Below, piece by piece: positions 1 through 43,864 of a DNA stretch of 43,864 nucleotides. The DNA is taken from assembly GCA_964413645.1 (NCBI GenBank), contig CAYPSA010000008.1, positions 1-43,864 on the forward strand, read 5' to 3'. This stretch comes from an uncultured Gammaproteobacteria bacterium (GTDB taxonomy: Bacteria > Patescibacteriota > Microgenomatia > UBA1406 > HO2-37-13b). The notes under the pieces were generated by a model. That model saw only the letters and a program-made list of their open reading frames with translations, made no database searches and was not told where the DNA came from. Each line of letters begins with the position of its first letter. The stretch's first letter is position 1. A program made the position numbers and the translations under genes.

Positions 1-54
1 GATTGTTGTACCAACCTATTTCTGAAGAAAAACAACCATTTTTGTTACGCTACT
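1..54 (-). repeat. Copy 1 of a 54-55 bp repeat, probably the end of a multi-copy element at which the contig breaks
   Basis: 1-54 is the exact reverse complement of 43810-43863. Confidence 0.95.
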
Positions 55-77
55 ATAATCTTTTGGGGTCATATATG

Positions 78-150
78 AGATGCGGGGAGGAATTGAACCT
101 CCGTCTCCCCACCTTCACGGCGAGGCGCCTGACCACTCGACAACCGCATC
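78..150 (-). tRNA. Atypical tRNA-like gene (nominal anticodon GUG/His, non-canonical anticodon arm)
   Basis: Minus strand: acceptor GATGCGG/CCGCATC, T arm GGAGG-TTCAATT-CCTCC, D loop AGTGGTCA, TATACT 6 nt upstream; no U33 and anticodon stem mispaired in the canonical register. Confidence 0.7.
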
Positions 151-219
151 GAGATTAGTATACCAGATTTTATCGATTCTCCTTGATATTTCCTCTGCAA
201 CACCCTATATTGTATAGTA

Positions 220-882
220 ATGAGAAAGCCGATTTCAAAAACCCAATCAATGCTTAACGTGTGGGCAATTGTGCTCATTATGTGGAGTGTGTATCGAGCT
301 AAATTTCAGCTTCCCGAAATTATTGATGAACTAATTGCAAAACCACTCGTTTTCGTACTTCCCGTATATTGGTATATCAAAAATACTGAAAAAAAGGATT
401 TTGCTCCTGCCGTATGGCTTACCAGTGCAAAATTATCGGGCAATATTTACCTTTCACTCGTAATTGGGGCAATTTTTGCACTTTCAGCACTCCTGGCAAA
501 TTATGCCGAACATAGCACATTTTCATTTGGTCAAACGTTACTAAGTAATAACGGGCAAAATTTAATCATGGTAATGACTATTGCACTTTTTACCGCGTTC
601 AGCGAGGAAATTATTTCGCGCGGTTTTGTACTAAAGCGATTATATGAAGAATCTCACAACGCATATACTTCATCTTTTTTAGCAAGCGTACTTTTTTTAA
701 TCTTGCACATTCCCATCCTTCTTACCAATCTTAAACTTAGTGGATCCGTATTAATTTGGTTTATGACAACCGACTTTATTTTAAGTCTTATCATATCATT
801 CGTATTTCTCAGTCGACGAAGTCTCGTTGCTCCGATTCTCATCCATGCACTCTATAACTTGTCTATAATTCTGTACATATGA
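220..882 (+). CDS. CPBP family intramembrane glutamic endopeptidase (Abi/CAAX-protease-like)
   Basis: Multi-TM; motifs SEEIISRG, F.ILH, LIHALYN. Confidence 0.85.
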   Translation: MRKPISKTQSMLNVWAIVLIMWSVYRAKFQLPEIIDELIAKPLVFVLPVYWYIKNTEKKDFAPAVWLTSAKLSGNIYLSLVIGAIFALSALLANYAEHSTFSFGQTLLSNNGQNLIMVMTIALFTAFSEEIISRGFVLKRLYEESHNAYTSSFLASVLFLILHIPILLTNLKLSGSVLIWFMTTDFILSLIISFVFLSRRSLVAPILIHALYNLSIILYI

Positions 883-1367
883 TTACCTGCACATTTGAAG
901 ACGGCGGCACCGGACTTTTACGTCATGTCACCGTAAATGCAATACTAATAAAAGACGGAAAAATCCTATTAGGAAAACGTGGAAGCGTTCGAGGAAAACC
1001 CATGCTTGAATATGGAAAATGGGGACTCATTGGTGGATACATTGGTCGCGATGAAAATTTAGAACAAGCATTAGCTCGTGAAATTGATGAAGAAACAAAA
1101 TGCGTTGCGGGTGAAATGACACTGTTTCACATTAAAGACAATCCAGATCGCCCCAAAGAGGATCGACAGATTATTGAATTTGTATATATAGTAAATACCA
1201 ATTCTGATTTTACCGCTGGCGATGAAGAGGTTACTCACTTGGAGTGGTTTGCAGTCGATCAATTACCGCCTATAGAAGATATGGCCTTCGATCATGGAGA
1301 CGATTTAATTTTGTATAAAAAATATCTTTCCGAACCCTTTCCCCTACCATTTGTTGGAAAAATCTAA
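879..1367 (+). CDS. NUDIX hydrolase
   Basis: Nudix box GGYIGRDENLEQALAREIDEETK; ATGA overlap with upstream gene. Confidence 0.9.
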   Translation: MITCTFEDGGTGLLRHVTVNAILIKDGKILLGKRGSVRGKPMLEYGKWGLIGGYIGRDENLEQALAREIDEETKCVAGEMTLFHIKDNPDRPKEDRQIIEFVYIVNTNSDFTAGDEEVTHLEWFAVDQLPPIEDMAFDHGDDLILYKKYLSEPFPLPFVGKI

Positions 1368-1390
1368 TTACGAGCCCCCGGAGCTCGTAA
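1368..1390. repeat. REP-like palindrome family B (TTACGAGCCCCCGGAGCTCGTAA), between convergent genes
   Basis: Identical copy at 12668-12690, near-identical inverted copy at 2428-2450. Confidence 0.85.
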
Positions 1391-1433
1391 AACGGAACTC
1401 GTAAAAGGATTAACTGTTCAACTTATTTGAACA

Positions 1434-3071
1434 TTACGGTTCGTATATATAAAACATCTCTTCCGTTCCAGCAGTTATCTTTTGAATTTTTGACATATCT
1501 ATATTTTCCTTATTATTAAAATGTTCCGGATACCCAATGTATGAAATTCCTGCTTGCGGATGATCTACGTTAAATTGAAAATCATACTTATCAAATTCCC
1601 ACACCTGTCCAAATCCATATTCATCAGGTGGCGACAGTTTTGCCTGTCTCTGATATTGTTCTGGTGGATATTTTGAATAAAATAACATAAAAATGTATGG
1701 CTCTCCGTTTCGAGTAGTAATATTGAATTTTTCAAATTTGTCGTAATTCGTATTTACGTATTGGGCCAGCTCCTTGTATCCACATTGCCATGAACGAGAT
1801 GTAACTGCTTTATATGGATAATGGAAAAAGTAAAAATCCCAAGTCATGTAATTAAAGAATCCAAATGCAGAAAAAAGGAGTAAAGCCGCCCAGATTCTAT
1901 AACGGTGAGTAAAGGAACTTACGAGTGAAACCGCGCCATATGACGCTATTATCAGCAAGGGAACCACCATAAATATTGATCGTGTTGCTGAATACTCAAA
2001 AAACGATAATGAAGCAGCTACGGGTGCAATGAGGAGTAAAAAGAGCAAAAAAGGGGCATTTTTCGGTCTCTTTTTTATCAGGAAATATATTCCAACAAAG
2101 ACTAATGCGTATTCCGCCAGAGTGATAAGCGATATTCCCGGATGTCCAAAACGATAATTCGTATCGCCGTGAATTACTAAAAATTCTGGTGAAAAATATT
2201 TGATATATTCATGAGGTAAATCAAGAGCTGCTTGGGTAACGGGGTTATATAAAATCGGCAAATCTTTTTCAATAAGCTTCTGTTTAATTGAAAGCTTAAA
2301 TCCCCCGTCATTAAAAAAAATCAGATTCTTGAGACGTGTTGGATTATATAAAACATCGGTAAATGAAAATAAAATGAGTGGTAATGCAGCGATTGCAAAA
2401 AGCAGTCCTATGCGAGTGTACAGAGTTTTACGAGCTCCGGGGGCTCGGAATCTAACTCTCATCATAAGCGTAACACCCAAAAACACCACCATTCCCGCAA
2501 CAATCGGACGACTTAAATGATACGCGAATAAACTCATAAATGAGGTAGCTGCAAACCAATATACATATTTATTTTCGTTGTTTTTCAAAAATTTCAGAAG
2601 AAATGTAGCGCTTATCACCAATAAAAACACAGCAAGTGGCGCTTCATGAGCATGTCGCGCAGTTATTTGAATCCATGGAGAAACCGCAGTTAGAAAGGCT
2701 GCTAAAAGCGAAATTCGCTCATCTTCAAATAATTCTTTCGTTAAGAAATACACTGCAAGTGGAAACAGAATTCCAATAAGCATTGCAAGTGCCCGTGTTG
2801 ATGTTTCTGTAAGTCCCATTGCACCAATAAAGGGGACTGAAAGATATGAATATAAGGGGAGTTTATAATCTCCGAATGACTTGAGTCGTAATGGAAGCAT
2901 TACCCCATACTCATCTTTTCCAGTTTTAAGAAGACTATACGCGTTGTATCCAAATGCAGCTTCATCAGCATTTAAACACACGGGGAGCGATTTTACTTTT
3001 ACTACATGTAAAAGTACCGTTAAAAGAATTATTCCAAGTAATAGTAATTTCGTTTTCATACAAAAATTCAA
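1434..3071 (-). CDS. GT-C fold glycosyltransferase (ArnT/PMT-like)
   Basis: NADEAAFGYNAYSLLKTGKDEYG first-loop motif, many TM helices, soluble C-terminal domain. Confidence 0.8.
   Translation of the reverse strand: MNFCMKTKLLLLGIILLTVLLHVVKVKSLPVCLNADEAAFGYNAYSLLKTGKDEYGVMLPLRLKSFGDYKLPLYSYLSVPFIGAMGLTETSTRALAMLIGILFPLAVYFLTKELFEDERISLLAAFLTAVSPWIQITARHAHEAPLAVFLLVISATFLLKFLKNNENKYVYWFAATSFMSLFAYHLSRPIVAGMVVFLGVTLMMRVRFRAPGARKTLYTRIGLLFAIAALPLILFSFTDVLYNPTRLKNLIFFNDGGFKLSIKQKLIEKDLPILYNPVTQAALDLPHEYIKYFSPEFLVIHGDTNYRFGHPGISLITLAEYALVFVGIYFLIKKRPKNAPFLLFLLLIAPVAASLSFFEYSATRSIFMVVPLLIIASYGAVSLVSSFTHRYRIWAALLLFSAFGFFNYMTWDFYFFHYPYKAVTSRSWQCGYKELAQYVNTNYDKFEKFNITTRNGEPYIFMLFYSKYPPEQYQRQAKLSPPDEYGFGQVWEFDKYDFQFNVDHPQAGISYIGYPEHFNNKENIDMSKIQKITAGTEEMFYIYEP
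2428..2450. repeat. REP-like family B copy within the GT-C coding sequence
   Basis: TTACGAGCTCCGGGGGCTCGGAA, translated as FRAPGARK in the host protein. Confidence 0.8.
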
Positions 3072-3083
3072 CCTCTTAGGTTG
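3069..3083. repeat. REP-like palindrome family C (CAACCT-nnn-AGGTTG)
   Basis: Copies at 3069, 34340, 34367 (loop CTT) and 38422 (loop GGA). Confidence 0.7.
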
Positions 3084-3090
3084 AACGTGC

Positions 3091-3921
3091 CTAGCTCAGC
3101 CCGCAGGTTGCCGCCACGGCCTTAAAAAATCCTTTCACCAAATTCCAATTTCCGGTCATTATAGATTTTACCAATACAAATGGCAACTGGAGTATGTGAG
3201 AAGGTTTCTGTGAACCGCTCGCATTTTTCCATGTACATAAAAACTGGTTCCTATACGAAATCACTTCTCGAAAATCATCCTTATAATATTTTCCAATTGT
3301 GGAAGCATGATGATGCTCTACCAAAATCCCCGGATCAAAAATCACTTCCCATCCGTGTTTCTTTGCCCTTAAAGAGAGATCGACATCTTCCCAGTAAAAA
3401 GGGGAATATGCACTATCAAATCCGTTAAGCTTTACAAAATACTCTTTGCGAATAATACACGTCCCGCCCTCCGCCCAACCGGTTGGTCCCGGCATAAGGT
3501 CGCATGCTTGCTCATGCATAATAAATCCATTCTTAAAAAACACGTTATTTTTTCCTACCGTTTGTCCATCTTCTTCAATCTGAGCAAAACTTACTGCGAA
3601 TAATTTTTCACTTTCCTCAAAACGCTTTACGGCTTTTTTATACGAATCGTCTTTTAAAAACACATCTGAATTTAACAAAAACAATAGGTCACCTGAGGCT
3701 TCTTTTGCTCCTCGATTAACAGAAAGCGCAAACCCCATATTTTTTTCATTAACCACCAACTTTACATCGGTGTATTTTTCAAATATATCATCAATAGATT
3801 CTTCTGGAAAATCATTTACTACAATAATTTCACACCCTTTAAGATGCTTATAATTATTTTCAAAACTTTTTTTCAAAAGTTCTTTATTTTTATAAACGGG
3901 AATGATTACTGAAATTTTCAT
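3091..3921 (-). CDS. GT2 glycosyltransferase (WbbL/RfbF-like); start moved from 3975 to MKISVII
   Basis: ISVIIPVY, IIVVND, NMGFALSVNRG, LNSD, YWEDVDL; the upstream ORF extension is repeat-derived. Confidence 0.88.
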   Translation of the reverse strand: MKISVIIPVYKNKELLKKSFENNYKHLKGCEIIVVNDFPEESIDDIFEKYTDVKLVVNEKNMGFALSVNRGAKEASGDLLFLLNSDVFLKDDSYKKAVKRFEESEKLFAVSFAQIEEDGQTVGKNNVFFKNGFIMHEQACDLMPGPTGWAEGGTCIIRKEYFVKLNGFDSAYSPFYWEDVDLSLRAKKHGWEVIFDPGILVEHHHASTIGKYYKDDFREVISYRNQFLCTWKNASGSQKPSHILQLPFVLVKSIMTGNWNLVKGFFKAVAATCGLS

Positions 3922-3926
3922 ATGCA

Positions 3927-3973
3927 TGTCATCCTGAATTATTAATGTCATCCCGAATTTATTTCGGGATCTC
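3927..3973 (+). repeat. REP-like family A (TGTCA...GATCT): truncated plus full unit
   Basis: TGTCATCCTGAAT followed by TGTCATCCCGAATTTATTTCGGGATCTC hairpin. Confidence 0.75.
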
Positions 3974-3975
3974 AA

Positions 3976-5043
3976 TCACAACTTAAAATATTCTTCGACT
4001 TTTCTTTTAAATACGCCACTAGAAAAGTTTTTCTCTCCATACTCCTTGCCCGCAGCAGATACCCCTTGCAGAGCAAGGCTTGCAGAGTTCACTTCCGCTG
4101 TCCTGCTAATTAACTCTTCAATCGTATCATACAAAAATCCTGTTTTTCCATTTTCAATTGTTTCTTTGGGTCCACCTGAATTATGTGCAAATGTTATACA
4201 TCCAGAAATCATCGCTTCAAGCACCGACATTCCCAAATGCTCTGTTGCTTCCGGATGCTCTGTCAAGTCCGCACCCAACCCGGCAGCATGCCAATAAAAT
4301 AGGGAAGTCTTGTAATGCTGTAACCATTCTGAATATGAAGCGTTTTTTACCAAAACAATATTCTTGTTTTTCTGAGCCAATAATTTCACTTCTTCAAAAT
4401 ATTCTTCATCTTCTTTTTTTACTGACCCCACTAGTACTAATTTAAAATCCGCAAATTCTGAGTGACGTGATTGCAGAGAGTTAAACGCCTCAACTAATAA
4501 ATGCTGATTTTTTGCATGCAAATGTCTAAAAAATCTTCCGACTGAAAGAATAACTTTTTCCTTTTTTTCAATGGGGGAGTACGAATCGAAAATTGCATCT
4601 TCAATAAATGGGTGCAGAACTCCCGTCTTCTTCCCTACCCATTTGGAAATGTAACCGGCAGTGAATTCTGAATTTGCAAAAAAGTCCCACCCTCTCCACT
4701 TTACTTTATTTAATAGAGACCTCGCATAAAGTGATTTTTGTGGATACATGCAAAACACATAATTCTTTTTAGCTTTTGGAATAAAATAACTTCCATCGGT
4801 TACATAGAGCAATACATCATACCCTTCCCCTTTTCGCGCTGCTTTTTCAACGGTAAAAGAATTTACGTCGATCTTTAGTTTGTCAGAAAGATGTGAGAGG
4901 ATTGCATTATCATGCCAAAACAGTGCAACCGCGTATCCATGTTCTTCAAATACTTTTCCTATTGAAAGGATATGCTTCTCTCCTCCTCCAAAAACATCTA
5001 AATAAGGATCAACGATGAGAATTTTTTTCATGATACTTTTCAT
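3976..5043 (-). CDS. GT4 glycosyltransferase
   Basis: N-terminal DPYLDVFGGGEK; C-terminal EHLGMSVLEAMISG and HNSGGPKETI. Confidence 0.9.
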   Translation of the reverse strand: MKSIMKKILIVDPYLDVFGGGEKHILSIGKVFEEHGYAVALFWHDNAILSHLSDKLKIDVNSFTVEKAARKGEGYDVLLYVTDGSYFIPKAKKNYVFCMYPQKSLYARSLLNKVKWRGWDFFANSEFTAGYISKWVGKKTGVLHPFIEDAIFDSYSPIEKKEKVILSVGRFFRHLHAKNQHLLVEAFNSLQSRHSEFADFKLVLVGSVKKEDEEYFEEVKLLAQKNKNIVLVKNASYSEWLQHYKTSLFYWHAAGLGADLTEHPEATEHLGMSVLEAMISGCITFAHNSGGPKETIENGKTGFLYDTIEELISRTAEVNSASLALQGVSAAGKEYGEKNFSSGVFKRKVEEYFKL

Positions 5044-5869
5044 ACAAAAATAAATAGGTTATTGTTTTTGAAAATGCCTGATAAATCGATTCAATAATTC
5101 CAAGTGTTCCATCTCTATAACCTTGCCACTTGAATAAACGGCGGTATAATTCTCCTAAAAACTTTCTAAAAAATGTAGAAGTCGACACAGGCTTATACGC
5201 TTTAAATAACAGATCAGATTCAATATCTTCGTATACAATTGTTTTTGCAACCATCGTTTCCAAATTCTTGTGGAAATAATGGAGCAATGGCTCTTTGAGT
5301 AATCCCGCTTCGCCTTCAATAATAGGAGTCGAGTGAATCGCTTGTGGCCACTCTTTAAATGCGCTTTTTTTAATTAATCTTGTTTGATAATCAGTTGTTG
5401 AATTCCAACCACCATGCTGCAACCACTTTTTCCCCGCAAAAATATTTTTACGTCGAAGCTTGTAATGAGTAATGTCGCTTGCCTTGAGTGCAGTCGAAGG
5501 GTCACCCTGAGCAACACCTTTGTCATTCTGAGCGGAGCGAAGAATCTCGGACCTGTCACCCTGAGCAGAGCGAAGGGTCTCAGCTATCTCCTCCGCCAAC
5601 TTTTCTGTTATCCGTTCGTCTACATCTAATAAAAACACCCATTCTGTTTTTACTTTTTCAACTCCAAAATTTCGTGCAGGCTCTACGTAGCGTGAATAAG
5701 GAAATGAAAGTACGACAACCTTTTCTTTTTTAGCCAAAGCGACCGTTTTGTCCGTACTCTCAGTATCCACAACTAGAATCTCGTCAGATAGTAGACGCGC
5801 ACTTTTTATACATTCAACAATCTCCTCTTGCTCGTTATATGCTTGAATTAATACGGTTATTTTGTTCAT
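5009..5869 (-). CDS. GT2 glycosyltransferase (WaaE/LgtF-like) with an in-frame repeat insertion
   Basis: VVDTESTDKT, ARNFG, LDVDER, RKNIF.GKKW..HGGW..DYQTRL. Confidence 0.88.
   Translation of the reverse strand: MNKITVLIQAYNEQEEIVECIKSARLLSDEILVVDTESTDKTVALAKKEKVVVLSFPYSRYVEPARNFGVEKVKTEWVFLLDVDERITEKLAEEIAETLRSAQGDRSEILRSAQNDKGVAQGDPSTALKASDITHYKLRRKNIFAGKKWLQHGGWNSTTDYQTRLIKKSAFKEWPQAIHSTPIIEGEAGLLKEPLLHYFHKNLETMVAKTIVYEDIESDLLFKAYKPVSTSTFFRKFLGELYRRLFKWQGYRDGTLGIIESIYQAFSKTITYLFLYEKYHEKNSHR
5484..5581 (+). repeat. REP-like family A tandem cluster inserted in frame in a GT2
   Basis: TGTCATTCTGAGCGGAGCGAAGAATCTC (5521-5548), TGTCACCCTGAGCAGAGCGAAGGGTCTC (5554-5581), plus a degenerate unit. 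Confidence 0.85.
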
Positions 5870-5918
5870 ACAATCTCATTGATAATGTCGCTATCTGTTA
5901 GTATTATAATACTATTAC

Positions 5919-7463
5919 ATGAACAAAATACGAAACAAAGCGCAAATTGGCACCTTTCTTTCTATTTGTCTCATTATCTTCGGAATAATTCTAAGCGCCT
6001 GGTTTTTTCTATTTAACGACCTTGTTTTTCATACCGATGTAGCACGTGATTTCCTATTATTCGAAAACATTGTGCATGAAAAACCGTTCACATTAATTGG
6101 GCCACGTGCCGGAGGAATTCCAGGCGTCTTTCACGGTCCATTGTGGCTATATGTCAATATCCCCGCATTCATTATTGGTCAAGGAAACCCGGTCGTAGTT
6201 GGATGGGGCTGGCTCATATTTTTTATCGGAAGTATTTATGGTATGTGGTATGTTTCAAAAAAACTTTTCGGGCATGAAGTTGCTTTACTTAGTACTGTTC
6301 TTTATACTTTTGTTACGGCCGGTTTGGTAAAAGCTTCATTCAATCCATCTGGCGCTGTCTACTTGAGTCCTCTGTTTTTTTATTTTCTATACCTCTATCT
6401 TAAAGAGTCAAATAAATTTCACCTGGCACTAACATACTTTATCCTGGGTCTTATTATTCAATTTCAGATGGCATTTGGAGTTCCTATTGGACTTATTACG
6501 ACCGCAATTGTACTTTTCCACATTGTAAAGAGAAAGGAATTCATACATATATTTTTCATGAGTACCATTTTGATCCCACTTTCATCGTACATATTATTCG
6601 AATTGAAACATGACTTTTTGCAAATTCGTTCAGTATTGAATTTTCTTACCGGAGTTGAAAACGCAGGAAAAGTCCATACTACAACTTCAAAGTTTTTAAT
6701 CGACAGATTTCAAGGATTTACCCGCAGTGGCATATCATTTATAGGACATAACATACCAATCCTTATCCTTGCAACGTGGTCAACAATAATTGCTGGCTTA
6801 ATCAGTAGAAAAAAATCAACAAACGACAAGCTTATTTACTTCCTTATTATCAGTCTGTATTTGGGTTTCTGGGCATCCACACTCGTGTTTAAGGGTGTTA
6901 TTTGGAGCTACTATTACTGGCCACTTACACCGTTACTAATTATATTCATCGCCTCAACATATAAATATATTGACAAACGAATTTTCTTCGTAGCTTACGC
7001 TCTACTTCTTGGCTTCAATATTTTCAATGTTACAAAAGAAATTTACCAAGCCTCATCGTATATAGGAACCGGAAGAACTGGCGGAACGTGGCAATATTAT
7101 TACAAACCCGCACAAGATATTTTTGCATCGGCACCATCAGAATTTGGCTATTTTATTTATACGGCTGATCAATTTGGCTATTCGTCTCGCTATGCAATGA
7201 ACTACGCCCAAAAGGCAAATGAAAACAAAATTGCCAGACCTTTCCAAAAGAGTGGAAAAACATACCTTCTAACATTCCCTGCACATGACCATCCATACAC
7301 AAATGAAAAATGGTGGAAAGCAGGTCAGGTAAAAATCGACCGTAAACCAAATAAAGTATTCAAATACGATAGAAACTTTTATATTGAAGAGTACGATCTT
7401 ACAGAAGAAGAAGTTCAAGTTACTCCTGATCCAAATTTACTACACACAATTATTTTTCGCTAG
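5919..7463 (+). CDS. GT-C fold glycosyltransferase (ArnT-like, DxxRD..GP subfamily)
   Basis: FHTDVARD, TLIGP, FHGPLWLY; multi-TM. Confidence 0.75.
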   Translation: MNKIRNKAQIGTFLSICLIIFGIILSAWFFLFNDLVFHTDVARDFLLFENIVHEKPFTLIGPRAGGIPGVFHGPLWLYVNIPAFIIGQGNPVVVGWGWLIFFIGSIYGMWYVSKKLFGHEVALLSTVLYTFVTAGLVKASFNPSGAVYLSPLFFYFLYLYLKESNKFHLALTYFILGLIIQFQMAFGVPIGLITTAIVLFHIVKRKEFIHIFFMSTILIPLSSYILFELKHDFLQIRSVLNFLTGVENAGKVHTTTSKFLIDRFQGFTRSGISFIGHNIPILILATWSTIIAGLISRKKSTNDKLIYFLIISLYLGFWASTLVFKGVIWSYYYWPLTPLLIIFIASTYKYIDKRIFFVAYALLLGFNIFNVTKEIYQASSYIGTGRTGGTWQYYYKPAQDIFASAPSEFGYFIYTADQFGYSSRYAMNYAQKANENKIARPFQKSGKTYLLTFPAHDHPYTNEKWWKAGQVKIDRKPNKVFKYDRNFYIEEYDLTEEEVQVTPDPNLLHTIIFR

Positions 7464-8952
7464 TTTTCTGCCATTGTTCAATTGTGGTTTTATTGGGCAT
7501 TTCATATCGTGAAACCATTGTGAATCCTTCAGGAATATTACTCTTTCTCCATTCTTCTACTCGAAAGCTATATTCATCATGATCGATAATCATAATACAA
7601 GAATCATTCACAAAATTATCAAGAGGTACTTTATATCCGCTTAAATTACTGTAGTGAAATAAATAATTATATGTATGGGGAACAACGGGCGGCGTGTAAA
7701 TGCGCGCACAAAAATCTTCTTTTCCCACTATTGAATATACTTTCTGAGCAGTTGCAACATCAACTCGTAGACCAACTTGTGGTACCCGATTATTATTGAA
7801 TTCATAATGCACTTTTGCTCCAACTAATATCACATAAAAAATAATCATTCCCATAATAAGCCTCTTCGATTTTTCAAGATTTAGAGTATGTAGTAAAAGT
7901 AGCATTGGAAAAAATAGTAAGTACTGAATTCCTTCCAAATAATAATCCCAGAAAAAATTGTTTCGGTACATGAGTGAGAATAAAAAGATAAGGGCGATCA
8001 TACTTACAAAGAATCTAAATATTCTTTGATTAAATGAAGACAATGTTTTGAATCTACAAATCAAAAGTGAAAGCATTATCAATATCACCCCAAAAACTAA
8101 TAAGTTATTATTCTCATAAAAGATTTCCTTAAAATAACTTAAAAATAAAAGTGCCCGATCATGAGCAATCCCTCCGAAATTCTGTGTATGTGTTTTTGAC
8201 GGATTATTAAAAAATGCAATAATCCCTTTTATTTGTGAAAAATTATGTTTGATTTCAAAAAGAATTCTGAAAGTAAAAGGCAGTATAAGACCTGAAAGTA
8301 GCGCGAAGATTGAGCTTCGACTACGATACAATTTTCTCAATTCTGCAAACAATAAACTTGCTACAAAAAATGATGGAATAATAAATATTCCAAATGGCAT
8401 TTCTGACTCAAAAATTAAACTCAAAGAAAGAGCGGTTAAAAATACAAATTTGGTTTTCCCGGTTTTAAACAACTCATAGGCACTATAAATAAAGAGCAGA
8501 ACAAACGGCGGGGCTAGAATATTGTTCCCGGCAAAAATAGAGATTCCCACAAAATATGGCGATACAGCTACAACTAGCAAAAAGAGAATAGCAATATAAT
8601 TTCCAAATTCCCGCTTCAAGAAAGCTGTAAATAAAATTGTAGTAATAAGTGTCATAATCAGCACTCCCCAATAAAATCCACTTGGGCTTCCTCCAAACAC
8701 CGCATAATTACCCGCCAAAAAGTAATACCACCAGACTCCATGATTCACCCCCGCGATTCCCGTAGTTGGCCCTATGAATGTAGGGTTTTTAAATCGAACA
8801 ATTTCTTCAGCCTTTAAAAAGTCTCTCCCCTGATCATACGTATACGGTACCGTTTGATAATAGATTGGCTTTGCTCTAAAATAAACAAACAGAAGGAACA
8901 AAATTATGTACGGCAACCACACTTTCAAGCAATGAAGTTTATAATTAGTCAT
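7450..8952 (-). CDS. GT-C fold glycosyltransferase (ArnT-like, DQGRD subfamily)
   Basis: YTYDQGRD, TFIGP, HGVWWYY; multi-TM. Confidence 0.75.
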   Translation of the reverse strand: MTNYKLHCLKVWLPYIILFLLFVYFRAKPIYYQTVPYTYDQGRDFLKAEEIVRFKNPTFIGPTTGIAGVNHGVWWYYFLAGNYAVFGGSPSGFYWGVLIMTLITTILFTAFLKREFGNYIAILFLLVVAVSPYFVGISIFAGNNILAPPFVLLFIYSAYELFKTGKTKFVFLTALSLSLIFESEMPFGIFIIPSFFVASLLFAELRKLYRSRSSIFALLSGLILPFTFRILFEIKHNFSQIKGIIAFFNNPSKTHTQNFGGIAHDRALLFLSYFKEIFYENNNLLVFGVILIMLSLLICRFKTLSSFNQRIFRFFVSMIALIFLFSLMYRNNFFWDYYLEGIQYLLFFPMLLLLHTLNLEKSKRLIMGMIIFYVILVGAKVHYEFNNNRVPQVGLRVDVATAQKVYSIVGKEDFCARIYTPPVVPHTYNYLFHYSNLSGYKVPLDNFVNDSCIMIIDHDEYSFRVEEWRKSNIPEGFTMVSRYEMPNKTTIEQWQKTSEK

Positions 8953-10410
8953 GTTAGAAATAATATTGGATTATACGTTCTTATAGTCTTTTTCAGCATA
9001 CTTTTTTTCTTCCATTTCAATTATAGCACCCTTTCTTCGTGGGATGAAGCATGGTACGGAGTAATCGCGCGCGACATGCTGGCACGAGGAGATTTTTTAC
9101 GAATGCAATTTAATACGCTACCCTTCTTCGATCATCCTCCAGCAGGATTTTGGTTTATGGCACTTTCATATAAGCTCTTGGGTGTTTCTGAATTCTCCAC
9201 GCGACTTCCAAGTGTACTATTTGGAATAGGATCGATCGCTCTCACGTATCTCGTAAGCCTGCAGCTTTTTCGCAATAAAACGCAAGCATTTGTAGCAGCG
9301 CTAATTCTTGGAACATGTGTGTGGTATGTACTGAGGGTACGATCAGGAAACCTGGACTCACCATTCGTATTCTTTTATCTACTTACTATCTACACCTCAA
9401 TTAGATCAAGAGTAGATATACGATGGTTTGTACCTGCCATGATTAGTTTTGCGTTCCTTTTTATGACGAAAACGCTCGTGGGAGCATCTGCAATTGTTCT
9501 TGTCTTACTTGCAAACAGTAATCACGTTATACAAGCGCTTAAAGCGCGCAGAGTCGAAAATGCACGCATCATTTTAATGGGAGTATTGGCTGCAGCTATA
9601 ATTATTCTTCCTTGGTACATAGTTCATTGGCTTTCATATCACAATTTTATTCAACATCATTTCGTAAATATTGGAACTCGCAACAAAACAATCACGTCAT
9701 ATTTTCAACTTAATGCTACTCAACCTTTGTTCTATTTACATATGGGAATTAGAAAGTGGTACTACTTATGGATTGGCGCATTGGGAATCATTTTTATTCG
9801 AGGTGCTTTCCTAAAAAAAAGAGTCGCTTTTTTACTCTTTTGGAACGCGCTTGTTTTATATCCATTTTTAACAACAACTCAAACACAGTTATGGCATTTA
9901 ATTCCAGTCTACATTCCAGTAGCGCTCATAACTGCATACGGATGGTTCCCATACGGTATTAAGTTACCAAAAAGTGTTGTATCAAGCATGTCAAAGATTT
10001 CATTTGTTCCCCCACTCAAAATCCGTGCACTTGCGTATTTAGGAGCTTTCATGCTCGTCGCATTTCTTCAAGTCAAAACATTCAAGTCCGAAATTATTCA
10101 AGCAGATACGTATATCCCCGATGACGTTGCAATTGCAAAAGCCGCACATTCGCTTCCTCAAAAAGTATTTTTAGACGATGACTTTTTACCAATGGCATTG
10201 TATTATGCTGATAGAGTGATATACCCTATTCGAGAATTACGGCATTATGGATATAAAATCGAAGATGAAACACTCATTTCTCTATTCAAATCTAATGAAA
10301 AAGACTTTGCGGTCATTACTCGCAAATGGGCAACCGGGAATTTAGACGCAGAGAAAATTCCGTATAAAATTATTAAAGAAAACAATTCGTTTGTAATAGT
10401 AACTCGATAA
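8932..10410 (+). CDS. GT-C fold glycosyltransferase (ArnT/GT39-like); start probably 8932
   Basis: SSWDEAWY, FDHPP, EFSTRLPS. Confidence 0.82.
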   Translation: MKFIISHVRNNIGLYVLIVFFSILFFFHFNYSTLSSWDEAWYGVIARDMLARGDFLRMQFNTLPFFDHPPAGFWFMALSYKLLGVSEFSTRLPSVLFGIGSIALTYLVSLQLFRNKTQAFVAALILGTCVWYVLRVRSGNLDSPFVFFYLLTIYTSIRSRVDIRWFVPAMISFAFLFMTKTLVGASAIVLVLLANSNHVIQALKARRVENARIILMGVLAAAIIILPWYIVHWLSYHNFIQHHFVNIGTRNKTITSYFQLNATQPLFYLHMGIRKWYYLWIGALGIIFIRGAFLKKRVAFLLFWNALVLYPFLTTTQTQLWHLIPVYIPVALITAYGWFPYGIKLPKSVVSSMSKISFVPPLKIRALAYLGAFMLVAFLQVKTFKSEIIQADTYIPDDVAIAKAAHSLPQKVFLDDDFLPMALYYADRVIYPIRELRHYGYKIEDETLISLFKSNEKDFAVITRKWATGNLDAEKIPYKIIKENNSFVIVTR

Positions 10411-10411
10411 T

Positions 10412-11518
10412 ATGATAACCATTTTTCTAATCTTACTTTCACTCTTTGGTCTATATTCATATGCGCTCATTGATCCAAACATTACATTAATCTCCCATCC
10501 TGTATGGACAAATTTCAGAAATGTCATGGTACAGCTTGGATACCATCAAAGAGCAACTTCGTCGTTATATTTTATAGTGCTTGTTTCAGTTTTGGGAGTA
10601 ATTAACTATTTTGCAACTAAAGATTACAAACGGATTAACGTACTAAAGCTTGCGTTAGGAGCATCGCTTATATCCCTCCTAAGTTACCCATTCCTATCCC
10701 ATGATCTGTTCAACTATCTATTTGATGCAAAAATTCTTACCTTCTATCACCAAAACCCCTACCTTCATAAGGCGATCAATTTCCCTGCCGATCCGTGGCT
10801 TCGGTTCATGCATTGGACTATTAGAGTTTACCCTTACGGCCCAACCTTCTTACCGATAACGCTTGTTCCGTCATTTTTTGCTTTTGGAAAATTTATTTTG
10901 AATTTGTGGTTTTTCAAAATAATGTTTGCTTCATTTTATTTTCTTGCCGTTTACTATCTTAATAAAATAGATAAAAAGATAGCGGTATTTTTTGCAACCC
11001 AACCGCTCATTATTATTGAAGGACTCATTAATTCTCATAATGATCTACTTGCAGTTTCTTTGGGAATTGTGGGAGTGTATTATTTTCTTAACAATATTCC
11101 AAAGAAAACAGTTCTCATGGTGGTCCTATCAGCTGGTATCAAATATCTCACGGCACCACTTCTATTATTGGCAATACCTGCTCAAAGCGAAACATTAAGA
11201 AAGAGGTTGACGATGATTTCTTTCGTCGCAACGCTTTTTCTTATTCTATTCATCTCATACACATCCGAAATTCAGCCATGGTACTTTTTAAACCTTCTCA
11301 TTTTTTTGCCGTTTTATAAAGGACTTCTCATGGACTTTTCATTATTCTTTTCAGGAATAGTTCTGGCGTACTATCCATTCATAAGATACGGTGATTGGAC
11401 AACTCAAACGATTACACAAAAGCACTCAATTATTTGGTTTTTTTTCATAGTCAATCTTATTTATTATCTGTGGAAAAAAAGAGGTACAATATCATATGTC
11501 AGCACACGCAGCTCATGA
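10412..11518 (+). CDS. GT-C membrane glycosyltransferase, MptA/MptB-like
   Basis: SHDLFNY..NPY, DPW..W..YPYGP, HNDLL. Confidence 0.6.
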   Translation: MITIFLILLSLFGLYSYALIDPNITLISHPVWTNFRNVMVQLGYHQRATSSLYFIVLVSVLGVINYFATKDYKRINVLKLALGASLISLLSYPFLSHDLFNYLFDAKILTFYHQNPYLHKAINFPADPWLRFMHWTIRVYPYGPTFLPITLVPSFFAFGKFILNLWFFKIMFASFYFLAVYYLNKIDKKIAVFFATQPLIIIEGLINSHNDLLAVSLGIVGVYYFLNNIPKKTVLMVVLSAGIKYLTAPLLLLAIPAQSETLRKRLTMISFVATLFLILFISYTSEIQPWYFLNLLIFLPFYKGLLMDFSLFFSGIVLAYYPFIRYGDWTTQTITQKHSIIWFFFIVNLIYYLWKKRGTISYVSTRSS

Positions 11519-11990
11519 TTCGGGCGGAGGCACCGATTACACCAACCTTTTACTTATTTTACTTCTCATTGCCACGTTTATTTACTTTGTAAGCAAGTTA
11601 ACTGTACAACCCAACAAAAATGTTGTGGGAGAAACATCAGTCAAACACGTAATTCCTACTGCCACAACACCTCGTTCTGAAGTGCTCTTTTATACAACTC
11701 AATATGGCGATACTATTGAAGCAATAGGAAAAGCATTTAAGATTTCGCAGGAAACTATTAGGAGAGTTAATGAAATTCCCGATGATGAAGAAGTTGAGTC
11801 AGGAGTCAAACTCACCATTTTGCCAGTTTCGGGCTATATGCATAAAGTAGTCGAGGCTGAAACGGTGTACACGATTGCAAGTAAATACAAAGTCGATCCT
11901 ATGAGTATTGTAAACTATCCATTTAATTCATTTAAAAATCCCAATACTTTTGAACTCGAAGTCGATCAGACACTAATTGTGCCAGAATAA
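11496..11990 (+). CDS. Membrane-anchored LysM-domain protein (two LysM)
   Basis: YTTQYGDTIEAIGKAF..I.RVN and HKVVEAETVYTIASKY; N-terminal TM. Confidence 0.85.
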   Translation: MSAHAAHDSGGGTDYTNLLLILLLIATFIYFVSKLTVQPNKNVVGETSVKHVIPTATTPRSEVLFYTTQYGDTIEAIGKAFKISQETIRRVNEIPDDEEVESGVKLTILPVSGYMHKVVEAETVYTIASKYKVDPMSIVNYPFNSFKNPNTFELEVDQTLIVPE

Positions 11991-12821
11991 ATTCTTCAGC
12001 AAATGAAGTTTAGTACGCAATGGAGCGTAAGCCAATCCGAATTTTAATCTATTTTTATCCTGATATTTAGTGTGAATACTTGAGCCTGCTCCGTCGGTAG
12101 ATTGCGCATTCTTATGCCATAGTGTTACTTGAGGAGTATACTTGAGCTGAATCCCGGCTTTCTTTGCCCTCACACACCAATCTGCATCTTCATAATATAA
12201 AAAGTACGATTCATCCCAAAATCCTACTGTATTCAAAACGCTTTTATCAAAAAACATCAAACAACCTGTTAGAAAGTCTACGTTTTTCTCTTCATTAAAT
12301 TGTCCTTCATCAACCTCATCGACTCCGATATGTGAAGTAATCACATGGTTCCAGTCAATTTTTCCTCCGGCAAACCAAAGGACATTACCCAAATCGCTTG
12401 GGGAGTATTTTTCCTTATGGTATTCAAAGCCCTTTGCATAATATATTTTCCCACCTCCAATTGTTTTTGGATTGCTGTTGAGAAATGATTGGATCGATTC
12501 GACAAAATACTCTTCAAAATACGTATCGCTATTCATTACACAGAATTTTTCAATACCGTCTTCAAGTGCTTTTTTTAAGCCAACATTTACCCCATGAGCA
12601 TAGCCTTTATTTTGTGAGTGGAGCAATTGAATCTTTGAGATTCCATCAGAATCCAGTGAAGTTTTCTTTACGAGCCCCCGGAGCTCGTAATCCGGCTCCT
12701 CCGTAAGATCTACTACATACAGCTTAAACTGTGTATTTTTCTGCTTTAGAATACTCTGCATGAAGTCTTCAAGTACCGTATAATTCTTATATACCACCGT
12801 TATGATTGCAAACTTGGCCAT
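11973..12821 (-). CDS. GT2 glycosyltransferase (WbbL-like)
   Basis: NKGYAHGVNVG, MNSD, FLTGC, YYEDADWC. Confidence 0.88.
   Translation of the reverse strand: MAKFAIITVVYKNYTVLEDFMQSILKQKNTQFKLYVVDLTEEPDYELRGLVKKTSLDSDGISKIQLLHSQNKGYAHGVNVGLKKALEDGIEKFCVMNSDTYFEEYFVESIQSFLNSNPKTIGGGKIYYAKGFEYHKEKYSPSDLGNVLWFAGGKIDWNHVITSHIGVDEVDEGQFNEEKNVDFLTGCLMFFDKSVLNTVGFWDESYFLYYEDADWCVRAKKAGIQLKYTPQVTLWHKNAQSTDGAGSSIHTKYQDKNRLKFGLAYAPLRTKLHLLKNLFWHN
12668..12690. repeat. REP-like family B copy within the GT2 coding sequence
   Basis: Identical to 1368-1390; translated as YELRGLVK. Confidence 0.85.
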
Positions 12822-14525
12822 ATGATCGATTATATCAAAAAATATGCCGCGTTATTTTTACTCATCCTTATTTCGTTTGTCGCATACATGTTGACCATAG
12901 TACCAAGCGGGAGCAATTACTGTTTTAATGAAGTATGCGGACTTTTTTTCTGGGGTGCCCACGGACACGATGCAATTTGGCATTTAGCAATCGTAGCGAC
13001 ATCATTTACCGATTTTCCTTTCGTAGCCCCTACATTTTCAGGCGCACAGCTTTCTGGGTACAATTTTTTTCTTGATATCGTTATCTTTGTATTTTCTAAA
13101 CTTGGAATCCCCGCTCTTATTACGTACTTTAAGGTTCTTCCATTAATGTGGTTTACACTCTTTACCGCGCTCATTATTAAACTCGGACGCAAACTGCATG
13201 ATTCGAGTCTATTCGTTGGGCTTCTTCTTTTTTTCATGTATTTTTCTGGCTCTTTTTCGTATTTCATTACACTATTAAAAGATAAAACTATCGAAGGATC
13301 GGGAGCGTTACTGGCAATGCAGTCGCTTCTTACGCTTACCAACGTGCAATTCGGATTTTCTCTCTGCATTCTCCTGTACATACTGATTAAGATTAAGGAG
13401 AATAAGAGCGATACGCGCGCGTCACTCATCTTAAGTCTCCTCGTTGCTCTCAACATCGCGCTTAAGTTCTACGGAGGAGTAATTAGTTTATTTATAGTTG
13501 GTACATATTTCTTTTTGCAGTCGGCGAAGGAGAGAAAACTGGGCTCGTTCATAACTCGATTCGGCCTACTAGGTGGACTTGCAGCACTTTCCGTATTACT
13601 TTTTTATAATCCTTTCGCCCCTACAACCGGCGGCGCGATTATGACGTTTAAACCACTTGCTACCGTGTATCCGCTTATCGAGGATCCGAATCTACTGTAC
13701 ATGCCCGACAAAGTGAACGCAAAATACTTTCTTGAAAATTCTGGAAAGTTCAGTCCACGCCTTTTGCTTATTCAACTCCAAGTCATTTCCCTCTTCTTAC
13801 TTCTCAATTTTGGAACCCGCTTACTCGGACTCTTTTATATTCTCAAATTAATAATAAAGAGGGAATTTACTACATTTCATTTCCTCATCACGATAACGAT
13901 AATCTTCGCCATGTTTTTAAATATGTTTTTTGTTCAAAAAGGACAGTGGTGGAATACCGTTCAATTCAGTTACTATGCATTTTTTCTAGCCAACATTTTT
14001 ACCGCAAGCGCGCTTTACGAGTTGATCAAGAAATTTAAACGCGGGGGAATCATCGTTGCATTTTTCATAATGCTCCTTAGTATTCCATCATCTATCGACA
14101 TTTTTAAAACGTTCGTACAGTTCCCTGCGCACTCGTATATTCCGAAAGAGGAGTTGCAAGCCCTCGAATTCCTCAAAACTCTGCCGCAAGGAGTTGTCTT
14201 CAACCCTCTTCCAAACAAGCAAATTAGCAGTCTTATTACTCAAGTGCCAATTCCCCTTTCGCATATGAACGACAATGCGTACATTGCGGCATTTTCAGGC
14301 AAACAACAATATATTGCCGATGAAGTTCAGCTACAGTTAACGGGAGTCGACTACGAGGAGCGTATGAAGAAGAGCTTAGACTGGAATTGCGAAGTACTTA
14401 ATGAAGTCGATTATCTCTATGAACTTACATCGCGTCCACTCGCCCACCTGGAAGGTTGCCAAGGGCACATCGAACAAATCTTTCAGAATAAGACGGTGAC
14501 TATCTATACAGTCAATCCAAAGTAA
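12822..14525 (+). CDS. Multi-TM membrane protein, probable GT-C glycosyltransferase
   Basis: HGHDAIWH first-loop acidic motif, many TM helices, soluble C-terminus; cluster context. Confidence 0.6.
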   Translation: MIDYIKKYAALFLLILISFVAYMLTIVPSGSNYCFNEVCGLFFWGAHGHDAIWHLAIVATSFTDFPFVAPTFSGAQLSGYNFFLDIVIFVFSKLGIPALITYFKVLPLMWFTLFTALIIKLGRKLHDSSLFVGLLLFFMYFSGSFSYFITLLKDKTIEGSGALLAMQSLLTLTNVQFGFSLCILLYILIKIKENKSDTRASLILSLLVALNIALKFYGGVISLFIVGTYFFLQSAKERKLGSFITRFGLLGGLAALSVLLFYNPFAPTTGGAIMTFKPLATVYPLIEDPNLLYMPDKVNAKYFLENSGKFSPRLLLIQLQVISLFLLLNFGTRLLGLFYILKLIIKREFTTFHFLITITIIFAMFLNMFFVQKGQWWNTVQFSYYAFFLANIFTASALYELIKKFKRGGIIVAFFIMLLSIPSSIDIFKTFVQFPAHSYIPKEELQALEFLKTLPQGVVFNPLPNKQISSLITQVPIPLSHMNDNAYIAAFSGKQQYIADEVQLQLTGVDYEERMKKSLDWNCEVLNEVDYLYELTSRPLAHLEGCQGHIEQIFQNKTVTIYTVNPK

Positions 14526-15099
14526 TTTCACTCACACTCAACCAGTATTTCCCTTCAATTCGTGCAGCATCTTGTTTATTCTTCATGTCAAAATACCCAT
14601 TCGCTTTTACCATTTCAGAAACCGGCTTTACAAACATAATTCTCACTTTATTCCCTGAGCGTAGCATTGAATATGAACTATCGCCAGATCCTTCTTCATA
14701 ATCCTTAAAACCCTCATCTTTTACTGTTGCCGCTAAATCTCCTGGATTCACAAGTGCTTCCAAGCTATTAAACTTTCCGGATTCGTAAATTAAAAAGGCA
14801 CTTGCAGTTGCTTCAGGTAGGAGCGTTATAGAGAGTTCTTTTGCCTTTTGCTCGGTCAATTCTTTTCCAAACCCATTTGGCTCAAACGTAAACGACCCCG
14901 GGTAATAGAATTCGCGAAATTTCCAGAACGTTTGACCCTCAATAGCTTTAGCATCAACGACAGTCTGCCTGAATTCCTTCCACATTGCCTGTCGCTTAAA
15001 TGGGAACAGATACGCAGAAAGTTTTGGTTGCGTAAACACAAATAATCCCAGAATAACGATCCCAACAATCAGCGCATATTTTCTCTCTATATTTTTCAT
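14512..15099 (-). CDS. Hypothetical protein with an N-terminal membrane anchor
   Basis: 195-aa ORF, single TM, TATACT 9 nt upstream of ATG. Confidence 0.7.
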   Translation of the reverse strand: MKNIERKYALIVGIVILGLFVFTQPKLSAYLFPFKRQAMWKEFRQTVVDAKAIEGQTFWKFREFYYPGSFTFEPNGFGKELTEQKAKELSITLLPEATASAFLIYESGKFNSLEALVNPGDLAATVKDEGFKDYEEGSGDSSYSMLRSGNKVRIMFVKPVSEMVKANGYFDMKNKQDAARIEGKYWLSVSEITLD

Positions 15100-15325
15100 T
15101 CTGTATGTAGTATATAATTGTTTTTAAGAATTTGAAAGTCAATGATTTGCTTTTAAGATAAATGGGGGTGAAGAGATTGCAAGTGGCCTTTGGCAGCGTG
15201 TAGAGCCAGCAAGCGACGATCGATTGCGGGCTATGCCGGCATGAGTAAGGAGCGAGCGACGCTGAGCATGTTGAAGCGAGGCGAGTCCGCTGACAGGACA
15301 CTGCAATCACGAACAACCAATACAT

Positions 15326-17014
15326 ATGTTCAAAGAAAAAATCGATAAAATCTACATCTCGCTGATTGTCCTTATTTCCGCGCTCCTCGTTTTTGACCTC
15401 TTTTTTAACCAAGGCCACAGTGCTCACATGGACGGACGCGTACATATTACCACCATAACTCAATTCTATCGTGCCATGCTTTCGGGCGACTTAAAGCCCA
15501 CGTGGTCAAATTGGTTTGCAAATTACGGCATGCCGGTTCCCATGGTCGCCCATCAACTTATTTCTTACTTAGGAGCATGGATTACGCTTATTACCAATAA
15601 CACCATAACTTCCTGGAAAATCGTCGCGCTCATTGCAACTGTCTTATCAAATGTTATTTTCTATCGATTCCTTAGAATATATTTTGTCCCGCTTGCTTCA
15701 TTCGTAGCGGTCTTTTTATATAATGTTGCACCCTACCGAATCCTAAATCTTTATATCCGCGAAGCATTGCCCGAATTTTTTGCGTCGGTATTTTTCCCCC
15801 TTGTTCTCATGGCGCTCTACTACCTAATAAAGGAACGAAAACTGTGGGCAATTCCATTTTTAACAATTGCCATGGCAGGTCTAGCATTAAGCCACCCCAT
15901 GATGTTAGTCGTTTCAATGTTTATCGTTGTTCCTTACTTTTTCTTCTTATTAAAAGATGAAAAAGATAAAATCCGACCCTTTTTACTCTCGGGATTCCTC
16001 ATGATATGGGGACTTCTCATGGCTGCCTACTATTTACTGCCGCTACAAATTGAAATCAAATATTTTTATTACGGTCGGGGAAATCATTTAACTCCCGGAC
16101 AAACACTTCATCTGAATAATTTTATCGATCCAAATTGGTATTACTATTTAGAACGAGATATTTTAAATCGCGGGCATTTTGTAACACCAGGATTATTCGA
16201 AGTTATTATTGTCGCAGTAGGAGTATTGTTCATATTAGGGAGAGTTCTTCGAAGTAAAAAATGGAAACCCGATCTTCTCGATTTAACCGTTCTTGTAAGC
16301 CTTGTAACGCTCATTTTCACTACAGACTATGCCCTCATTTTTTATCAAAAAATAAACTTACTCAGTAATATTCAGTTTCCTTGGAGAATGTTGTCGCTTT
16401 TCATATTTTTACCTCCTATCATAGTTGCGTATTTACTCAATAAAACATCAAACAGAGTTATGTATTTTGCAGCATTTTGTCTTATTACCTTTTTCGCTAT
16501 TACGCGCTTTCCACAGCTATATAGCAAAAACAATACCAATCATCCGTTTAGTCGCTATCTATTCACCGTGGTCAATCTCCATTCCACCAACATGAACACC
16601 GTATGGACCGGGGAGACAGTCGATTATCCAGTTCATCCAGAAAAAGTTGGCATTATTGGGGGCACTGGAAAAGTCGTAAAGAGCGAACTATCAAATTCCT
16701 GGAGAAAGTATACAGTAGAGAATAAAACAGAAACAAGAATGGTCGATTACACCTTTTACTTTCCGGGGTGGAAAGTCTGGGTCGACGGTCAACCTGTCGA
16801 TATTCAATTCCAAGACCCTGATTATCGAGGTGTAATCACCTATAACGTTCCTGCAGGCAAGCATGATATTTACCTCAAATTCACCAATACAAAAGTTCGA
16901 ACAGTAGGAAATAGCATTTCTGTCGCAGCCTTCTTGGGATTTATTCTTGCATATTACTTAGAAAAGAAGTTTCATTTGTTGAATAAATACCTACATTATC
17001 CAAAACTGAACTAA
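15326..17014 (+). CDS. 6-pyruvoyl-tetrahydropterin synthase-related membrane protein (GT-C/YfhO-like)
   Basis: HMDG..H, NYGMP, YIREALPEF, IQFPWR, FYFPGWKVWVDG. Confidence 0.75.
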   Translation: MFKEKIDKIYISLIVLISALLVFDLFFNQGHSAHMDGRVHITTITQFYRAMLSGDLKPTWSNWFANYGMPVPMVAHQLISYLGAWITLITNNTITSWKIVALIATVLSNVIFYRFLRIYFVPLASFVAVFLYNVAPYRILNLYIREALPEFFASVFFPLVLMALYYLIKERKLWAIPFLTIAMAGLALSHPMMLVVSMFIVVPYFFFLLKDEKDKIRPFLLSGFLMIWGLLMAAYYLLPLQIEIKYFYYGRGNHLTPGQTLHLNNFIDPNWYYYLERDILNRGHFVTPGLFEVIIVAVGVLFILGRVLRSKKWKPDLLDLTVLVSLVTLIFTTDYALIFYQKINLLSNIQFPWRMLSLFIFLPPIIVAYLLNKTSNRVMYFAAFCLITFFAITRFPQLYSKNNTNHPFSRYLFTVVNLHSTNMNTVWTGETVDYPVHPEKVGIIGGTGKVVKSELSNSWRKYTVENKTETRMVDYTFYFPGWKVWVDGQPVDIQFQDPDYRGVITYNVPAGKHDIYLKFTNTKVRTVGNSISVAAFLGFILAYYLEKKFHLLNKYLHYPKLN

Positions 17015-17091
17015 GTCCACTCTCCCACCTTCATATCTGATATCTTGTGATATAATTGAACATTACTTAGCCCGCCACAGCATTCCAAACT

Positions 17092-18405
17092 ATGCCTCTA
17101 GAATCTCATCCAGTCCCACATCAATATTCCGAAGGTTATCCAGAATTCCAAAAAGGAATTTCGAAAGAAGGTATGGAGTTACTTTTGGCAGGTGCAGGAA
17201 ATAATGAGATAAAAGCTCTAATTGTATGCGTTATGGAAACGGGTATTTGGACACCTCCTGAAATTTCAAAACGACTGCATGAATTACGCGGCGAAGATTC
17301 TGAAAGATGGCCTATGGATAATTTAGTTCAAGTTCATTTAGATACTTTAGCTGGAGTTGGTTTCTTAGATAGAGAGCTTATTGATACGACAACTGGAAGG
17401 TCTAACGGATATGAGCTTACTGAATTTGGAAAAAAATATGGAATTCCATTTGCAAGCGCCATGCTTGAATTTTCATTAGCCCATCCTCACGTATCCTTGC
17501 GGGATATGCTAGGAAGTGCAGCATCAGTTGTACCAGCATATGAACGAGTAGTAGAAGGTGAGACGGTTTTAATGAAAAAAAGAGGTCCAAGCAGTAGGCT
17601 CGAAATATATCGGGCACTTCTAACTGCAACTTTACCTGTTAGTCAGGTGCAAATACATCACGACCTGAAAGCGCCTGAAGATTCGCTTATTGCTCAGCTA
17701 CAAAATCTTGGTGCCAATCATATAATTACACGAAAAACAGACGGAGTGAGGACGATGTATAGAATCAACTCAAATAAACTAAGAACTGAAAGACAGACGC
17801 CTTTAGGATTAACACAATCTGTGATCGATTTTCTTTATTTAGCGAATGGATATGCTTCAATCGATCAAATTTGCAGTGGTATATACGACGAATTTGGAGA
17901 TTATTATCAGCATGATCCAGCAAGATTACGAACAGCAGTAACGCAAACTATTCAAAGACAACTTTTACAAGGCACGGTTGAAACAGGATTACTTAACAAA
18001 AAAGATGGATTTGCACAAATTAGTCTTACGCCCCAACAGCGCGCTACTATTTATAATCTTGTATCAACAGTCTACGAATTTCAAAGTGCATCAGATCAAG
18101 ATCTTCGAGATAAAGCATATAGAGGTAAACTACTATTAGCACAACCCGTAAGTATCTCGACACTCATCGATAAGCTAAGAAGTAGTTCTTCACATGCGAA
18201 CACTCTTACCAGCGCACAAAAAGGTAGTTTCATTATAGAAGCCCTTAAACTCTTAGGTGAACCAGTTTCCACAACTCATATTCATGAGGTTGTAAGCGGC
18301 TTACTGGGGAGATCGATTTCAAATAGAGTAATTCAAGAAACACTTAAAATATTATTAGAATCAGGAACGGTAAAGACAGCACAGGGTCATTACTGGCTTG
18401 AATAG
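17092..18405 (+). CDS. Hypothetical soluble protein with about four winged-helix-like segments
   Basis: Repeated helix-turn-helix plus wing patterns; own TGA-TATAAT promoter at 17048-17056. Confidence 0.55.
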   Translation: MPLESHPVPHQYSEGYPEFQKGISKEGMELLLAGAGNNEIKALIVCVMETGIWTPPEISKRLHELRGEDSERWPMDNLVQVHLDTLAGVGFLDRELIDTTTGRSNGYELTEFGKKYGIPFASAMLEFSLAHPHVSLRDMLGSAASVVPAYERVVEGETVLMKKRGPSSRLEIYRALLTATLPVSQVQIHHDLKAPEDSLIAQLQNLGANHIITRKTDGVRTMYRINSNKLRTERQTPLGLTQSVIDFLYLANGYASIDQICSGIYDEFGDYYQHDPARLRTAVTQTIQRQLLQGTVETGLLNKKDGFAQISLTPQQRATIYNLVSTVYEFQSASDQDLRDKAYRGKLLLAQPVSISTLIDKLRSSSSHANTLTSAQKGSFIIEALKLLGEPVSTTHIHEVVSGLLGRSISNRVIQETLKILLESGTVKTAQGHYWLE

Positions 18406-18554
18406 TATCAATAAAAGTTCTCCAACTTCAAGAATTGACAATCCCAAACGCGATAAAAACTATGGGGAAGGCTCCTAACCTAATTTATTAAGCCACCTGT
18501 CTCATCTGACTGGAATGCCGGTTCTGAGCAGATCTCTCAATAGCACTTAGCTCC

Positions 18555-20237
18555 CTACTCAAAAATAAAATACGCAGTCTTAAGCGATAAATCTTTATAC
18601 ATTATTTTTCTATCTGAAGAGACAATTTTATTTAGCTGTTCATACGTCTTAAGATTCATGCATGTTTCAGATACAAGTGAGCCATACATATCTGTGAAAT
18701 CGAGTACCAGTGGACATTTCATGAATACAACGTTGTTAATTCTATATGTATCGCTTTCTTGCTCCATCATAGGAGACTTATTAGCATTATCAACAAATAT
18801 GTACGATAAATATACATTCTTAGGAGCATGATGATATACCGTTATTTGATCTTCAGGTCGACTCAGTAGGTAGTTAGAAACCACTTTCTCACTTTCATTA
18901 AACAATTCACCTACGGTCACTTGACGACGTTCATAATAGTTATATGTAAAATAAACCACATTTATTCCCACAGCCATGAAAAGTATTACATATAAAGCAT
19001 GACGAGGTTTTGGCAATAACTTTTTACTCAGCGTAATACCAAAATCTACTCCTAAAGCCAGTACATATGCATAACCCAACGCAGACAAAAATCCTCGAAT
19101 AGAATATGTCGAGCTATTGACTGACGCCATAGCGGGAAGCAGTCCTAAGAAAATAAATCCTATTAAGAAAAAATCTTTCCGGTTGAGTCGATTCCCTAGC
19201 GCCATGATACCCAAATAATAAAACAGTAAACCCACAAAGAAAAATTGTCCTCCAACTGCATTTCCATTAATTGGACTATAATCGCCTGTTTTAAATAAAT
19301 ATGAAATGTCCTGCCCTTTAACAAAGTTATCAACTACATAATCTGCCGCAACTGATATCTTATTATGGAAAGTATCCCTAATCAACAATGGAACATTCGA
19401 TGCTGCTCGACGTAGATTAACTTCAGCAGTAAATCTTTCAGGACTTAAAAAAACAACCTGTGAAAATCGTTTAGTCGTAACGGCCCTATCAATAAATGAA
19501 ATCGAAGCAAACAAGAAAACAATAAACATTACGTTAATAATATTTTTTCTAACAAACTCGACCGCATCATCCCATACTATTCTGTCATTTTGATCCTCTT
19601 TGTCATTCTGAACCGCCGGATGGCGGTGAAGAATCTCGGTGTTTCCTCTAATGAATTCCAAATACACAATCAAAAAAGGAATCACCACGCGAAAACCTTG
19701 GTAGTTATAAAATGTCAAGAAAAATAATAAATATGATACCCATCGTCTGCCTTTAAGGTAATAAAGAATTGCCGCTAGAATCGTAACTGCCGCAAGTGAT
19801 AAATCCATGGCAAGTCGAGTAACATGAAAAACCCACGGTGAAAAACAAAATATAAGTGCGGTTATGAAAGCCAATCTTTTATTATCAACAATTCTCATTA
19901 CGATCTCATATACCAAGAACGTAAGTAGTGAAGAGATTATTACAAAAGGCAGTCGAGCAAAAAAGACATTCTTTATCGGCAACACCAACCACCACAACGC
20001 AGAATAGTAAATCGACACCATTGGATTATCAGGACTAATCCCCGTGAAATTTATTGGCAAAAAGTTTCCAAATAGGTCATGTCCAGTTTTAGCAATTGAA
20101 TATCCTGACAGCACAATATCTCGTTCATCGTGCAGAAGAAATAGTTGATCTAAAAATAGTAAGCGTAATAATAAAAACACTACAGCAGCAATAAGCAGGT
20201 GCTTATGTGTGGAGATATAATCGATTATTTTTCTCAT
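18555..20237 (-). CDS. GT-C fold glycosyltransferase (ArnT-like) with a repeat insertion
   Basis: LHDERDIVLSGYSIAKTGHDLFG, similar to the motif in 1434-3071. Confidence 0.78.
   Translation of the reverse strand: MRKIIDYISTHKHLLIAAVVFLLLRLLFLDQLFLLHDERDIVLSGYSIAKTGHDLFGNFLPINFTGISPDNPMVSIYYSALWWLVLPIKNVFFARLPFVIISSLLTFLVYEIVMRIVDNKRLAFITALIFCFSPWVFHVTRLAMDLSLAAVTILAAILYYLKGRRWVSYLLFFLTFYNYQGFRVVIPFLIVYLEFIRGNTEILHRHPAVQNDKEDQNDRIVWDDAVEFVRKNIINVMFIVFLFASISFIDRAVTTKRFSQVVFLSPERFTAEVNLRRAASNVPLLIRDTFHNKISVAADYVVDNFVKGQDISYLFKTGDYSPINGNAVGGQFFFVGLLFYYLGIMALGNRLNRKDFFLIGFIFLGLLPAMASVNSSTYSIRGFLSALGYAYVLALGVDFGITLSKKLLPKPRHALYVILFMAVGINVVYFTYNYYERRQVTVGELFNESEKVVSNYLLSRPEDQITVYHHAPKNVYLSYIFVDNANKSPMMEQESDTYRINNVVFMKCPLVLDFTDMYGSLVSETCMNLKTYEQLNKIVSSDRKIMYKDLSLKTAYFIFE
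19583..19637 (+). repeat. REP-like family A (truncated plus full unit) in frame in a GT-C
   Basis: TGTCATTCTGAACCGCCGGATGGCGGTGAAGAATCTC; host peptide EILHRHPAVQNDKEDQND. Confidence 0.8.
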
Positions 20238-21187
20238 GAAATCTTACGAGTCAGACTATGTAACTTCGATTTTACAAATGAAATGTTACTCATACCTTTT
20301 TTCTTACTCCAAAAACTTATTTCATGAAGGGAATCCGAGAAAAATTGAACCGTGTCTTTAAGGATGGTCTTTTGATTCACCTCTTTTGCTCCCCCCATTT
20401 CCCATACGTAAAAGTACACCAAAAAGTAATACATCATTTGCAAGAATGCCAAAACAAATCCATGCATACCATCTTTATATCCATCATCAGCAAAGTATCG
20501 TCCAATAAATTCAGAGAGCGCTTTTTTACTAAAGTAGGTAAAGCTTGTGTCAACCTGTGCTCCTGTGTCACTCTGAGCAGAGCGAAGAGTCTCGGCCGCC
20601 TCAGCCTTTGCATACCGTGGAGCTTTTGAGAGGTATTCATCCAAATCCTTATAATTGTAATGAACGAGCGCATTTTCCTCCTTGGGGTCAATTAAGAGTT
20701 CACTTCCTTCAGCCTTAGGCTGTGCATGAATAACCGTAGGCCACACGACTGCTCCTTTCTTAAAGAATCTCACTTGATAATCAGGCCACCAACGAGAGTG
20801 TTCAATCCACTTTCCAAATATAATATTTTTACGGGGAACTTTTACATAGTCATACTTCCCAACTGAGGACTCTAGGAGAGTAGCCAGTGATGGCGGTACA
20901 ATTTCATCTGGATCAAGTACTAAAATATATTCTCCTTTTGCTTGCGCATGTAACTCTTCTCGAATTAGTTCAACATACGGAACTCGTTTTGTAATTGTTA
21001 CTATTTTTACATTCTCAATTTTTCTTAATTTCTCCAGCAATGTGGTATCGATTCCAATATCTCCAATAAGTATTTCTCTTGCTAAAGAACGGACCGATTC
21101 CAGCGTTTTTAAAATATGTTCCGGATTATTCTTCACAACGATGACTGCAGTTACGTCAACCTGGAAGGTAGCATTGGTATTATTCAT
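20234..21187 (-). CDS. GT2 glycosyltransferase (WaaE/LgtF-like)
   Basis: LDPDE, PRKNIIFGKWIEHSRWWPDYQVRFF. Confidence 0.88.
   Translation of the reverse strand: MNNTNATFQVDVTAVIVVKNNPEHILKTLESVRSLAREILIGDIGIDTTLLEKLRKIENVKIVTITKRVPYVELIREELHAQAKGEYILVLDPDEIVPPSLATLLESSVGKYDYVKVPRKNIIFGKWIEHSRWWPDYQVRFFKKGAVVWPTVIHAQPKAEGSELLIDPKEENALVHYNYKDLDEYLSKAPRYAKAEAAETLRSAQSDTGAQVDTSFTYFSKKALSEFIGRYFADDGYKDGMHGFVLAFLQMMYYFLVYFYVWEMGGAKEVNQKTILKDTVQFFSDSLHEISFWSKKKGMSNISFVKSKLHSLTRKIS
20566..20593 (+). repeat. REP-like family A copy in frame in a GT2
   Basis: TGTCACTCTGAGCAGAGCGAAGAGTCTC; host peptide ETLRSAQSDT. Confidence 0.85.
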
Positions 21188-22628
21188 GTTTAAATAGTAA
21201 ACGCACTTCGCGTACTGGGTTTATGCTAAATATAAAATATAATACTCCAAAATATATTGCCGCTCCTCCTACCACGCTAATAACTAGGCTCACATAAGTC
21301 ACTGGCAAAAATGAGAGCGCTATATAAATTCCAATTACCATTGCGGCTGTGGAGATTATCGGTCGTTTTACCGCTTCAACAAACCTAAAGTCCACGATTT
21401 TTTTAGCCTGCGTCATCACCAATAACGAACTTGTTGCTAAAATAATTTGCGTCATAGGAAACCCTAACATTCCAAATTGCGTTGTAAATAGCGGTGTTAA
21501 TAACCATGTTGTTACCGTCCAGAACAACATAAATGCAAACGAAACTTTTACTTTTCCTAACGCATTGAACAAGTTCATAAACGGCGTAGAGTATGATGAG
21601 AAAAATGCACTAATACAAAATATATAAAATAACGGTAACGCAGGCTCCCATTTTGCATATTTTGGAATCAATTGCACCATTACCGGCATCGTCATAAATA
21701 ATCCAAAGATTGCAGGTGCCAAAAGCATTGTCTGATAATATAGAATCTTCTCTATAAGACGTGAAATCTTTTCTTTGTCGTGTTGAATTCTAGCAAGTAC
21801 CGGAAATAATACGCGACTCAAATTATCCATAATAACTCTAATCGGCGTCTCAGCCCACTTTTTTGCCCACCCTATAAAACCTACTGCTTCAAATCCAAGC
21901 ACTTTACTTAGAAAAAGAATAATCAAATCATCTTTAAATAATGCCAAAAATGAACTCGCCTGAAATGGAATACCGAACGATAAGAGCGTATGCAAACTAA
22001 TTTTTGAAATTCCAAATGTTGGTCGCCAAAATGAAATTGTATAAATTAATATTAAGCCAGTTATCGCTCGAAGCATCACGGCATATGTGAAGCTCGCTAA
22101 ATCAAACCCCAACAATGCAAACATGATTACCGAACTATAAAAAACTACATTCTCCGTAACCTGTACAAATGCAATCTTTTGAAATAATATTTTGCGCTCC
22201 AATAAAATCGAAGGAATCGTTTTTAACGACGATATGAAAAAAGATAATAACAACGCCCAATACAAATGAACGCCAGCTTGAGGTAACTTGTAAAATTCGG
22301 TCACGAAATTTGTACTCAAAAATCCAATACCAATAATGGTAGCTATGAGCAATTGTTGCAGTGTAAACGTTGTAGAAATGTCCTCATCAGTAATTTCATG
22401 CTTCTGTACAAGTGAGGCTGCAAGTCCGATGTCGGAAAAATAATTCAGTAATGAAATAAGTGATAAAACAGTAATGTAAATACCAAAAACAGCAGGAGCT
22501 AATAAAATGGTTAGTACTAAATTGGCTACGAGACCCAATATCGCACTAAATCCGCTTTGAAAAAATAAACTAAATGCACTAATTACTGTATTTCGTTTTA
22601 ATTCTTTATGTTCTGTATTCGTGTCCAT
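21180..22628 (-). CDS. Wzx-type oligosaccharide flippase (MOP superfamily)
   Basis: LLAPAVFGIY, SDIGLAASLVQK, about 12-14 TM. Confidence 0.88.
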   Translation of the reverse strand: MDTNTEHKELKRNTVISAFSLFFQSGFSAILGLVANLVLTILLAPAVFGIYITVLSLISLLNYFSDIGLAASLVQKHEITDEDISTTFTLQQLLIATIIGIGFLSTNFVTEFYKLPQAGVHLYWALLLSFFISSLKTIPSILLERKILFQKIAFVQVTENVVFYSSVIMFALLGFDLASFTYAVMLRAITGLILIYTISFWRPTFGISKISLHTLLSFGIPFQASSFLALFKDDLIILFLSKVLGFEAVGFIGWAKKWAETPIRVIMDNLSRVLFPVLARIQHDKEKISRLIEKILYYQTMLLAPAIFGLFMTMPVMVQLIPKYAKWEPALPLFYIFCISAFFSSYSTPFMNLFNALGKVKVSFAFMLFWTVTTWLLTPLFTTQFGMLGFPMTQIILATSSLLVMTQAKKIVDFRFVEAVKRPIISTAAMVIGIYIALSFLPVTYVSLVISVVGGAAIYFGVLYFIFSINPVREVRLLFKHE

Positions 22629-24268
22629 AATGTATTATTAATACCGATGCTAAATAAAAACGCAATTGCAGCCAGTGTCAATATATTTCCCAACTTTTCA
22701 ATTTGCGTTTGTTCATAAGTCACTGTCAGTTTTGATCCTTCAGCAATCTCCAATATTGGTCTTCCAAAACTATCAAATTTTGTTGGTATCACTTCCTTTT
22801 TATTAACCATAATCTTCCAGTATGGAAAATAGTGAATATTCAATTCCGCTCGAAGCGGATCCTTTTCAAACTGCCCTTCACTATATGGTACTGTATTTTG
22901 ATCTTCAAAGCTTCTCCAAAACTCATAATCTGCCGTTTTAGGCAAATACTCAGGAATCTTGTATGCAACTGAATTTCGAATGTAATTATTAGAAATATAC
23001 ATACTTTCATAAAGTGTGTTATTTACCATTTGTCCTTTATAAAGGCTCGAAATGTTTACCATAAGCCCAATACTCAGTACAAATAGTATGAATGCCCAAG
23101 TCTTTGGAGAAATAATTGTAAATTTTTCGCGAAGATAATTAGCTCCATACGCACCTAAGTATGCAAGTCCAAATACCCCAAAAACCAAAAACCTCCAAGG
23201 AAATTGAAACAGCGACAAAATTGGATATAAGATTTTCCAAACAAATGCCGATTGATACAATATTAAAAAGAGTGATAGACCGGTGAGCAATGCGATAAAG
23301 ACCGAAATTTTAGCATTCACATTATGTACAAAATATGCGTGCATAGAGTTTCGTCTTCTAAAAAGTGTCACTAATAGTGCCCCGCCTCCTACAAACCCAA
23401 ATATCCATAACATCTTTCCCAGCGCAAATTGCATTCCATCACTTACGCATCCAGGAACGCTTCCCCCAAATCCCCATGTGCCTACCCACAATTGTTTTAC
23501 ACACAAAAAATGATCTGCATAATTGGTCATTGCCGCAACATAAGTCGCATGGGTCAGGTTCGATTCTAAAAGCGCTGGAACCAAAAAATACGCTCCCGCA
23601 AGTACCCCAAGTACCAGAGAAAGAACGTTTCGTTTTTTATGCTTCAATAATCCAATAAATATCACCACTAACACTCCCGCTAAAAGCGACATAATATTAT
23701 GAACCGTAAGTAAGAATGAGAGCGTTAATGTTGTCATCACAAAAACTTTCTTAGAACTCCCTTGCGCATTTCGCATTAGCAAATATAGTGTTATTGGAAA
23801 CAATGCTAAAAACCACATTTCTGCCAAATTTCCTCGAACAAAAATTTCCAGCGGAATAATACTTGACGTAACGTAAAGAGTTGCGCCCAGCAGAGCTGAA
23901 GCTTCCTCAAATTGCTCTTTCAAAAATAGATACATTCCCACAAATCCAATGATCAGTGCTAATAAAAATGAGGCTTTTAACGCTCCTATTGTTGTCAGGC
24001 CAAGTAAAGAGAGAATGCTGCTTACCCAATACGCAAAGGGTGCGTAAAAATTAAATACCGGATACCCCATACCATATGAAAAGTCCGGGGCCATTCGAGG
24101 TGGAATCTGCAAGTTCTGCAAATTTACCGTAAATTGTTCAATTCGCGCTGCTTGTGTTTGATCGTGAAATTCAAACATGTTACGAGTTGTAGGTAATAGT
24201 TGGGCTCCAAGCACTAAAATCAAAATAGAAAGAATTATCCCAAAGAATAACTTTTGTTCAAATTTCAT
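22598..24268 (-). CDS. PTPS-related membrane protein (GT-C/YfhO-like)
   Basis: FHDQTQAAR, GMGYPVFNFYAP, VRGNLAE, FQFPWRF, HYFPYWKI. Confidence 0.78.
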   Translation of the reverse strand: MKFEQKLFFGIILSILILVLGAQLLPTTRNMFEFHDQTQAARIEQFTVNLQNLQIPPRMAPDFSYGMGYPVFNFYAPFAYWVSSILSLLGLTTIGALKASFLLALIIGFVGMYLFLKEQFEEASALLGATLYVTSSIIPLEIFVRGNLAEMWFLALFPITLYLLMRNAQGSSKKVFVMTTLTLSFLLTVHNIMSLLAGVLVVIFIGLLKHKKRNVLSLVLGVLAGAYFLVPALLESNLTHATYVAAMTNYADHFLCVKQLWVGTWGFGGSVPGCVSDGMQFALGKMLWIFGFVGGGALLVTLFRRRNSMHAYFVHNVNAKISVFIALLTGLSLFLILYQSAFVWKILYPILSLFQFPWRFLVFGVFGLAYLGAYGANYLREKFTIISPKTWAFILFVLSIGLMVNISSLYKGQMVNNTLYESMYISNNYIRNSVAYKIPEYLPKTADYEFWRSFEDQNTVPYSEGQFEKDPLRAELNIHYFPYWKIMVNKKEVIPTKFDSFGRPILEIAEGSKLTVTYEQTQIEKLGNILTLAAIAFLFSIGINNTLWTRIQNIKN

Positions 24269-24270
24269 AC

Positions 24271-25773
24271 TTAGGGTTGTAGCTTAAAGAAATAGATCGC
24301 GGATTTGTTACCTGGTTTTTCGAATTTTTTTATCAATTTAATTGGCCAATGTTGTGGAAATTCAGATCGGTGACCAAATACTGCATACACATCTTCCTTT
24401 TCCAATAGCGACTGGGCTTCAAATAATTCAGCCTCCCCCAAAGGCCATTCCCCTTTAATTCCCATATTATCAGAAGGGTAAATAAATGCATCAAGCACGT
24501 CTCCGGCCATACCAAAATCACCTTCGGCCAAAAACGTAATTCTCTTTCCCGAATCGTTGTCGCGCGCATATTGGACAATTTCTTGTGCTCCCCAGCCTGC
24601 TGGCCATCCTTCTAAATATTGTCCCCGGTCAACCCCCGGAAACGGTGTTTTTGCAGGGTTAAATAATAGTGAATAGTTAAAGTAGCTAACCGAAAGTACG
24701 ATGACAGCTATAAACGCCACGAGCTTTTTTGTAGTTTTAATTTGCGCAAGTGCATATGAAGCAGGTATAAGGAATAATGTTCCTAGGAAAATGATGTATC
24801 GAGGAAATAATACTTTTGAAACAAATGCTACTAAGATTGTCGGGAAAAGAATGGCGCATAACAAGAATAATCCATACGTATTCTTACGTTTCAATAAATG
24901 AGCAATCCCCGCAACTCCCAGCAACGGAACTACGTATGCCATTTCAGAAAAAATGTAATATGGAATATTTACAATATTTTCTGTAAAGTATCTGAACGGA
25001 CTCTCCATGAGCTCCGGAAGTGTTACGATGAACGTGTTATTTTTTTGTGAAACAAATTGGAAAAATGGCGACAGTCGTTGCACGTTGTAAACGATTAACG
25101 CGAGGAGTGTTCCGAAGCCAAACAGAACTGCAAAATTCGCAATTCTCTTAAAACTCCATTTCTTGGCTGTCACCACTGCTCCGAATCCAATCAGCATAAA
25201 TAGTCGCACCGATGACTTGGCGAGCAATCCTAAACCAGAGATCAGTCCGAACAAAAGAGCAACATCATAGCGGAGCGTATTAAAGAGTACAACGCTCAAT
25301 AAAACGATCCAAATAAAGAATCCATTTACTGCGCTATCAACCAACGCCATACGGTCATAAAACAGAAAATAAGGAGTTATTACATATAAAAATGCTCCTA
25401 TAAAAGCTGCTCGTTTTCCAAACAAGTAACGAATCAATAAAAAGAGCCCCGTAAGAGCGAAGAGTCCGCTTGCAGCCGCAAAGAGTCTTCCTGCCATAAG
25501 CGCATCGGTTGGAAACAGCTTCAAAAAAGGAATCGTTCCCCACGTTTGCAACGGCTGTTTTCCATCCGTCAGCGATATAAAGCGCCATGCAGCGTCATGC
25601 CAGGCAACTTTTGCCCAATGAATGTAAATTGCTTCATCGGAGAATATAGGAAATTTGGTCAAATTAACCGTTCGGGTTATTACGTAGCCAATCAGGAGTA
25701 CCCCCGCGGTCAAAAAATCATTCTTCGTAAATCTTTTTTTAATATCGGCTATTGTATTCCAAATATCGAACAT
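24271..25773 (-). CDS. GT-C fold glycosyltransferase (ArnT/PMT-like)
   Basis: FSDEAIYIHWAK, DGKQPL, DRMALVDS. Confidence 0.8.
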   Translation of the reverse strand: MFDIWNTIADIKKRFTKNDFLTAGVLLIGYVITRTVNLTKFPIFSDEAIYIHWAKVAWHDAAWRFISLTDGKQPLQTWGTIPFLKLFPTDALMAGRLFAAASGLFALTGLFLLIRYLFGKRAAFIGAFLYVITPYFLFYDRMALVDSAVNGFFIWIVLLSVVLFNTLRYDVALLFGLISGLGLLAKSSVRLFMLIGFGAVVTAKKWSFKRIANFAVLFGFGTLLALIVYNVQRLSPFFQFVSQKNNTFIVTLPELMESPFRYFTENIVNIPYYIFSEMAYVVPLLGVAGIAHLLKRKNTYGLFLLCAILFPTILVAFVSKVLFPRYIIFLGTLFLIPASYALAQIKTTKKLVAFIAVIVLSVSYFNYSLLFNPAKTPFPGVDRGQYLEGWPAGWGAQEIVQYARDNDSGKRITFLAEGDFGMAGDVLDAFIYPSDNMGIKGEWPLGEAELFEAQSLLEKEDVYAVFGHRSEFPQHWPIKLIKKFEKPGNKSAIYFFKLQP

Positions 25774-25787
25774 AAATGTATTATATA

Positions 25788-27200
25788 CTAATTATTCTTA
25801 TACAAAACAAATCCATCCTTTTTCACAACCGGCTTCCACAGTTCTGACGTTAATTTAAATGAAGTATCTTGGGGTAATACCAAACAATCGGCACCATCAA
25901 TCAATTCTTTATTTGGACTTTTGTCGTACCGATACACAACCGGTTGATCGGCATAAAACCTAAATGCTGGGGAACCTCCATACCTAAACGTCGAGGAGAT
26001 CTGCACATTTGCAGCATTAATTACATCGTAGAATTTCTGTTCTTCATTACTCGCCACAACCGTTACGCTTTTACACTCTTTTTTAGCAACCAATGCAACA
26101 GCTGTTAACGCTCCCGGTTCTTCTTTTTGCGTTTTTACAACATACGACTTATTTCCAATAATTCCGGCAATTAGCGCTCCAATAAGAGCGATGTAGACCG
26201 TACGCTGTGAGATTTTAAGATGTTTAGCCAAATCCGCAAATGCCACCCCTACACTCATTCCTAAAAATGGAATGATCGGGAACATGTACCAATTCAATTT
26301 TGTTTGGGGAATTGAAATTACGATGCTGTATAGCAAAAAGAGTGGAATAAAAAGCAGTTCAAATCGCTTCTTCTTTAAAAATATATATACAATGTAGAGA
26401 GTAGAGAGAATAATCGCGACTAAAAAAACATGGTAATAACTAAACAATAATTTCGGATAAAAAAAGAGCCCACCGTAATGCAATTCCACTGGTCGAACAA
26501 CGCGAGAAATTAAATGATCGTAAAAATTTTCTTGAATAAATAGTTGTCCAAATTTAAGGTAAGCAAAAATAAACCACGCAATACTCACTCCTACCGAGAG
26601 CAATAATGTCTTTGAGTATGTAAACAGAGGCTTAACCGAGCGAGTAGAAAATAACTCTTCCGCCAATACCACAAAAATTGGAAACAGTCCCAAGAACGAT
26701 TTTGACATAACCCCAATGAACAAAAATAGGGCGGTATAAAGAATATTCTTTTTGGAAAAATAATAAAATCCCAACCACCCGAGCACTAAAAACATGTCGG
26801 TATTCAGCGATGTGAGTCGATTTAAAAATGGCGGCGATACAAGTAAAAAAGCAGCAGTTCCTAAAAAATACAGTTCATAATTCTTTTCAAACTTTTCTTT
26901 AAATATTTTAAAAATAAAATAAAGTACTCCAAGCCCTGCTAAAAATGAAGGAAGCCGAGCTAACATCTCAACCGACCCCAAACCCGTACTCATAAAAAGA
27001 CCCGACAGGAGTGAAACGAGTGGTGGTTTTTCAAGCCAAGGCTGACCGTTCCACATGCCAAAAGGGGTGTTTGACGCGACCATTTCTTTACCAACTTGAG
27101 CATAAATCGCCTCATCCCAGTCGTACAAATATGTTTGGGAGAGATTGATAAGTGACACAAGAAGTACAAATCCCAAGAGCAACACAAGAAGTTTTCTCAT
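25788..27200 (-). CDS. GT-C fold glycosyltransferase (ArnT/GT39-like)
   Basis: YDWDEAIY, WLEKPP, ARLPS. Confidence 0.82.
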   Translation of the reverse strand: MRKLLVLLLGFVLLVSLINLSQTYLYDWDEAIYAQVGKEMVASNTPFGMWNGQPWLEKPPLVSLLSGLFMSTGLGSVEMLARLPSFLAGLGVLYFIFKIFKEKFEKNYELYFLGTAAFLLVSPPFLNRLTSLNTDMFLVLGWLGFYYFSKKNILYTALFLFIGVMSKSFLGLFPIFVVLAEELFSTRSVKPLFTYSKTLLLSVGVSIAWFIFAYLKFGQLFIQENFYDHLISRVVRPVELHYGGLFFYPKLLFSYYHVFLVAIILSTLYIVYIFLKKKRFELLFIPLFLLYSIVISIPQTKLNWYMFPIIPFLGMSVGVAFADLAKHLKISQRTVYIALIGALIAGIIGNKSYVVKTQKEEPGALTAVALVAKKECKSVTVVASNEEQKFYDVINAANVQISSTFRYGGSPAFRFYADQPVVYRYDKSPNKELIDGADCLVLPQDTSFKLTSELWKPVVKKDGFVLYKNN

Positions 27201-27946
27201 TTTTTATACTTTCCCGTCAAGGAATAATATTTTATTCGAGCCAAGTCCTTAAGCGTTTCAATTGTATCTTTTATAAACTTTACATTTTTCGTTTCAACGT
27301 GTTTCCACCGAACAGGAACTTCTGCAATTCCATACCCCAAAAGACGAGCTATGTACAAAAATTCCAAATCAAATCCAGCAGATACAGATGAGCCATCGAC
27401 CGTGTGACTCTTTGCAAAAACTACCAATCGAGAAATTATCTCATTCGCCTCTTTACGTCGAAACAATTTAAATCCGCATTGTGTATCTCGCAAACCTCCC
27501 AATCCCAAAAACATATCTCTAACAAGAATAAACCCAACCGATTGTACTTTTCTCAAAAATGGCGCTCCTGCTCGCGCGCTTTTACGCGATCCAATTACAA
27601 TAGGAAACTCATTACTCGCTTTTTCCATCAACTGCACTTCTTCTTCAAGTGGAGTAGCCAAATCGATATCGGCAAACAGCACATAATCTCCTCTTGCTGC
27701 TTCAATTCCCGAAATCACTGCCTCACCTTTGCCTTTATGAGCGTTCTGGAGGAGTTTAAACTTTCGAAAATGAGGTAAATATTCTTTCTTAATAATTGCA
27801 GCAGAATCATCGTTTGATCCGTCATCAACAATAATAACTTCCTTAAAATAATCTCGTCCTCCGGTATAGTTTCCTATTCTATCAAGTACCCCTTTTTGAA
27901 TATTGGCCTCTTCGTTATAGCAAGGAATTATTAGTGAAATACTCAT
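27197..27946 (-). CDS. Polyprenyl-phosphate glycosyltransferase (ALG5/DPM1-like GT2)
   Basis: VDDGSND, GKGEAV, ADIDLATP, DTQCGFKLF, FDLEFL, EVPVRW. Confidence 0.85.
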   Translation of the reverse strand: MSISLIIPCYNEEANIQKGVLDRIGNYTGGRDYFKEVIIVDDGSNDDSAAIIKKEYLPHFRKFKLLQNAHKGKGEAVISGIEAARGDYVLFADIDLATPLEEEVQLMEKASNEFPIVIGSRKSARAGAPFLRKVQSVGFILVRDMFLGLGGLRDTQCGFKLFRRKEANEIISRLVVFAKSHTVDGSSVSAGFDLEFLYIARLLGYGIAEVPVRWKHVETKNVKFIKDTIETLKDLARIKYYSLTGKYKK

Positions 27947-27948
27947 AC

Positions 27949-29427
27949 TTATTCTCGAACTAATTTGTAAATTTTTACCCCTTCAACTTCCCACATTGTA
28001 TCAATTTTTGCAGTACCGAACATCGAAATGTTCCAAGAAGGAGAATTCACAACCACACAGGGCTCTTCGCCACACAATACAAACATTTGATCTGTTATTT
28101 CTAACTTTCTTCGATCAGCAGGTGGCTGTCCTCCTAAATTCAAAAAATAAACATAGTTATCTTCTGTAAAGTAAATCGGCCAGGTGGCAATATTGTATGG
28201 TTTGTTTCCTGTTTTTGTAAGCATAAACTGAGCAACGCGTTTTGCATGATTAATTTGACCATTTCCCGGTTCTACAAAAAAAGGTAATTGCAGATTCCAA
28301 TATAAATATGCTGCAAGAAGGGCTATAAGTGCTAGCTGCCCTATTCTTTTAAACCGTGCCAGAAGCGAAAGCATGTATGCTGCGACTAACGAAAAACTCA
28401 GATAAATTGGCGTGTAATAATGTGCGTGTCGGGGAGTTTGCAAAAAAGCAAAAAATAGTAAAAATGAAGCTACGGCAAGCGAATTCAAATGAATAAATCG
28501 AGGAACCTTTTGCCATCTGCTTATTACTAGATAAAGTACCAATATTGTCACACTTATGGCAAGTGCGGCACTTACGCTTACTTCATAATGAAAAACTGTA
28601 TTAACGAAAGCATTATTTACATTGAGAAACCGTGTAGAAAAAAGTTCGCGGGCAACATCTTTTTGCTCACTAAAAAGTTTTAGAAAGCTTGAACTATTTA
28701 TAAAATCATGTCGTAAGTCAAACAATATGAGTGGGCTAATTGAGGCAATGAATGAAAGTGCTGGAGCCACGATCATTGCTTTGTATGACGACAAGACCTT
28801 TCCTCGTTTCTCCCACATAAAAAGTACGTACCACACTACGATTGCAGGAGCAATTAAGACAGCCAAATAATGGAACTGCATAGAAAGGCCAAAAAAGAAT
28901 CCGAATAATGCCCCAAACAGAATTGTAGGTTTTTGCATTAGCTTATATAAAAAGAACAACGAAAAGAATGCTGAAAAGTGCAATAAATTTGGATTCCATG
29001 AAAAACGAGCAAGCTCGATCTGCACAAATGAGAAAAAGGACAAAATGGAGAATAACAAAGCCACACCCAGGCTAATTTCCCTCTTGATCACTGCGTAACT
29101 TGCCGCTATACCAAGTAATGAGTAAAACGCGACTGCGTACGCAAGTCCGACCGGATTAAATCCAAACAGGGGTAGAAATGGTGCAACTAAATAATAGTAT
29201 GCTGGACCTAAAAAAACCTGACCAATACTGGTAGGAGCTCCAATAAGTGGAAAATGGGTAAAAGTAACTATGTCTTTAATTATTAATGCATCACGACCCT
29301 GATCTGACAAAAATACCGTAAATTGTTGTAATCTAAAAAAACGCAGGAACGCACCAGTCAAAAGTAAACTCGTAAAAACCTTATTTTTTGTTACAATGGT
29401 TCTTATCGTATCTATGAAACGGCTCAT
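27949..29427 (-). CDS. GT-C fold glycosyltransferase (DQGRD subfamily)
   Basis: LSDQGRD, LIGAP, GPAYYY, RFSWNPN. Confidence 0.8.
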   Translation of the reverse strand: MSRFIDTIRTIVTKNKVFTSLLLTGAFLRFFRLQQFTVFLSDQGRDALIIKDIVTFTHFPLIGAPTSIGQVFLGPAYYYLVAPFLPLFGFNPVGLAYAVAFYSLLGIAASYAVIKREISLGVALLFSILSFFSFVQIELARFSWNPNLLHFSAFFSLFFLYKLMQKPTILFGALFGFFFGLSMQFHYLAVLIAPAIVVWYVLFMWEKRGKVLSSYKAMIVAPALSFIASISPLILFDLRHDFINSSSFLKLFSEQKDVARELFSTRFLNVNNAFVNTVFHYEVSVSAALAISVTILVLYLVISRWQKVPRFIHLNSLAVASFLLFFAFLQTPRHAHYYTPIYLSFSLVAAYMLSLLARFKRIGQLALIALLAAYLYWNLQLPFFVEPGNGQINHAKRVAQFMLTKTGNKPYNIATWPIYFTEDNYVYFLNLGGQPPADRRKLEITDQMFVLCGEEPCVVVNSPSWNISMFGTAKIDTMWEVEGVKIYKLVRE

Positions 29428-30499
29428 ATACCCTTATTTTACTCTACTCTATTTAGTTTTAGGAAGTACGCTTTTGGCGTGGGTACCATTTATGCGTAAT
29501 TTCCTTACCGTTTATGCTAATTATGACGGTCCTTTATATATTGTAGTCGCCAAAACGTTTTATAACCCGTCTGCGATTCAAAGTCTACAAGTGGGACTTA
29601 ATTTAACCGCTGAATATTTTGCGGCACATTTACCCTTGTACCCGGCATTTATCGCCCTAACAGGACCAATAATTGGCTATTTGCGAGCAATGATCTTTGT
29701 CAACGTTGCTTTTACCGTATCACTTACCTTTTTACTATATTACGTTGTTAAAGATCTAAATTTATCTAAAAAACCCCTTCTTTTAACCGGCGTTTTTTTG
29801 TTTTTACCTCGATTTCTTGTTGTCCGATCCATTGGTTCACCTGAAAGCTTGTTTATGTTGCTTATTTTAGGCTCACTGTACTTATTTGAAAAAAATAGAC
29901 TCGTTTTTTCAGGAATTCTAGGAGCCCTTGCTGTAGCAACAAAATTGCCAGGAATATTACTCTTCGTTGCGTATGGACTGGTGTATATTGAACGATACCT
30001 GAGTAATAAAGAATTTTCATGGAAGTCGCTTTACACACTTATTATTCCACTGGGACTTTTTGGAGTATTTGGAATCTATGCAGTCCAATATAACGACTTT
30101 TTAGCCTATTTTCACACGAACGCAGTCGTTCCACTCGTTTCGCCCTATGCCGTCTTTAATAATGCTGCAAAATGGGTAGGAACTATTTGGCTAGAAGACG
30201 TTATTTTTTACTTCGGAATCTATGCAGCGACAATCGTTGTTCTACGACACAGCATACATCGAAGTTTCTTCTATTTTGCTGTCACCTTCTTTATTGCCAC
30301 TATCTTCGTAGAACATCGTGATATCGCACGATACAGTCTTCCATTATGGCCCCTAGCCGCAATAGCTGGTGAAAAGATAATTACATCAAAAAAGTTTTTA
30401 CTAGCATCCCTCATCATTCTCCCAGCAGTTTACTTATACGCATGGAATTTCATTGGAAACAACGTAGCACCCATCGCAGATTGGAAAGCATTCCTATAA
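29414..30499 (+). CDS. GT-C membrane glycosyltransferase, PIG-V/mannosyltransferase-like; start probably 29414
   Basis: YDGPLYIVVAK..Y, AHLPLYP, PESLF, RYSL. Confidence 0.62.
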   Translation: MKRLIYPYFTLLYLVLGSTLLAWVPFMRNFLTVYANYDGPLYIVVAKTFYNPSAIQSLQVGLNLTAEYFAAHLPLYPAFIALTGPIIGYLRAMIFVNVAFTVSLTFLLYYVVKDLNLSKKPLLLTGVFLFLPRFLVVRSIGSPESLFMLLILGSLYLFEKNRLVFSGILGALAVATKLPGILLFVAYGLVYIERYLSNKEFSWKSLYTLIIPLGLFGVFGIYAVQYNDFLAYFHTNAVVPLVSPYAVFNNAAKWVGTIWLEDVIFYFGIYAATIVVLRHSIHRSFFYFAVTFFIATIFVEHRDIARYSLPLWPLAAIAGEKIITSKKFLLASLIILPAVYLYAWNFIGNNVAPIADWKAFL

Positions 30500-31183
30500 T
30501 TATTTAGGTTCAAAGCTCGTAAATAGCTGAATACACGCATTTCCCACACATTTTCCACAGCTATATTTAGAATTACCCATAATCGCACTTCGGTGAATTG
30601 GTGAATTCATCCACCATTGCACAGTTCCTCCATCGTCACTTCCGTATTTCATATTTTCAGTAATCCAATATGGCAAGTTTTTAGCATGTAAACCACTGTG
30701 AAAGCGTCCATTACCCACTTCAACAGGAATTTCAGGGATACGTGACTCAGCTACCGCGCAGAGCGCGTCATTTTTCTCGAAAGCAGGTAGGCCGGCCTGG
30801 GTTCGAATTGCATTTATGAGCTGCAAAATCAAATCAGGGTTGTTTTGACCATTAGCATCAAATCCTGGTGCAGTTACAGTTTCAGGTTCAACAAGGGCAA
30901 CAGGCGCCGTTGGTACTTCGGAAGTGACACCTTGTACTGCAGAAACAGGTTCAACAGGAGTATATTCTGCCCGCAAAGCATTAAATACAACATGTTCAGG
31001 TTCAGGGTCACCAACAGGAGCATAACATTTATTAGGATTTTTCGGACACAGGGAAGGCGTCGAACATGCCATTGCCGTGGGTTTCGTATCAAGATTTGCC
31101 CGTGCTATCGGTATGGTTCCCAGCATAAATGAGGCGATTGTCGCCACAAGAATGTGGAAGGTAACTTTCGTTACGAGTGTCAT
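30500..31183 (-). CDS. Exported CAP (SCP) domain protein
   Basis: LINAIRTQAGL, HSG, EN, WWMNSPIHRSAIM; signal/TM and Pro/Thr-rich linker. Confidence 0.85.
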   Translation of the reverse strand: MTLVTKVTFHILVATIASFMLGTIPIARANLDTKPTAMACSTPSLCPKNPNKCYAPVGDPEPEHVVFNALRAEYTPVEPVSAVQGVTSEVPTAPVALVEPETVTAPGFDANGQNNPDLILQLINAIRTQAGLPAFEKNDALCAVAESRIPEIPVEVGNGRFHSGLHAKNLPYWITENMKYGSDDGGTVQWWMNSPIHRSAIMGNSKYSCGKCVGNACIQLFTSFEPK

Positions 31184-31246
31184 AAAGACAAGCTGGTATT
31201 ATACCATTTTTGGGGCCTCAAGTCAAGTTACAGGGGGCAAACCGTG

Positions 31247-31318
31247 AGGCACGTGCCGGAATCGGACCGGCGCATAGAAGTTTTGCAGACTCCCGCGTTT
31301 CCACTTCGCCAACGTGCC
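31247..31318 (-). tRNA. tRNA-Cys(GCA)
   Basis: GGCACGT/ACGTGCC acceptor, anticodon arm GGAGT-CTGCAAA-ACTTC, U73; T loop TCCGATT. Confidence 0.9.
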
Positions 31319-31375
31319 GTTGCAGCGCAACATTACTCTTTTATTATACCAAGCCATGCGATATAATAGTACGGT

Positions 31376-32407
31376 ATGGACAGAATTAGCTCACTTAAAA
31401 TAAAAATCCTTTCTCATAAAAAGTTCGTCGTACTTCTCATTCTTATAGCCGCATTTGCAATCTATCGCTCACAATCTGGTACAAAACTAGAAGGAGTTTC
31501 CAATACAACGGTAAAACAAGGTACGATTAAAGAAACATTAACACTTTCGGGTACCATCGATGCCGATGAACGCACTGTTCTTTCATTTCAAACAAGCGGC
31601 ATGCTCACTTCCGTAGCGGTAAAAGAAGGTGATTTTGTTAAAAAAGGTCAATTCATTGCCTCGCTTGATCAGCGCGATCTTAAAAAACGACTTCAGAAAC
31701 AACTAAATACGTACGCAATTTCTCGAAGCACTTTCGATCAAACCAAAGCAGATTATAAGGATGTAGCCTTAAATGACGCAATTTCTCGGACACTCGACCA
31801 ATCACAATATACCCTAAACAATTCGGTTATCGATGTGGAACTAACAGACATTGCCGTAAAATACGCTAACCTATATAGTCCAATCGACGGCATCGTAACA
31901 TCGATCTCTTCTCCTATCCCTGGCGTAAACGTAACTCCGCTTACAGCACAATTCGAAATTGTTAATCCAGAATCAATTTACTTTGCATCAACCGCCGATC
32001 AAAGTGAAGTAACACAGCTTGCAGTTGGAAAAAGCGGAAAAATTACGCTTGATTCATTTTCAGACAATAGTATTAATTCATCCATCGGAGCGATTTCATT
32101 CGTACCAAAAGCAGGCGAAACTTCCACAGTATATGCAATCAAACTTCCTCTTACTGAAAATGCTAATCAAAAGTATCGCCAAGGAATGACGGGCGATGTT
32201 ATATTCACCATGCGAGAACAAAAAAATGCACTCACCATTCCTTCATATTATCTTAAGGAAGATACCGATGGTAAAAAATACGTGGATATCGTCACGAATG
32301 GAAAACGAGATAAGCGATTCGTAAAGATTGGTATTGAAGGCGATGAAACCATCGAGATTACATCTGGACTATCCAAAGGCGATAAAATTTATGATTTCAC
32401 TCAGTAA
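31376..32407 (+). CDS. MacA-like periplasmic adaptor (membrane fusion) subunit
   Basis: VAVKEGDFVKKGQFIASLD, LYSPIDGIVT, GLSKGDKI. Confidence 0.88.
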   Translation: MDRISSLKIKILSHKKFVVLLILIAAFAIYRSQSGTKLEGVSNTTVKQGTIKETLTLSGTIDADERTVLSFQTSGMLTSVAVKEGDFVKKGQFIASLDQRDLKKRLQKQLNTYAISRSTFDQTKADYKDVALNDAISRTLDQSQYTLNNSVIDVELTDIAVKYANLYSPIDGIVTSISSPIPGVNVTPLTAQFEIVNPESIYFASTADQSEVTQLAVGKSGKITLDSFSDNSINSSIGAISFVPKAGETSTVYAIKLPLTENANQKYRQGMTGDVIFTMREQKNALTIPSYYLKEDTDGKKYVDIVTNGKRDKRFVKIGIEGDETIEITSGLSKGDKIYDFTQ

Positions 32408-33056
32408 GATTTACAAGACCTACGAACTTGAAGAAGAATCCTTAACGGTCCTCAAAGACGTTTCAGTAACTATAAAAGAAGGTGAATTCGTAGCCATTCT
32501 CGGTCCATCAGGCTCAGGAAAGTCAACTCTCATGCATATTTTAGGCTTGCTTGATCACCCTACAAGTGGGAAGATAGTCGTTGATGGAGTAGATATTTCC
32601 ACGCTTAATGATGATCAAATATCGCAATTACGCAGTGAATTTGTAGGATTTGTGTTTCAACAATTTAATTTAATAAACAAATTAACTATTTTGGAAAATG
32701 TTCTACTACCCACCATTTATACTCGTAAAAAACTTAATTACGATCCTAAAGCGCGCGCAATGGAATTATTAGAACGTTTTGGAATCGGTAGTAAAGCCGA
32801 TTCGTTTCCCAACAAAATTTCTGGAGGCCAACAACAACGTGTAGCTATAGCACGTGCATTAATTATGAAACCATCTTTTATACTTGCCGATGAACCTACG
32901 GGGAACTTAGATACAAAGACAGGTGATACCATTCTCAATTTGCTACAAGAATTAAATAAGAAAGACAAAATGACCGTTATTATTGTTACGCACGAGGCCG
33001 ATGTAGCCAAACGTGCTAAGCGTCAAATTAAAGTTATTGACGGAGAAATAAAATAA
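32391..33056 (+). CDS. ABC transporter ATP-binding protein (MacB/LolD-like); start probably 32391
   Basis: [35 protein letters not shown]. Confidence 0.95.
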
Positions 33057-33059
33057 CCC

Positions 33060-33105
33060 TGTCATCCTGATCCGCTCTGTCATCCTGAGCGAGAGCGAAG
33101 GATCT
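33060..33105 (+). repeat. REP-like family A (truncated plus full unit), intergenic within the ABC operon
   Basis: TGTCATCCTGATCC followed by TGTCATCCTGAGCGAGAGCGAAGGATCT. Confidence 0.85.
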
Positions 33106-33124
33106 GGGTGTTAAGACAAACAAT

Positions 33125-34333
33125 ATGAATTATTTTCTTTTTATATTAAGAACAGCACTTGGAGACTTTAAGCGTAATAAAGTACGCACTTTCTTAACGT
33201 CGCTTGGAATTCTTATTGGCGTTGCATCGGTTGTACTCTTAATCGCTTTCGGTCTTGGACTTAAAGAATACATTAAAAATCAATTTGAAAGCTTAGGCAC
33301 CAATTTAGTCGTGGTACTTCCTGGAAAAGTATTCTCGGGCGGAAGCTTTAGAAGTGGCGCTAGTGGTTTAGGAGGCGTAAAATTTGACGAACGCGATGTG
33401 GCAAAACTCAAAAGAATCCCATCCGTAAATTACGTTGTTCCTATTTTCACCCGTTCAGTAAGTATTACGGGTGGTAAAAAAACTGAAATCTCCGATTTAT
33501 ACGCTACAACAGCCGATATGTTCCCTATCCGTAATTTAGAAATCGACCAGGGAAGATTATTTAAAAAAACCGATGTAGATAAACGTTCAAAAGTTGTCGT
33601 TATCGGACCAGTGTTAGCAAAAAATTTGTTCGGCTCTGGTTCTTCAGCGCTTGGTCGAAACGTTCAAATCGAAGGTCAATCATTCCGAGTCATAGGAATT
33701 CTCAAATCAAAAGGAGGGGGCGGATTTGGAGGGCCAGATTTTGATAGCTTCACCTATACCCCATACAAATCTGCTTACAGTTTTAACCCCGACAAAAACT
33801 TCGTAGGAATTTATGTTAAGGTTGCAAACGAGGATGCAGTAAATATTGCAAAAGCACGGGTTACCGATACTCTCTTGGTTCGATATAAAGAGGACGACTT
33901 CACTGTTATTGAACAAACAGAGATTTTGAATGCGGTAAGCTCGATCTTTGGAGTACTCAACACACTTCTCGTGTTCATTGGAGGTATTTCTTTGCTCGTA
34001 GGAGGAATTGGAATCATGAATATTATGTATGTATCAGTCGTCGAACGTACCCGTGAAATTGGAATCCGAAGAGCAATTGGCGCAACAAGTCGCGATATCC
34101 TTTCACAATTTTTAGCAGAATCCGTTATCTTATCCCTATTGGGAGGTTTAGGAGGCGTGGCAATTTCTTACGTCATTGTCTTCTTCGTGCAACGCATATT
34201 CCCTGCTTACGTAGATCTTACGTCTGTTTTAGTCGCATTTGGAGTATCATCACTCATTGGAATTATCTTCGGAGTTTTCCCTGCCCGAAAAGCAGCAAAT
34301 TTATCGCCAATTGAAGCAATTCGCTACGAATAA
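33125..34333 (+). CDS. ABC transporter permease (MacB/FtsX-like)
   Basis: RTFLTSLGILIGVASVV, GGIGIMNIMYVSVVERTREIGIRRAIGA, PARKAA.L.PIEAIRYE. Confidence 0.95.
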   Translation: MNYFLFILRTALGDFKRNKVRTFLTSLGILIGVASVVLLIAFGLGLKEYIKNQFESLGTNLVVVLPGKVFSGGSFRSGASGLGGVKFDERDVAKLKRIPSVNYVVPIFTRSVSITGGKKTEISDLYATTADMFPIRNLEIDQGRLFKKTDVDKRSKVVVIGPVLAKNLFGSGSSALGRNVQIEGQSFRVIGILKSKGGGGFGGPDFDSFTYTPYKSAYSFNPDKNFVGIYVKVANEDAVNIAKARVTDTLLVRYKEDDFTVIEQTEILNAVSSIFGVLNTLLVFIGGISLLVGGIGIMNIMYVSVVERTREIGIRRAIGATSRDILSQFLAESVILSLLGGLGGVAISYVIVFFVQRIFPAYVDLTSVLVAFGVSSLIGIIFGVFPARKAANLSPIEAIRYE

Positions 34334-34339
34334 AGTCGT

Positions 34340-34381
34340 CAACCTCTTAGGTTGAGCAGGCACGGTCAACCTCTTAGGTTG
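34340..34381. repeat. Two tandem family C palindromes
   Basis: CAACCTCTTAGGTTG at 34340-34354 and 34367-34381. Confidence 0.75.
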
Positions 34382-34414
34382 CCATAGAGTATGGAAAATT
34401 TGTATAATAATTTT

Positions 34415-34912
34415 ATGAACTATACTCCGTTACCATCCGTACTCACTTCCCAGGCGCCTACGACTAATCACCATACACCCGATCCGTATACCCCTGAACC
34501 GCCTGCTGCTCATTCGCCTTACAAAAAGGCTTTGGCTACCATTCTTATAGCTATGTTTTTAGGAATTGGCACTACATACGCCTACTTTCGAAGCTCTACT
34601 TCAAAAGAGACAAACATACAACCATCACCCATAGTAACTGTAATTCCAAGCCCCCTTCCAACGGTAGAACCATTAGAAGACTTACCCAGTGACGATTCTA
34701 ATACTTCCGAGACAGTTTTAACGTGTCCCGAAGGAAGTATTCAGGTCTGTGAAAGCGGCGTGTGTACGTGCGGTCCATCGATAGAAGTTAGTCCGACCTT
34801 AAATCCAAGTGAACCATTAATTACGCAAAGCCCAAATCTTTTTTCTTGTTCGGCCGGAACCGTAAAAGTATGCCAAGGCGGAGATTGTGAATGCGTACCT
34901 GGCAATCAATGA
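34415..34912 (+). CDS. Single-TM protein with Pro/Thr/Ser-rich linkers and two 4-Cys modules; start probably 34415
   Basis: CPEGSIQVCESGVCTC and CSAGTVKVCQGGDCEC; TATAAT 6 nt before the 34415 ATG. Confidence 0.7.
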   Translation: MNYTPLPSVLTSQAPTTNHHTPDPYTPEPPAAHSPYKKALATILIAMFLGIGTTYAYFRSSTSKETNIQPSPIVTVIPSPLPTVEPLEDLPSDDSNTSETVLTCPEGSIQVCESGVCTCGPSIEVSPTLNPSEPLITQSPNLFSCSAGTVKVCQGGDCECVPGNQ

Positions 34913-34940
34913 AAAAGGGGAAGCTTACGCTTCCCCCTTA
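34912..34940. terminator. Probable bidirectional intrinsic terminator between convergent genes
   Basis: 8-bp stem GGGGAAGC-TTAC-GCTTCCCC with an A tract on the left. Confidence 0.6.
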
Positions 34941-34957
34941 TGATCATTCTTAGATCG

Positions 34958-35308
34958 TTACTTACCTGTATTTACTACACTGCAAGTATTTGTTGATCCT
35001 CCTCCGGTTAATGTTAGCATGGTTCCGTTAGAGTTTCCCCCGGTACTCAAATTAGCTACCGATCGGGTTCTACCTGTTCTAATCCCTCCTCCTCCAATAT
35101 TACCCATGGTTACGTTTCCACCAGTATTATTGCTCTGCATAACTGTTTGCGAAGTCATACTCACATTACTACTAACAACTGAAACCATGGTTCCTTGATT
35201 ACTACTACAATTTACTGTTAACGCGTGTACATTTCCGGCCATAGGAGCAAACATAACAACTCCTGAAGCAATTGAAAGCATTGTTCGTTTGATTGACATA
35301 TTTTTCAC
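34958..35308 (-). CDS. Small secreted Gly/Ser/Thr/Asn-rich protein
   Basis: Signal peptide ending AGNVHA-L; GGAGG upstream on the minus strand. Confidence 0.75.
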   Translation of the reverse strand: MKNMSIKRTMLSIASGVVMFAPMAGNVHALTVNCSSNQGTMVSVVSSNVSMTSQTVMQSNNTGGNVTMGNIGGGGIRTGRTRSVANLSTGGNSNGTMLTLTGGGSTNTCSVVNTGK

Positions 35309-35481
35309 CTCCTTTCCTGCCTGCTTGCAGGCAGACGCTGTGTACTCGTACTTAATACTATATTCTATGTTTTAAGCACTCGTACCATCATTTAAGAGTA
35401 CAGACACTAATACTGTCATTTCAAGTGAGATTATGTATAAAGAACCGATACAAATAGATCTATAGTAGTCCTTACTAAGCT

Positions 35482-36477
35482 TTACTGTGTATATGTATTT
35501 CCGTTTTGAGGAGATTCGTACTCTTTCAATTGCTGCTTATATTGTTGTTGATATTTTTTCATCATCATTTCGTTCTGTATGCCAGGACGTTGTTTATTTC
35601 CCATTCCATCCATAAAAGCGTCTTTAAACGCGGGCGAAGAAATAAGTTTTAAAATACCCGAAGAAACGAAGAGGAACATTACCCATCCCAATGTCGCCAG
35701 CAACCACATCCACATAATAGATTTGGCTTTAGTTTCTTTAGGGAGCTTCTTATACAATGCTACATTGTATGAAGTAAGTGTCCAACCTGCCACTACGTTC
35801 ACAACAATTCCAACCAGGCTTAAAAGTCCTCGCAAATCAGGAACAATAGTGCCCAGTACCCTTGGAATAACTATGACAACGGCTATATATCCTAAGATTA
35901 ATGCGCCCCAATGAACAAGTAATTGGCCAAAATTAGCCATGACCATATTTACCGATCTTTTTATCGCTTGCAAAGGTCCTGCGTTAGATAGAACAATTTC
36001 AGCTTGCACAAACATGAGTAATAAACCTACAAATATGCCCGGTATTACGAAAAGTACACTCGATCCCAAGACAAAAAAGGTCGCGATTATTGAAGCAAAT
36101 ACAAGCGGAACAATCTGTGAAACACTGTTACGTAAGGCAGAAGTAGGAGCTAAATTCCCCTTTTTATCGAGAATTTTTATCATGCTAATAGTCATAGCCA
36201 TCATCAGAACAAATGAACTAATACCACCTACAACTCCTGAAGTTATCAAAACAGGAAAGTTTACACTTTGTAAAAACGCTTCAGTCGAAATTTTTCCTCC
36301 CAGTAAACCCAGGCTTCCTCCAAATCCACCAATAAATGCAAGCGTTCCAAAAACCGCAGCTATCAACAATCCCAATATGGTCGTAATTATGTAAAGTTTG
36401 AATAATGGCAACATTGAAGCTACAACCGTGCTCCAAGCTTCTGCAAAAACCGTTTGAACTGAAGGTAATTTTTTCAT
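35482..36477 (-). CDS. Hypothetical multi-TM membrane protein
   Basis: About 7 TM; FVIPGIF and AIKRS patterns. Confidence 0.75.
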   Translation of the reverse strand: MKKLPSVQTVFAEAWSTVVASMLPLFKLYIITTILGLLIAAVFGTLAFIGGFGGSLGLLGGKISTEAFLQSVNFPVLITSGVVGGISSFVLMMAMTISMIKILDKKGNLAPTSALRNSVSQIVPLVFASIIATFFVLGSSVLFVIPGIFVGLLLMFVQAEIVLSNAGPLQAIKRSVNMVMANFGQLLVHWGALILGYIAVVIVIPRVLGTIVPDLRGLLSLVGIVVNVVAGWTLTSYNVALYKKLPKETKAKSIMWMWLLATLGWVMFLFVSSGILKLISSPAFKDAFMDGMGNKQRPGIQNEMMMKKYQQQYKQQLKEYESPQNGNTYTQ

Positions 36478-36494
36478 ATCGTTGGCTTATTTAA

Positions 36495-37628
36495 TCAAGA
36501 TTTAACACGTGTGTCAAGGACTTTCGTAATAAAATCTTGAATATTCTTCATAAACGTCAATTCCGAATACTTTTCCGACTCTTCGCGAGCTGCTTTTTTC
36601 ATTGCCGCATAAGCTCCGGGCGAAAGTTTTTCGAGTTTATGAATTGCTGTTATAAGAGAGTTTTCATTTAAATCATCGAACAAAAATCCGTTTTTCCCCT
36701 CATGAACTGTTTCTTTCAGTCCTCCCGATTTATATGCAATTACTGGAATTCCTCTTCCCTGTGCTTCAACCGGAGCTATTCCAAATTCCTCATCAACTGC
36801 CGCAACTAAAAAAGCCTTTGCCCCGGCAAATAATTCTTCAAATTGCTTGTCGGGAACTGAGCCAACAAATTCAACCGTTGGTCCTGCAATGGAAAGTAAA
36901 TATGCTTCATGCCCTCCTGTCCCTGCAATTTTGAGTATAAAACGCGCTTTATTTGCAGCTCTAATAAGCAAATCAACGTGCTTTGGTGCAGAAAGACGGC
37001 AGATAGATAAATAATAACCGGGTCGGTCGCTGGGATAAATAACTGGAGCTTTTTCAGGAATTGAAACTGGCGGATATACTACAGTCGAATCTCTTCGATA
37101 AAACTTTACACATCGTCGTTGCATTTCCTGAGAATTTACTAAGAAATGATCAACTGTTTGCGAAGAAGTAAAATCGTACATTCTTAAAAAATGATTAATA
37201 AAATTCCCATAAATTCTAATTAGTAAATGTTTTTGCCAATTAGAAGGGGTTTCGTATCCATAGAGATATTTAGGCTGATGATGTAAGTAGCATAGGTGGA
37301 GTGTTTTTCCGCTCGTCTTCACTCCTTTGCACATATACGCACCTGATGAGGAAATGACGAGATCGTATTTTGAAAAATCAAAATATTTCCACAACAAGGG
37401 CGTTATAAAGCGAAATGGAGAAAAAAAACGCTTAAACGGATATATTTTATCAGCCCAAGAAGTCGTGATATTCCAGTCCTTAAATAAATATGCGTGTTTT
37501 CCAAGTTTTTTGGGACTATAAAATGAGGTGTATACATCTGCATCCGGATACATTTTTTTGAATGTTACCAAAACGCGCTCTGCTCCACCAAATTCTTGCA
37601 ATTGATCGTGAACTAAAGCAATTCTCAT
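36495..37628 (-). CDS. GT4 glycosyltransferase
   Basis: MRIALVHDQLQEFGGAERVL, EEFGIAPVEAQGRG, SGGLKETV. Confidence 0.92.
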   Translation of the reverse strand: MRIALVHDQLQEFGGAERVLVTFKKMYPDADVYTSFYSPKKLGKHAYLFKDWNITTSWADKIYPFKRFFSPFRFITPLLWKYFDFSKYDLVISSSGAYMCKGVKTSGKTLHLCYLHHQPKYLYGYETPSNWQKHLLIRIYGNFINHFLRMYDFTSSQTVDHFLVNSQEMQRRCVKFYRRDSTVVYPPVSIPEKAPVIYPSDRPGYYLSICRLSAPKHVDLLIRAANKARFILKIAGTGGHEAYLLSIAGPTVEFVGSVPDKQFEELFAGAKAFLVAAVDEEFGIAPVEAQGRGIPVIAYKSGGLKETVHEGKNGFLFDDLNENSLITAIHKLEKLSPGAYAAMKKAAREESEKYSELTFMKNIQDFITKVLDTRVKS

Positions 37629-37646
37629 TTGCTACAATTGTATCAA
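37629..37646. promoter_or_regulatory. Symmetric bidirectional -10 element driving two leaderless genes
   Basis: CAT-TTGC-TACAATTGTA-TCAA-ATG: TACAAT lies 8 nt before ATG on each strand. Confidence 0.6.
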
Positions 37647-38420
37647 ATGAATGCTATACAAGCTCTTATACTCGGTGTCGTAGAGGGAATCACCGAATTT
37701 CTGCCTATTTCTTCGACAGCACATCTTATTATTACCAGCGAATTCCTTGGATTAACACAAAACGAATTCACCTCTTTTTTTGAAGTTTTCATTCAAAGTG
37801 GAGCAATATTGGCCGTAGTCTTTTTATACTTTCGCTACATTCTATCGCATAAGGAGCTAATTAAGCCAGTCATCGCATCGTTTATTCCAACAGCAATAAT
37901 TGGTCTTATGCTCCATTCAACCATTAAATCAACGTTTTTCAATTCCCCTTCCCTTATTTATAGCTCCCTCATCGTTATTGGAGTTGCTTTCCTTATCCTT
38001 GAATATTTTGTTAAAAATGGGCAGCTTAAACTAACCAAGAGTTTAAAGAATATTACACTTGAAGAAGCGTTGGTTTTTGGATTTTTTCAGGCGTGTGCAG
38101 TAGTTCCCGGTGTTTCTCGAGCGGGAGCCGTTATGATGGGGGCAATGATACAAGGGTATAAGCGAGAAGAAGCTGCTATTTATTCGTTTTTACTAGCGAT
38201 TCCCACAATACTTGCGGCTGGTGTCCTTGATTTTCTAAAAACTGATCTATCGATTATTACACAGTCGGATAATAGTTCCGCGCTCCTTATAGGTTTCGTC
38301 GTTTCATTTATAACTGCTTATGCCGCAATCAAATGGCTCATTGGTTACTTGCAACGAAATACCCTCGTAATTTTCGGTGTCTATCGGATTATTCTAGGCA
38401 TGCACCTCCTGTTAATTTAG
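37647..38420 (+). CDS. uppP: Undecaprenyl-diphosphate phosphatase (BacA); start probably 37647
   Basis: LGVVEGITEFLPISSTAHL, IQSGAILAV, PGVSRAG. Confidence 0.93.
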   Translation: MNAIQALILGVVEGITEFLPISSTAHLIITSEFLGLTQNEFTSFFEVFIQSGAILAVVFLYFRYILSHKELIKPVIASFIPTAIIGLMLHSTIKSTFFNSPSLIYSSLIVIGVAFLILEYFVKNGQLKLTKSLKNITLEEALVFGFFQACAVVPGVSRAGAVMMGAMIQGYKREEAAIYSFLLAIPTILAAGVLDFLKTDLSIITQSDNSSALLIGFVVSFITAYAAIKWLIGYLQRNTLVIFGVYRIILGMHLLLI

Positions 38421-38546
38421 GCAACCTGGAAGGTTGTCGCATTATGTTGTATAAGTAATTTTTTGTACTGTCAAAATGCGCTAAATAGACATTTATGAGA
38501 CTTATAGACCGTAGACATATAATTCCAACTTTGTTACTATCCATCC

Positions 38547-38741
38547 ATGTTTTCTCATACGTCAAATAAAGATGGAAATTTTTGGGCACACAAATTTATG
38601 GACTTAGCTAATTTAGAGCTGATCACTCTCGTGTTTGGGCAAATTAATGCTCCAAAAATACACTTGCAAGGGGTGTTCGTAGGGATTACACTGTACTTAC
38701 TATTGGTGGTTATGAGTTTACTTCTTAATAATGAACTTTAA
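38547..38741 (+). CDS. Possible small membrane protein
   Basis: 64 aa with two hydrophobic segments (DLANLELITLVFGQ...), in an otherwise empty 400-bp gap. Confidence 0.4.
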   Translation: MFSHTSNKDGNFWAHKFMDLANLELITLVFGQINAPKIHLQGVFVGITLYLLLVVMSLLLNNEL

Positions 38742-38824
38742 TTTTAACGATCCATACATGGGTGTAATATATATGAATGTTGGGATTTTGATCGGAATAG
38801 CTTTCTTGTTTAGAAAAAGGCTTT

Positions 38825-39343
38825 TTAAGAAGAAATAAATCCACTTTCTTCAAGCGCATCAAGAACAATTGGAATAACAACTTCACTTACTGCGAATTTA
38901 TTCTTTAGAATTTCTGCTGAAATGGTTTGATGTTCAATCAAATGCGCAACAATATCTGAAATAACTGCCTCATCGATCTCCAATTCTTCATTTGGATTAA
39001 ATACTTTTCGAATCGCCTGCGCTTCTCCGTGCTCCACAATTCCTTTTTGCTCTAAATCAGCCATAATTTCTTTAGCTTTTGCTTCGTCTACCTTAAGCTC
39101 GCGTTGAAGTATGGCAAGCGACAGAACTCCTAGCTTTTTTGCTAATTTAGTTGCCGCATCATCTTCTGAAGTCTTTTTAGAATCAGCAGCGGGCTGCTCA
39201 TCTTTAGGAGAGAGTTTTTCAGTTAATACACCCACCAAAACTGCATTCCACTGATCCGGAGTTGAATCTTCTAGTTTTTTACGAGTTGAAGCCGGCAGGC
39301 TTGCAAACCACTCTTCTAATTTATTGCTTTTAATTCCAAACAT
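38825..39343 (-). CDS. Protein with tandem FtsK-gamma-like winged-helix domains
   Basis: SLAILQRELKVDEAKAKEIMADLEQKGIV resembles FtsK gamma; second copy SAEILKNKF...LDALEESGFI. Confidence 0.6.
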   Translation of the reverse strand: MFGIKSNKLEEWFASLPASTRKKLEDSTPDQWNAVLVGVLTEKLSPKDEQPAADSKKTSEDDAATKLAKKLGVLSLAILQRELKVDEAKAKEIMADLEQKGIVEHGEAQAIRKVFNPNEELEIDEAVISDIVAHLIEHQTISAEILKNKFAVSEVVIPIVLDALEESGFISS

Positions 39344-39502
39344 GTATGTATTTTATCATAAAATAACCTCCATGAAGCGATGATACCCGTTTTGCGATCC
39401 GCCAGCTAGCGAAAATTGAAGTCCCCTGAGGAGTGAATTGCAAGCAAAATGCGGTATCGAGCGTAATGCACAAGTAATTTTGTATAATTACATCATCAAA
39501 AA

Positions 39503-39577
39503 GCGCTAGTAGCTCAGTGGTAGAGCGCTACTCTTATAAAGTAGTGGTCGATGGTCCGATTCCATCCTAGCGCACCA
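39503..39577 (+). tRNA. tRNA-Ile(UAU)
   Basis: GCGCTAG/CTAGCGC acceptor, anticodon arm CTACT-CTTATAA-AGTAG, A73 and encoded CCA. Confidence 0.88.
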
Positions 39578-39593
39578 AGATGAATAATCCGTA

Positions 39594-40550
39594 TTAGAAT
39601 ATGTTTATGGAATGAAAATTGCTACCTGAAAGTCCTTCAATTGAAATACTCTCCCTAGTCAACGCAACTTTTTCTATTTGCTTCGGAGAAAGTACATACT
39701 CTTTGTAACTCTCCCCATTTCTTTTTAATGCTCCGATTCCCACCCAAAATTTTGCAATAGATGTTTTTGTAGTTCCTACGATTAAAAATTTTCCGGAAGG
39801 AATTGGCTGACAAAAAACAGGAATCTTTTCAGGCTCAAAATAGTAACCCAAACTTCTTTTTAGCGGCATATATGCATCGTGAATAATGCGAACTTTTTGT
39901 TTCCAGTCAGGATCTTTCAATTGCTCATCTGTTGGTTTTGCATTTAATGCAACCGATACCAGATCTGCCTCAATATAAATAGGATTTGTTTTCGCTAACT
40001 TGTCAATTTCTTCGTTGAGTGCAGCATAAAACGTTTCACGTGATCCCCATATGCTTTCAAACGGTGTTACTGTCATTTCAAGATTCTTTGGTTGGTATGA
40101 TTTAAGAAAGTCGAGGATCTTTCGTTCTTCTTCAATATACACCTCAACATCTTCCATAGGAATACCATTCATCCGTGGAATAATCAAATCGTCAACAAAA
40201 TAATCAAAGGTAACTCCTGGCTCATAAATCTCACAAATTGGCTTAAGCCACTTTGTGTAGTAGATCGAGACAAATAGCTCTGCCCAATCAGGGACAGGAG
40301 CCTCTTTAAGGCTCCATAATTTATATGCCCCATGCGGAAAAGTAACGTTAATAGGGTCATTATTTTCGACATTTATCTCAATTGCTTTCTTTATTTTTGC
40401 AACCAGTTCCTCGTTTGCAGCATATTTTCTAAACTTTTTTGACATCAAAAGTCGAAAAATTTCATCTTCCAGATTTGCTTTAGTCACTTTTCTCTGTTCA
40501 AAGCGTTTAAGCTCTTCTAGTTCATTCAGTATATGATCTTGAGGTGTCAT
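39594..40550 (-). CDS. Divergent PvcA/Dit1 (isonitrile synthase-like) fold protein; start probably 40550
   Basis: PINVTFP..YK...PDWAE...I..IYEPGV..VDD resembles the PI.F.LPAFP.KS..PD.AE..Y.PGA..SDG pattern. Confidence 0.5.
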   Translation of the reverse strand: MTPQDHILNELEELKRFEQRKVTKANLEDEIFRLLMSKKFRKYAANEELVAKIKKAIEINVENNDPINVTFPHGAYKLWSLKEAPVPDWAELFVSIYYTKWLKPICEIYEPGVTFDYFVDDLIIPRMNGIPMEDVEVYIEEERKILDFLKSYQPKNLEMTVTPFESIWGSRETFYAALNEEIDKLAKTNPIYIEADLVSVALNAKPTDEQLKDPDWKQKVRIIHDAYMPLKRSLGYYFEPEKIPVFCQPIPSGKFLIVGTTKTSIAKFWVGIGALKRNGESYKEYVLSPKQIEKVALTRESISIEGLSGSNFHSINIF

Positions 40551-40556
40551 CACGAA

Positions 40557-40589
40557 AATTATATCATCTTCCAAAAAGATGATATAATT
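40557..40589. promoter_or_regulatory. Perfect 14-bp inverted repeat carrying two divergent extended -10 boxes
   Basis: AATTATATCATCTT-CCAAA-AAGATGATATAATT. Confidence 0.7.
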
Positions 40590-40601
40590 ACTCCTGGGTT
40601 A

Positions 40602-40677
40602 GCCAAGATAGCCAAGGTGGTCACGGCGCGTGTCTGAAAAACATGAGATCTCAGTTCGACTCTGAGTCTTGGCACCA
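40602..40677 (+). tRNA. tRNA-Phe(GAA)
   Basis: GCCAAGA/TCTTGGC acceptor, CGTGT-CTGAAAA-ACATG anticodon arm, encoded CCA. Confidence 0.9.
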
Positions 40678-40680
40678 CAA

Positions 40681-40755
40681 GCGGTGGTAGTTCAGTGGTA
40701 GAATGCTTCCTTGCCAAGGAAGAGGTCGCCGGTTCAAATCCGGTCCACCGCTCCA
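40681..40755 (+). tRNA. tRNA-Gly(GCC)
   Basis: GCGGTGG/CCACCGC acceptor, CTTCC-TTGCCAA-GGAAG, U73 and CCA. Confidence 0.95.
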
Positions 40756-40757
40756 AA

Positions 40758-41408
40758 ATGAAAAACTCCCCTATTAAAGCCGCTATTTTTGACATGGATG
40801 GCCTTCTTATCGACAGTGAACCTCTTTGGGAAACAGCAGAAATTAATGTATTTTCGAAACTTGGCGTTGTTCTTACTCCTGCCATGACAAAGCAAACGAT
40901 GGGTTTTAGAGTGGATGATGTAGTAGAACATTGGTATACACGATATCCATGGCCTAATTATGAACGAGAACACGTTGAGAAAGACATAGTCAAAAACGTT
41001 ATCGAACTTATTTATCAAAAAAGTGAGCCTCGAGAAGGAGTGTTCGAAATATTAAAACTTTTCAAAGATCAAAATATTCCCATCGGCTTGGCTTCTTCTT
41101 CGTATCTAAGTGTAATAGAAGCAGTTCTTAAGCGATTCACAATCGCCGATTTTTTTGACGTTGTATATTCTGCAGAAGACGAGCCCTACGGAAAACCTCA
41201 TCCTGGGGTTTATATTACTGCGGCAAAAAAACTTGGAGTAGCCCCAGAAGAATGTATTGCTTTTGAAGACTCTTTCAATGGGGTGCTCGCGGCAAAATCT
41301 GCTCGAATGAAATGCGTGGCAGTTCCCGACAAACGACTTCCTAAGGATGCACGTTTTTGTATAGCCGACACCATTATTTCGTCATTAACTGAGTACGTCT
41401 TTGAATAG
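40758..41408 (+). CDS. HAD-superfamily sugar phosphatase (HxpB/YniC-like); start 40758
   Basis: AIFDMDGLLIDSEPLW, LASSS, GKPHPGVY, FEDSFNG; the ORF-track extension runs through tRNA-Gly. Confidence 0.9.
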   Translation: MKNSPIKAAIFDMDGLLIDSEPLWETAEINVFSKLGVVLTPAMTKQTMGFRVDDVVEHWYTRYPWPNYEREHVEKDIVKNVIELIYQKSEPREGVFEILKLFKDQNIPIGLASSSYLSVIEAVLKRFTIADFFDVVYSAEDEPYGKPHPGVYITAAKKLGVAPEECIAFEDSFNGVLAAKSARMKCVAVPDKRLPKDARFCIADTIISSLTEYVFE

Positions 41409-41417
41409 TTAAGCCAC

Positions 41418-41445
41418 TTGACATTAAGTACTATTTAGGTATAAT
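41418..41445 (+). promoter_or_regulatory. Consensus sigma70 promoter of the TA operon
   Basis: TTGACA-16 nt-TATAAT, 9 nt before ATG; overlapping direct repeat TTTAGGTAT x2. Confidence 0.8.
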
Positions 41446-41454
41446 TTAGGTATT

Positions 41455-41715
41455 ATGAACACTTCAAATGCACAGATTCAAATTAAAGTCAGCTTGTCGG
41501 AACAATTAAACAACCTTCTCGAAAGACGAGCGGATAATGTGGGCGTACCCGTAACTCAGTATGTAAAATATTTGATTCTTAAAGAAATTGAGTCTGCACA
41601 GTATCCTACATTTAGAGCTTCTAAACAGGTTGAAGATAATACGGCGGAAGCGTTAAAACACTACGATGAGGCTGTTGATGCAAGCGATTTCTTTTCGCAA
41701 TTACATGAAAGCTAA
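41455..41715 (+). CDS. Putative antitoxin (RHH-like)
   Basis: N-terminal IKVSLSEQLNNLLERRA..V..YVKYLI, acidic tail; directly upstream of a toxin. Confidence 0.7.
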   Translation: MNTSNAQIQIKVSLSEQLNNLLERRADNVGVPVTQYVKYLILKEIESAQYPTFRASKQVEDNTAEALKHYDEAVDASDFFSQLHES

Positions 41716-41977
41716 ATTTTCACCAACTGTTGCGCAAAAACTGATCAAGTTACATAAGAAAGATCCTGGACTAATAAAGAAAATCAAAAAACAGATTGCT
41801 CTCTTTGAATCAAATACAATACATCCATCATTGCGGACGCATAAATTAAGTGGGAACTATGTAAACCGTTGGAGTATTTCTGTTAATAAAAGCATACGTA
41901 TGATTTATCTTATTTTTCCAGATGACATTGCGTATTTTGTCGATCTTGGAACCCATGACGAAGTATATGGAAAATAA
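41705..41977 (+). CDS. RelE/YafQ-family mRNA interferase toxin; start probably 41705
   Basis: HPSLRTHKLSG, WSISVNKSIRMIY, DLGTHDEVY. Confidence 0.85.
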   Translation: MKAKFSPTVAQKLIKLHKKDPGLIKKIKKQIALFESNTIHPSLRTHKLSGNYVNRWSISVNKSIRMIYLIFPDDIAYFVDLGTHDEVYGK

Positions 41978-42278
41978 ATCTCAAACAGTCTTCAACCTCC
42001 TCACCCTCATTCCCAAAGGAAAAGTCACTACATACAAAGCGCTTGCTCAAAAAGCAGGTATTAGAAATCCTCGCTTAATTGGTTCAATCATTCATAAAAA
42101 CACCAATCCACGAGAGTTTCCCTGTCATCGAGTAATTCGATCCGACCGATCCATCGCAAACGGATATGCTTTTGGAGGAAAAACTGCACAAATTAAACTT
42201 CTAAAGAACGAGGGAGTCACTTTCAACAAAAATTCAACTAAAATCCTCCCCGGTTACATCTTGCGTACTATACAATAA
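41967..42278 (+). CDS. Methylated-DNA--protein-cysteine methyltransferase (MGMT C-terminal domain); start probably 41967
   Basis: IPKGKVTTYKALA, NPR.IG, PCHRVI active site. Confidence 0.88.
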   Translation: MENKSQTVFNLLTLIPKGKVTTYKALAQKAGIRNPRLIGSIIHKNTNPREFPCHRVIRSDRSIANGYAFGGKTAQIKLLKNEGVTFNKNSTKILPGYILRTIQ

Positions 42279-42282
42279 AACA

Positions 42283-43404
42283 ATGCGTCGCAGGAATAAC
42301 TCGAAAAAGAAGATTGCCATTATTATTGGAATAGTTCTCCTGTTCATAATCTCTGGAATAATAACTTTTAAAGTTCTTCGTTTTTACAATAATATATATA
42401 CAAAGAAGTCTCCTGGCATTCCTATTAAAACTCCTATAGAGAAAACCACATATAACATCTTGCTCATGGGATATGGTGGACCGGGCCATGAAGGCGCATA
42501 TTTAACCGATACCATGATGGTCGCTCATATTGATACGAAAACAAAAAAAGCTACGCTCATTTCAATTCCACGCGATATCTGGGTAAACGTTCCCACCGAT
42601 TCAAAAGATACGTTTCATTCTAAAATAAATGCGGTGTACCAAATGGGACTATTTCCCGAGAATTATCCCGATCTTCCGCAAAGATATCATGGCGAACAAG
42701 GTGCCGGAGAGCTCGTTGGACTTGCTATTTCACAAGTTACCGGACTGACTATTGATAATTATTTTGCAATCGATTTTGCGGGTTTTGAAAAAACAGTAAA
42801 TACTCTTGGGGGAATAAATATACCTGTTGCCATAACGTTTGATGATCCCGAATATCCACTTGCCGGACACGAGGATGACTTATGTGGTAAAACTGAAAGC
42901 GATTTGCCAGAACTTGAAAAAATTGCGACCGAATCACCGGAACTTGCATTTCCATGTCGCTACGAGGTTCTGCATTTTGATGCTGGATTACAAAAGATGG
43001 ATGGTACCACAGCGCTTAAATTTGTCCGTTCACGCCACAGTGAGCAAGATGGAGGCGACTTTAACAGGGCCCGACGCCAACAGCTTTTTTTACAAGCTCT
43101 TAAAAAAGAAATCGTTTCAATCGGCTTCATTCCAAAAATAATTCCGCTTATGGATGATTTGGGCAATCATATACACACCGATATTGATCCACTTTTTGCA
43201 AACAAACTCTTACTCAGTTCTCAGGTCGGGCAAGATTATGTCCAACAACAATTCGTTCTTGATGATGAAGACTACATCAAAGTAGGTCGTTCCGAAATTG
43301 GCCAGTTCATTCTAATCCCTACAGCAGGAATCGATAAATGGCAAACTGTTCATAAAGCTATTCAGGATTTCGTAACAAATATTACTCCTCGGCCGACGGA
43401 GTAA
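42283..43404 (+). CDS. LCP (LytR-CpsA-Psr) family glycopolymer ligase
   Basis: NILLMGYGG, TDTMMV, LISIPRD, KINA, ALKFVRSRH, DFNRARRQQ. Confidence 0.92.
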   Translation: MRRRNNSKKKIAIIIGIVLLFIISGIITFKVLRFYNNIYTKKSPGIPIKTPIEKTTYNILLMGYGGPGHEGAYLTDTMMVAHIDTKTKKATLISIPRDIWVNVPTDSKDTFHSKINAVYQMGLFPENYPDLPQRYHGEQGAGELVGLAISQVTGLTIDNYFAIDFAGFEKTVNTLGGINIPVAITFDDPEYPLAGHEDDLCGKTESDLPELEKIATESPELAFPCRYEVLHFDAGLQKMDGTTALKFVRSRHSEQDGGDFNRARRQQLFLQALKKEIVSIGFIPKIIPLMDDLGNHIHTDIDPLFANKLLLSSQVGQDYVQQQFVLDDEDYIKVGRSEIGQFILIPTAGIDKWQTVHKAIQDFVTNITPRPTE

Positions 43405-43636
43405 TTACCAATGGTTCGGGCGTTGGAGTTGGTGTTGGCGACAAAGTAGGAGTAGGAGCAACAGGAGCCGGTGTAAGTAATAAGCTAGCTCGTTCGAACT
43501 CAAAATATACACTACTCGTTCCAATACCAATAGCAATACCCGTTCCCAATGCAAGCGCCGCAATTACTACTTTTGCAGTTGCGAACTTTACAAATATATT
43601 CTTCGCATATATATTTTTCCTCTTAAAATTATCCAT
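43382..43636 (-). CDS. Small single-TM protein with a Pro/Thr-rich tail; start probably 43636
   Basis: TM followed by TPAPVAPTPTLSPTPTPTPEP; TATACT 6 nt before ATG. Confidence 0.6.
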   Translation of the reverse strand: MDNFKRKNIYAKNIFVKFATAKVVIAALALGTGIAIGIGTSSVYFEFERASLLLTPAPVAPTPTLSPTPTPTPEPLVITPSAEE

Positions 43637-43717
43637 CTCTTTAGTATACACGGAAACCATAACACTCGGCTTCCATTATAGGCACTTATCGAGTACAATA
43701 TAGCCACGCTTGAATTT

Positions 43718-43804
43718 GGAGAGGTCGCATAGTGGTCTAGTGCGGCAGTCTTGAAAACTGCTGTCCGAGCAATTGGACCGTGGGTTCGAATCCCACCCTC
43801 TCCG
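43718..43804 (+). tRNA. tRNA-Ser(UGA)
   Basis: GGAGAGG/CCTCTCC acceptor, GCAGT-CTTGAAA-ACTGC, long variable arm, G73. Confidence 0.95.
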
Positions 43805-43809
43805 CTACC

Positions 43810-43864
43810 AGTAGCGTAACAAAAATGGTTGTTTTTCTTCAGAAATAGGTTGGTACAACAATCC
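43810..43864 (+). repeat. Copy 2 of the 54-55 bp repeat
   Basis: AGTAGCGTAACAAAAATGG...GGTACAACAATCC, reverse complement of 1-54. Confidence 0.95.

Follow-up and report, generated by a model that had tools for sequence, protein, structure and literature searches.

A gene block with thirteen GT-C glycosyltransferases and a putative lipid-sugar synthase in a Microgenomates bacterium: a candidate hybrid route to a cell-surface glycan

Described systems that invite comparison with the locus reported here are varied. The PMT_2 family includes protein O-mannosyltransferases and ArnT; AftA, AftD and ArnT use polyprenyl-P-sugars; PglB carries its WWDYG motif in a C-terminal domain; PgfS belongs to a streptococcal adhesin-glycosylation system; and WecG/TagA-type GT26 enzymes act on lipid-PP-linked primers.

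In this report, we analyzed a window of 43,864 nucleotides (the whole stretch of DNA) from a bacterium of the Microgenomates/Roizmanbacteria group, an uncultured, ultra-small member of the CPR. Our main finding is a gene block of about 29 kb (1434-30499) that combines thirteen GT-Cs with one putative lipid-sugar synthase and one flippase. Exactly 13 ORFs in the block are polytopic, with 7 to 11 hydrophobic segments each on the Kyte-Doolittle scale, out of 24 ORFs of at least 100 aa, a total that leaves out a 155-aa shadow ORF (14996-15463); all 13 reading frames are intact. This GT-C density is far above chance, and the pattern is seen again in dozens of species. A preliminary description of the sequence had sorted the 13 proteins into named paralogue sets, which the ORF count, motifs, blastp and profile-profile comparisons bear out, and its companion genes (GT2, GT4, Wzx, UppP and LCP) are present by Pfam. 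The genes of the block and its surroundings are as follows.

1434-3071, minus strand: GT-C of set A (DE...TG.DE type), 545 aa; PMT_2 32.6 bits (cutoff 26.1)
3091-3975, minus strand: cytoplasmic GT2 (GT2a), generic; Glycos_transf_2 2e-20
3976-5043, minus strand: cytoplasmic GT4 (GT4a); Glycos_transf_1 4e-24
5009-5869, minus strand: cytoplasmic GT2 (GT2b); Glycos_transf_2 3e-18
5919-7463, plus strand: GT-C of set B (D..RD type), 514 aa; paralogue of 7450 (blastp 1e-17, hhalign 99.9%)
7450-8952, minus strand: GT-C of set B (DQGRD), 500 aa; PMT_2 34.1 bits, above cutoff
8932-10410, plus strand: GT-C of set C (WDEAWY), about 492 aa; PMT_2 68.9 bits, PMT 41.4 bits
10412-11518, plus strand: candidate GT-C of MptA/MptB-family type, 368 aa; precomputed Pfam PF26314 MptA_B_family
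11496-11990, plus strand: membrane-anchored protein with two LysM domains; LysM 1e-15 (two stretches), one TM segment
11973-12821, minus strand: cytoplasmic GT2 (GT2c), rhamnosyltransferase-like; Glyco_tranf_2_3 2.5e-10
12822-14525, plus strand: GT-C singleton (GTC_X), 567 aa; AF2 model and Foldseek
14512-15099, minus strand: conserved 195-aa single-TM protein; family searches without match
15326-17014, plus strand: GT-C of set P (PTPS_related), 562 aa; PTPS_related 39.9 bits (cutoff 26.4)
17092-18405, plus strand: soluble 437-aa protein, no TM segment; weak HTH-type matches only
18555-20237, minus strand: GT-C of set A, 560 aa; DUF2079 and PMT_2 sub-threshold, hhalign to 1434 99.8%
20234-21187, minus strand: GT2 with one C-terminal hydrophobic segment (GT2d); Glycos_transf_2 9e-7
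21180-22628, minus strand: Wzx/MOP-family flippase; Polysacc_synt_3 1e-46
22598-24268, minus strand: GT-C of set P (PTPS_related), 556 aa; PTPS_related 31.8 bits, above cutoff
24271-25773, minus strand: GT-C singleton (SDEAIY), 500 aa; PMT_2 32.1 bits, above cutoff
25788-27200, minus strand: GT-C of set C (DWDEAIY), 470 aa; PMT_2 28.9 bits, above cutoff
27197-27946, minus strand: putative polyprenyl-phosphate sugar synthase (DPM1/ArnC/GtrB-type GT2), 249 aa; Glycos_transf_2 4.5e-23
27949-29427, minus strand: GT-C of set B (DQGRD), 492 aa; PMT_2 27.1 bits, above cutoff
29414-30499, plus strand: GT-C, GPI-mannosyltransferase-I/GT87-like, about 361 aa; family profile, AF2, Foldseek
31376-34333, plus strand: MacA/MacB-type exporter (HlyD-like, ABC ATPase, MacB_PCD-FtsX permease); Pfam
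36495-37628, minus strand: GT4 (GT4b), paired with UppP; Glycos_transf_1 1.5e-24
37629-38420, plus strand: UppP/BacA undecaprenyl-diphosphatase; BacA 1.4e-70
42283-43404, plus strand: LCP (LytR-CpsA-Psr) protein; LytR_cpsA_psr 1e-37

GT-C membership is supported for all 13 polytopic proteins, named here by ORF start. Eight pass Pfam cutoffs (six for PMT_2, two for PTPS_related), and the whole series comprises four paralogue sets and four singletons. Translations of set B carry YDQGRDF (7450), SDQGRDA (27949) and TDVARDF (5919), and blastp also links 27949 to 5919 (7e-11); set C has SWDEAWY (8854) and DWDEAIY (25788; 1e-9), set A has NADEA..TGKDEYG (1434) and HDERD..TGHDLFG (18555; 2e-6), and set P is the PTPS_related pair 15326 and 22598 (3e-5). 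Profile-profile comparison of orthologue alignments gave within-set probabilities of 99.2-100%. Since they are paralogues of threshold-passing members (99.8-99.9%), 5919, for which the Pfam search gave no match, and 18555, whose orthologue in locus L003 scores 26.6 bits with PMT_2, are counted as GT-Cs; 12822 and 29396 are counted because their confident AF2 models have only GT-C structures as top Foldseek matches.

The acidic first-loop motifs of the preliminary description proved well conserved: for each of the 13, the acidic residue right after TM1 is kept in at least 90% of orthologues, as are many further polar residues. The K/R-rich N-termini that precede TM1 in 12 of the 13, as read directly from the translations, put this loop on the extracytoplasmic side. 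Conserved positions in set A are D36, E37, D53 and E54 of 1434 (eight hydrophobic segments; at least 90% in 19 orthologues) and E38, R39, D40 and D54 of 18555; in set B they are D40, R43 and D44 of both 5919 and 7450 (19 orthologues for the latter) and D42, R45 and D46 of 27949 (3 orthologues only); in set P, D36 and H40 of 15326 and H35 and D36 of 22598. D27, D29 and E30 are conserved in 25788, and D46, E47 and D60 of the singleton 24271 are kept across 33 orthologues. The WDEAWY motif of the remaining set C protein is conserved in 26 orthologues; its TTG at 8854 is an over-extended start, ATG 8932 being the likely one. In public gene calls, a start at 9076 removes TM1 and WDEAWY from this protein.

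Three singletons deserve separate comment. The one called MptB-like, 10412, has a precomputed match to PF26314, as have its orthologues; PDB and profile comparisons gave no link, so that this match is the one basis supporting its predicted GT-C status. The protein has eight hydrophobic segments, with D21, D98 and D127 invariant and D105 at least 90% conserved. The label 'PIG-V-like' had to be revised, as the family profile of 29396 lies nearer to GPI mannosyltransferase I (PIG-M type; 3.4e-8). This protein, whose true start is probably 29414, has more than 1289 Patescibacteria homologues, some with GT87 or PMT_2 Pfam matches; its model (pLDDT 91.7) matches STT3, ALG12, ALG9, ArnT, GPI-MT-I and PimE in Foldseek, and D38 (D44 in ORF numbering) is invariant. 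Finally, 12822-14525 represents a GT-C family that Pfam has no model for: Pfam (STT3 included), NCBIfam and PDB sequence searches all gave no match, while its AF2 model (pLDDT 93.1, pTM 0.93) has AglB, PglB, DPY19, STT3, AftA, AftD and ArnT as best Foldseek matches. D50 is invariant, E287 is conserved in a long outer loop, and a WWN(T/S)(V/I)QF motif lies at 376-382. In metagenome gene calls, members of this family are apparently joined to an MptA/B-like GT-C (P0240) or to Wzx (P0367), and such natural fusions suggest a functional coupling.

Counting GT-C-like ORFs up to 10 kb from the 12822 orthologue in 34 loci from species-level relatives with full flanks gave six or more in 32 of them and a median of 8. 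Orthologues are thus clustered rather than scattered, and the gene order holds at amino-acid identities from 87% to about 35%, in assemblies of Roizmanbacteria, Woesebacteria and Microgenomates. Peripheral gene content differs between species: 5919-type genes occur in 8 of the 34 loci, several loci have the 12822 family in duplicate, and extra polytopic families turn up in others. The LysM protein is found only among the closest relatives, and 17092-18405, with an orthologue in the nearest relative (L007) only, is probably an insertion outside the conserved part of the block; the single-TM protein 14512 sits beside the 15326 orthologue in many loci. Downstream, two relatives (L086 and L087) likewise have the three exporter genes after the 29396 orthologue and keep the GT4-BacA pair. 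The LCP gene noted nearby is indeed there, but its linkage is not conserved: in both of these loci, the 10 kb past the cluster end contain none. The locus is most likely vertically inherited, with a cell-envelope glycan function.

A single gene qualifies as putative donor synthase. The GT2 that the preliminary description called ALG5/DPM1-like, 27197-27946, most resembles polyprenyl-phosphate glycosyltransferases: its best PDB matches are DPMS (1.4e-14), ArnC (5.5e-12) and GtrB (1.7e-8), its best NCBIfam matches include ArnC, PgfS and PpgS, it has no TM segment, and in L086 and L087 orthologues of 248-249 aa occupy the corresponding position. The other GT2s of the locus do not resemble DPMS/ArnC/GtrB. 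GT2a has a weak rhamnosyltransferase-like match only and no TM segment; GT2b finds its best PDB sequence matches in GmaR and SunS rather than in polyprenyl-P transferases; GT2c matches TIGR01556 (1.7e-16, under that model's cutoff), and 28 of the 34 loci place it head-to-head with 12822; GT2d, with no match in NCBIfam, adjoins Wzx in at least 25 loci. The flippase matches NCBIfam MOP flippase and O-glycosylation flippase models below their cutoffs.

We propose, with a probability of roughly 0.6, a hybrid pathway in which cytoplasmic GT2 and GT4 enzymes act on a lipid carrier, Wzx exports the product and GT-Cs extend it outside with polyprenyl-P-sugar. In a first stage, 3091, 3976, 5009, 11973 and 20234 would assemble an oligosaccharide on undecaprenyl-(pyro)phosphate at the cytoplasmic face, and 21180-22628 would carry it across the membrane. 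In a second, to judge from family membership, 27197-27946 would load a monosaccharide onto polyprenyl phosphate, and the GT-Cs, with lipid-linked donors, would extend, branch or transfer the glycan at the outer face. Because other species keep a positional orthologue of every GT-C, each would perform a distinct conserved step. Candidates for the final acceptor are wall peptidoglycan, a lipid anchor and surface proteins. Fold or family membership, the kept catalytic-type residues and the gene order are direct observations; for the acceptor, the donor sugar, the step order and a single product of all the enzymes, we infer rather than observe. We counted in favor of the pathway, besides the GT-C assignments, the first-loop acids, the donor-synthase matches, Wzx and the conserved linkage, the P0240 and P0367 fusions and a WecG/TagA-type GT26 that recurs in 5 related loci. 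Against it we counted the lack, in the window, of a priming phosphoglycosyl transferase, a GtrA-like polyprenyl-P-sugar flippase and nucleotide-sugar genes, as well as the division of the locus, over both strands, into some ten short transcription units. The origin of the fusions in metagenome gene calls and the dependence of 10412 on its PF26314 match count on the same side. With one donor synthase for 13 GT-Cs, either a single sugar serves all or other donors are made elsewhere, and the variable periphery implies that some of the GT-Cs may decorate the product instead of forming a fixed line.

It is conceivable, if unlikely, that the locus gathers several independent 'three-component'-type modification or protein O-glycosylation systems sharing one polyprenyl-P-sugar pool, each GT-C adding one sugar to a separate acceptor (pilins or surface proteins, peptidoglycan, a teichoic-acid-like polymer) with no cooperation. 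Most of the GT-Cs are in PMT_2, PgfS is among the closer NCBIfam matches of the donor synthase, the nearest matches of two cytoplasmic GT2s are GmaR and SunS, which modify proteins or peptides, and a periphery that varies by species would suit such a collection. However, positional GT-C orthologues in the same order at 35-55% identity fit fixed, non-redundant steps better, Wzx and five cytoplasmic GTs interleaved with the GT-Cs imply a lipid-linked oligosaccharide intermediate, and the window has no GtrA-like flippase. That the polytopic proteins are inactive (decayed paralogues, transporters or scaffolds), their clustering having no pathway meaning, is hardly credible: several have marginal or no Pfam scores, but intact frames, conserved acidic and polar residues, the confident GT-C models of two Pfam-less members and a gene order held over deep divergence all speak against it.

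A Wzx-dependent repeat-unit pathway, in which the polymerase, ligase or oligosaccharyltransferase would be one or more GT-Cs, likeliest 12822-14525, and the other GT-Cs would decorate, seems to us decidedly doubtful, though a Wzy-, ligase- or OST-like role may conceivably fall to one of the GT-Cs, above all 12822-14525. The flipped lipid-PP-oligosaccharide would then be the donor for 12822-14525 or another unassigned GT-C. The role is vacant, as a Pfam search of the window for Wzy_C/O-antigen ligase and Wzz families gave no match, in agreement with the preliminary description; AglB, PglB and STT3 give the best Foldseek E-values for 12822-14525, P0367 joins a member of its family to Wzx, and the extracytoplasmic WWN is invariant and E287 conserved in that family. 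Yet its TM-scores to oligosaccharyltransferases (about 0.5) are not above those to AftA, AftD and ArnT, its sequence has neither an STT3 Pfam nor a PDB match, its WWN opens a TM helix, unlike WWDYG, and the missing Wzz weighs against repeat units as well.

The hybrid pathway thus remains our preferred reading, and a complex cell-surface sugar polymer is most likely the product of the locus. The earlier interpretation, an assembly line resembling those of GPI, N-glycans or lipomannan, is partly supported, and its testable parts all survived: GT-C support and the first-loop acids for all 13, the likeness of 27197-27946 to donor synthases, and the conserved linkage. The LCP, not being a conserved neighbour, weakens that interpretation. 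The locus is most likely closer to mycobacterial and eukaryotic ER pathways than to ordinary bacterial ones, but it differs from GPI and lipomannan pathways in its embedded Wzx and five cytoplasmic GT2/GT4 genes, which point to a hybrid with a lipid-PP-linked, Wzx-exported precursor and not to a purely GPI- or lipomannan-style system.

The block at 1434-30499 holds exactly the thirteen polytopic ORFs that the preliminary description had claimed for it: an ORF listing combined with hydropathy gave 7-11 Kyte-Doolittle segments for each, where GT-Cs typically have 8-13 TM helices, and the sole other many-helix membrane protein within 1434-30499 is the Wzx flippase. The companion genes proposed at the same time were also recovered, namely five GT2 and two GT4 genes, Wzx (Polysacc_synt_3, 1e-46), UppP (BacA, 1e-70) and an LCP gene (1e-37). 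Genes are named here by their start positions, as follows.

1434 and 18555: GT-C genes A1 and A2
3091, 5009-5869, 11973 and 20234-21187: GT2a, GT2b, GT2c and GT2d
3976: GT4a
5919 (B1), 7450 and 27949 (B3): GT-C set B, motif D..RD
8854 (C1; likely start 8932) and 25788 (C2): GT-C set C, motif WDEA.Y
10412: GT-C gene Mpt
12822-14525: GT-C gene X, of a family without a Pfam model
15326 (P1) and 22598 (P2): GT-C set P, PTPS_related
21180-22628: Wzx flippase
24271: GT-C gene S
27197-27946: GT2 of the polyprenyl-P-sugar synthase type
29396-30499 (likely start 29414): GT-C gene 87

The quoted first-loop motifs can be read directly in the translations, and the paralogue sets hold up: members of a set find each other by blastp at 1e-17 to 3e-5, and hhalign-type profile-profile comparison of the orthologue alignments pairs them with a probability of 99.2-100%, several of the links across sets reaching 90-98%. 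Classification by HMM and structure prediction found support for the GT-C fold in all 13 proteins, on a basis that varies from one to another: Pfam cutoffs for eight, paralogy for 5919 and 18555, Foldseek for 12822 and 29396 only, and a precomputed PF26314 match for 10412. The PMT_2 (PF13231) gathering threshold of 26.1 bits is passed by 1434, 7450, 8854, 24271, 25788 and 27949 (27.1-68.9 bits), and the PTPS_related threshold by two of the 13 proteins; 18555 and 15326 fall below the PMT_2 threshold (19 and 22.9 bits, respectively). An orthologue of 18555 at 76% identity passes PMT_2, and 18555 has a profile match to 1434 of 99.8%; 5919, which has no Pfam match, PMT_2 included, has a profile match to 7450 of 99.9%. 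The presumed catalytic acidic residues are kept, with an acid no more than about 25 residues past TM1 in at least 90% of orthologues for all 13 proteins; these alignments were built from orthologue-like ORFs of related loci and hold 3 to 99 sequences, being thin for 27949 (3) and 25788 (5). The N-termini preceding TM1, as read from the translations, are rich in K and R in 12 of the 13, and by the positive-inside rule the first loop would therefore lie outside the cell. Family membership suggests that these GT-Cs would use lipid-phosphate-sugar donors.

AF2 models computed from homologue alignments for 12822-14525 (pLDDT 93.1, pTM 0.93) and 29396-30499 (pLDDT 91.7) are helical bundles of at least 11 helices. 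The top Foldseek matches of 29396 are STT3, ALG12, ALG9, ArnT, GPI mannosyltransferase I, ALG6, PimE and ALG3; its family profile matches GPI mannosyltransferase 1 PDB chains at 3.4e-8, and some of its homologues bear PF09594 (GT87) or PF13231. The protein itself has no Pfam match and a sub-threshold NCBIfam match to AZOBR_p60025. For 12822, the top PDB matches found by Foldseek are AglB, PglB, DPY19, STT3, AftA, AftD and ArnT (E down to 8e-7, TM about 0.5); the family matches no Pfam or NCBIfam model, and its profile found no useful match among PDB sequences. The precomputed match of 10412 to PF26314 (MptA_B_family), unmarked and with E at most 1e-5, is present on the protein and on two orthologues. 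A local Pfam search of 10412 and its orthologue in the related locus L003 gave no match, the local copy either lacking PF26314 or not detecting it; the family profile matched no PDB chain and showed no profile-profile link to the other GT-C sets or to 29396. Because the PF26314 match was not reproduced or extended locally, 10412 is the weakest GT-C case of the 13.

The public gene calls begin three of these genes late, in the window and also in L003 and L006, with the loss of 8854-9076, 15326-15428 and 29396-29492. The called lengths are 444, 528 and 335 aa, against about 492, 562 and about 361 aa expected. TM1 is cut in all three, together with the catalytic first-loop motif in 8854 and 15326, although orthologues keep the missing stretches; in CPR annotations, GT-C features may go unseen because of truncations like these. 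Several head-to-head gene pairs have zero or negative spacing (12821/12822, 8932-8952 and 29414-29427 in the window, 10000/10001 in L003 and 10001-10009 in L005), so that their promoters would have to sit within the neighbour's coding sequence. The GT2c/12822 junction is kept across species.

The assignment of 27197-27946 to the polyprenyl-P-sugar synthase type held. Its GT2 domain (4.5e-23) carries FADIDL with D93-x-D95 (DXD), and its best PDB matches, above other GT2s, are Pyrococcus dolichyl-phosphate mannose synthase (DPMS, 1.4e-14), ArnC (5.5e-12) and GtrB (1.7e-8). Among its best NCBIfam matches are ArnC, PgfS, PpgS and a haloarchaeal Dol-P-hexose transferase, with every score far under the equivalog cutoff, so that no named enzyme counts as its orthologue; judged by its sequence, it belongs with the polyprenyl-phosphate glycosyltransferases as a putative synthase. 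Its 249 aa contain no hydrophobic segment, and thus none of the C-terminal TM helices that anchor GtrB, ArnC and archaeal DPMS; in this it resembles the TM-less human-type DPM1, or else an enzyme that depends on a partner. The statement that there is one synthase holds for the window, since none of the other four GT2s in the block resembles the polyprenyl-P transferase class. Two of them were considered as a second synthase and rejected: 20234-21187 (317 aa, one C-terminal hydrophobic segment) as a GtrB-like enzyme, having a weak GT2 match, no NCBIfam match and GmaR as its best PDB match, and 5009-5869, for which the best PDB matches are GmaR and SunS.

The window belongs to the chromosome of an uncultured CPR bacterium. 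Proteins encoded in it share 87% identity with those of a metagenome-assembled genome from the Microgenomates group and 35-55% with those of many Candidatus Roizmanbacteria and Woesebacteria assemblies; contigs assembled from run SRR8893623 carry the identical sequence. A composition scan showed it to be AT-rich (36-42% GC). GC skew is negative in 20 of 21 2-kb windows whatever the gene orientation, with a cumulative value of -2.0; the title of PMC7143001 reports a strand composition disparity for a Microgenomates genome. Packing is very tight, all intergenic gaps across 1434-15100 being 60 nt or less. A search for RNA elements found none inside the cluster, and only the following tRNAs outside it.

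77-150: tRNA-Ser, just beyond one end of the cluster
31246-31318: tRNA-Cys, just beyond the other end
39503-39577: tRNA-Ile, anticodon TAT
40681-40755: tRNA-Gly, overlapping the proposed GTG start (40695) of a HAD hydrolase ORF

Because of the last overlap, the HAD hydrolase gene must begin downstream of GTG 40695. Further along, 41455-41977 and 41922-42278 hold a YafQ-like toxin ORF (1.5e-7), an 86-aa ORF upstream of it that could be a candidate antitoxin, and then a stand-alone methylguanine-methyltransferase DNA-binding domain protein. The 173-aa protein encoded at 34391-34912, with one TM segment and the cysteine-rich motif C-x6-7-C-x3-C-x-C present twice, gave no family match.

Conservation of the block was examined in 79 loci obtained from a motif scan for the 12822 family, with one genome per species; ORFs were called in each and assigned to the best-matching window protein. 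Synteny across Microgenomates, proposed earlier as a check, was found in the form of a shared gene order from 87% down to about 35% identity: CAAX protease, A1, GT2a, GT4a, GT2b, GT-C(B), C1, Mpt, GT2c and X, followed by a 195-aa protein with P1 (a bracketed pair in this order), A2, GT2d, Wzx, P2, S, C2, synthase, B3 and 87. Far from being scattered, the GT-C genes stay linked, with at least 6 GT-C-like ORFs (median 8) in 32 of the 34 loci that have full 10-kb flanks. Mpt, GT2c, X, GT2d, Wzx, P2 and S, each present in 22-34 of these 34 loci, make up a near-universal core; at the variable periphery, B1 occurs at 8 of the 34 loci, several loci have a duplicated X family, and other loci hold extra polytopic families, one of them a clear DUF2079. 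The soluble 437-aa protein encoded at 17092-18405 within the cluster, with weak winged-helix/ArsR-like matches, is probably a recent insertion: apart from this genome, the nearest relative, L007, is the sole one to have it.

The right-hand end is the same in two Roizmanbacteria genomes (L086 and L087), with a 248-249-aa synthase between two PMT_2 genes, and in one of them the block is contiguous, as its two pieces overlap on a 1.23-Mb contig. Beyond this end, both have a MacA/MacB-type exporter and, a few kb further, a GT4-UppP pair. The LCP gene, described as lying nearby, is present in the window; as a conserved neighbour it did not stand, being absent within 10 kb of the cluster end in L086 and L087. 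In each of the three genomes examined, this tripartite exporter (HlyD-like protein, ABC ATPase, MacB_PCD-FtsX permease) comes immediately after the final GT-C gene (window 31376-34333, L086 11167-14055, L087 11149-14040), and it might export or process something glycan-related. In L057-L060, L067, L070, L074 and L077, several of them under Woesebacteria titles, the cluster exists in a rearranged version, in which synthase-like GT2s number two or three and are joined by a UDP-glucose dehydrogenase and an epimerase/dehydratase; the lipid-linked donor in these loci may be a pentose or derive from a uronic acid. Enzymes of the WecG/TagA/CpsF family act on undecaprenyl-PP-GlcNAc primers; a GT26 of this family (3e-38) in five related loci (L065, L066, L068, for example at 20309-21112, and two others) hints at a wall-polymer linkage unit.

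Soluble GT2 and GT4 enzymes found together with a MOP flippase, a polyprenyl-P-sugar synthase and many GT-Cs most likely mark a pathway split between two compartments. Synthesis of a lipid-linked oligosaccharide would begin in the cytoplasm, and the product would be exported; outside, the GT-Cs, fed with lipid-monophosphate sugar, would extend, branch or transfer the glycan. This logic is established for mycobacterial LM/LAM and arabinogalactan, and for ER N-glycan and GPI assembly. Bacterial three-component systems represent its single-step form (PMC11127046). The proteins might instead be a pool of interchangeable decorating enzymes, but for every GT-C the other species have a separate orthologue in the matching position, which favours non-redundant steps of one pathway. 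As the preliminary description had noted, neither Wzy nor Wzz is recognisable, and the same is true of a priming phosphoglycosyl transferase: none had a Pfam or NCBIfam match in any window ORF of at least 100 aa. Genes for these functions could lie in other parts of the genome, or a GT-C could stand in for them. A GtrA-like or ArnE/F-like flippase was sought as a small multi-TM ORF in the gaps and among the 50-200-aa ORFs, and as a GtrA Pfam match, and none was found.

A more far-reaching reading, to which we give a probability of about 0.3, is that the main envelope glycan of Microgenomates is built by an extracytoplasmic, lipid-donor-driven line of at least a dozen dedicated GT-Cs whose genes share a single conserved block; this would be the bacterial equivalent of ER and mycobacterial assembly, and the line includes at least one undescribed GT-C family, the 12822 type. 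Within this reading, the 12822 type may act as ligase, polymerase or oligosaccharyltransferase, joining the Wzx-exported precursor to an acceptor, and the product could be a surface structure for episymbiont-host contact.

The 12822 family is large, with 1627 representative clusters at E <= 1e-3 and 929 at E <= 1e-30 in a library of 1.84 billion proteins, and nearly all of its named matches are CPR assemblies. Its invariant or near-invariant polar residues (D50, D85, K215, E287, Q372, W376, W377, N378 and E444) all fall at outer-face positions in the predicted topology. Membership in the STT3/AglB/PglB oligosaccharyltransferases was considered and rejected: the family has no STT3 Pfam match and no PDB sequence match, and its WWN(T/S)(V/I)QF occupies 376-382, where a TM helix begins, ahead of the C-terminal domain (438-567), which is not the placement of the STT3-type WWDYG. 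At TM about 0.5, the likeness of the model to oligosaccharyltransferases is generic to GT-Cs, and we keep this activity as a possibility rather than as membership. Some members are fused to other proteins: P0240 to an MptA/B-like GT-C, P0367 to Wzx and a secreted domain, and about 14 (for example P0299 and P0320) to an N-terminal signal peptide with a conserved 400-600-aa secreted domain, which has the motif VTIVNPVRG..FW and only a weak DUF3863/3lm3 match; among the best 150 representatives, about 15 carry such a signal peptide and domain. The fusions with the MptA/B-like GT-C and Wzx, seen in metagenome gene calls, suggest physical or functional coupling.

In the literature covered, which did not extend to subscription journals, we found no description of GT-C clusters in CPR bacteria; one study goes no further than counting 29 glycosyltransferase genes in a Microgenomates genome (PMC7143001). 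The parts are of known kinds: PMT_2, PTPS_related, MptA-B and GT87-like GT-Cs, a DPM1/ArnC-type GT2 and Wzx. The unusual features are the ratio of 13 GT-Cs to 1 synthase, their gathering in one conserved block, the CPR lineage with its genomes of about 1 Mb, and a GT-C family without a Pfam model. Much of bacterial diversity falls within the CPR, or Patescibacteria, whose members live attached to other cells; to our knowledge, almost nothing is known of their surface chemistry. The devotion of about 3% of a genome of about 1 Mb to an extracytoplasmic glycosyltransferase locus points to a major structured surface glycan or glycoprotein coat. The logic of one lipid-sugar synthase serving many GT-Cs, which we know of mainly from mycobacteria and the ER, would be extended beyond actinobacteria and eukaryotes. 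The system also offers experimental handles: a candidate donor synthase that is small, soluble and open to assay in vitro, a non-Pfam GT-C family with a confident model, and thirteen enzymes whose catalytic residues are defined.

Among known systems, the Wzx/Wzy pathways for O-antigen, capsule and rhamnose-rich wall polysaccharides share with the cluster a Wzx, cytoplasmic GT2 and GT4 enzymes, UppP and a nearby LCP, with a WecG/TagA-type GT in some related loci; they differ in that the window has no recognisable Wzy, Wzz or priming transferase, and in its ratio of GT-C to cytoplasmic GT genes (13 to 5). Three-component systems (GtrA/GtrB/Gtr*, CsbB-GtcA-YfhO, GacI-GacL and ArnC-ArnE/F-ArnT; Whitfield-type, PMC11127046) likewise pair a GtrB/ArnC-like GT2 with extracytoplasmic GT-C-fold transferases, but with one GT-C per synthase against 13 here. 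Unlike them, the cluster has no GtrA-like or ArnE/F-like flippase and its synthase has no C-terminal TM helices like those of GtrB and ArnC; moreover, serotype-converting genes are variable, whereas the GT-C orthologues here are conserved.

Lumenal assembly in the ER (DPM1/ALG5 with ALG3/9/12/6/8/10, PIG-M/V/B/Z, PMTs and STT3) also proceeds through a cytoplasmic stage, a flip and many lumenal GT-Cs fed with Dol-P-sugar, and 29396 matches ALG12, ALG9, ALG3, ALG6, GPI-MT-I and STT3, at the level of fold and profile only (11-14% identity). The context here, by contrast, is bacterial, with Wzx, UppP and LCP and no sign of N-glycosylation sequons or a GPI anchor. From the mycobacterial and corynebacterial LM-LAM and arabinogalactan systems (Ppm1 with PimE, MptA, MptB, MptC, Emb and AftA-D), the cluster differs in its CPR phylum, in showing no sign of a phosphatidylinositol anchor or of decaprenyl-P-arabinose synthesis, in forming a single contiguous conserved block with Wzx included, and in its members, which are mostly PMT_2 or PTPS_related and not orthologues of GT87, GT53 or GT85, identity being too low for orthology. 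It resembles them in having one polyprenyl-P-sugar synthase with many GT-Cs, which would extend the glycan outside the membrane after cytoplasmic GT-A/GT-B steps, and, among individual members, 10412 has its precomputed MptA_B_family match, 29396 matches PimE and GPI-MT-I, and the model of 12822 matches AftA and AftD.

Follow-up and report, generated by a model that had tools for sequence, protein, structure and literature searches.

The described repeats closest to those analyzed here include: (i) the CGTC-tagged REPs (Di Nocera, De Gregorio and Rocco 2013; PMC3733652), a superfamily that includes Neisseria dRS3/NTS and the intragenic RPE-4 and RPE-6 of Rickettsia conorii, (ii) the NTS/SRM motifs of the Ssn system (Chenal et al. 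2025; PMC11893778), (iii) RPE-1 and in-frame MITE-like insertions (PMC3184786, PMC10969869), and (iv) the GTAG REPs and REPINs, the GTAG tag being the mark of RAYT-associated REPs (PMC3733652). The CGTC REPs have a terminal unpaired CGTC (TGTC and CCTC are allowed, and the tag is often TGTC), an 8-9-bp stem that opens with A-T, a 4-5-nt loop and a 3-nt tail (PMC3733652). The NTS, CGTCATTCCCGCG..GCGGGAATCYRG, belongs to a class linked to the GIY-YIG nuclease SsnA; Ssn nucleases are reported to bind such hairpins on one ssDNA strand and to cut just 5' of them, and SRM copies flank a single-domain GIY-YIG gene of ~94 aa (cd10448) (PMC11893778). Mobility of the class is raised in PMC11893778 as no more than a hypothesis, and no member is known to have been shown by experiment to move.

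A tagged hairpin repeat in a CPR genome

The window (the whole stretch of DNA analyzed, 43,864 nt) comes from a bacterium of the Candidate Phyla Radiation (CPR; Microgenomates), a group outside the survey of PMC3733652. Its repeats are short oriented DNA hairpins of the CGTC/TGTC-tagged REP superfamily (NTS/Ssn-related motifs), a class that is already described and very widespread, and is neither genome-specific nor HUH-mobilized. The account that best explains the data, and that as a whole is probably correct, is that these REP copies are linked to an Ssn-type nuclease, survive in minimal spacers when intergenic and otherwise lie inside genes, where they lengthen glycosyltransferase loops by 10-36 residues, and that an occupied site remains a hot spot for gain and loss of units and for exchange of the hairpin interior between unchanged flanks.

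The five REP-like hairpin loci of the first-pass annotation were confirmed. They hold all eight TGTCAYYC matches of the window (3.9 expected, both strands), and a possible sixth, degenerate copy (TGTCTC-ATCTG..CAGAT-CTCTC, 18498..18538, +) was added just 3' of the GT-C stop codon, giving six loci in 44 kb; ~11 are found in 40 kb of a sister genome. The motif first proposed, TGTCA-N-CTGAGC...GAAG, needed correction. A literal search of the window for TGTCA-N-CTGAGC with a single N returned no match; the spacer between TGTCA and CTGAGC is 2 nt (YY), and TGTCA-N(1-12)-CTGAGC has four matches in the window (0.06 expected). GAAGRRTCT has eight (1.2 expected), five of which fall in repeat loci. The CTGAGC..GCGAAG interior stands for units B2, B3, D and E only, whereas the interior of locus A is CCCGAA-TTTA-TTCGGG, with a terminus of GGGATCT in place of GAAGRRTCT, and that of locus C is CTGAAC-CGCCGGATGGCG-GTGAAG.

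In each unit, the 5' tag (T)GTC is unpaired and leads into a stem whose first pair is A-T; a variable interior follows, and the 3' tail is TCTC. In the predicted fold, common to 6/6 full copies, TGTCA is followed by a covarying stem of 5 bp, a GA/AG internal loop separates this stem from a variable inner stem-loop, and TCTC comes last; locus A has an 8-bp stem with a 4-nt loop, and the other loci a 5-bp stem, the GA/AG internal loop and an inner stem of 2-6 bp. The tag is TGTC in every full and half copy, with one exception (GGTC), the first stem pair is A-T in all copies, the second is T-A or C-G, and a CTC or CTG tail follows the stem at all copies. Of 152 core copies drawn from the window and 120 genome loci, 147 have both variable stem pairs in Watson-Crick complementarity, compared to 60 expected if the pairs were independent. 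A scan of the GTCA/..TC hairpin architecture (20-50-nt hairpin, oriented by upstream GTCA and downstream ..TC) gave seven true matches.

Similarly to CGTC REPs, the copies are dispersed and numerous, have an unpaired tag in which CGTC is changed to TGTC, an A-T stem opening and a short 3' tail, are found right after ORFs and, for some units and groups, form an in-frame part of an ORF with a coding length of 20-30 aa or more. The CGTC-1 geometry as described fits locus A. By contrast, the 8-9-bp stem of CGTC REPs is continuous, whereas in most copies here a 2x2 internal loop (GA/AG) separates a 5-bp stem from an inner stem, and the tail is CTC rather than the CCA consensus of CGTC REPs (PMC3733652). 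The published SRM string, HGTCWYN(0-2)YYVSBRHN(0-5)WNVSBRGN(0-2)RNCYNB (PMC11893778), has no match in the window and fits 0/6 copies.

A 5' half copy of 17-24 nt precedes the full copy at all five reported loci; the truncated-plus-full layout noted earlier is thus real but not limited to three loci. These direct arrangements are the prevailing form here; in the CGTC REP survey, by contrast, head-tail dimers were described as 'negligible' (PMC3733652). At locus A, a half copy (TGTCATCCTGAATTATTAA, 3927..3945, +) is followed by a full hairpin (TGTC-ATCCCGAA-TTTA-TTCGGGAT-CTC, 3946..3975, +) that occupies the spacer from the stop codon of GT1 (3976-5043) to the likely ATG of GT2 (3091-~3930). Locus B includes, all on the + strand, a degenerate full copy B1 (..CCTTGAGTGCAGTCGAAGGGTC, 5474..5503), a half copy that overlaps the 3' arm of B1 (GGTCACCCTGAGCAACACCTT, 5497..5520), a full copy B2 with the antisense reading EILRSAQND (TGTCATTCTGAGCGGAGCGAAGAATCTC, 5521..5548), and a 33-nt unit B3 that reads ETLRSAQGDRS (GGACC + TGTCACCCTGAGCAGAGCGAAGGGTCTC, 5549..5581). 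Locus C has a half copy (TGTCATTTTGATCCTCT, 19584..19600, +) and a full copy with a long inner stem (TGTCATTCTGAACCGCCGGATGGCGGTGAAGAATCTC, 19601..19637, +) that reads EILHRHPAVQND. Locus D has a half copy (TGTCAACCTGTGCTCC, 20550..20565, +) and a full copy reading ETLRSAQSD (TGTCACTCTGAGCAGAGCGAAGAGTCTC, 20566..20593, +). Locus E, with a half copy (TGTCATCCTGATCCGCTC, 33060..33077, +) and a full copy (TGTCATCCTGAGCGAGAGCGAAGGATCT, 33078..33105, +), is intergenic between an ABC ATPase (32328-33056) and a MacB/FtsX permease (33125-34333).

Repeat-derived segments in glycosyltransferases

Three loci are in frame within minus-strand genes, as first annotated and with the quoted peptides correct: locus B in GT2a (PF00535; 5009..5869, -), locus D in GT2b (PF00535; 20234..21187, -) and locus C in a GT-C-like membrane protein (18555..20237, -) that has no Pfam match. 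The intragenic copies are always antisense to the host gene, the open reading frame is kept through every one of them, and they read as 10-36 extra aa in glycosyltransferase loops. The usual frame, GAG-AYY-CTN ... CAG-RRT-GAC, specifies a hydrophilic peptide (E-I/T-L ... Q-x-D). While 3/5 loci are intragenic here, only 2% of NTS are so in N. meningitidis.

Orthologue alignment bears out the proposal that the repeats add peptide segments, with 7-10 aa at the insert sites of repeat-free orthologues and 20-38 aa in this genome. In GT2a, the insert (residues ~97-133, between helix 89-103 and strand 133-144) marks one hypervariable site, where ~38 aa are present compared to ~9 aa in orthologues, and where many Microgenomates orthologues have differing repeat-derived peptides. 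GT2b shows the same long-versus-short pattern at residues ~197-215 (the end of helix 182-205 and the next loop); P0129, at 73% identity, is without the insert. Of 16 sequences compared for the GT-C-like protein, those of the window and the sister genome alone have the insert of ~22 aa. GT2a and GT2b are paralogues (31% identical) with inserts at different sites, as the first-pass annotation had it. Structure mapping places the segments, as anticipated, in loops between structural elements, where confidence is low in models that are otherwise confident: the GT2a insert has a pLDDT of 47-61 (model mean 86.9) and the GT2b insert block a pLDDT of 75 (model mean 88.3).

The different repeat-derived peptides at the same GT2a site of many Microgenomates orthologues, hydrophilic and nearly always in one reading frame, could be taken as selected functional modules that were recruited to diversify glycosyltransferase specificity or surface glycans. 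This is quite improbable. About 24 consecutive glycan genes (1434-29427) form a cluster that makes up ~64% of the window; thus, glycosyltransferase hosts are expected by position alone, and adaptive diversification of surface-glycan enzymes, the purpose first suggested for the repeats, is not supported. The inserts are, moreover, low-confidence loops away from conserved columns, and the DNA hairpin dictates the peptide, such that the conserved E-I/T-L and Q-x-D are translated flanks. Sister genomes swap interiors freely, and elsewhere the repeat is read in other frames, as SGLRMT in PMT2 and as DPSLRSG* at the end of GT1. Stop codons and hydrophobicity account for which frame is used. The repeat-derived peptides are probably tolerated passengers rather than selected features.

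In-frame palindromic repeats in the loops of functional proteins of a small, gene-dense genome are shared with RPE-1 and in-frame MITE-like insertions (PMC3184786, PMC10969869), and the Rickettsia analogy is closer than proposed, as RPE-4 and RPE-6 are of the same CGTC-tagged superfamily (PMC3733652). A literature search with repeat-encoded peptide words or repeat DNA strings found nothing relevant. RPE-1 is ~100-150 bp in length, compared to 28-37 bp for the units described here, or 46-110 bp as clusters.

Distribution, orientation and a GIY-YIG neighbor

A 25-nt core of the repeat is present in at least 120 genome-contig stretches of many phyla and in at least 120 IMG/VR stretches (~0.3 expected by chance); a wide phylogenetic spread and a GTCA tag that orients the hairpin are likewise features of NTS/SRM. 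Half copies are polar: 5'-arm half copies are upstream in 20/290 cores and downstream in 1/290. An inverted partner is downstream of 51 of these cores and upstream of 6, and head-out inverted dimers, as in CGTC REPs, predominate in other genomes with the core.

The 8/8 TGTCAYYC matches on the + strand agree with the earlier remark that TGTCA is always on this strand. That this holds regardless of host gene strand is weak, since the three intragenic hosts and both neighbors of locus A are on the minus strand and only locus E lies between plus-strand genes. Within the window, strand evidence amounts to 5-6 loci (p ~0.03-0.06) and is confounded by the intragenic copies being all in minus-strand genes; GC skew of the + strand is negative in 20/21 2-kb bins. 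The bias that had been proposed for comparison with GC skew is present in the window and across 187 other loci, where the GTCA strand is the locally C-rich strand in 127/187 (58/85 genome loci and 69/102 viral loci). These data support a replication-strand bias that is modest but replicated across loci, and the one-strand specificity of NTS/SRM could explain it.

Flanking genes are in the same orientation as the repeat in 100 cases and in the opposite orientation in 96. Such random orientation in 196 flanks speaks against elements that are mainly RNA or DNA regulatory hairpins (terminators, mRNA stabilizers or translational pauses) with spread as a secondary property. Loci A and E and the copy at 18498 do lie directly after stop codons, and, according to PMC3733652, most REPs lie immediately 3' of ORFs, with a possible function as RNA. 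This role is nonetheless unlikely: the hairpins have no T-tract on their 3' side, the mRNA of minus-strand genes carries the weaker C/U-mismatch complement, and an Rfam 15 search of the window at gathering score detected six tRNAs and no match at the repeats. An RNA role also leaves the cross-phylum sequence identity and the GIY-YIG link unexplained.

The GIY-YIG link comes from other bacteria, in which single-domain GIY-YIG genes of ~95-105 aa have the 25-nt core on one flank or on both and even take their stop codon from it. All three GIY-YIG ORFs of the genome loci with the core (L114, L096 and L029) are within ~100 nt of a core copy, and in 28 of the 120 best GIY-YIG homologues the C-terminus, D[SP]SL[RC]S[EG]*, is the antisense-read repeat. 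This recurrent neighbor appears to match the Ssn/SRM system of PMC11893778, where the same type of small single-domain gene is flanked. Searches of NCBIfam and of PDB sequences with one GIY-YIG ORF returned nothing useful. For this genome, the nuclease link is by association only, as a GIY-YIG profile search detected no gene in the window, in ~40 kb of sister loci or in 1.05 Mb of viral loci (120) with the core; in contrast to the NTS/SRM system, this 44-kb contig shows no ssn gene.

The link first drawn to HUH-type REP mobilizers is not supported. Mobilization as a classical REP/REPIN by an HUH tyrosine transposase (RAYT, IS200/IS605-like) would accommodate short hairpins, a one-strand orientation and strand bias potentially compatible with fork-associated ssDNA chemistry, and inverted doublets, with an inverted partner in 18% of cores from other phyla, as in REPINs. 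However, the tag is GTCA and not GTAG, no transposase for CGTC REPs was found by PMC3733652, and the copies here extend beyond extragenic space. All-against-all clustering of ORFs around the 120 loci (149 copies) revealed no recurrent Y1-transposase-like family and no other specific family near the copies; the top clusters are housekeeping (GAF/SpoIIE, SDR, hydrolases, MetRS and MFS), and the sole specific neighbor is the GIY-YIG protein, rather than an HUH Y1 protein. HUH mobilization is highly improbable.

Turnover at occupied sites

Lineage-specific insertion and turnover are evident between the window and the sister genome (83-90% nt identity; ~40 kb compared), which differ by whole repeat units or by swapped hairpin interiors at the same sites. 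B1 is kept in the sister genome, whereas B3 and the half copy of locus D are missing from it, and at loci A, C and D the hairpin interior is replaced while the flanks are conserved. Additional copies specific to the sister genome lie in GT2c, in PMT2 and at the C-terminus of GT1. B3 is flanked on both sides by TCTC, which is also the element's own tail; the other empty-site comparisons revealed no target-site duplication.

Tandem units and half copies could, in principle, be assembly artefacts generated by collapsing or chaining of a repeat that occurs in huge numbers in the metagenome. Word depths of the contigs recruited by a 28-nt core reach thousands, the breaks in Logan contigs of the source run fall exactly at the repeat, and metagenome contigs placed on locus B for population variants gave only repeat pile-up and contig breaks. 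An artefact is nevertheless extremely unlikely, given that a 25.8-kb contig of source-type run X1 covers 5519-5800 without differences, spanning B2 and B3, a 5.5-kb contig covers 5300-5545, reading frames are open through every intragenic copy, and independent sister-genome assemblies from other samples have the same sites.

An Ssn-type nuclease encoded elsewhere in the genome may drive the spread and turnover of the repeats, and the 5' half copies may be scars of cutting on the 5' side. A more specific and rather doubtful extension is that the hairpins are rewritten in place and are not classical cut-or-copy transposons. On the strand that the fork exposes, an Ssn-type nuclease would nick immediately 5' of a resident hairpin, and the nick would be repaired by template switching to another repeat copy. 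The outcome would be a new interior, a polar scar in the form of a 5' half copy, and selection for a GTCA strand that lies on the leading-strand template. If so, CPR genomes would continually rewrite short peptide cassettes inside proteins in a homing-like manner.

The CGTC/TGTC-tagged REPs (NTS/SRM) are extended by these results to CPR bacteria. Half-copy polarity, interior swapping at fixed sites and strand bias are absent from PMC3733652 and PMC11893778, the latter of which also leaves in-frame insertion outside its discussion, and bear on how the repeats spread and on the role of Ssn nucleases in vivo. In a genome with almost no intergenic space, the repeats persist largely as in-frame protein segments, in parallel to Rickettsia. 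Automated CPR annotations and protein-family alignments will contain many repeat-derived inserts, and those resembling EILRSAQNDK should count as DNA-repeat footprints, not protein motifs.

Anatomy and class of the repeat

The window (38% G+C, with negative + strand GC skew in 20 of 21 2-kb bins) contains a hairpin repeat, dispersed and oriented, whose class is already known. The motif TGTCAYYC matches eight times (3.9 expected over both strands), always on the + strand and inside the five reported loci; TGTCA-N(1-12)-CTGAGC occurs four times against 0.06 expected, and GAAGRRTCT eight times against 1.2. The loci, A (3927-3975), B (5474-5581), C (19584-19637), D (20550-20593) and E (33060-33105), share a + strand layout in which a half copy of 17-24 nt (the 5' arm alone, TGTCAYYCTGA plus a few bases) precedes a full unit composed of TGTCA, a 5-nt arm, GA, a variable inner stem-loop, GA, the complementary arm and TCTC. 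Besides two full copies, B2 (5521-5548) and B3 (5549-5581), locus B (+) holds one degenerate full copy and one half copy. The interiors of locus A (CCCGAA-TTTA-TTCGGG) and locus C (inner stem CCGCC/GGCGG) differ from the usual one, and 18498-18538 (+) holds a sixth copy, which is degenerate. A relaxed scan (TGTC, 5-nt arm, complementary arm, TCT or CTC) adds matches at 5967, 15685 and 36918, all on the + strand, which could be fortuitous or else heavily decayed relatives.

The hairpin is real. All full copies have an identical predicted fold, with an outer stem in four forms (ATTCT/AGAAT, ACCCT/AGGGT, ACTCT/AGAGT and ATCCT/AGGAT), and among 152 copies of the 25-nt core GTCAYYCTGAGCNNAGCGAAGRRTC, drawn from the window and 120 genome loci, YY and RR are complementary in 147 (60 expected under independence). 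An artefact of assembly is unlikely, since a 25.8-kb contig from the source-type sequencing run X1 covers B2-B3 with zero differences, independent assemblies are concordant and reading frames stay open through the copies.

Other genomes have the core as well. At least 120 stretches (L001-L120) were found when one genome was scanned for each species, the matches listed including Nitrospirae, Chloroflexi, Acidobacteria, Bacteroidetes, Saccharibacteria, Gracilibacteria, Omnitrophota, Planctomycetes, Verrucomicrobia, Clostridia, Proteobacteria and others, and at least 120 further stretches (L127-L246) are from viral or proviral contigs of IMG/VR; by our own arithmetic, chance would give about 0.3 occurrences per 596 Gb. 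CGTC-tagged REPs have a tag that is often TGTC, a stem opening with A-T and a short tail; head-out dimers prevail, no transposase was known, and where dimers or groups lie within genes they code for 20-30 aa or longer (Di Nocera et al. 2013, PMC3733652). This family takes in Neisseria dRS3 and the intragenic RPE-4/-6 of Rickettsia conorii (PMC3733652), so that the Rickettsia parallel drawn in the first-pass annotation holds, the window elements behaving alike in being in frame and intragenic. An oriented subset, NTS (CGTCATTCCCGCG..GCGGGAATCYRG), and the related 'SRM' hairpins flank ssnA (Chenal et al. 2025, PMC11893778). The window elements are new members of this CGTC/TGTC-tagged REP (NTS/SRM) class, forming an interrupted-stem subfamily in a CPR host. 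The published degenerate SRM search string (PMC11893778) matches none of the window copies, and surveys using that string probably undercount the interrupted-stem subfamily.

Wastewater or sludge samples hold this lineage, and in wastewater and sludge metagenomes (runs X1, X3, X4 and X13; window 5519-5549), contigs recruited by a 28-nt core reach word depths of up to thousands. Because Logan contigs terminate at this core, the repeat is likely to be one reason why assemblies of these samples are fragmented. Two tRNA-Ser(TGA) genes, at 77-150 (-) and 43718-43805 (+), lie near opposite contig ends in opposite orientation (39 vs 60 bits).

In-frame copies in glycosyltransferase genes

The elements are read in frame in three glycosyltransferase genes, as first annotated, and distant orthologues are without the long segments. 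The hosts are two distant GT2 paralogues, GT2a (5009-5869, -; locus B) and GT2b (20234-21187, -; locus D), which are 31% identical and have inserts at different sites, and a GT-C-like membrane protein (18555-20237, -; locus C). The repeat-encoded peptides include ETLRSAQGDR, SEILRSAQNDK and EILHRHPAVQNDK, in which the conserved residues E-I/T-L ... Q-x-D arise from translation of the repeat flanks GAGAYYCT ... CAGRRTGAC. Intragenic copies of the window and the sister genome, a related genome with syntenic contigs, are antisense to the host gene in every case. TGA is present in two of the six frames, and the main observed frame is the most hydrophilic.

Comparison with orthologues indicates that the segments are lineage-specific. 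The GT2a orthologues are Microgenomates proteins (Roizmanbacteria, Woesebacteria) of 249-300 aa, with length variation confined to one site, between 'ELAxEI' and 'THYKxPRKNIF', that spans about 38 aa in the window gene vs about 9 aa in the shortest forms. Close orthologues differ by whole repeat units, and in distant ones this site encodes peptides that belong to sister repeat types (SEAKQSQ..ARNDK, PSLSELREG). The GT2b site measures 9-10 aa in orthologues of 50-62% identity; its insert is missing from the homologue P0129 (73% identity), and close relatives have other hairpin peptides there. The segment of ~22 aa in the GT-C-like protein occurs only in the window and sister genome and was not found in fourteen orthologues of 35-47% identity.

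The expectation that inserts fall in loops is borne out for GT2a and in part for GT2b. In the predicted GT2a model (overall pLDDT 86.9; nearest solved folds GT-A enzymes, e.g., SunS, TarS/TarP and WrtF), residues ~101-130, within the insert at ~97-133, have pLDDT of 47-61 and lie between helix 89-103 and strand 133-144. In that of GT2b (pLDDT 88.3), the insert extends helix 182-205 and makes the following loop, with pLDDT 75 there. The peptides appear to be tolerated passengers. That the inserts are adaptive, as implied by the earlier proposal of repeat-driven diversification of surface-glycan enzymes, is possible but unsupported; genes 1434-29427 form a single glycan cluster (PMT_2 and PTPS_related GT-C proteins, GT2s, one GT1 and a flippase), and thus glycosyltransferase hosts need no special explanation.

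Turnover at fixed sites

The sister contigs are syntenic with the window at 83-90% nucleotide identity, with orthologues 87-91% identical. At the DNA level, unit B3 (33 nt) is missing in the sister genome. Both genomes have an element at loci A, C and D, with flanks that align and interiors that are entirely different; the sister lacks the locus D half copy seen in the window. Copies found only in the sister lie in GT2c (KEITEILRGVYPESNRRTQNDKGTQNDKSD), in a PMT_2 gene in another antisense frame (..SGLRMT) and at the C-terminus of a GT1, where the element provides 'DGDPSLRSG' and the stop codon. Orientation matches that of the window in about 10/11 sister loci. The comparison shows that insertion is lineage-specific and that fixed sites undergo turnover, with placement compatible with translation.

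Other differences are seen between the two genomes. The sister contig L124 has a ~2-kb insertion (3463-5444) where the window is contiguous (junction 25785/25788); its two small ORFs, of 144 and 141 aa, look membrane-like and have no Pfam match, and two TGTCA hairpins (L124 5347 and 5432) border one side. A 437-aa ORF of the window (17092-18405, +), also without Pfam match, has no counterpart at the syntenic position of the sister, where the breakpoint (L121 340-470) holds a cluster of three hairpins, one oppositely oriented. At window 12640-12690, an untagged small palindrome (TACGAGC-CCCCGGA-GCTCGTA) stands where the sister GT2c has a half-plus-full TGTCA element and may represent a copy that has decayed or been replaced.

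Strand bias and a probable GIY-YIG partner

In a broad cross-phylum sample, 139/149 copies are intergenic; thus, frequent intragenic location is a trait of the gene-dense window lineage. A regulatory RNA role may hold for the three window copies that directly follow stop codons, though this would leave the remaining copies unexplained. Of 290 cores, 20 have a 5' arm no more than 50 nt upstream (most at 18-24 nt) and one has it downstream, and inverted partners are downstream of 51 and upstream of six. The strand bias first suspected from the window is upheld against GC skew: the GTCA strand is the locally C-rich strand in 58/85 genome loci (p = 0.001) and 69/102 viral loci (p = 0.0007), and all window copies, on the C-rich + strand, agree. 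Flanking genes show no preferred orientation relative to the copy (100 to 96). The bias points to a link with replication.

Three GIY-YIG ORFs (PF01541, 93-105 aa) occur among the 120 loci listed, all within about 100 nt of a core copy and one with the repeat on both sides; no other protein family recurs near core copies among these loci. GIY-YIG genes bracketed by the repeat are found at L114 3060-3600, L096 4060-4540 and L029 5747-6598 (stretches of other genomes), and many such genes are on very short contigs. The best 120 homologues of one ORF (P0391-P0510; all 92-113 aa), with named sources including Dehalococcoidia, Nitrospirae and the CPR group Parcubacteria, include 28 ending in D[SP]SL[RC]S[EG]*, which is the repeat read antisense as the last seven residues and TGA stop. 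SsnA is a single-domain GIY-YIG nuclease of ~94 aa whose binding is limited to one ssDNA strand of the hairpin and which cuts just upstream; NTS-ssnA-NTS resembles an IS, with mobility a supposition only (PMC11893778). Through loci of other genomes, the exact window core is tied to GIY-YIG genes that are probably of the Ssn type. The search for a cognate nuclease gave a GIY-YIG partner in loci of other genomes and no such gene in the window or sister loci. REPs of the HUH/RAYT type, whose mobiliser the first-pass annotation had invoked, are disfavored by the wrong tag, the lack of a recurrent transposase near copies and the GIY-YIG partner; its observation is confirmed and its interpretation partly right, the HUH part being disfavored and the adaptive part unsupported.

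The repeat may spread and be rewritten by means of an Ssn-type GIY-YIG nuclease whose gene would lie outside the window in this genome, and half copies would be scars of events 5' of a resident hairpin. Copies that place the cleavable strand as lagging-strand template may be disfavored, which would fit the reported strand-specific cutting of ssDNA. Half-copy polarity, interior swapping and strand bias are the features of value for follow-up.
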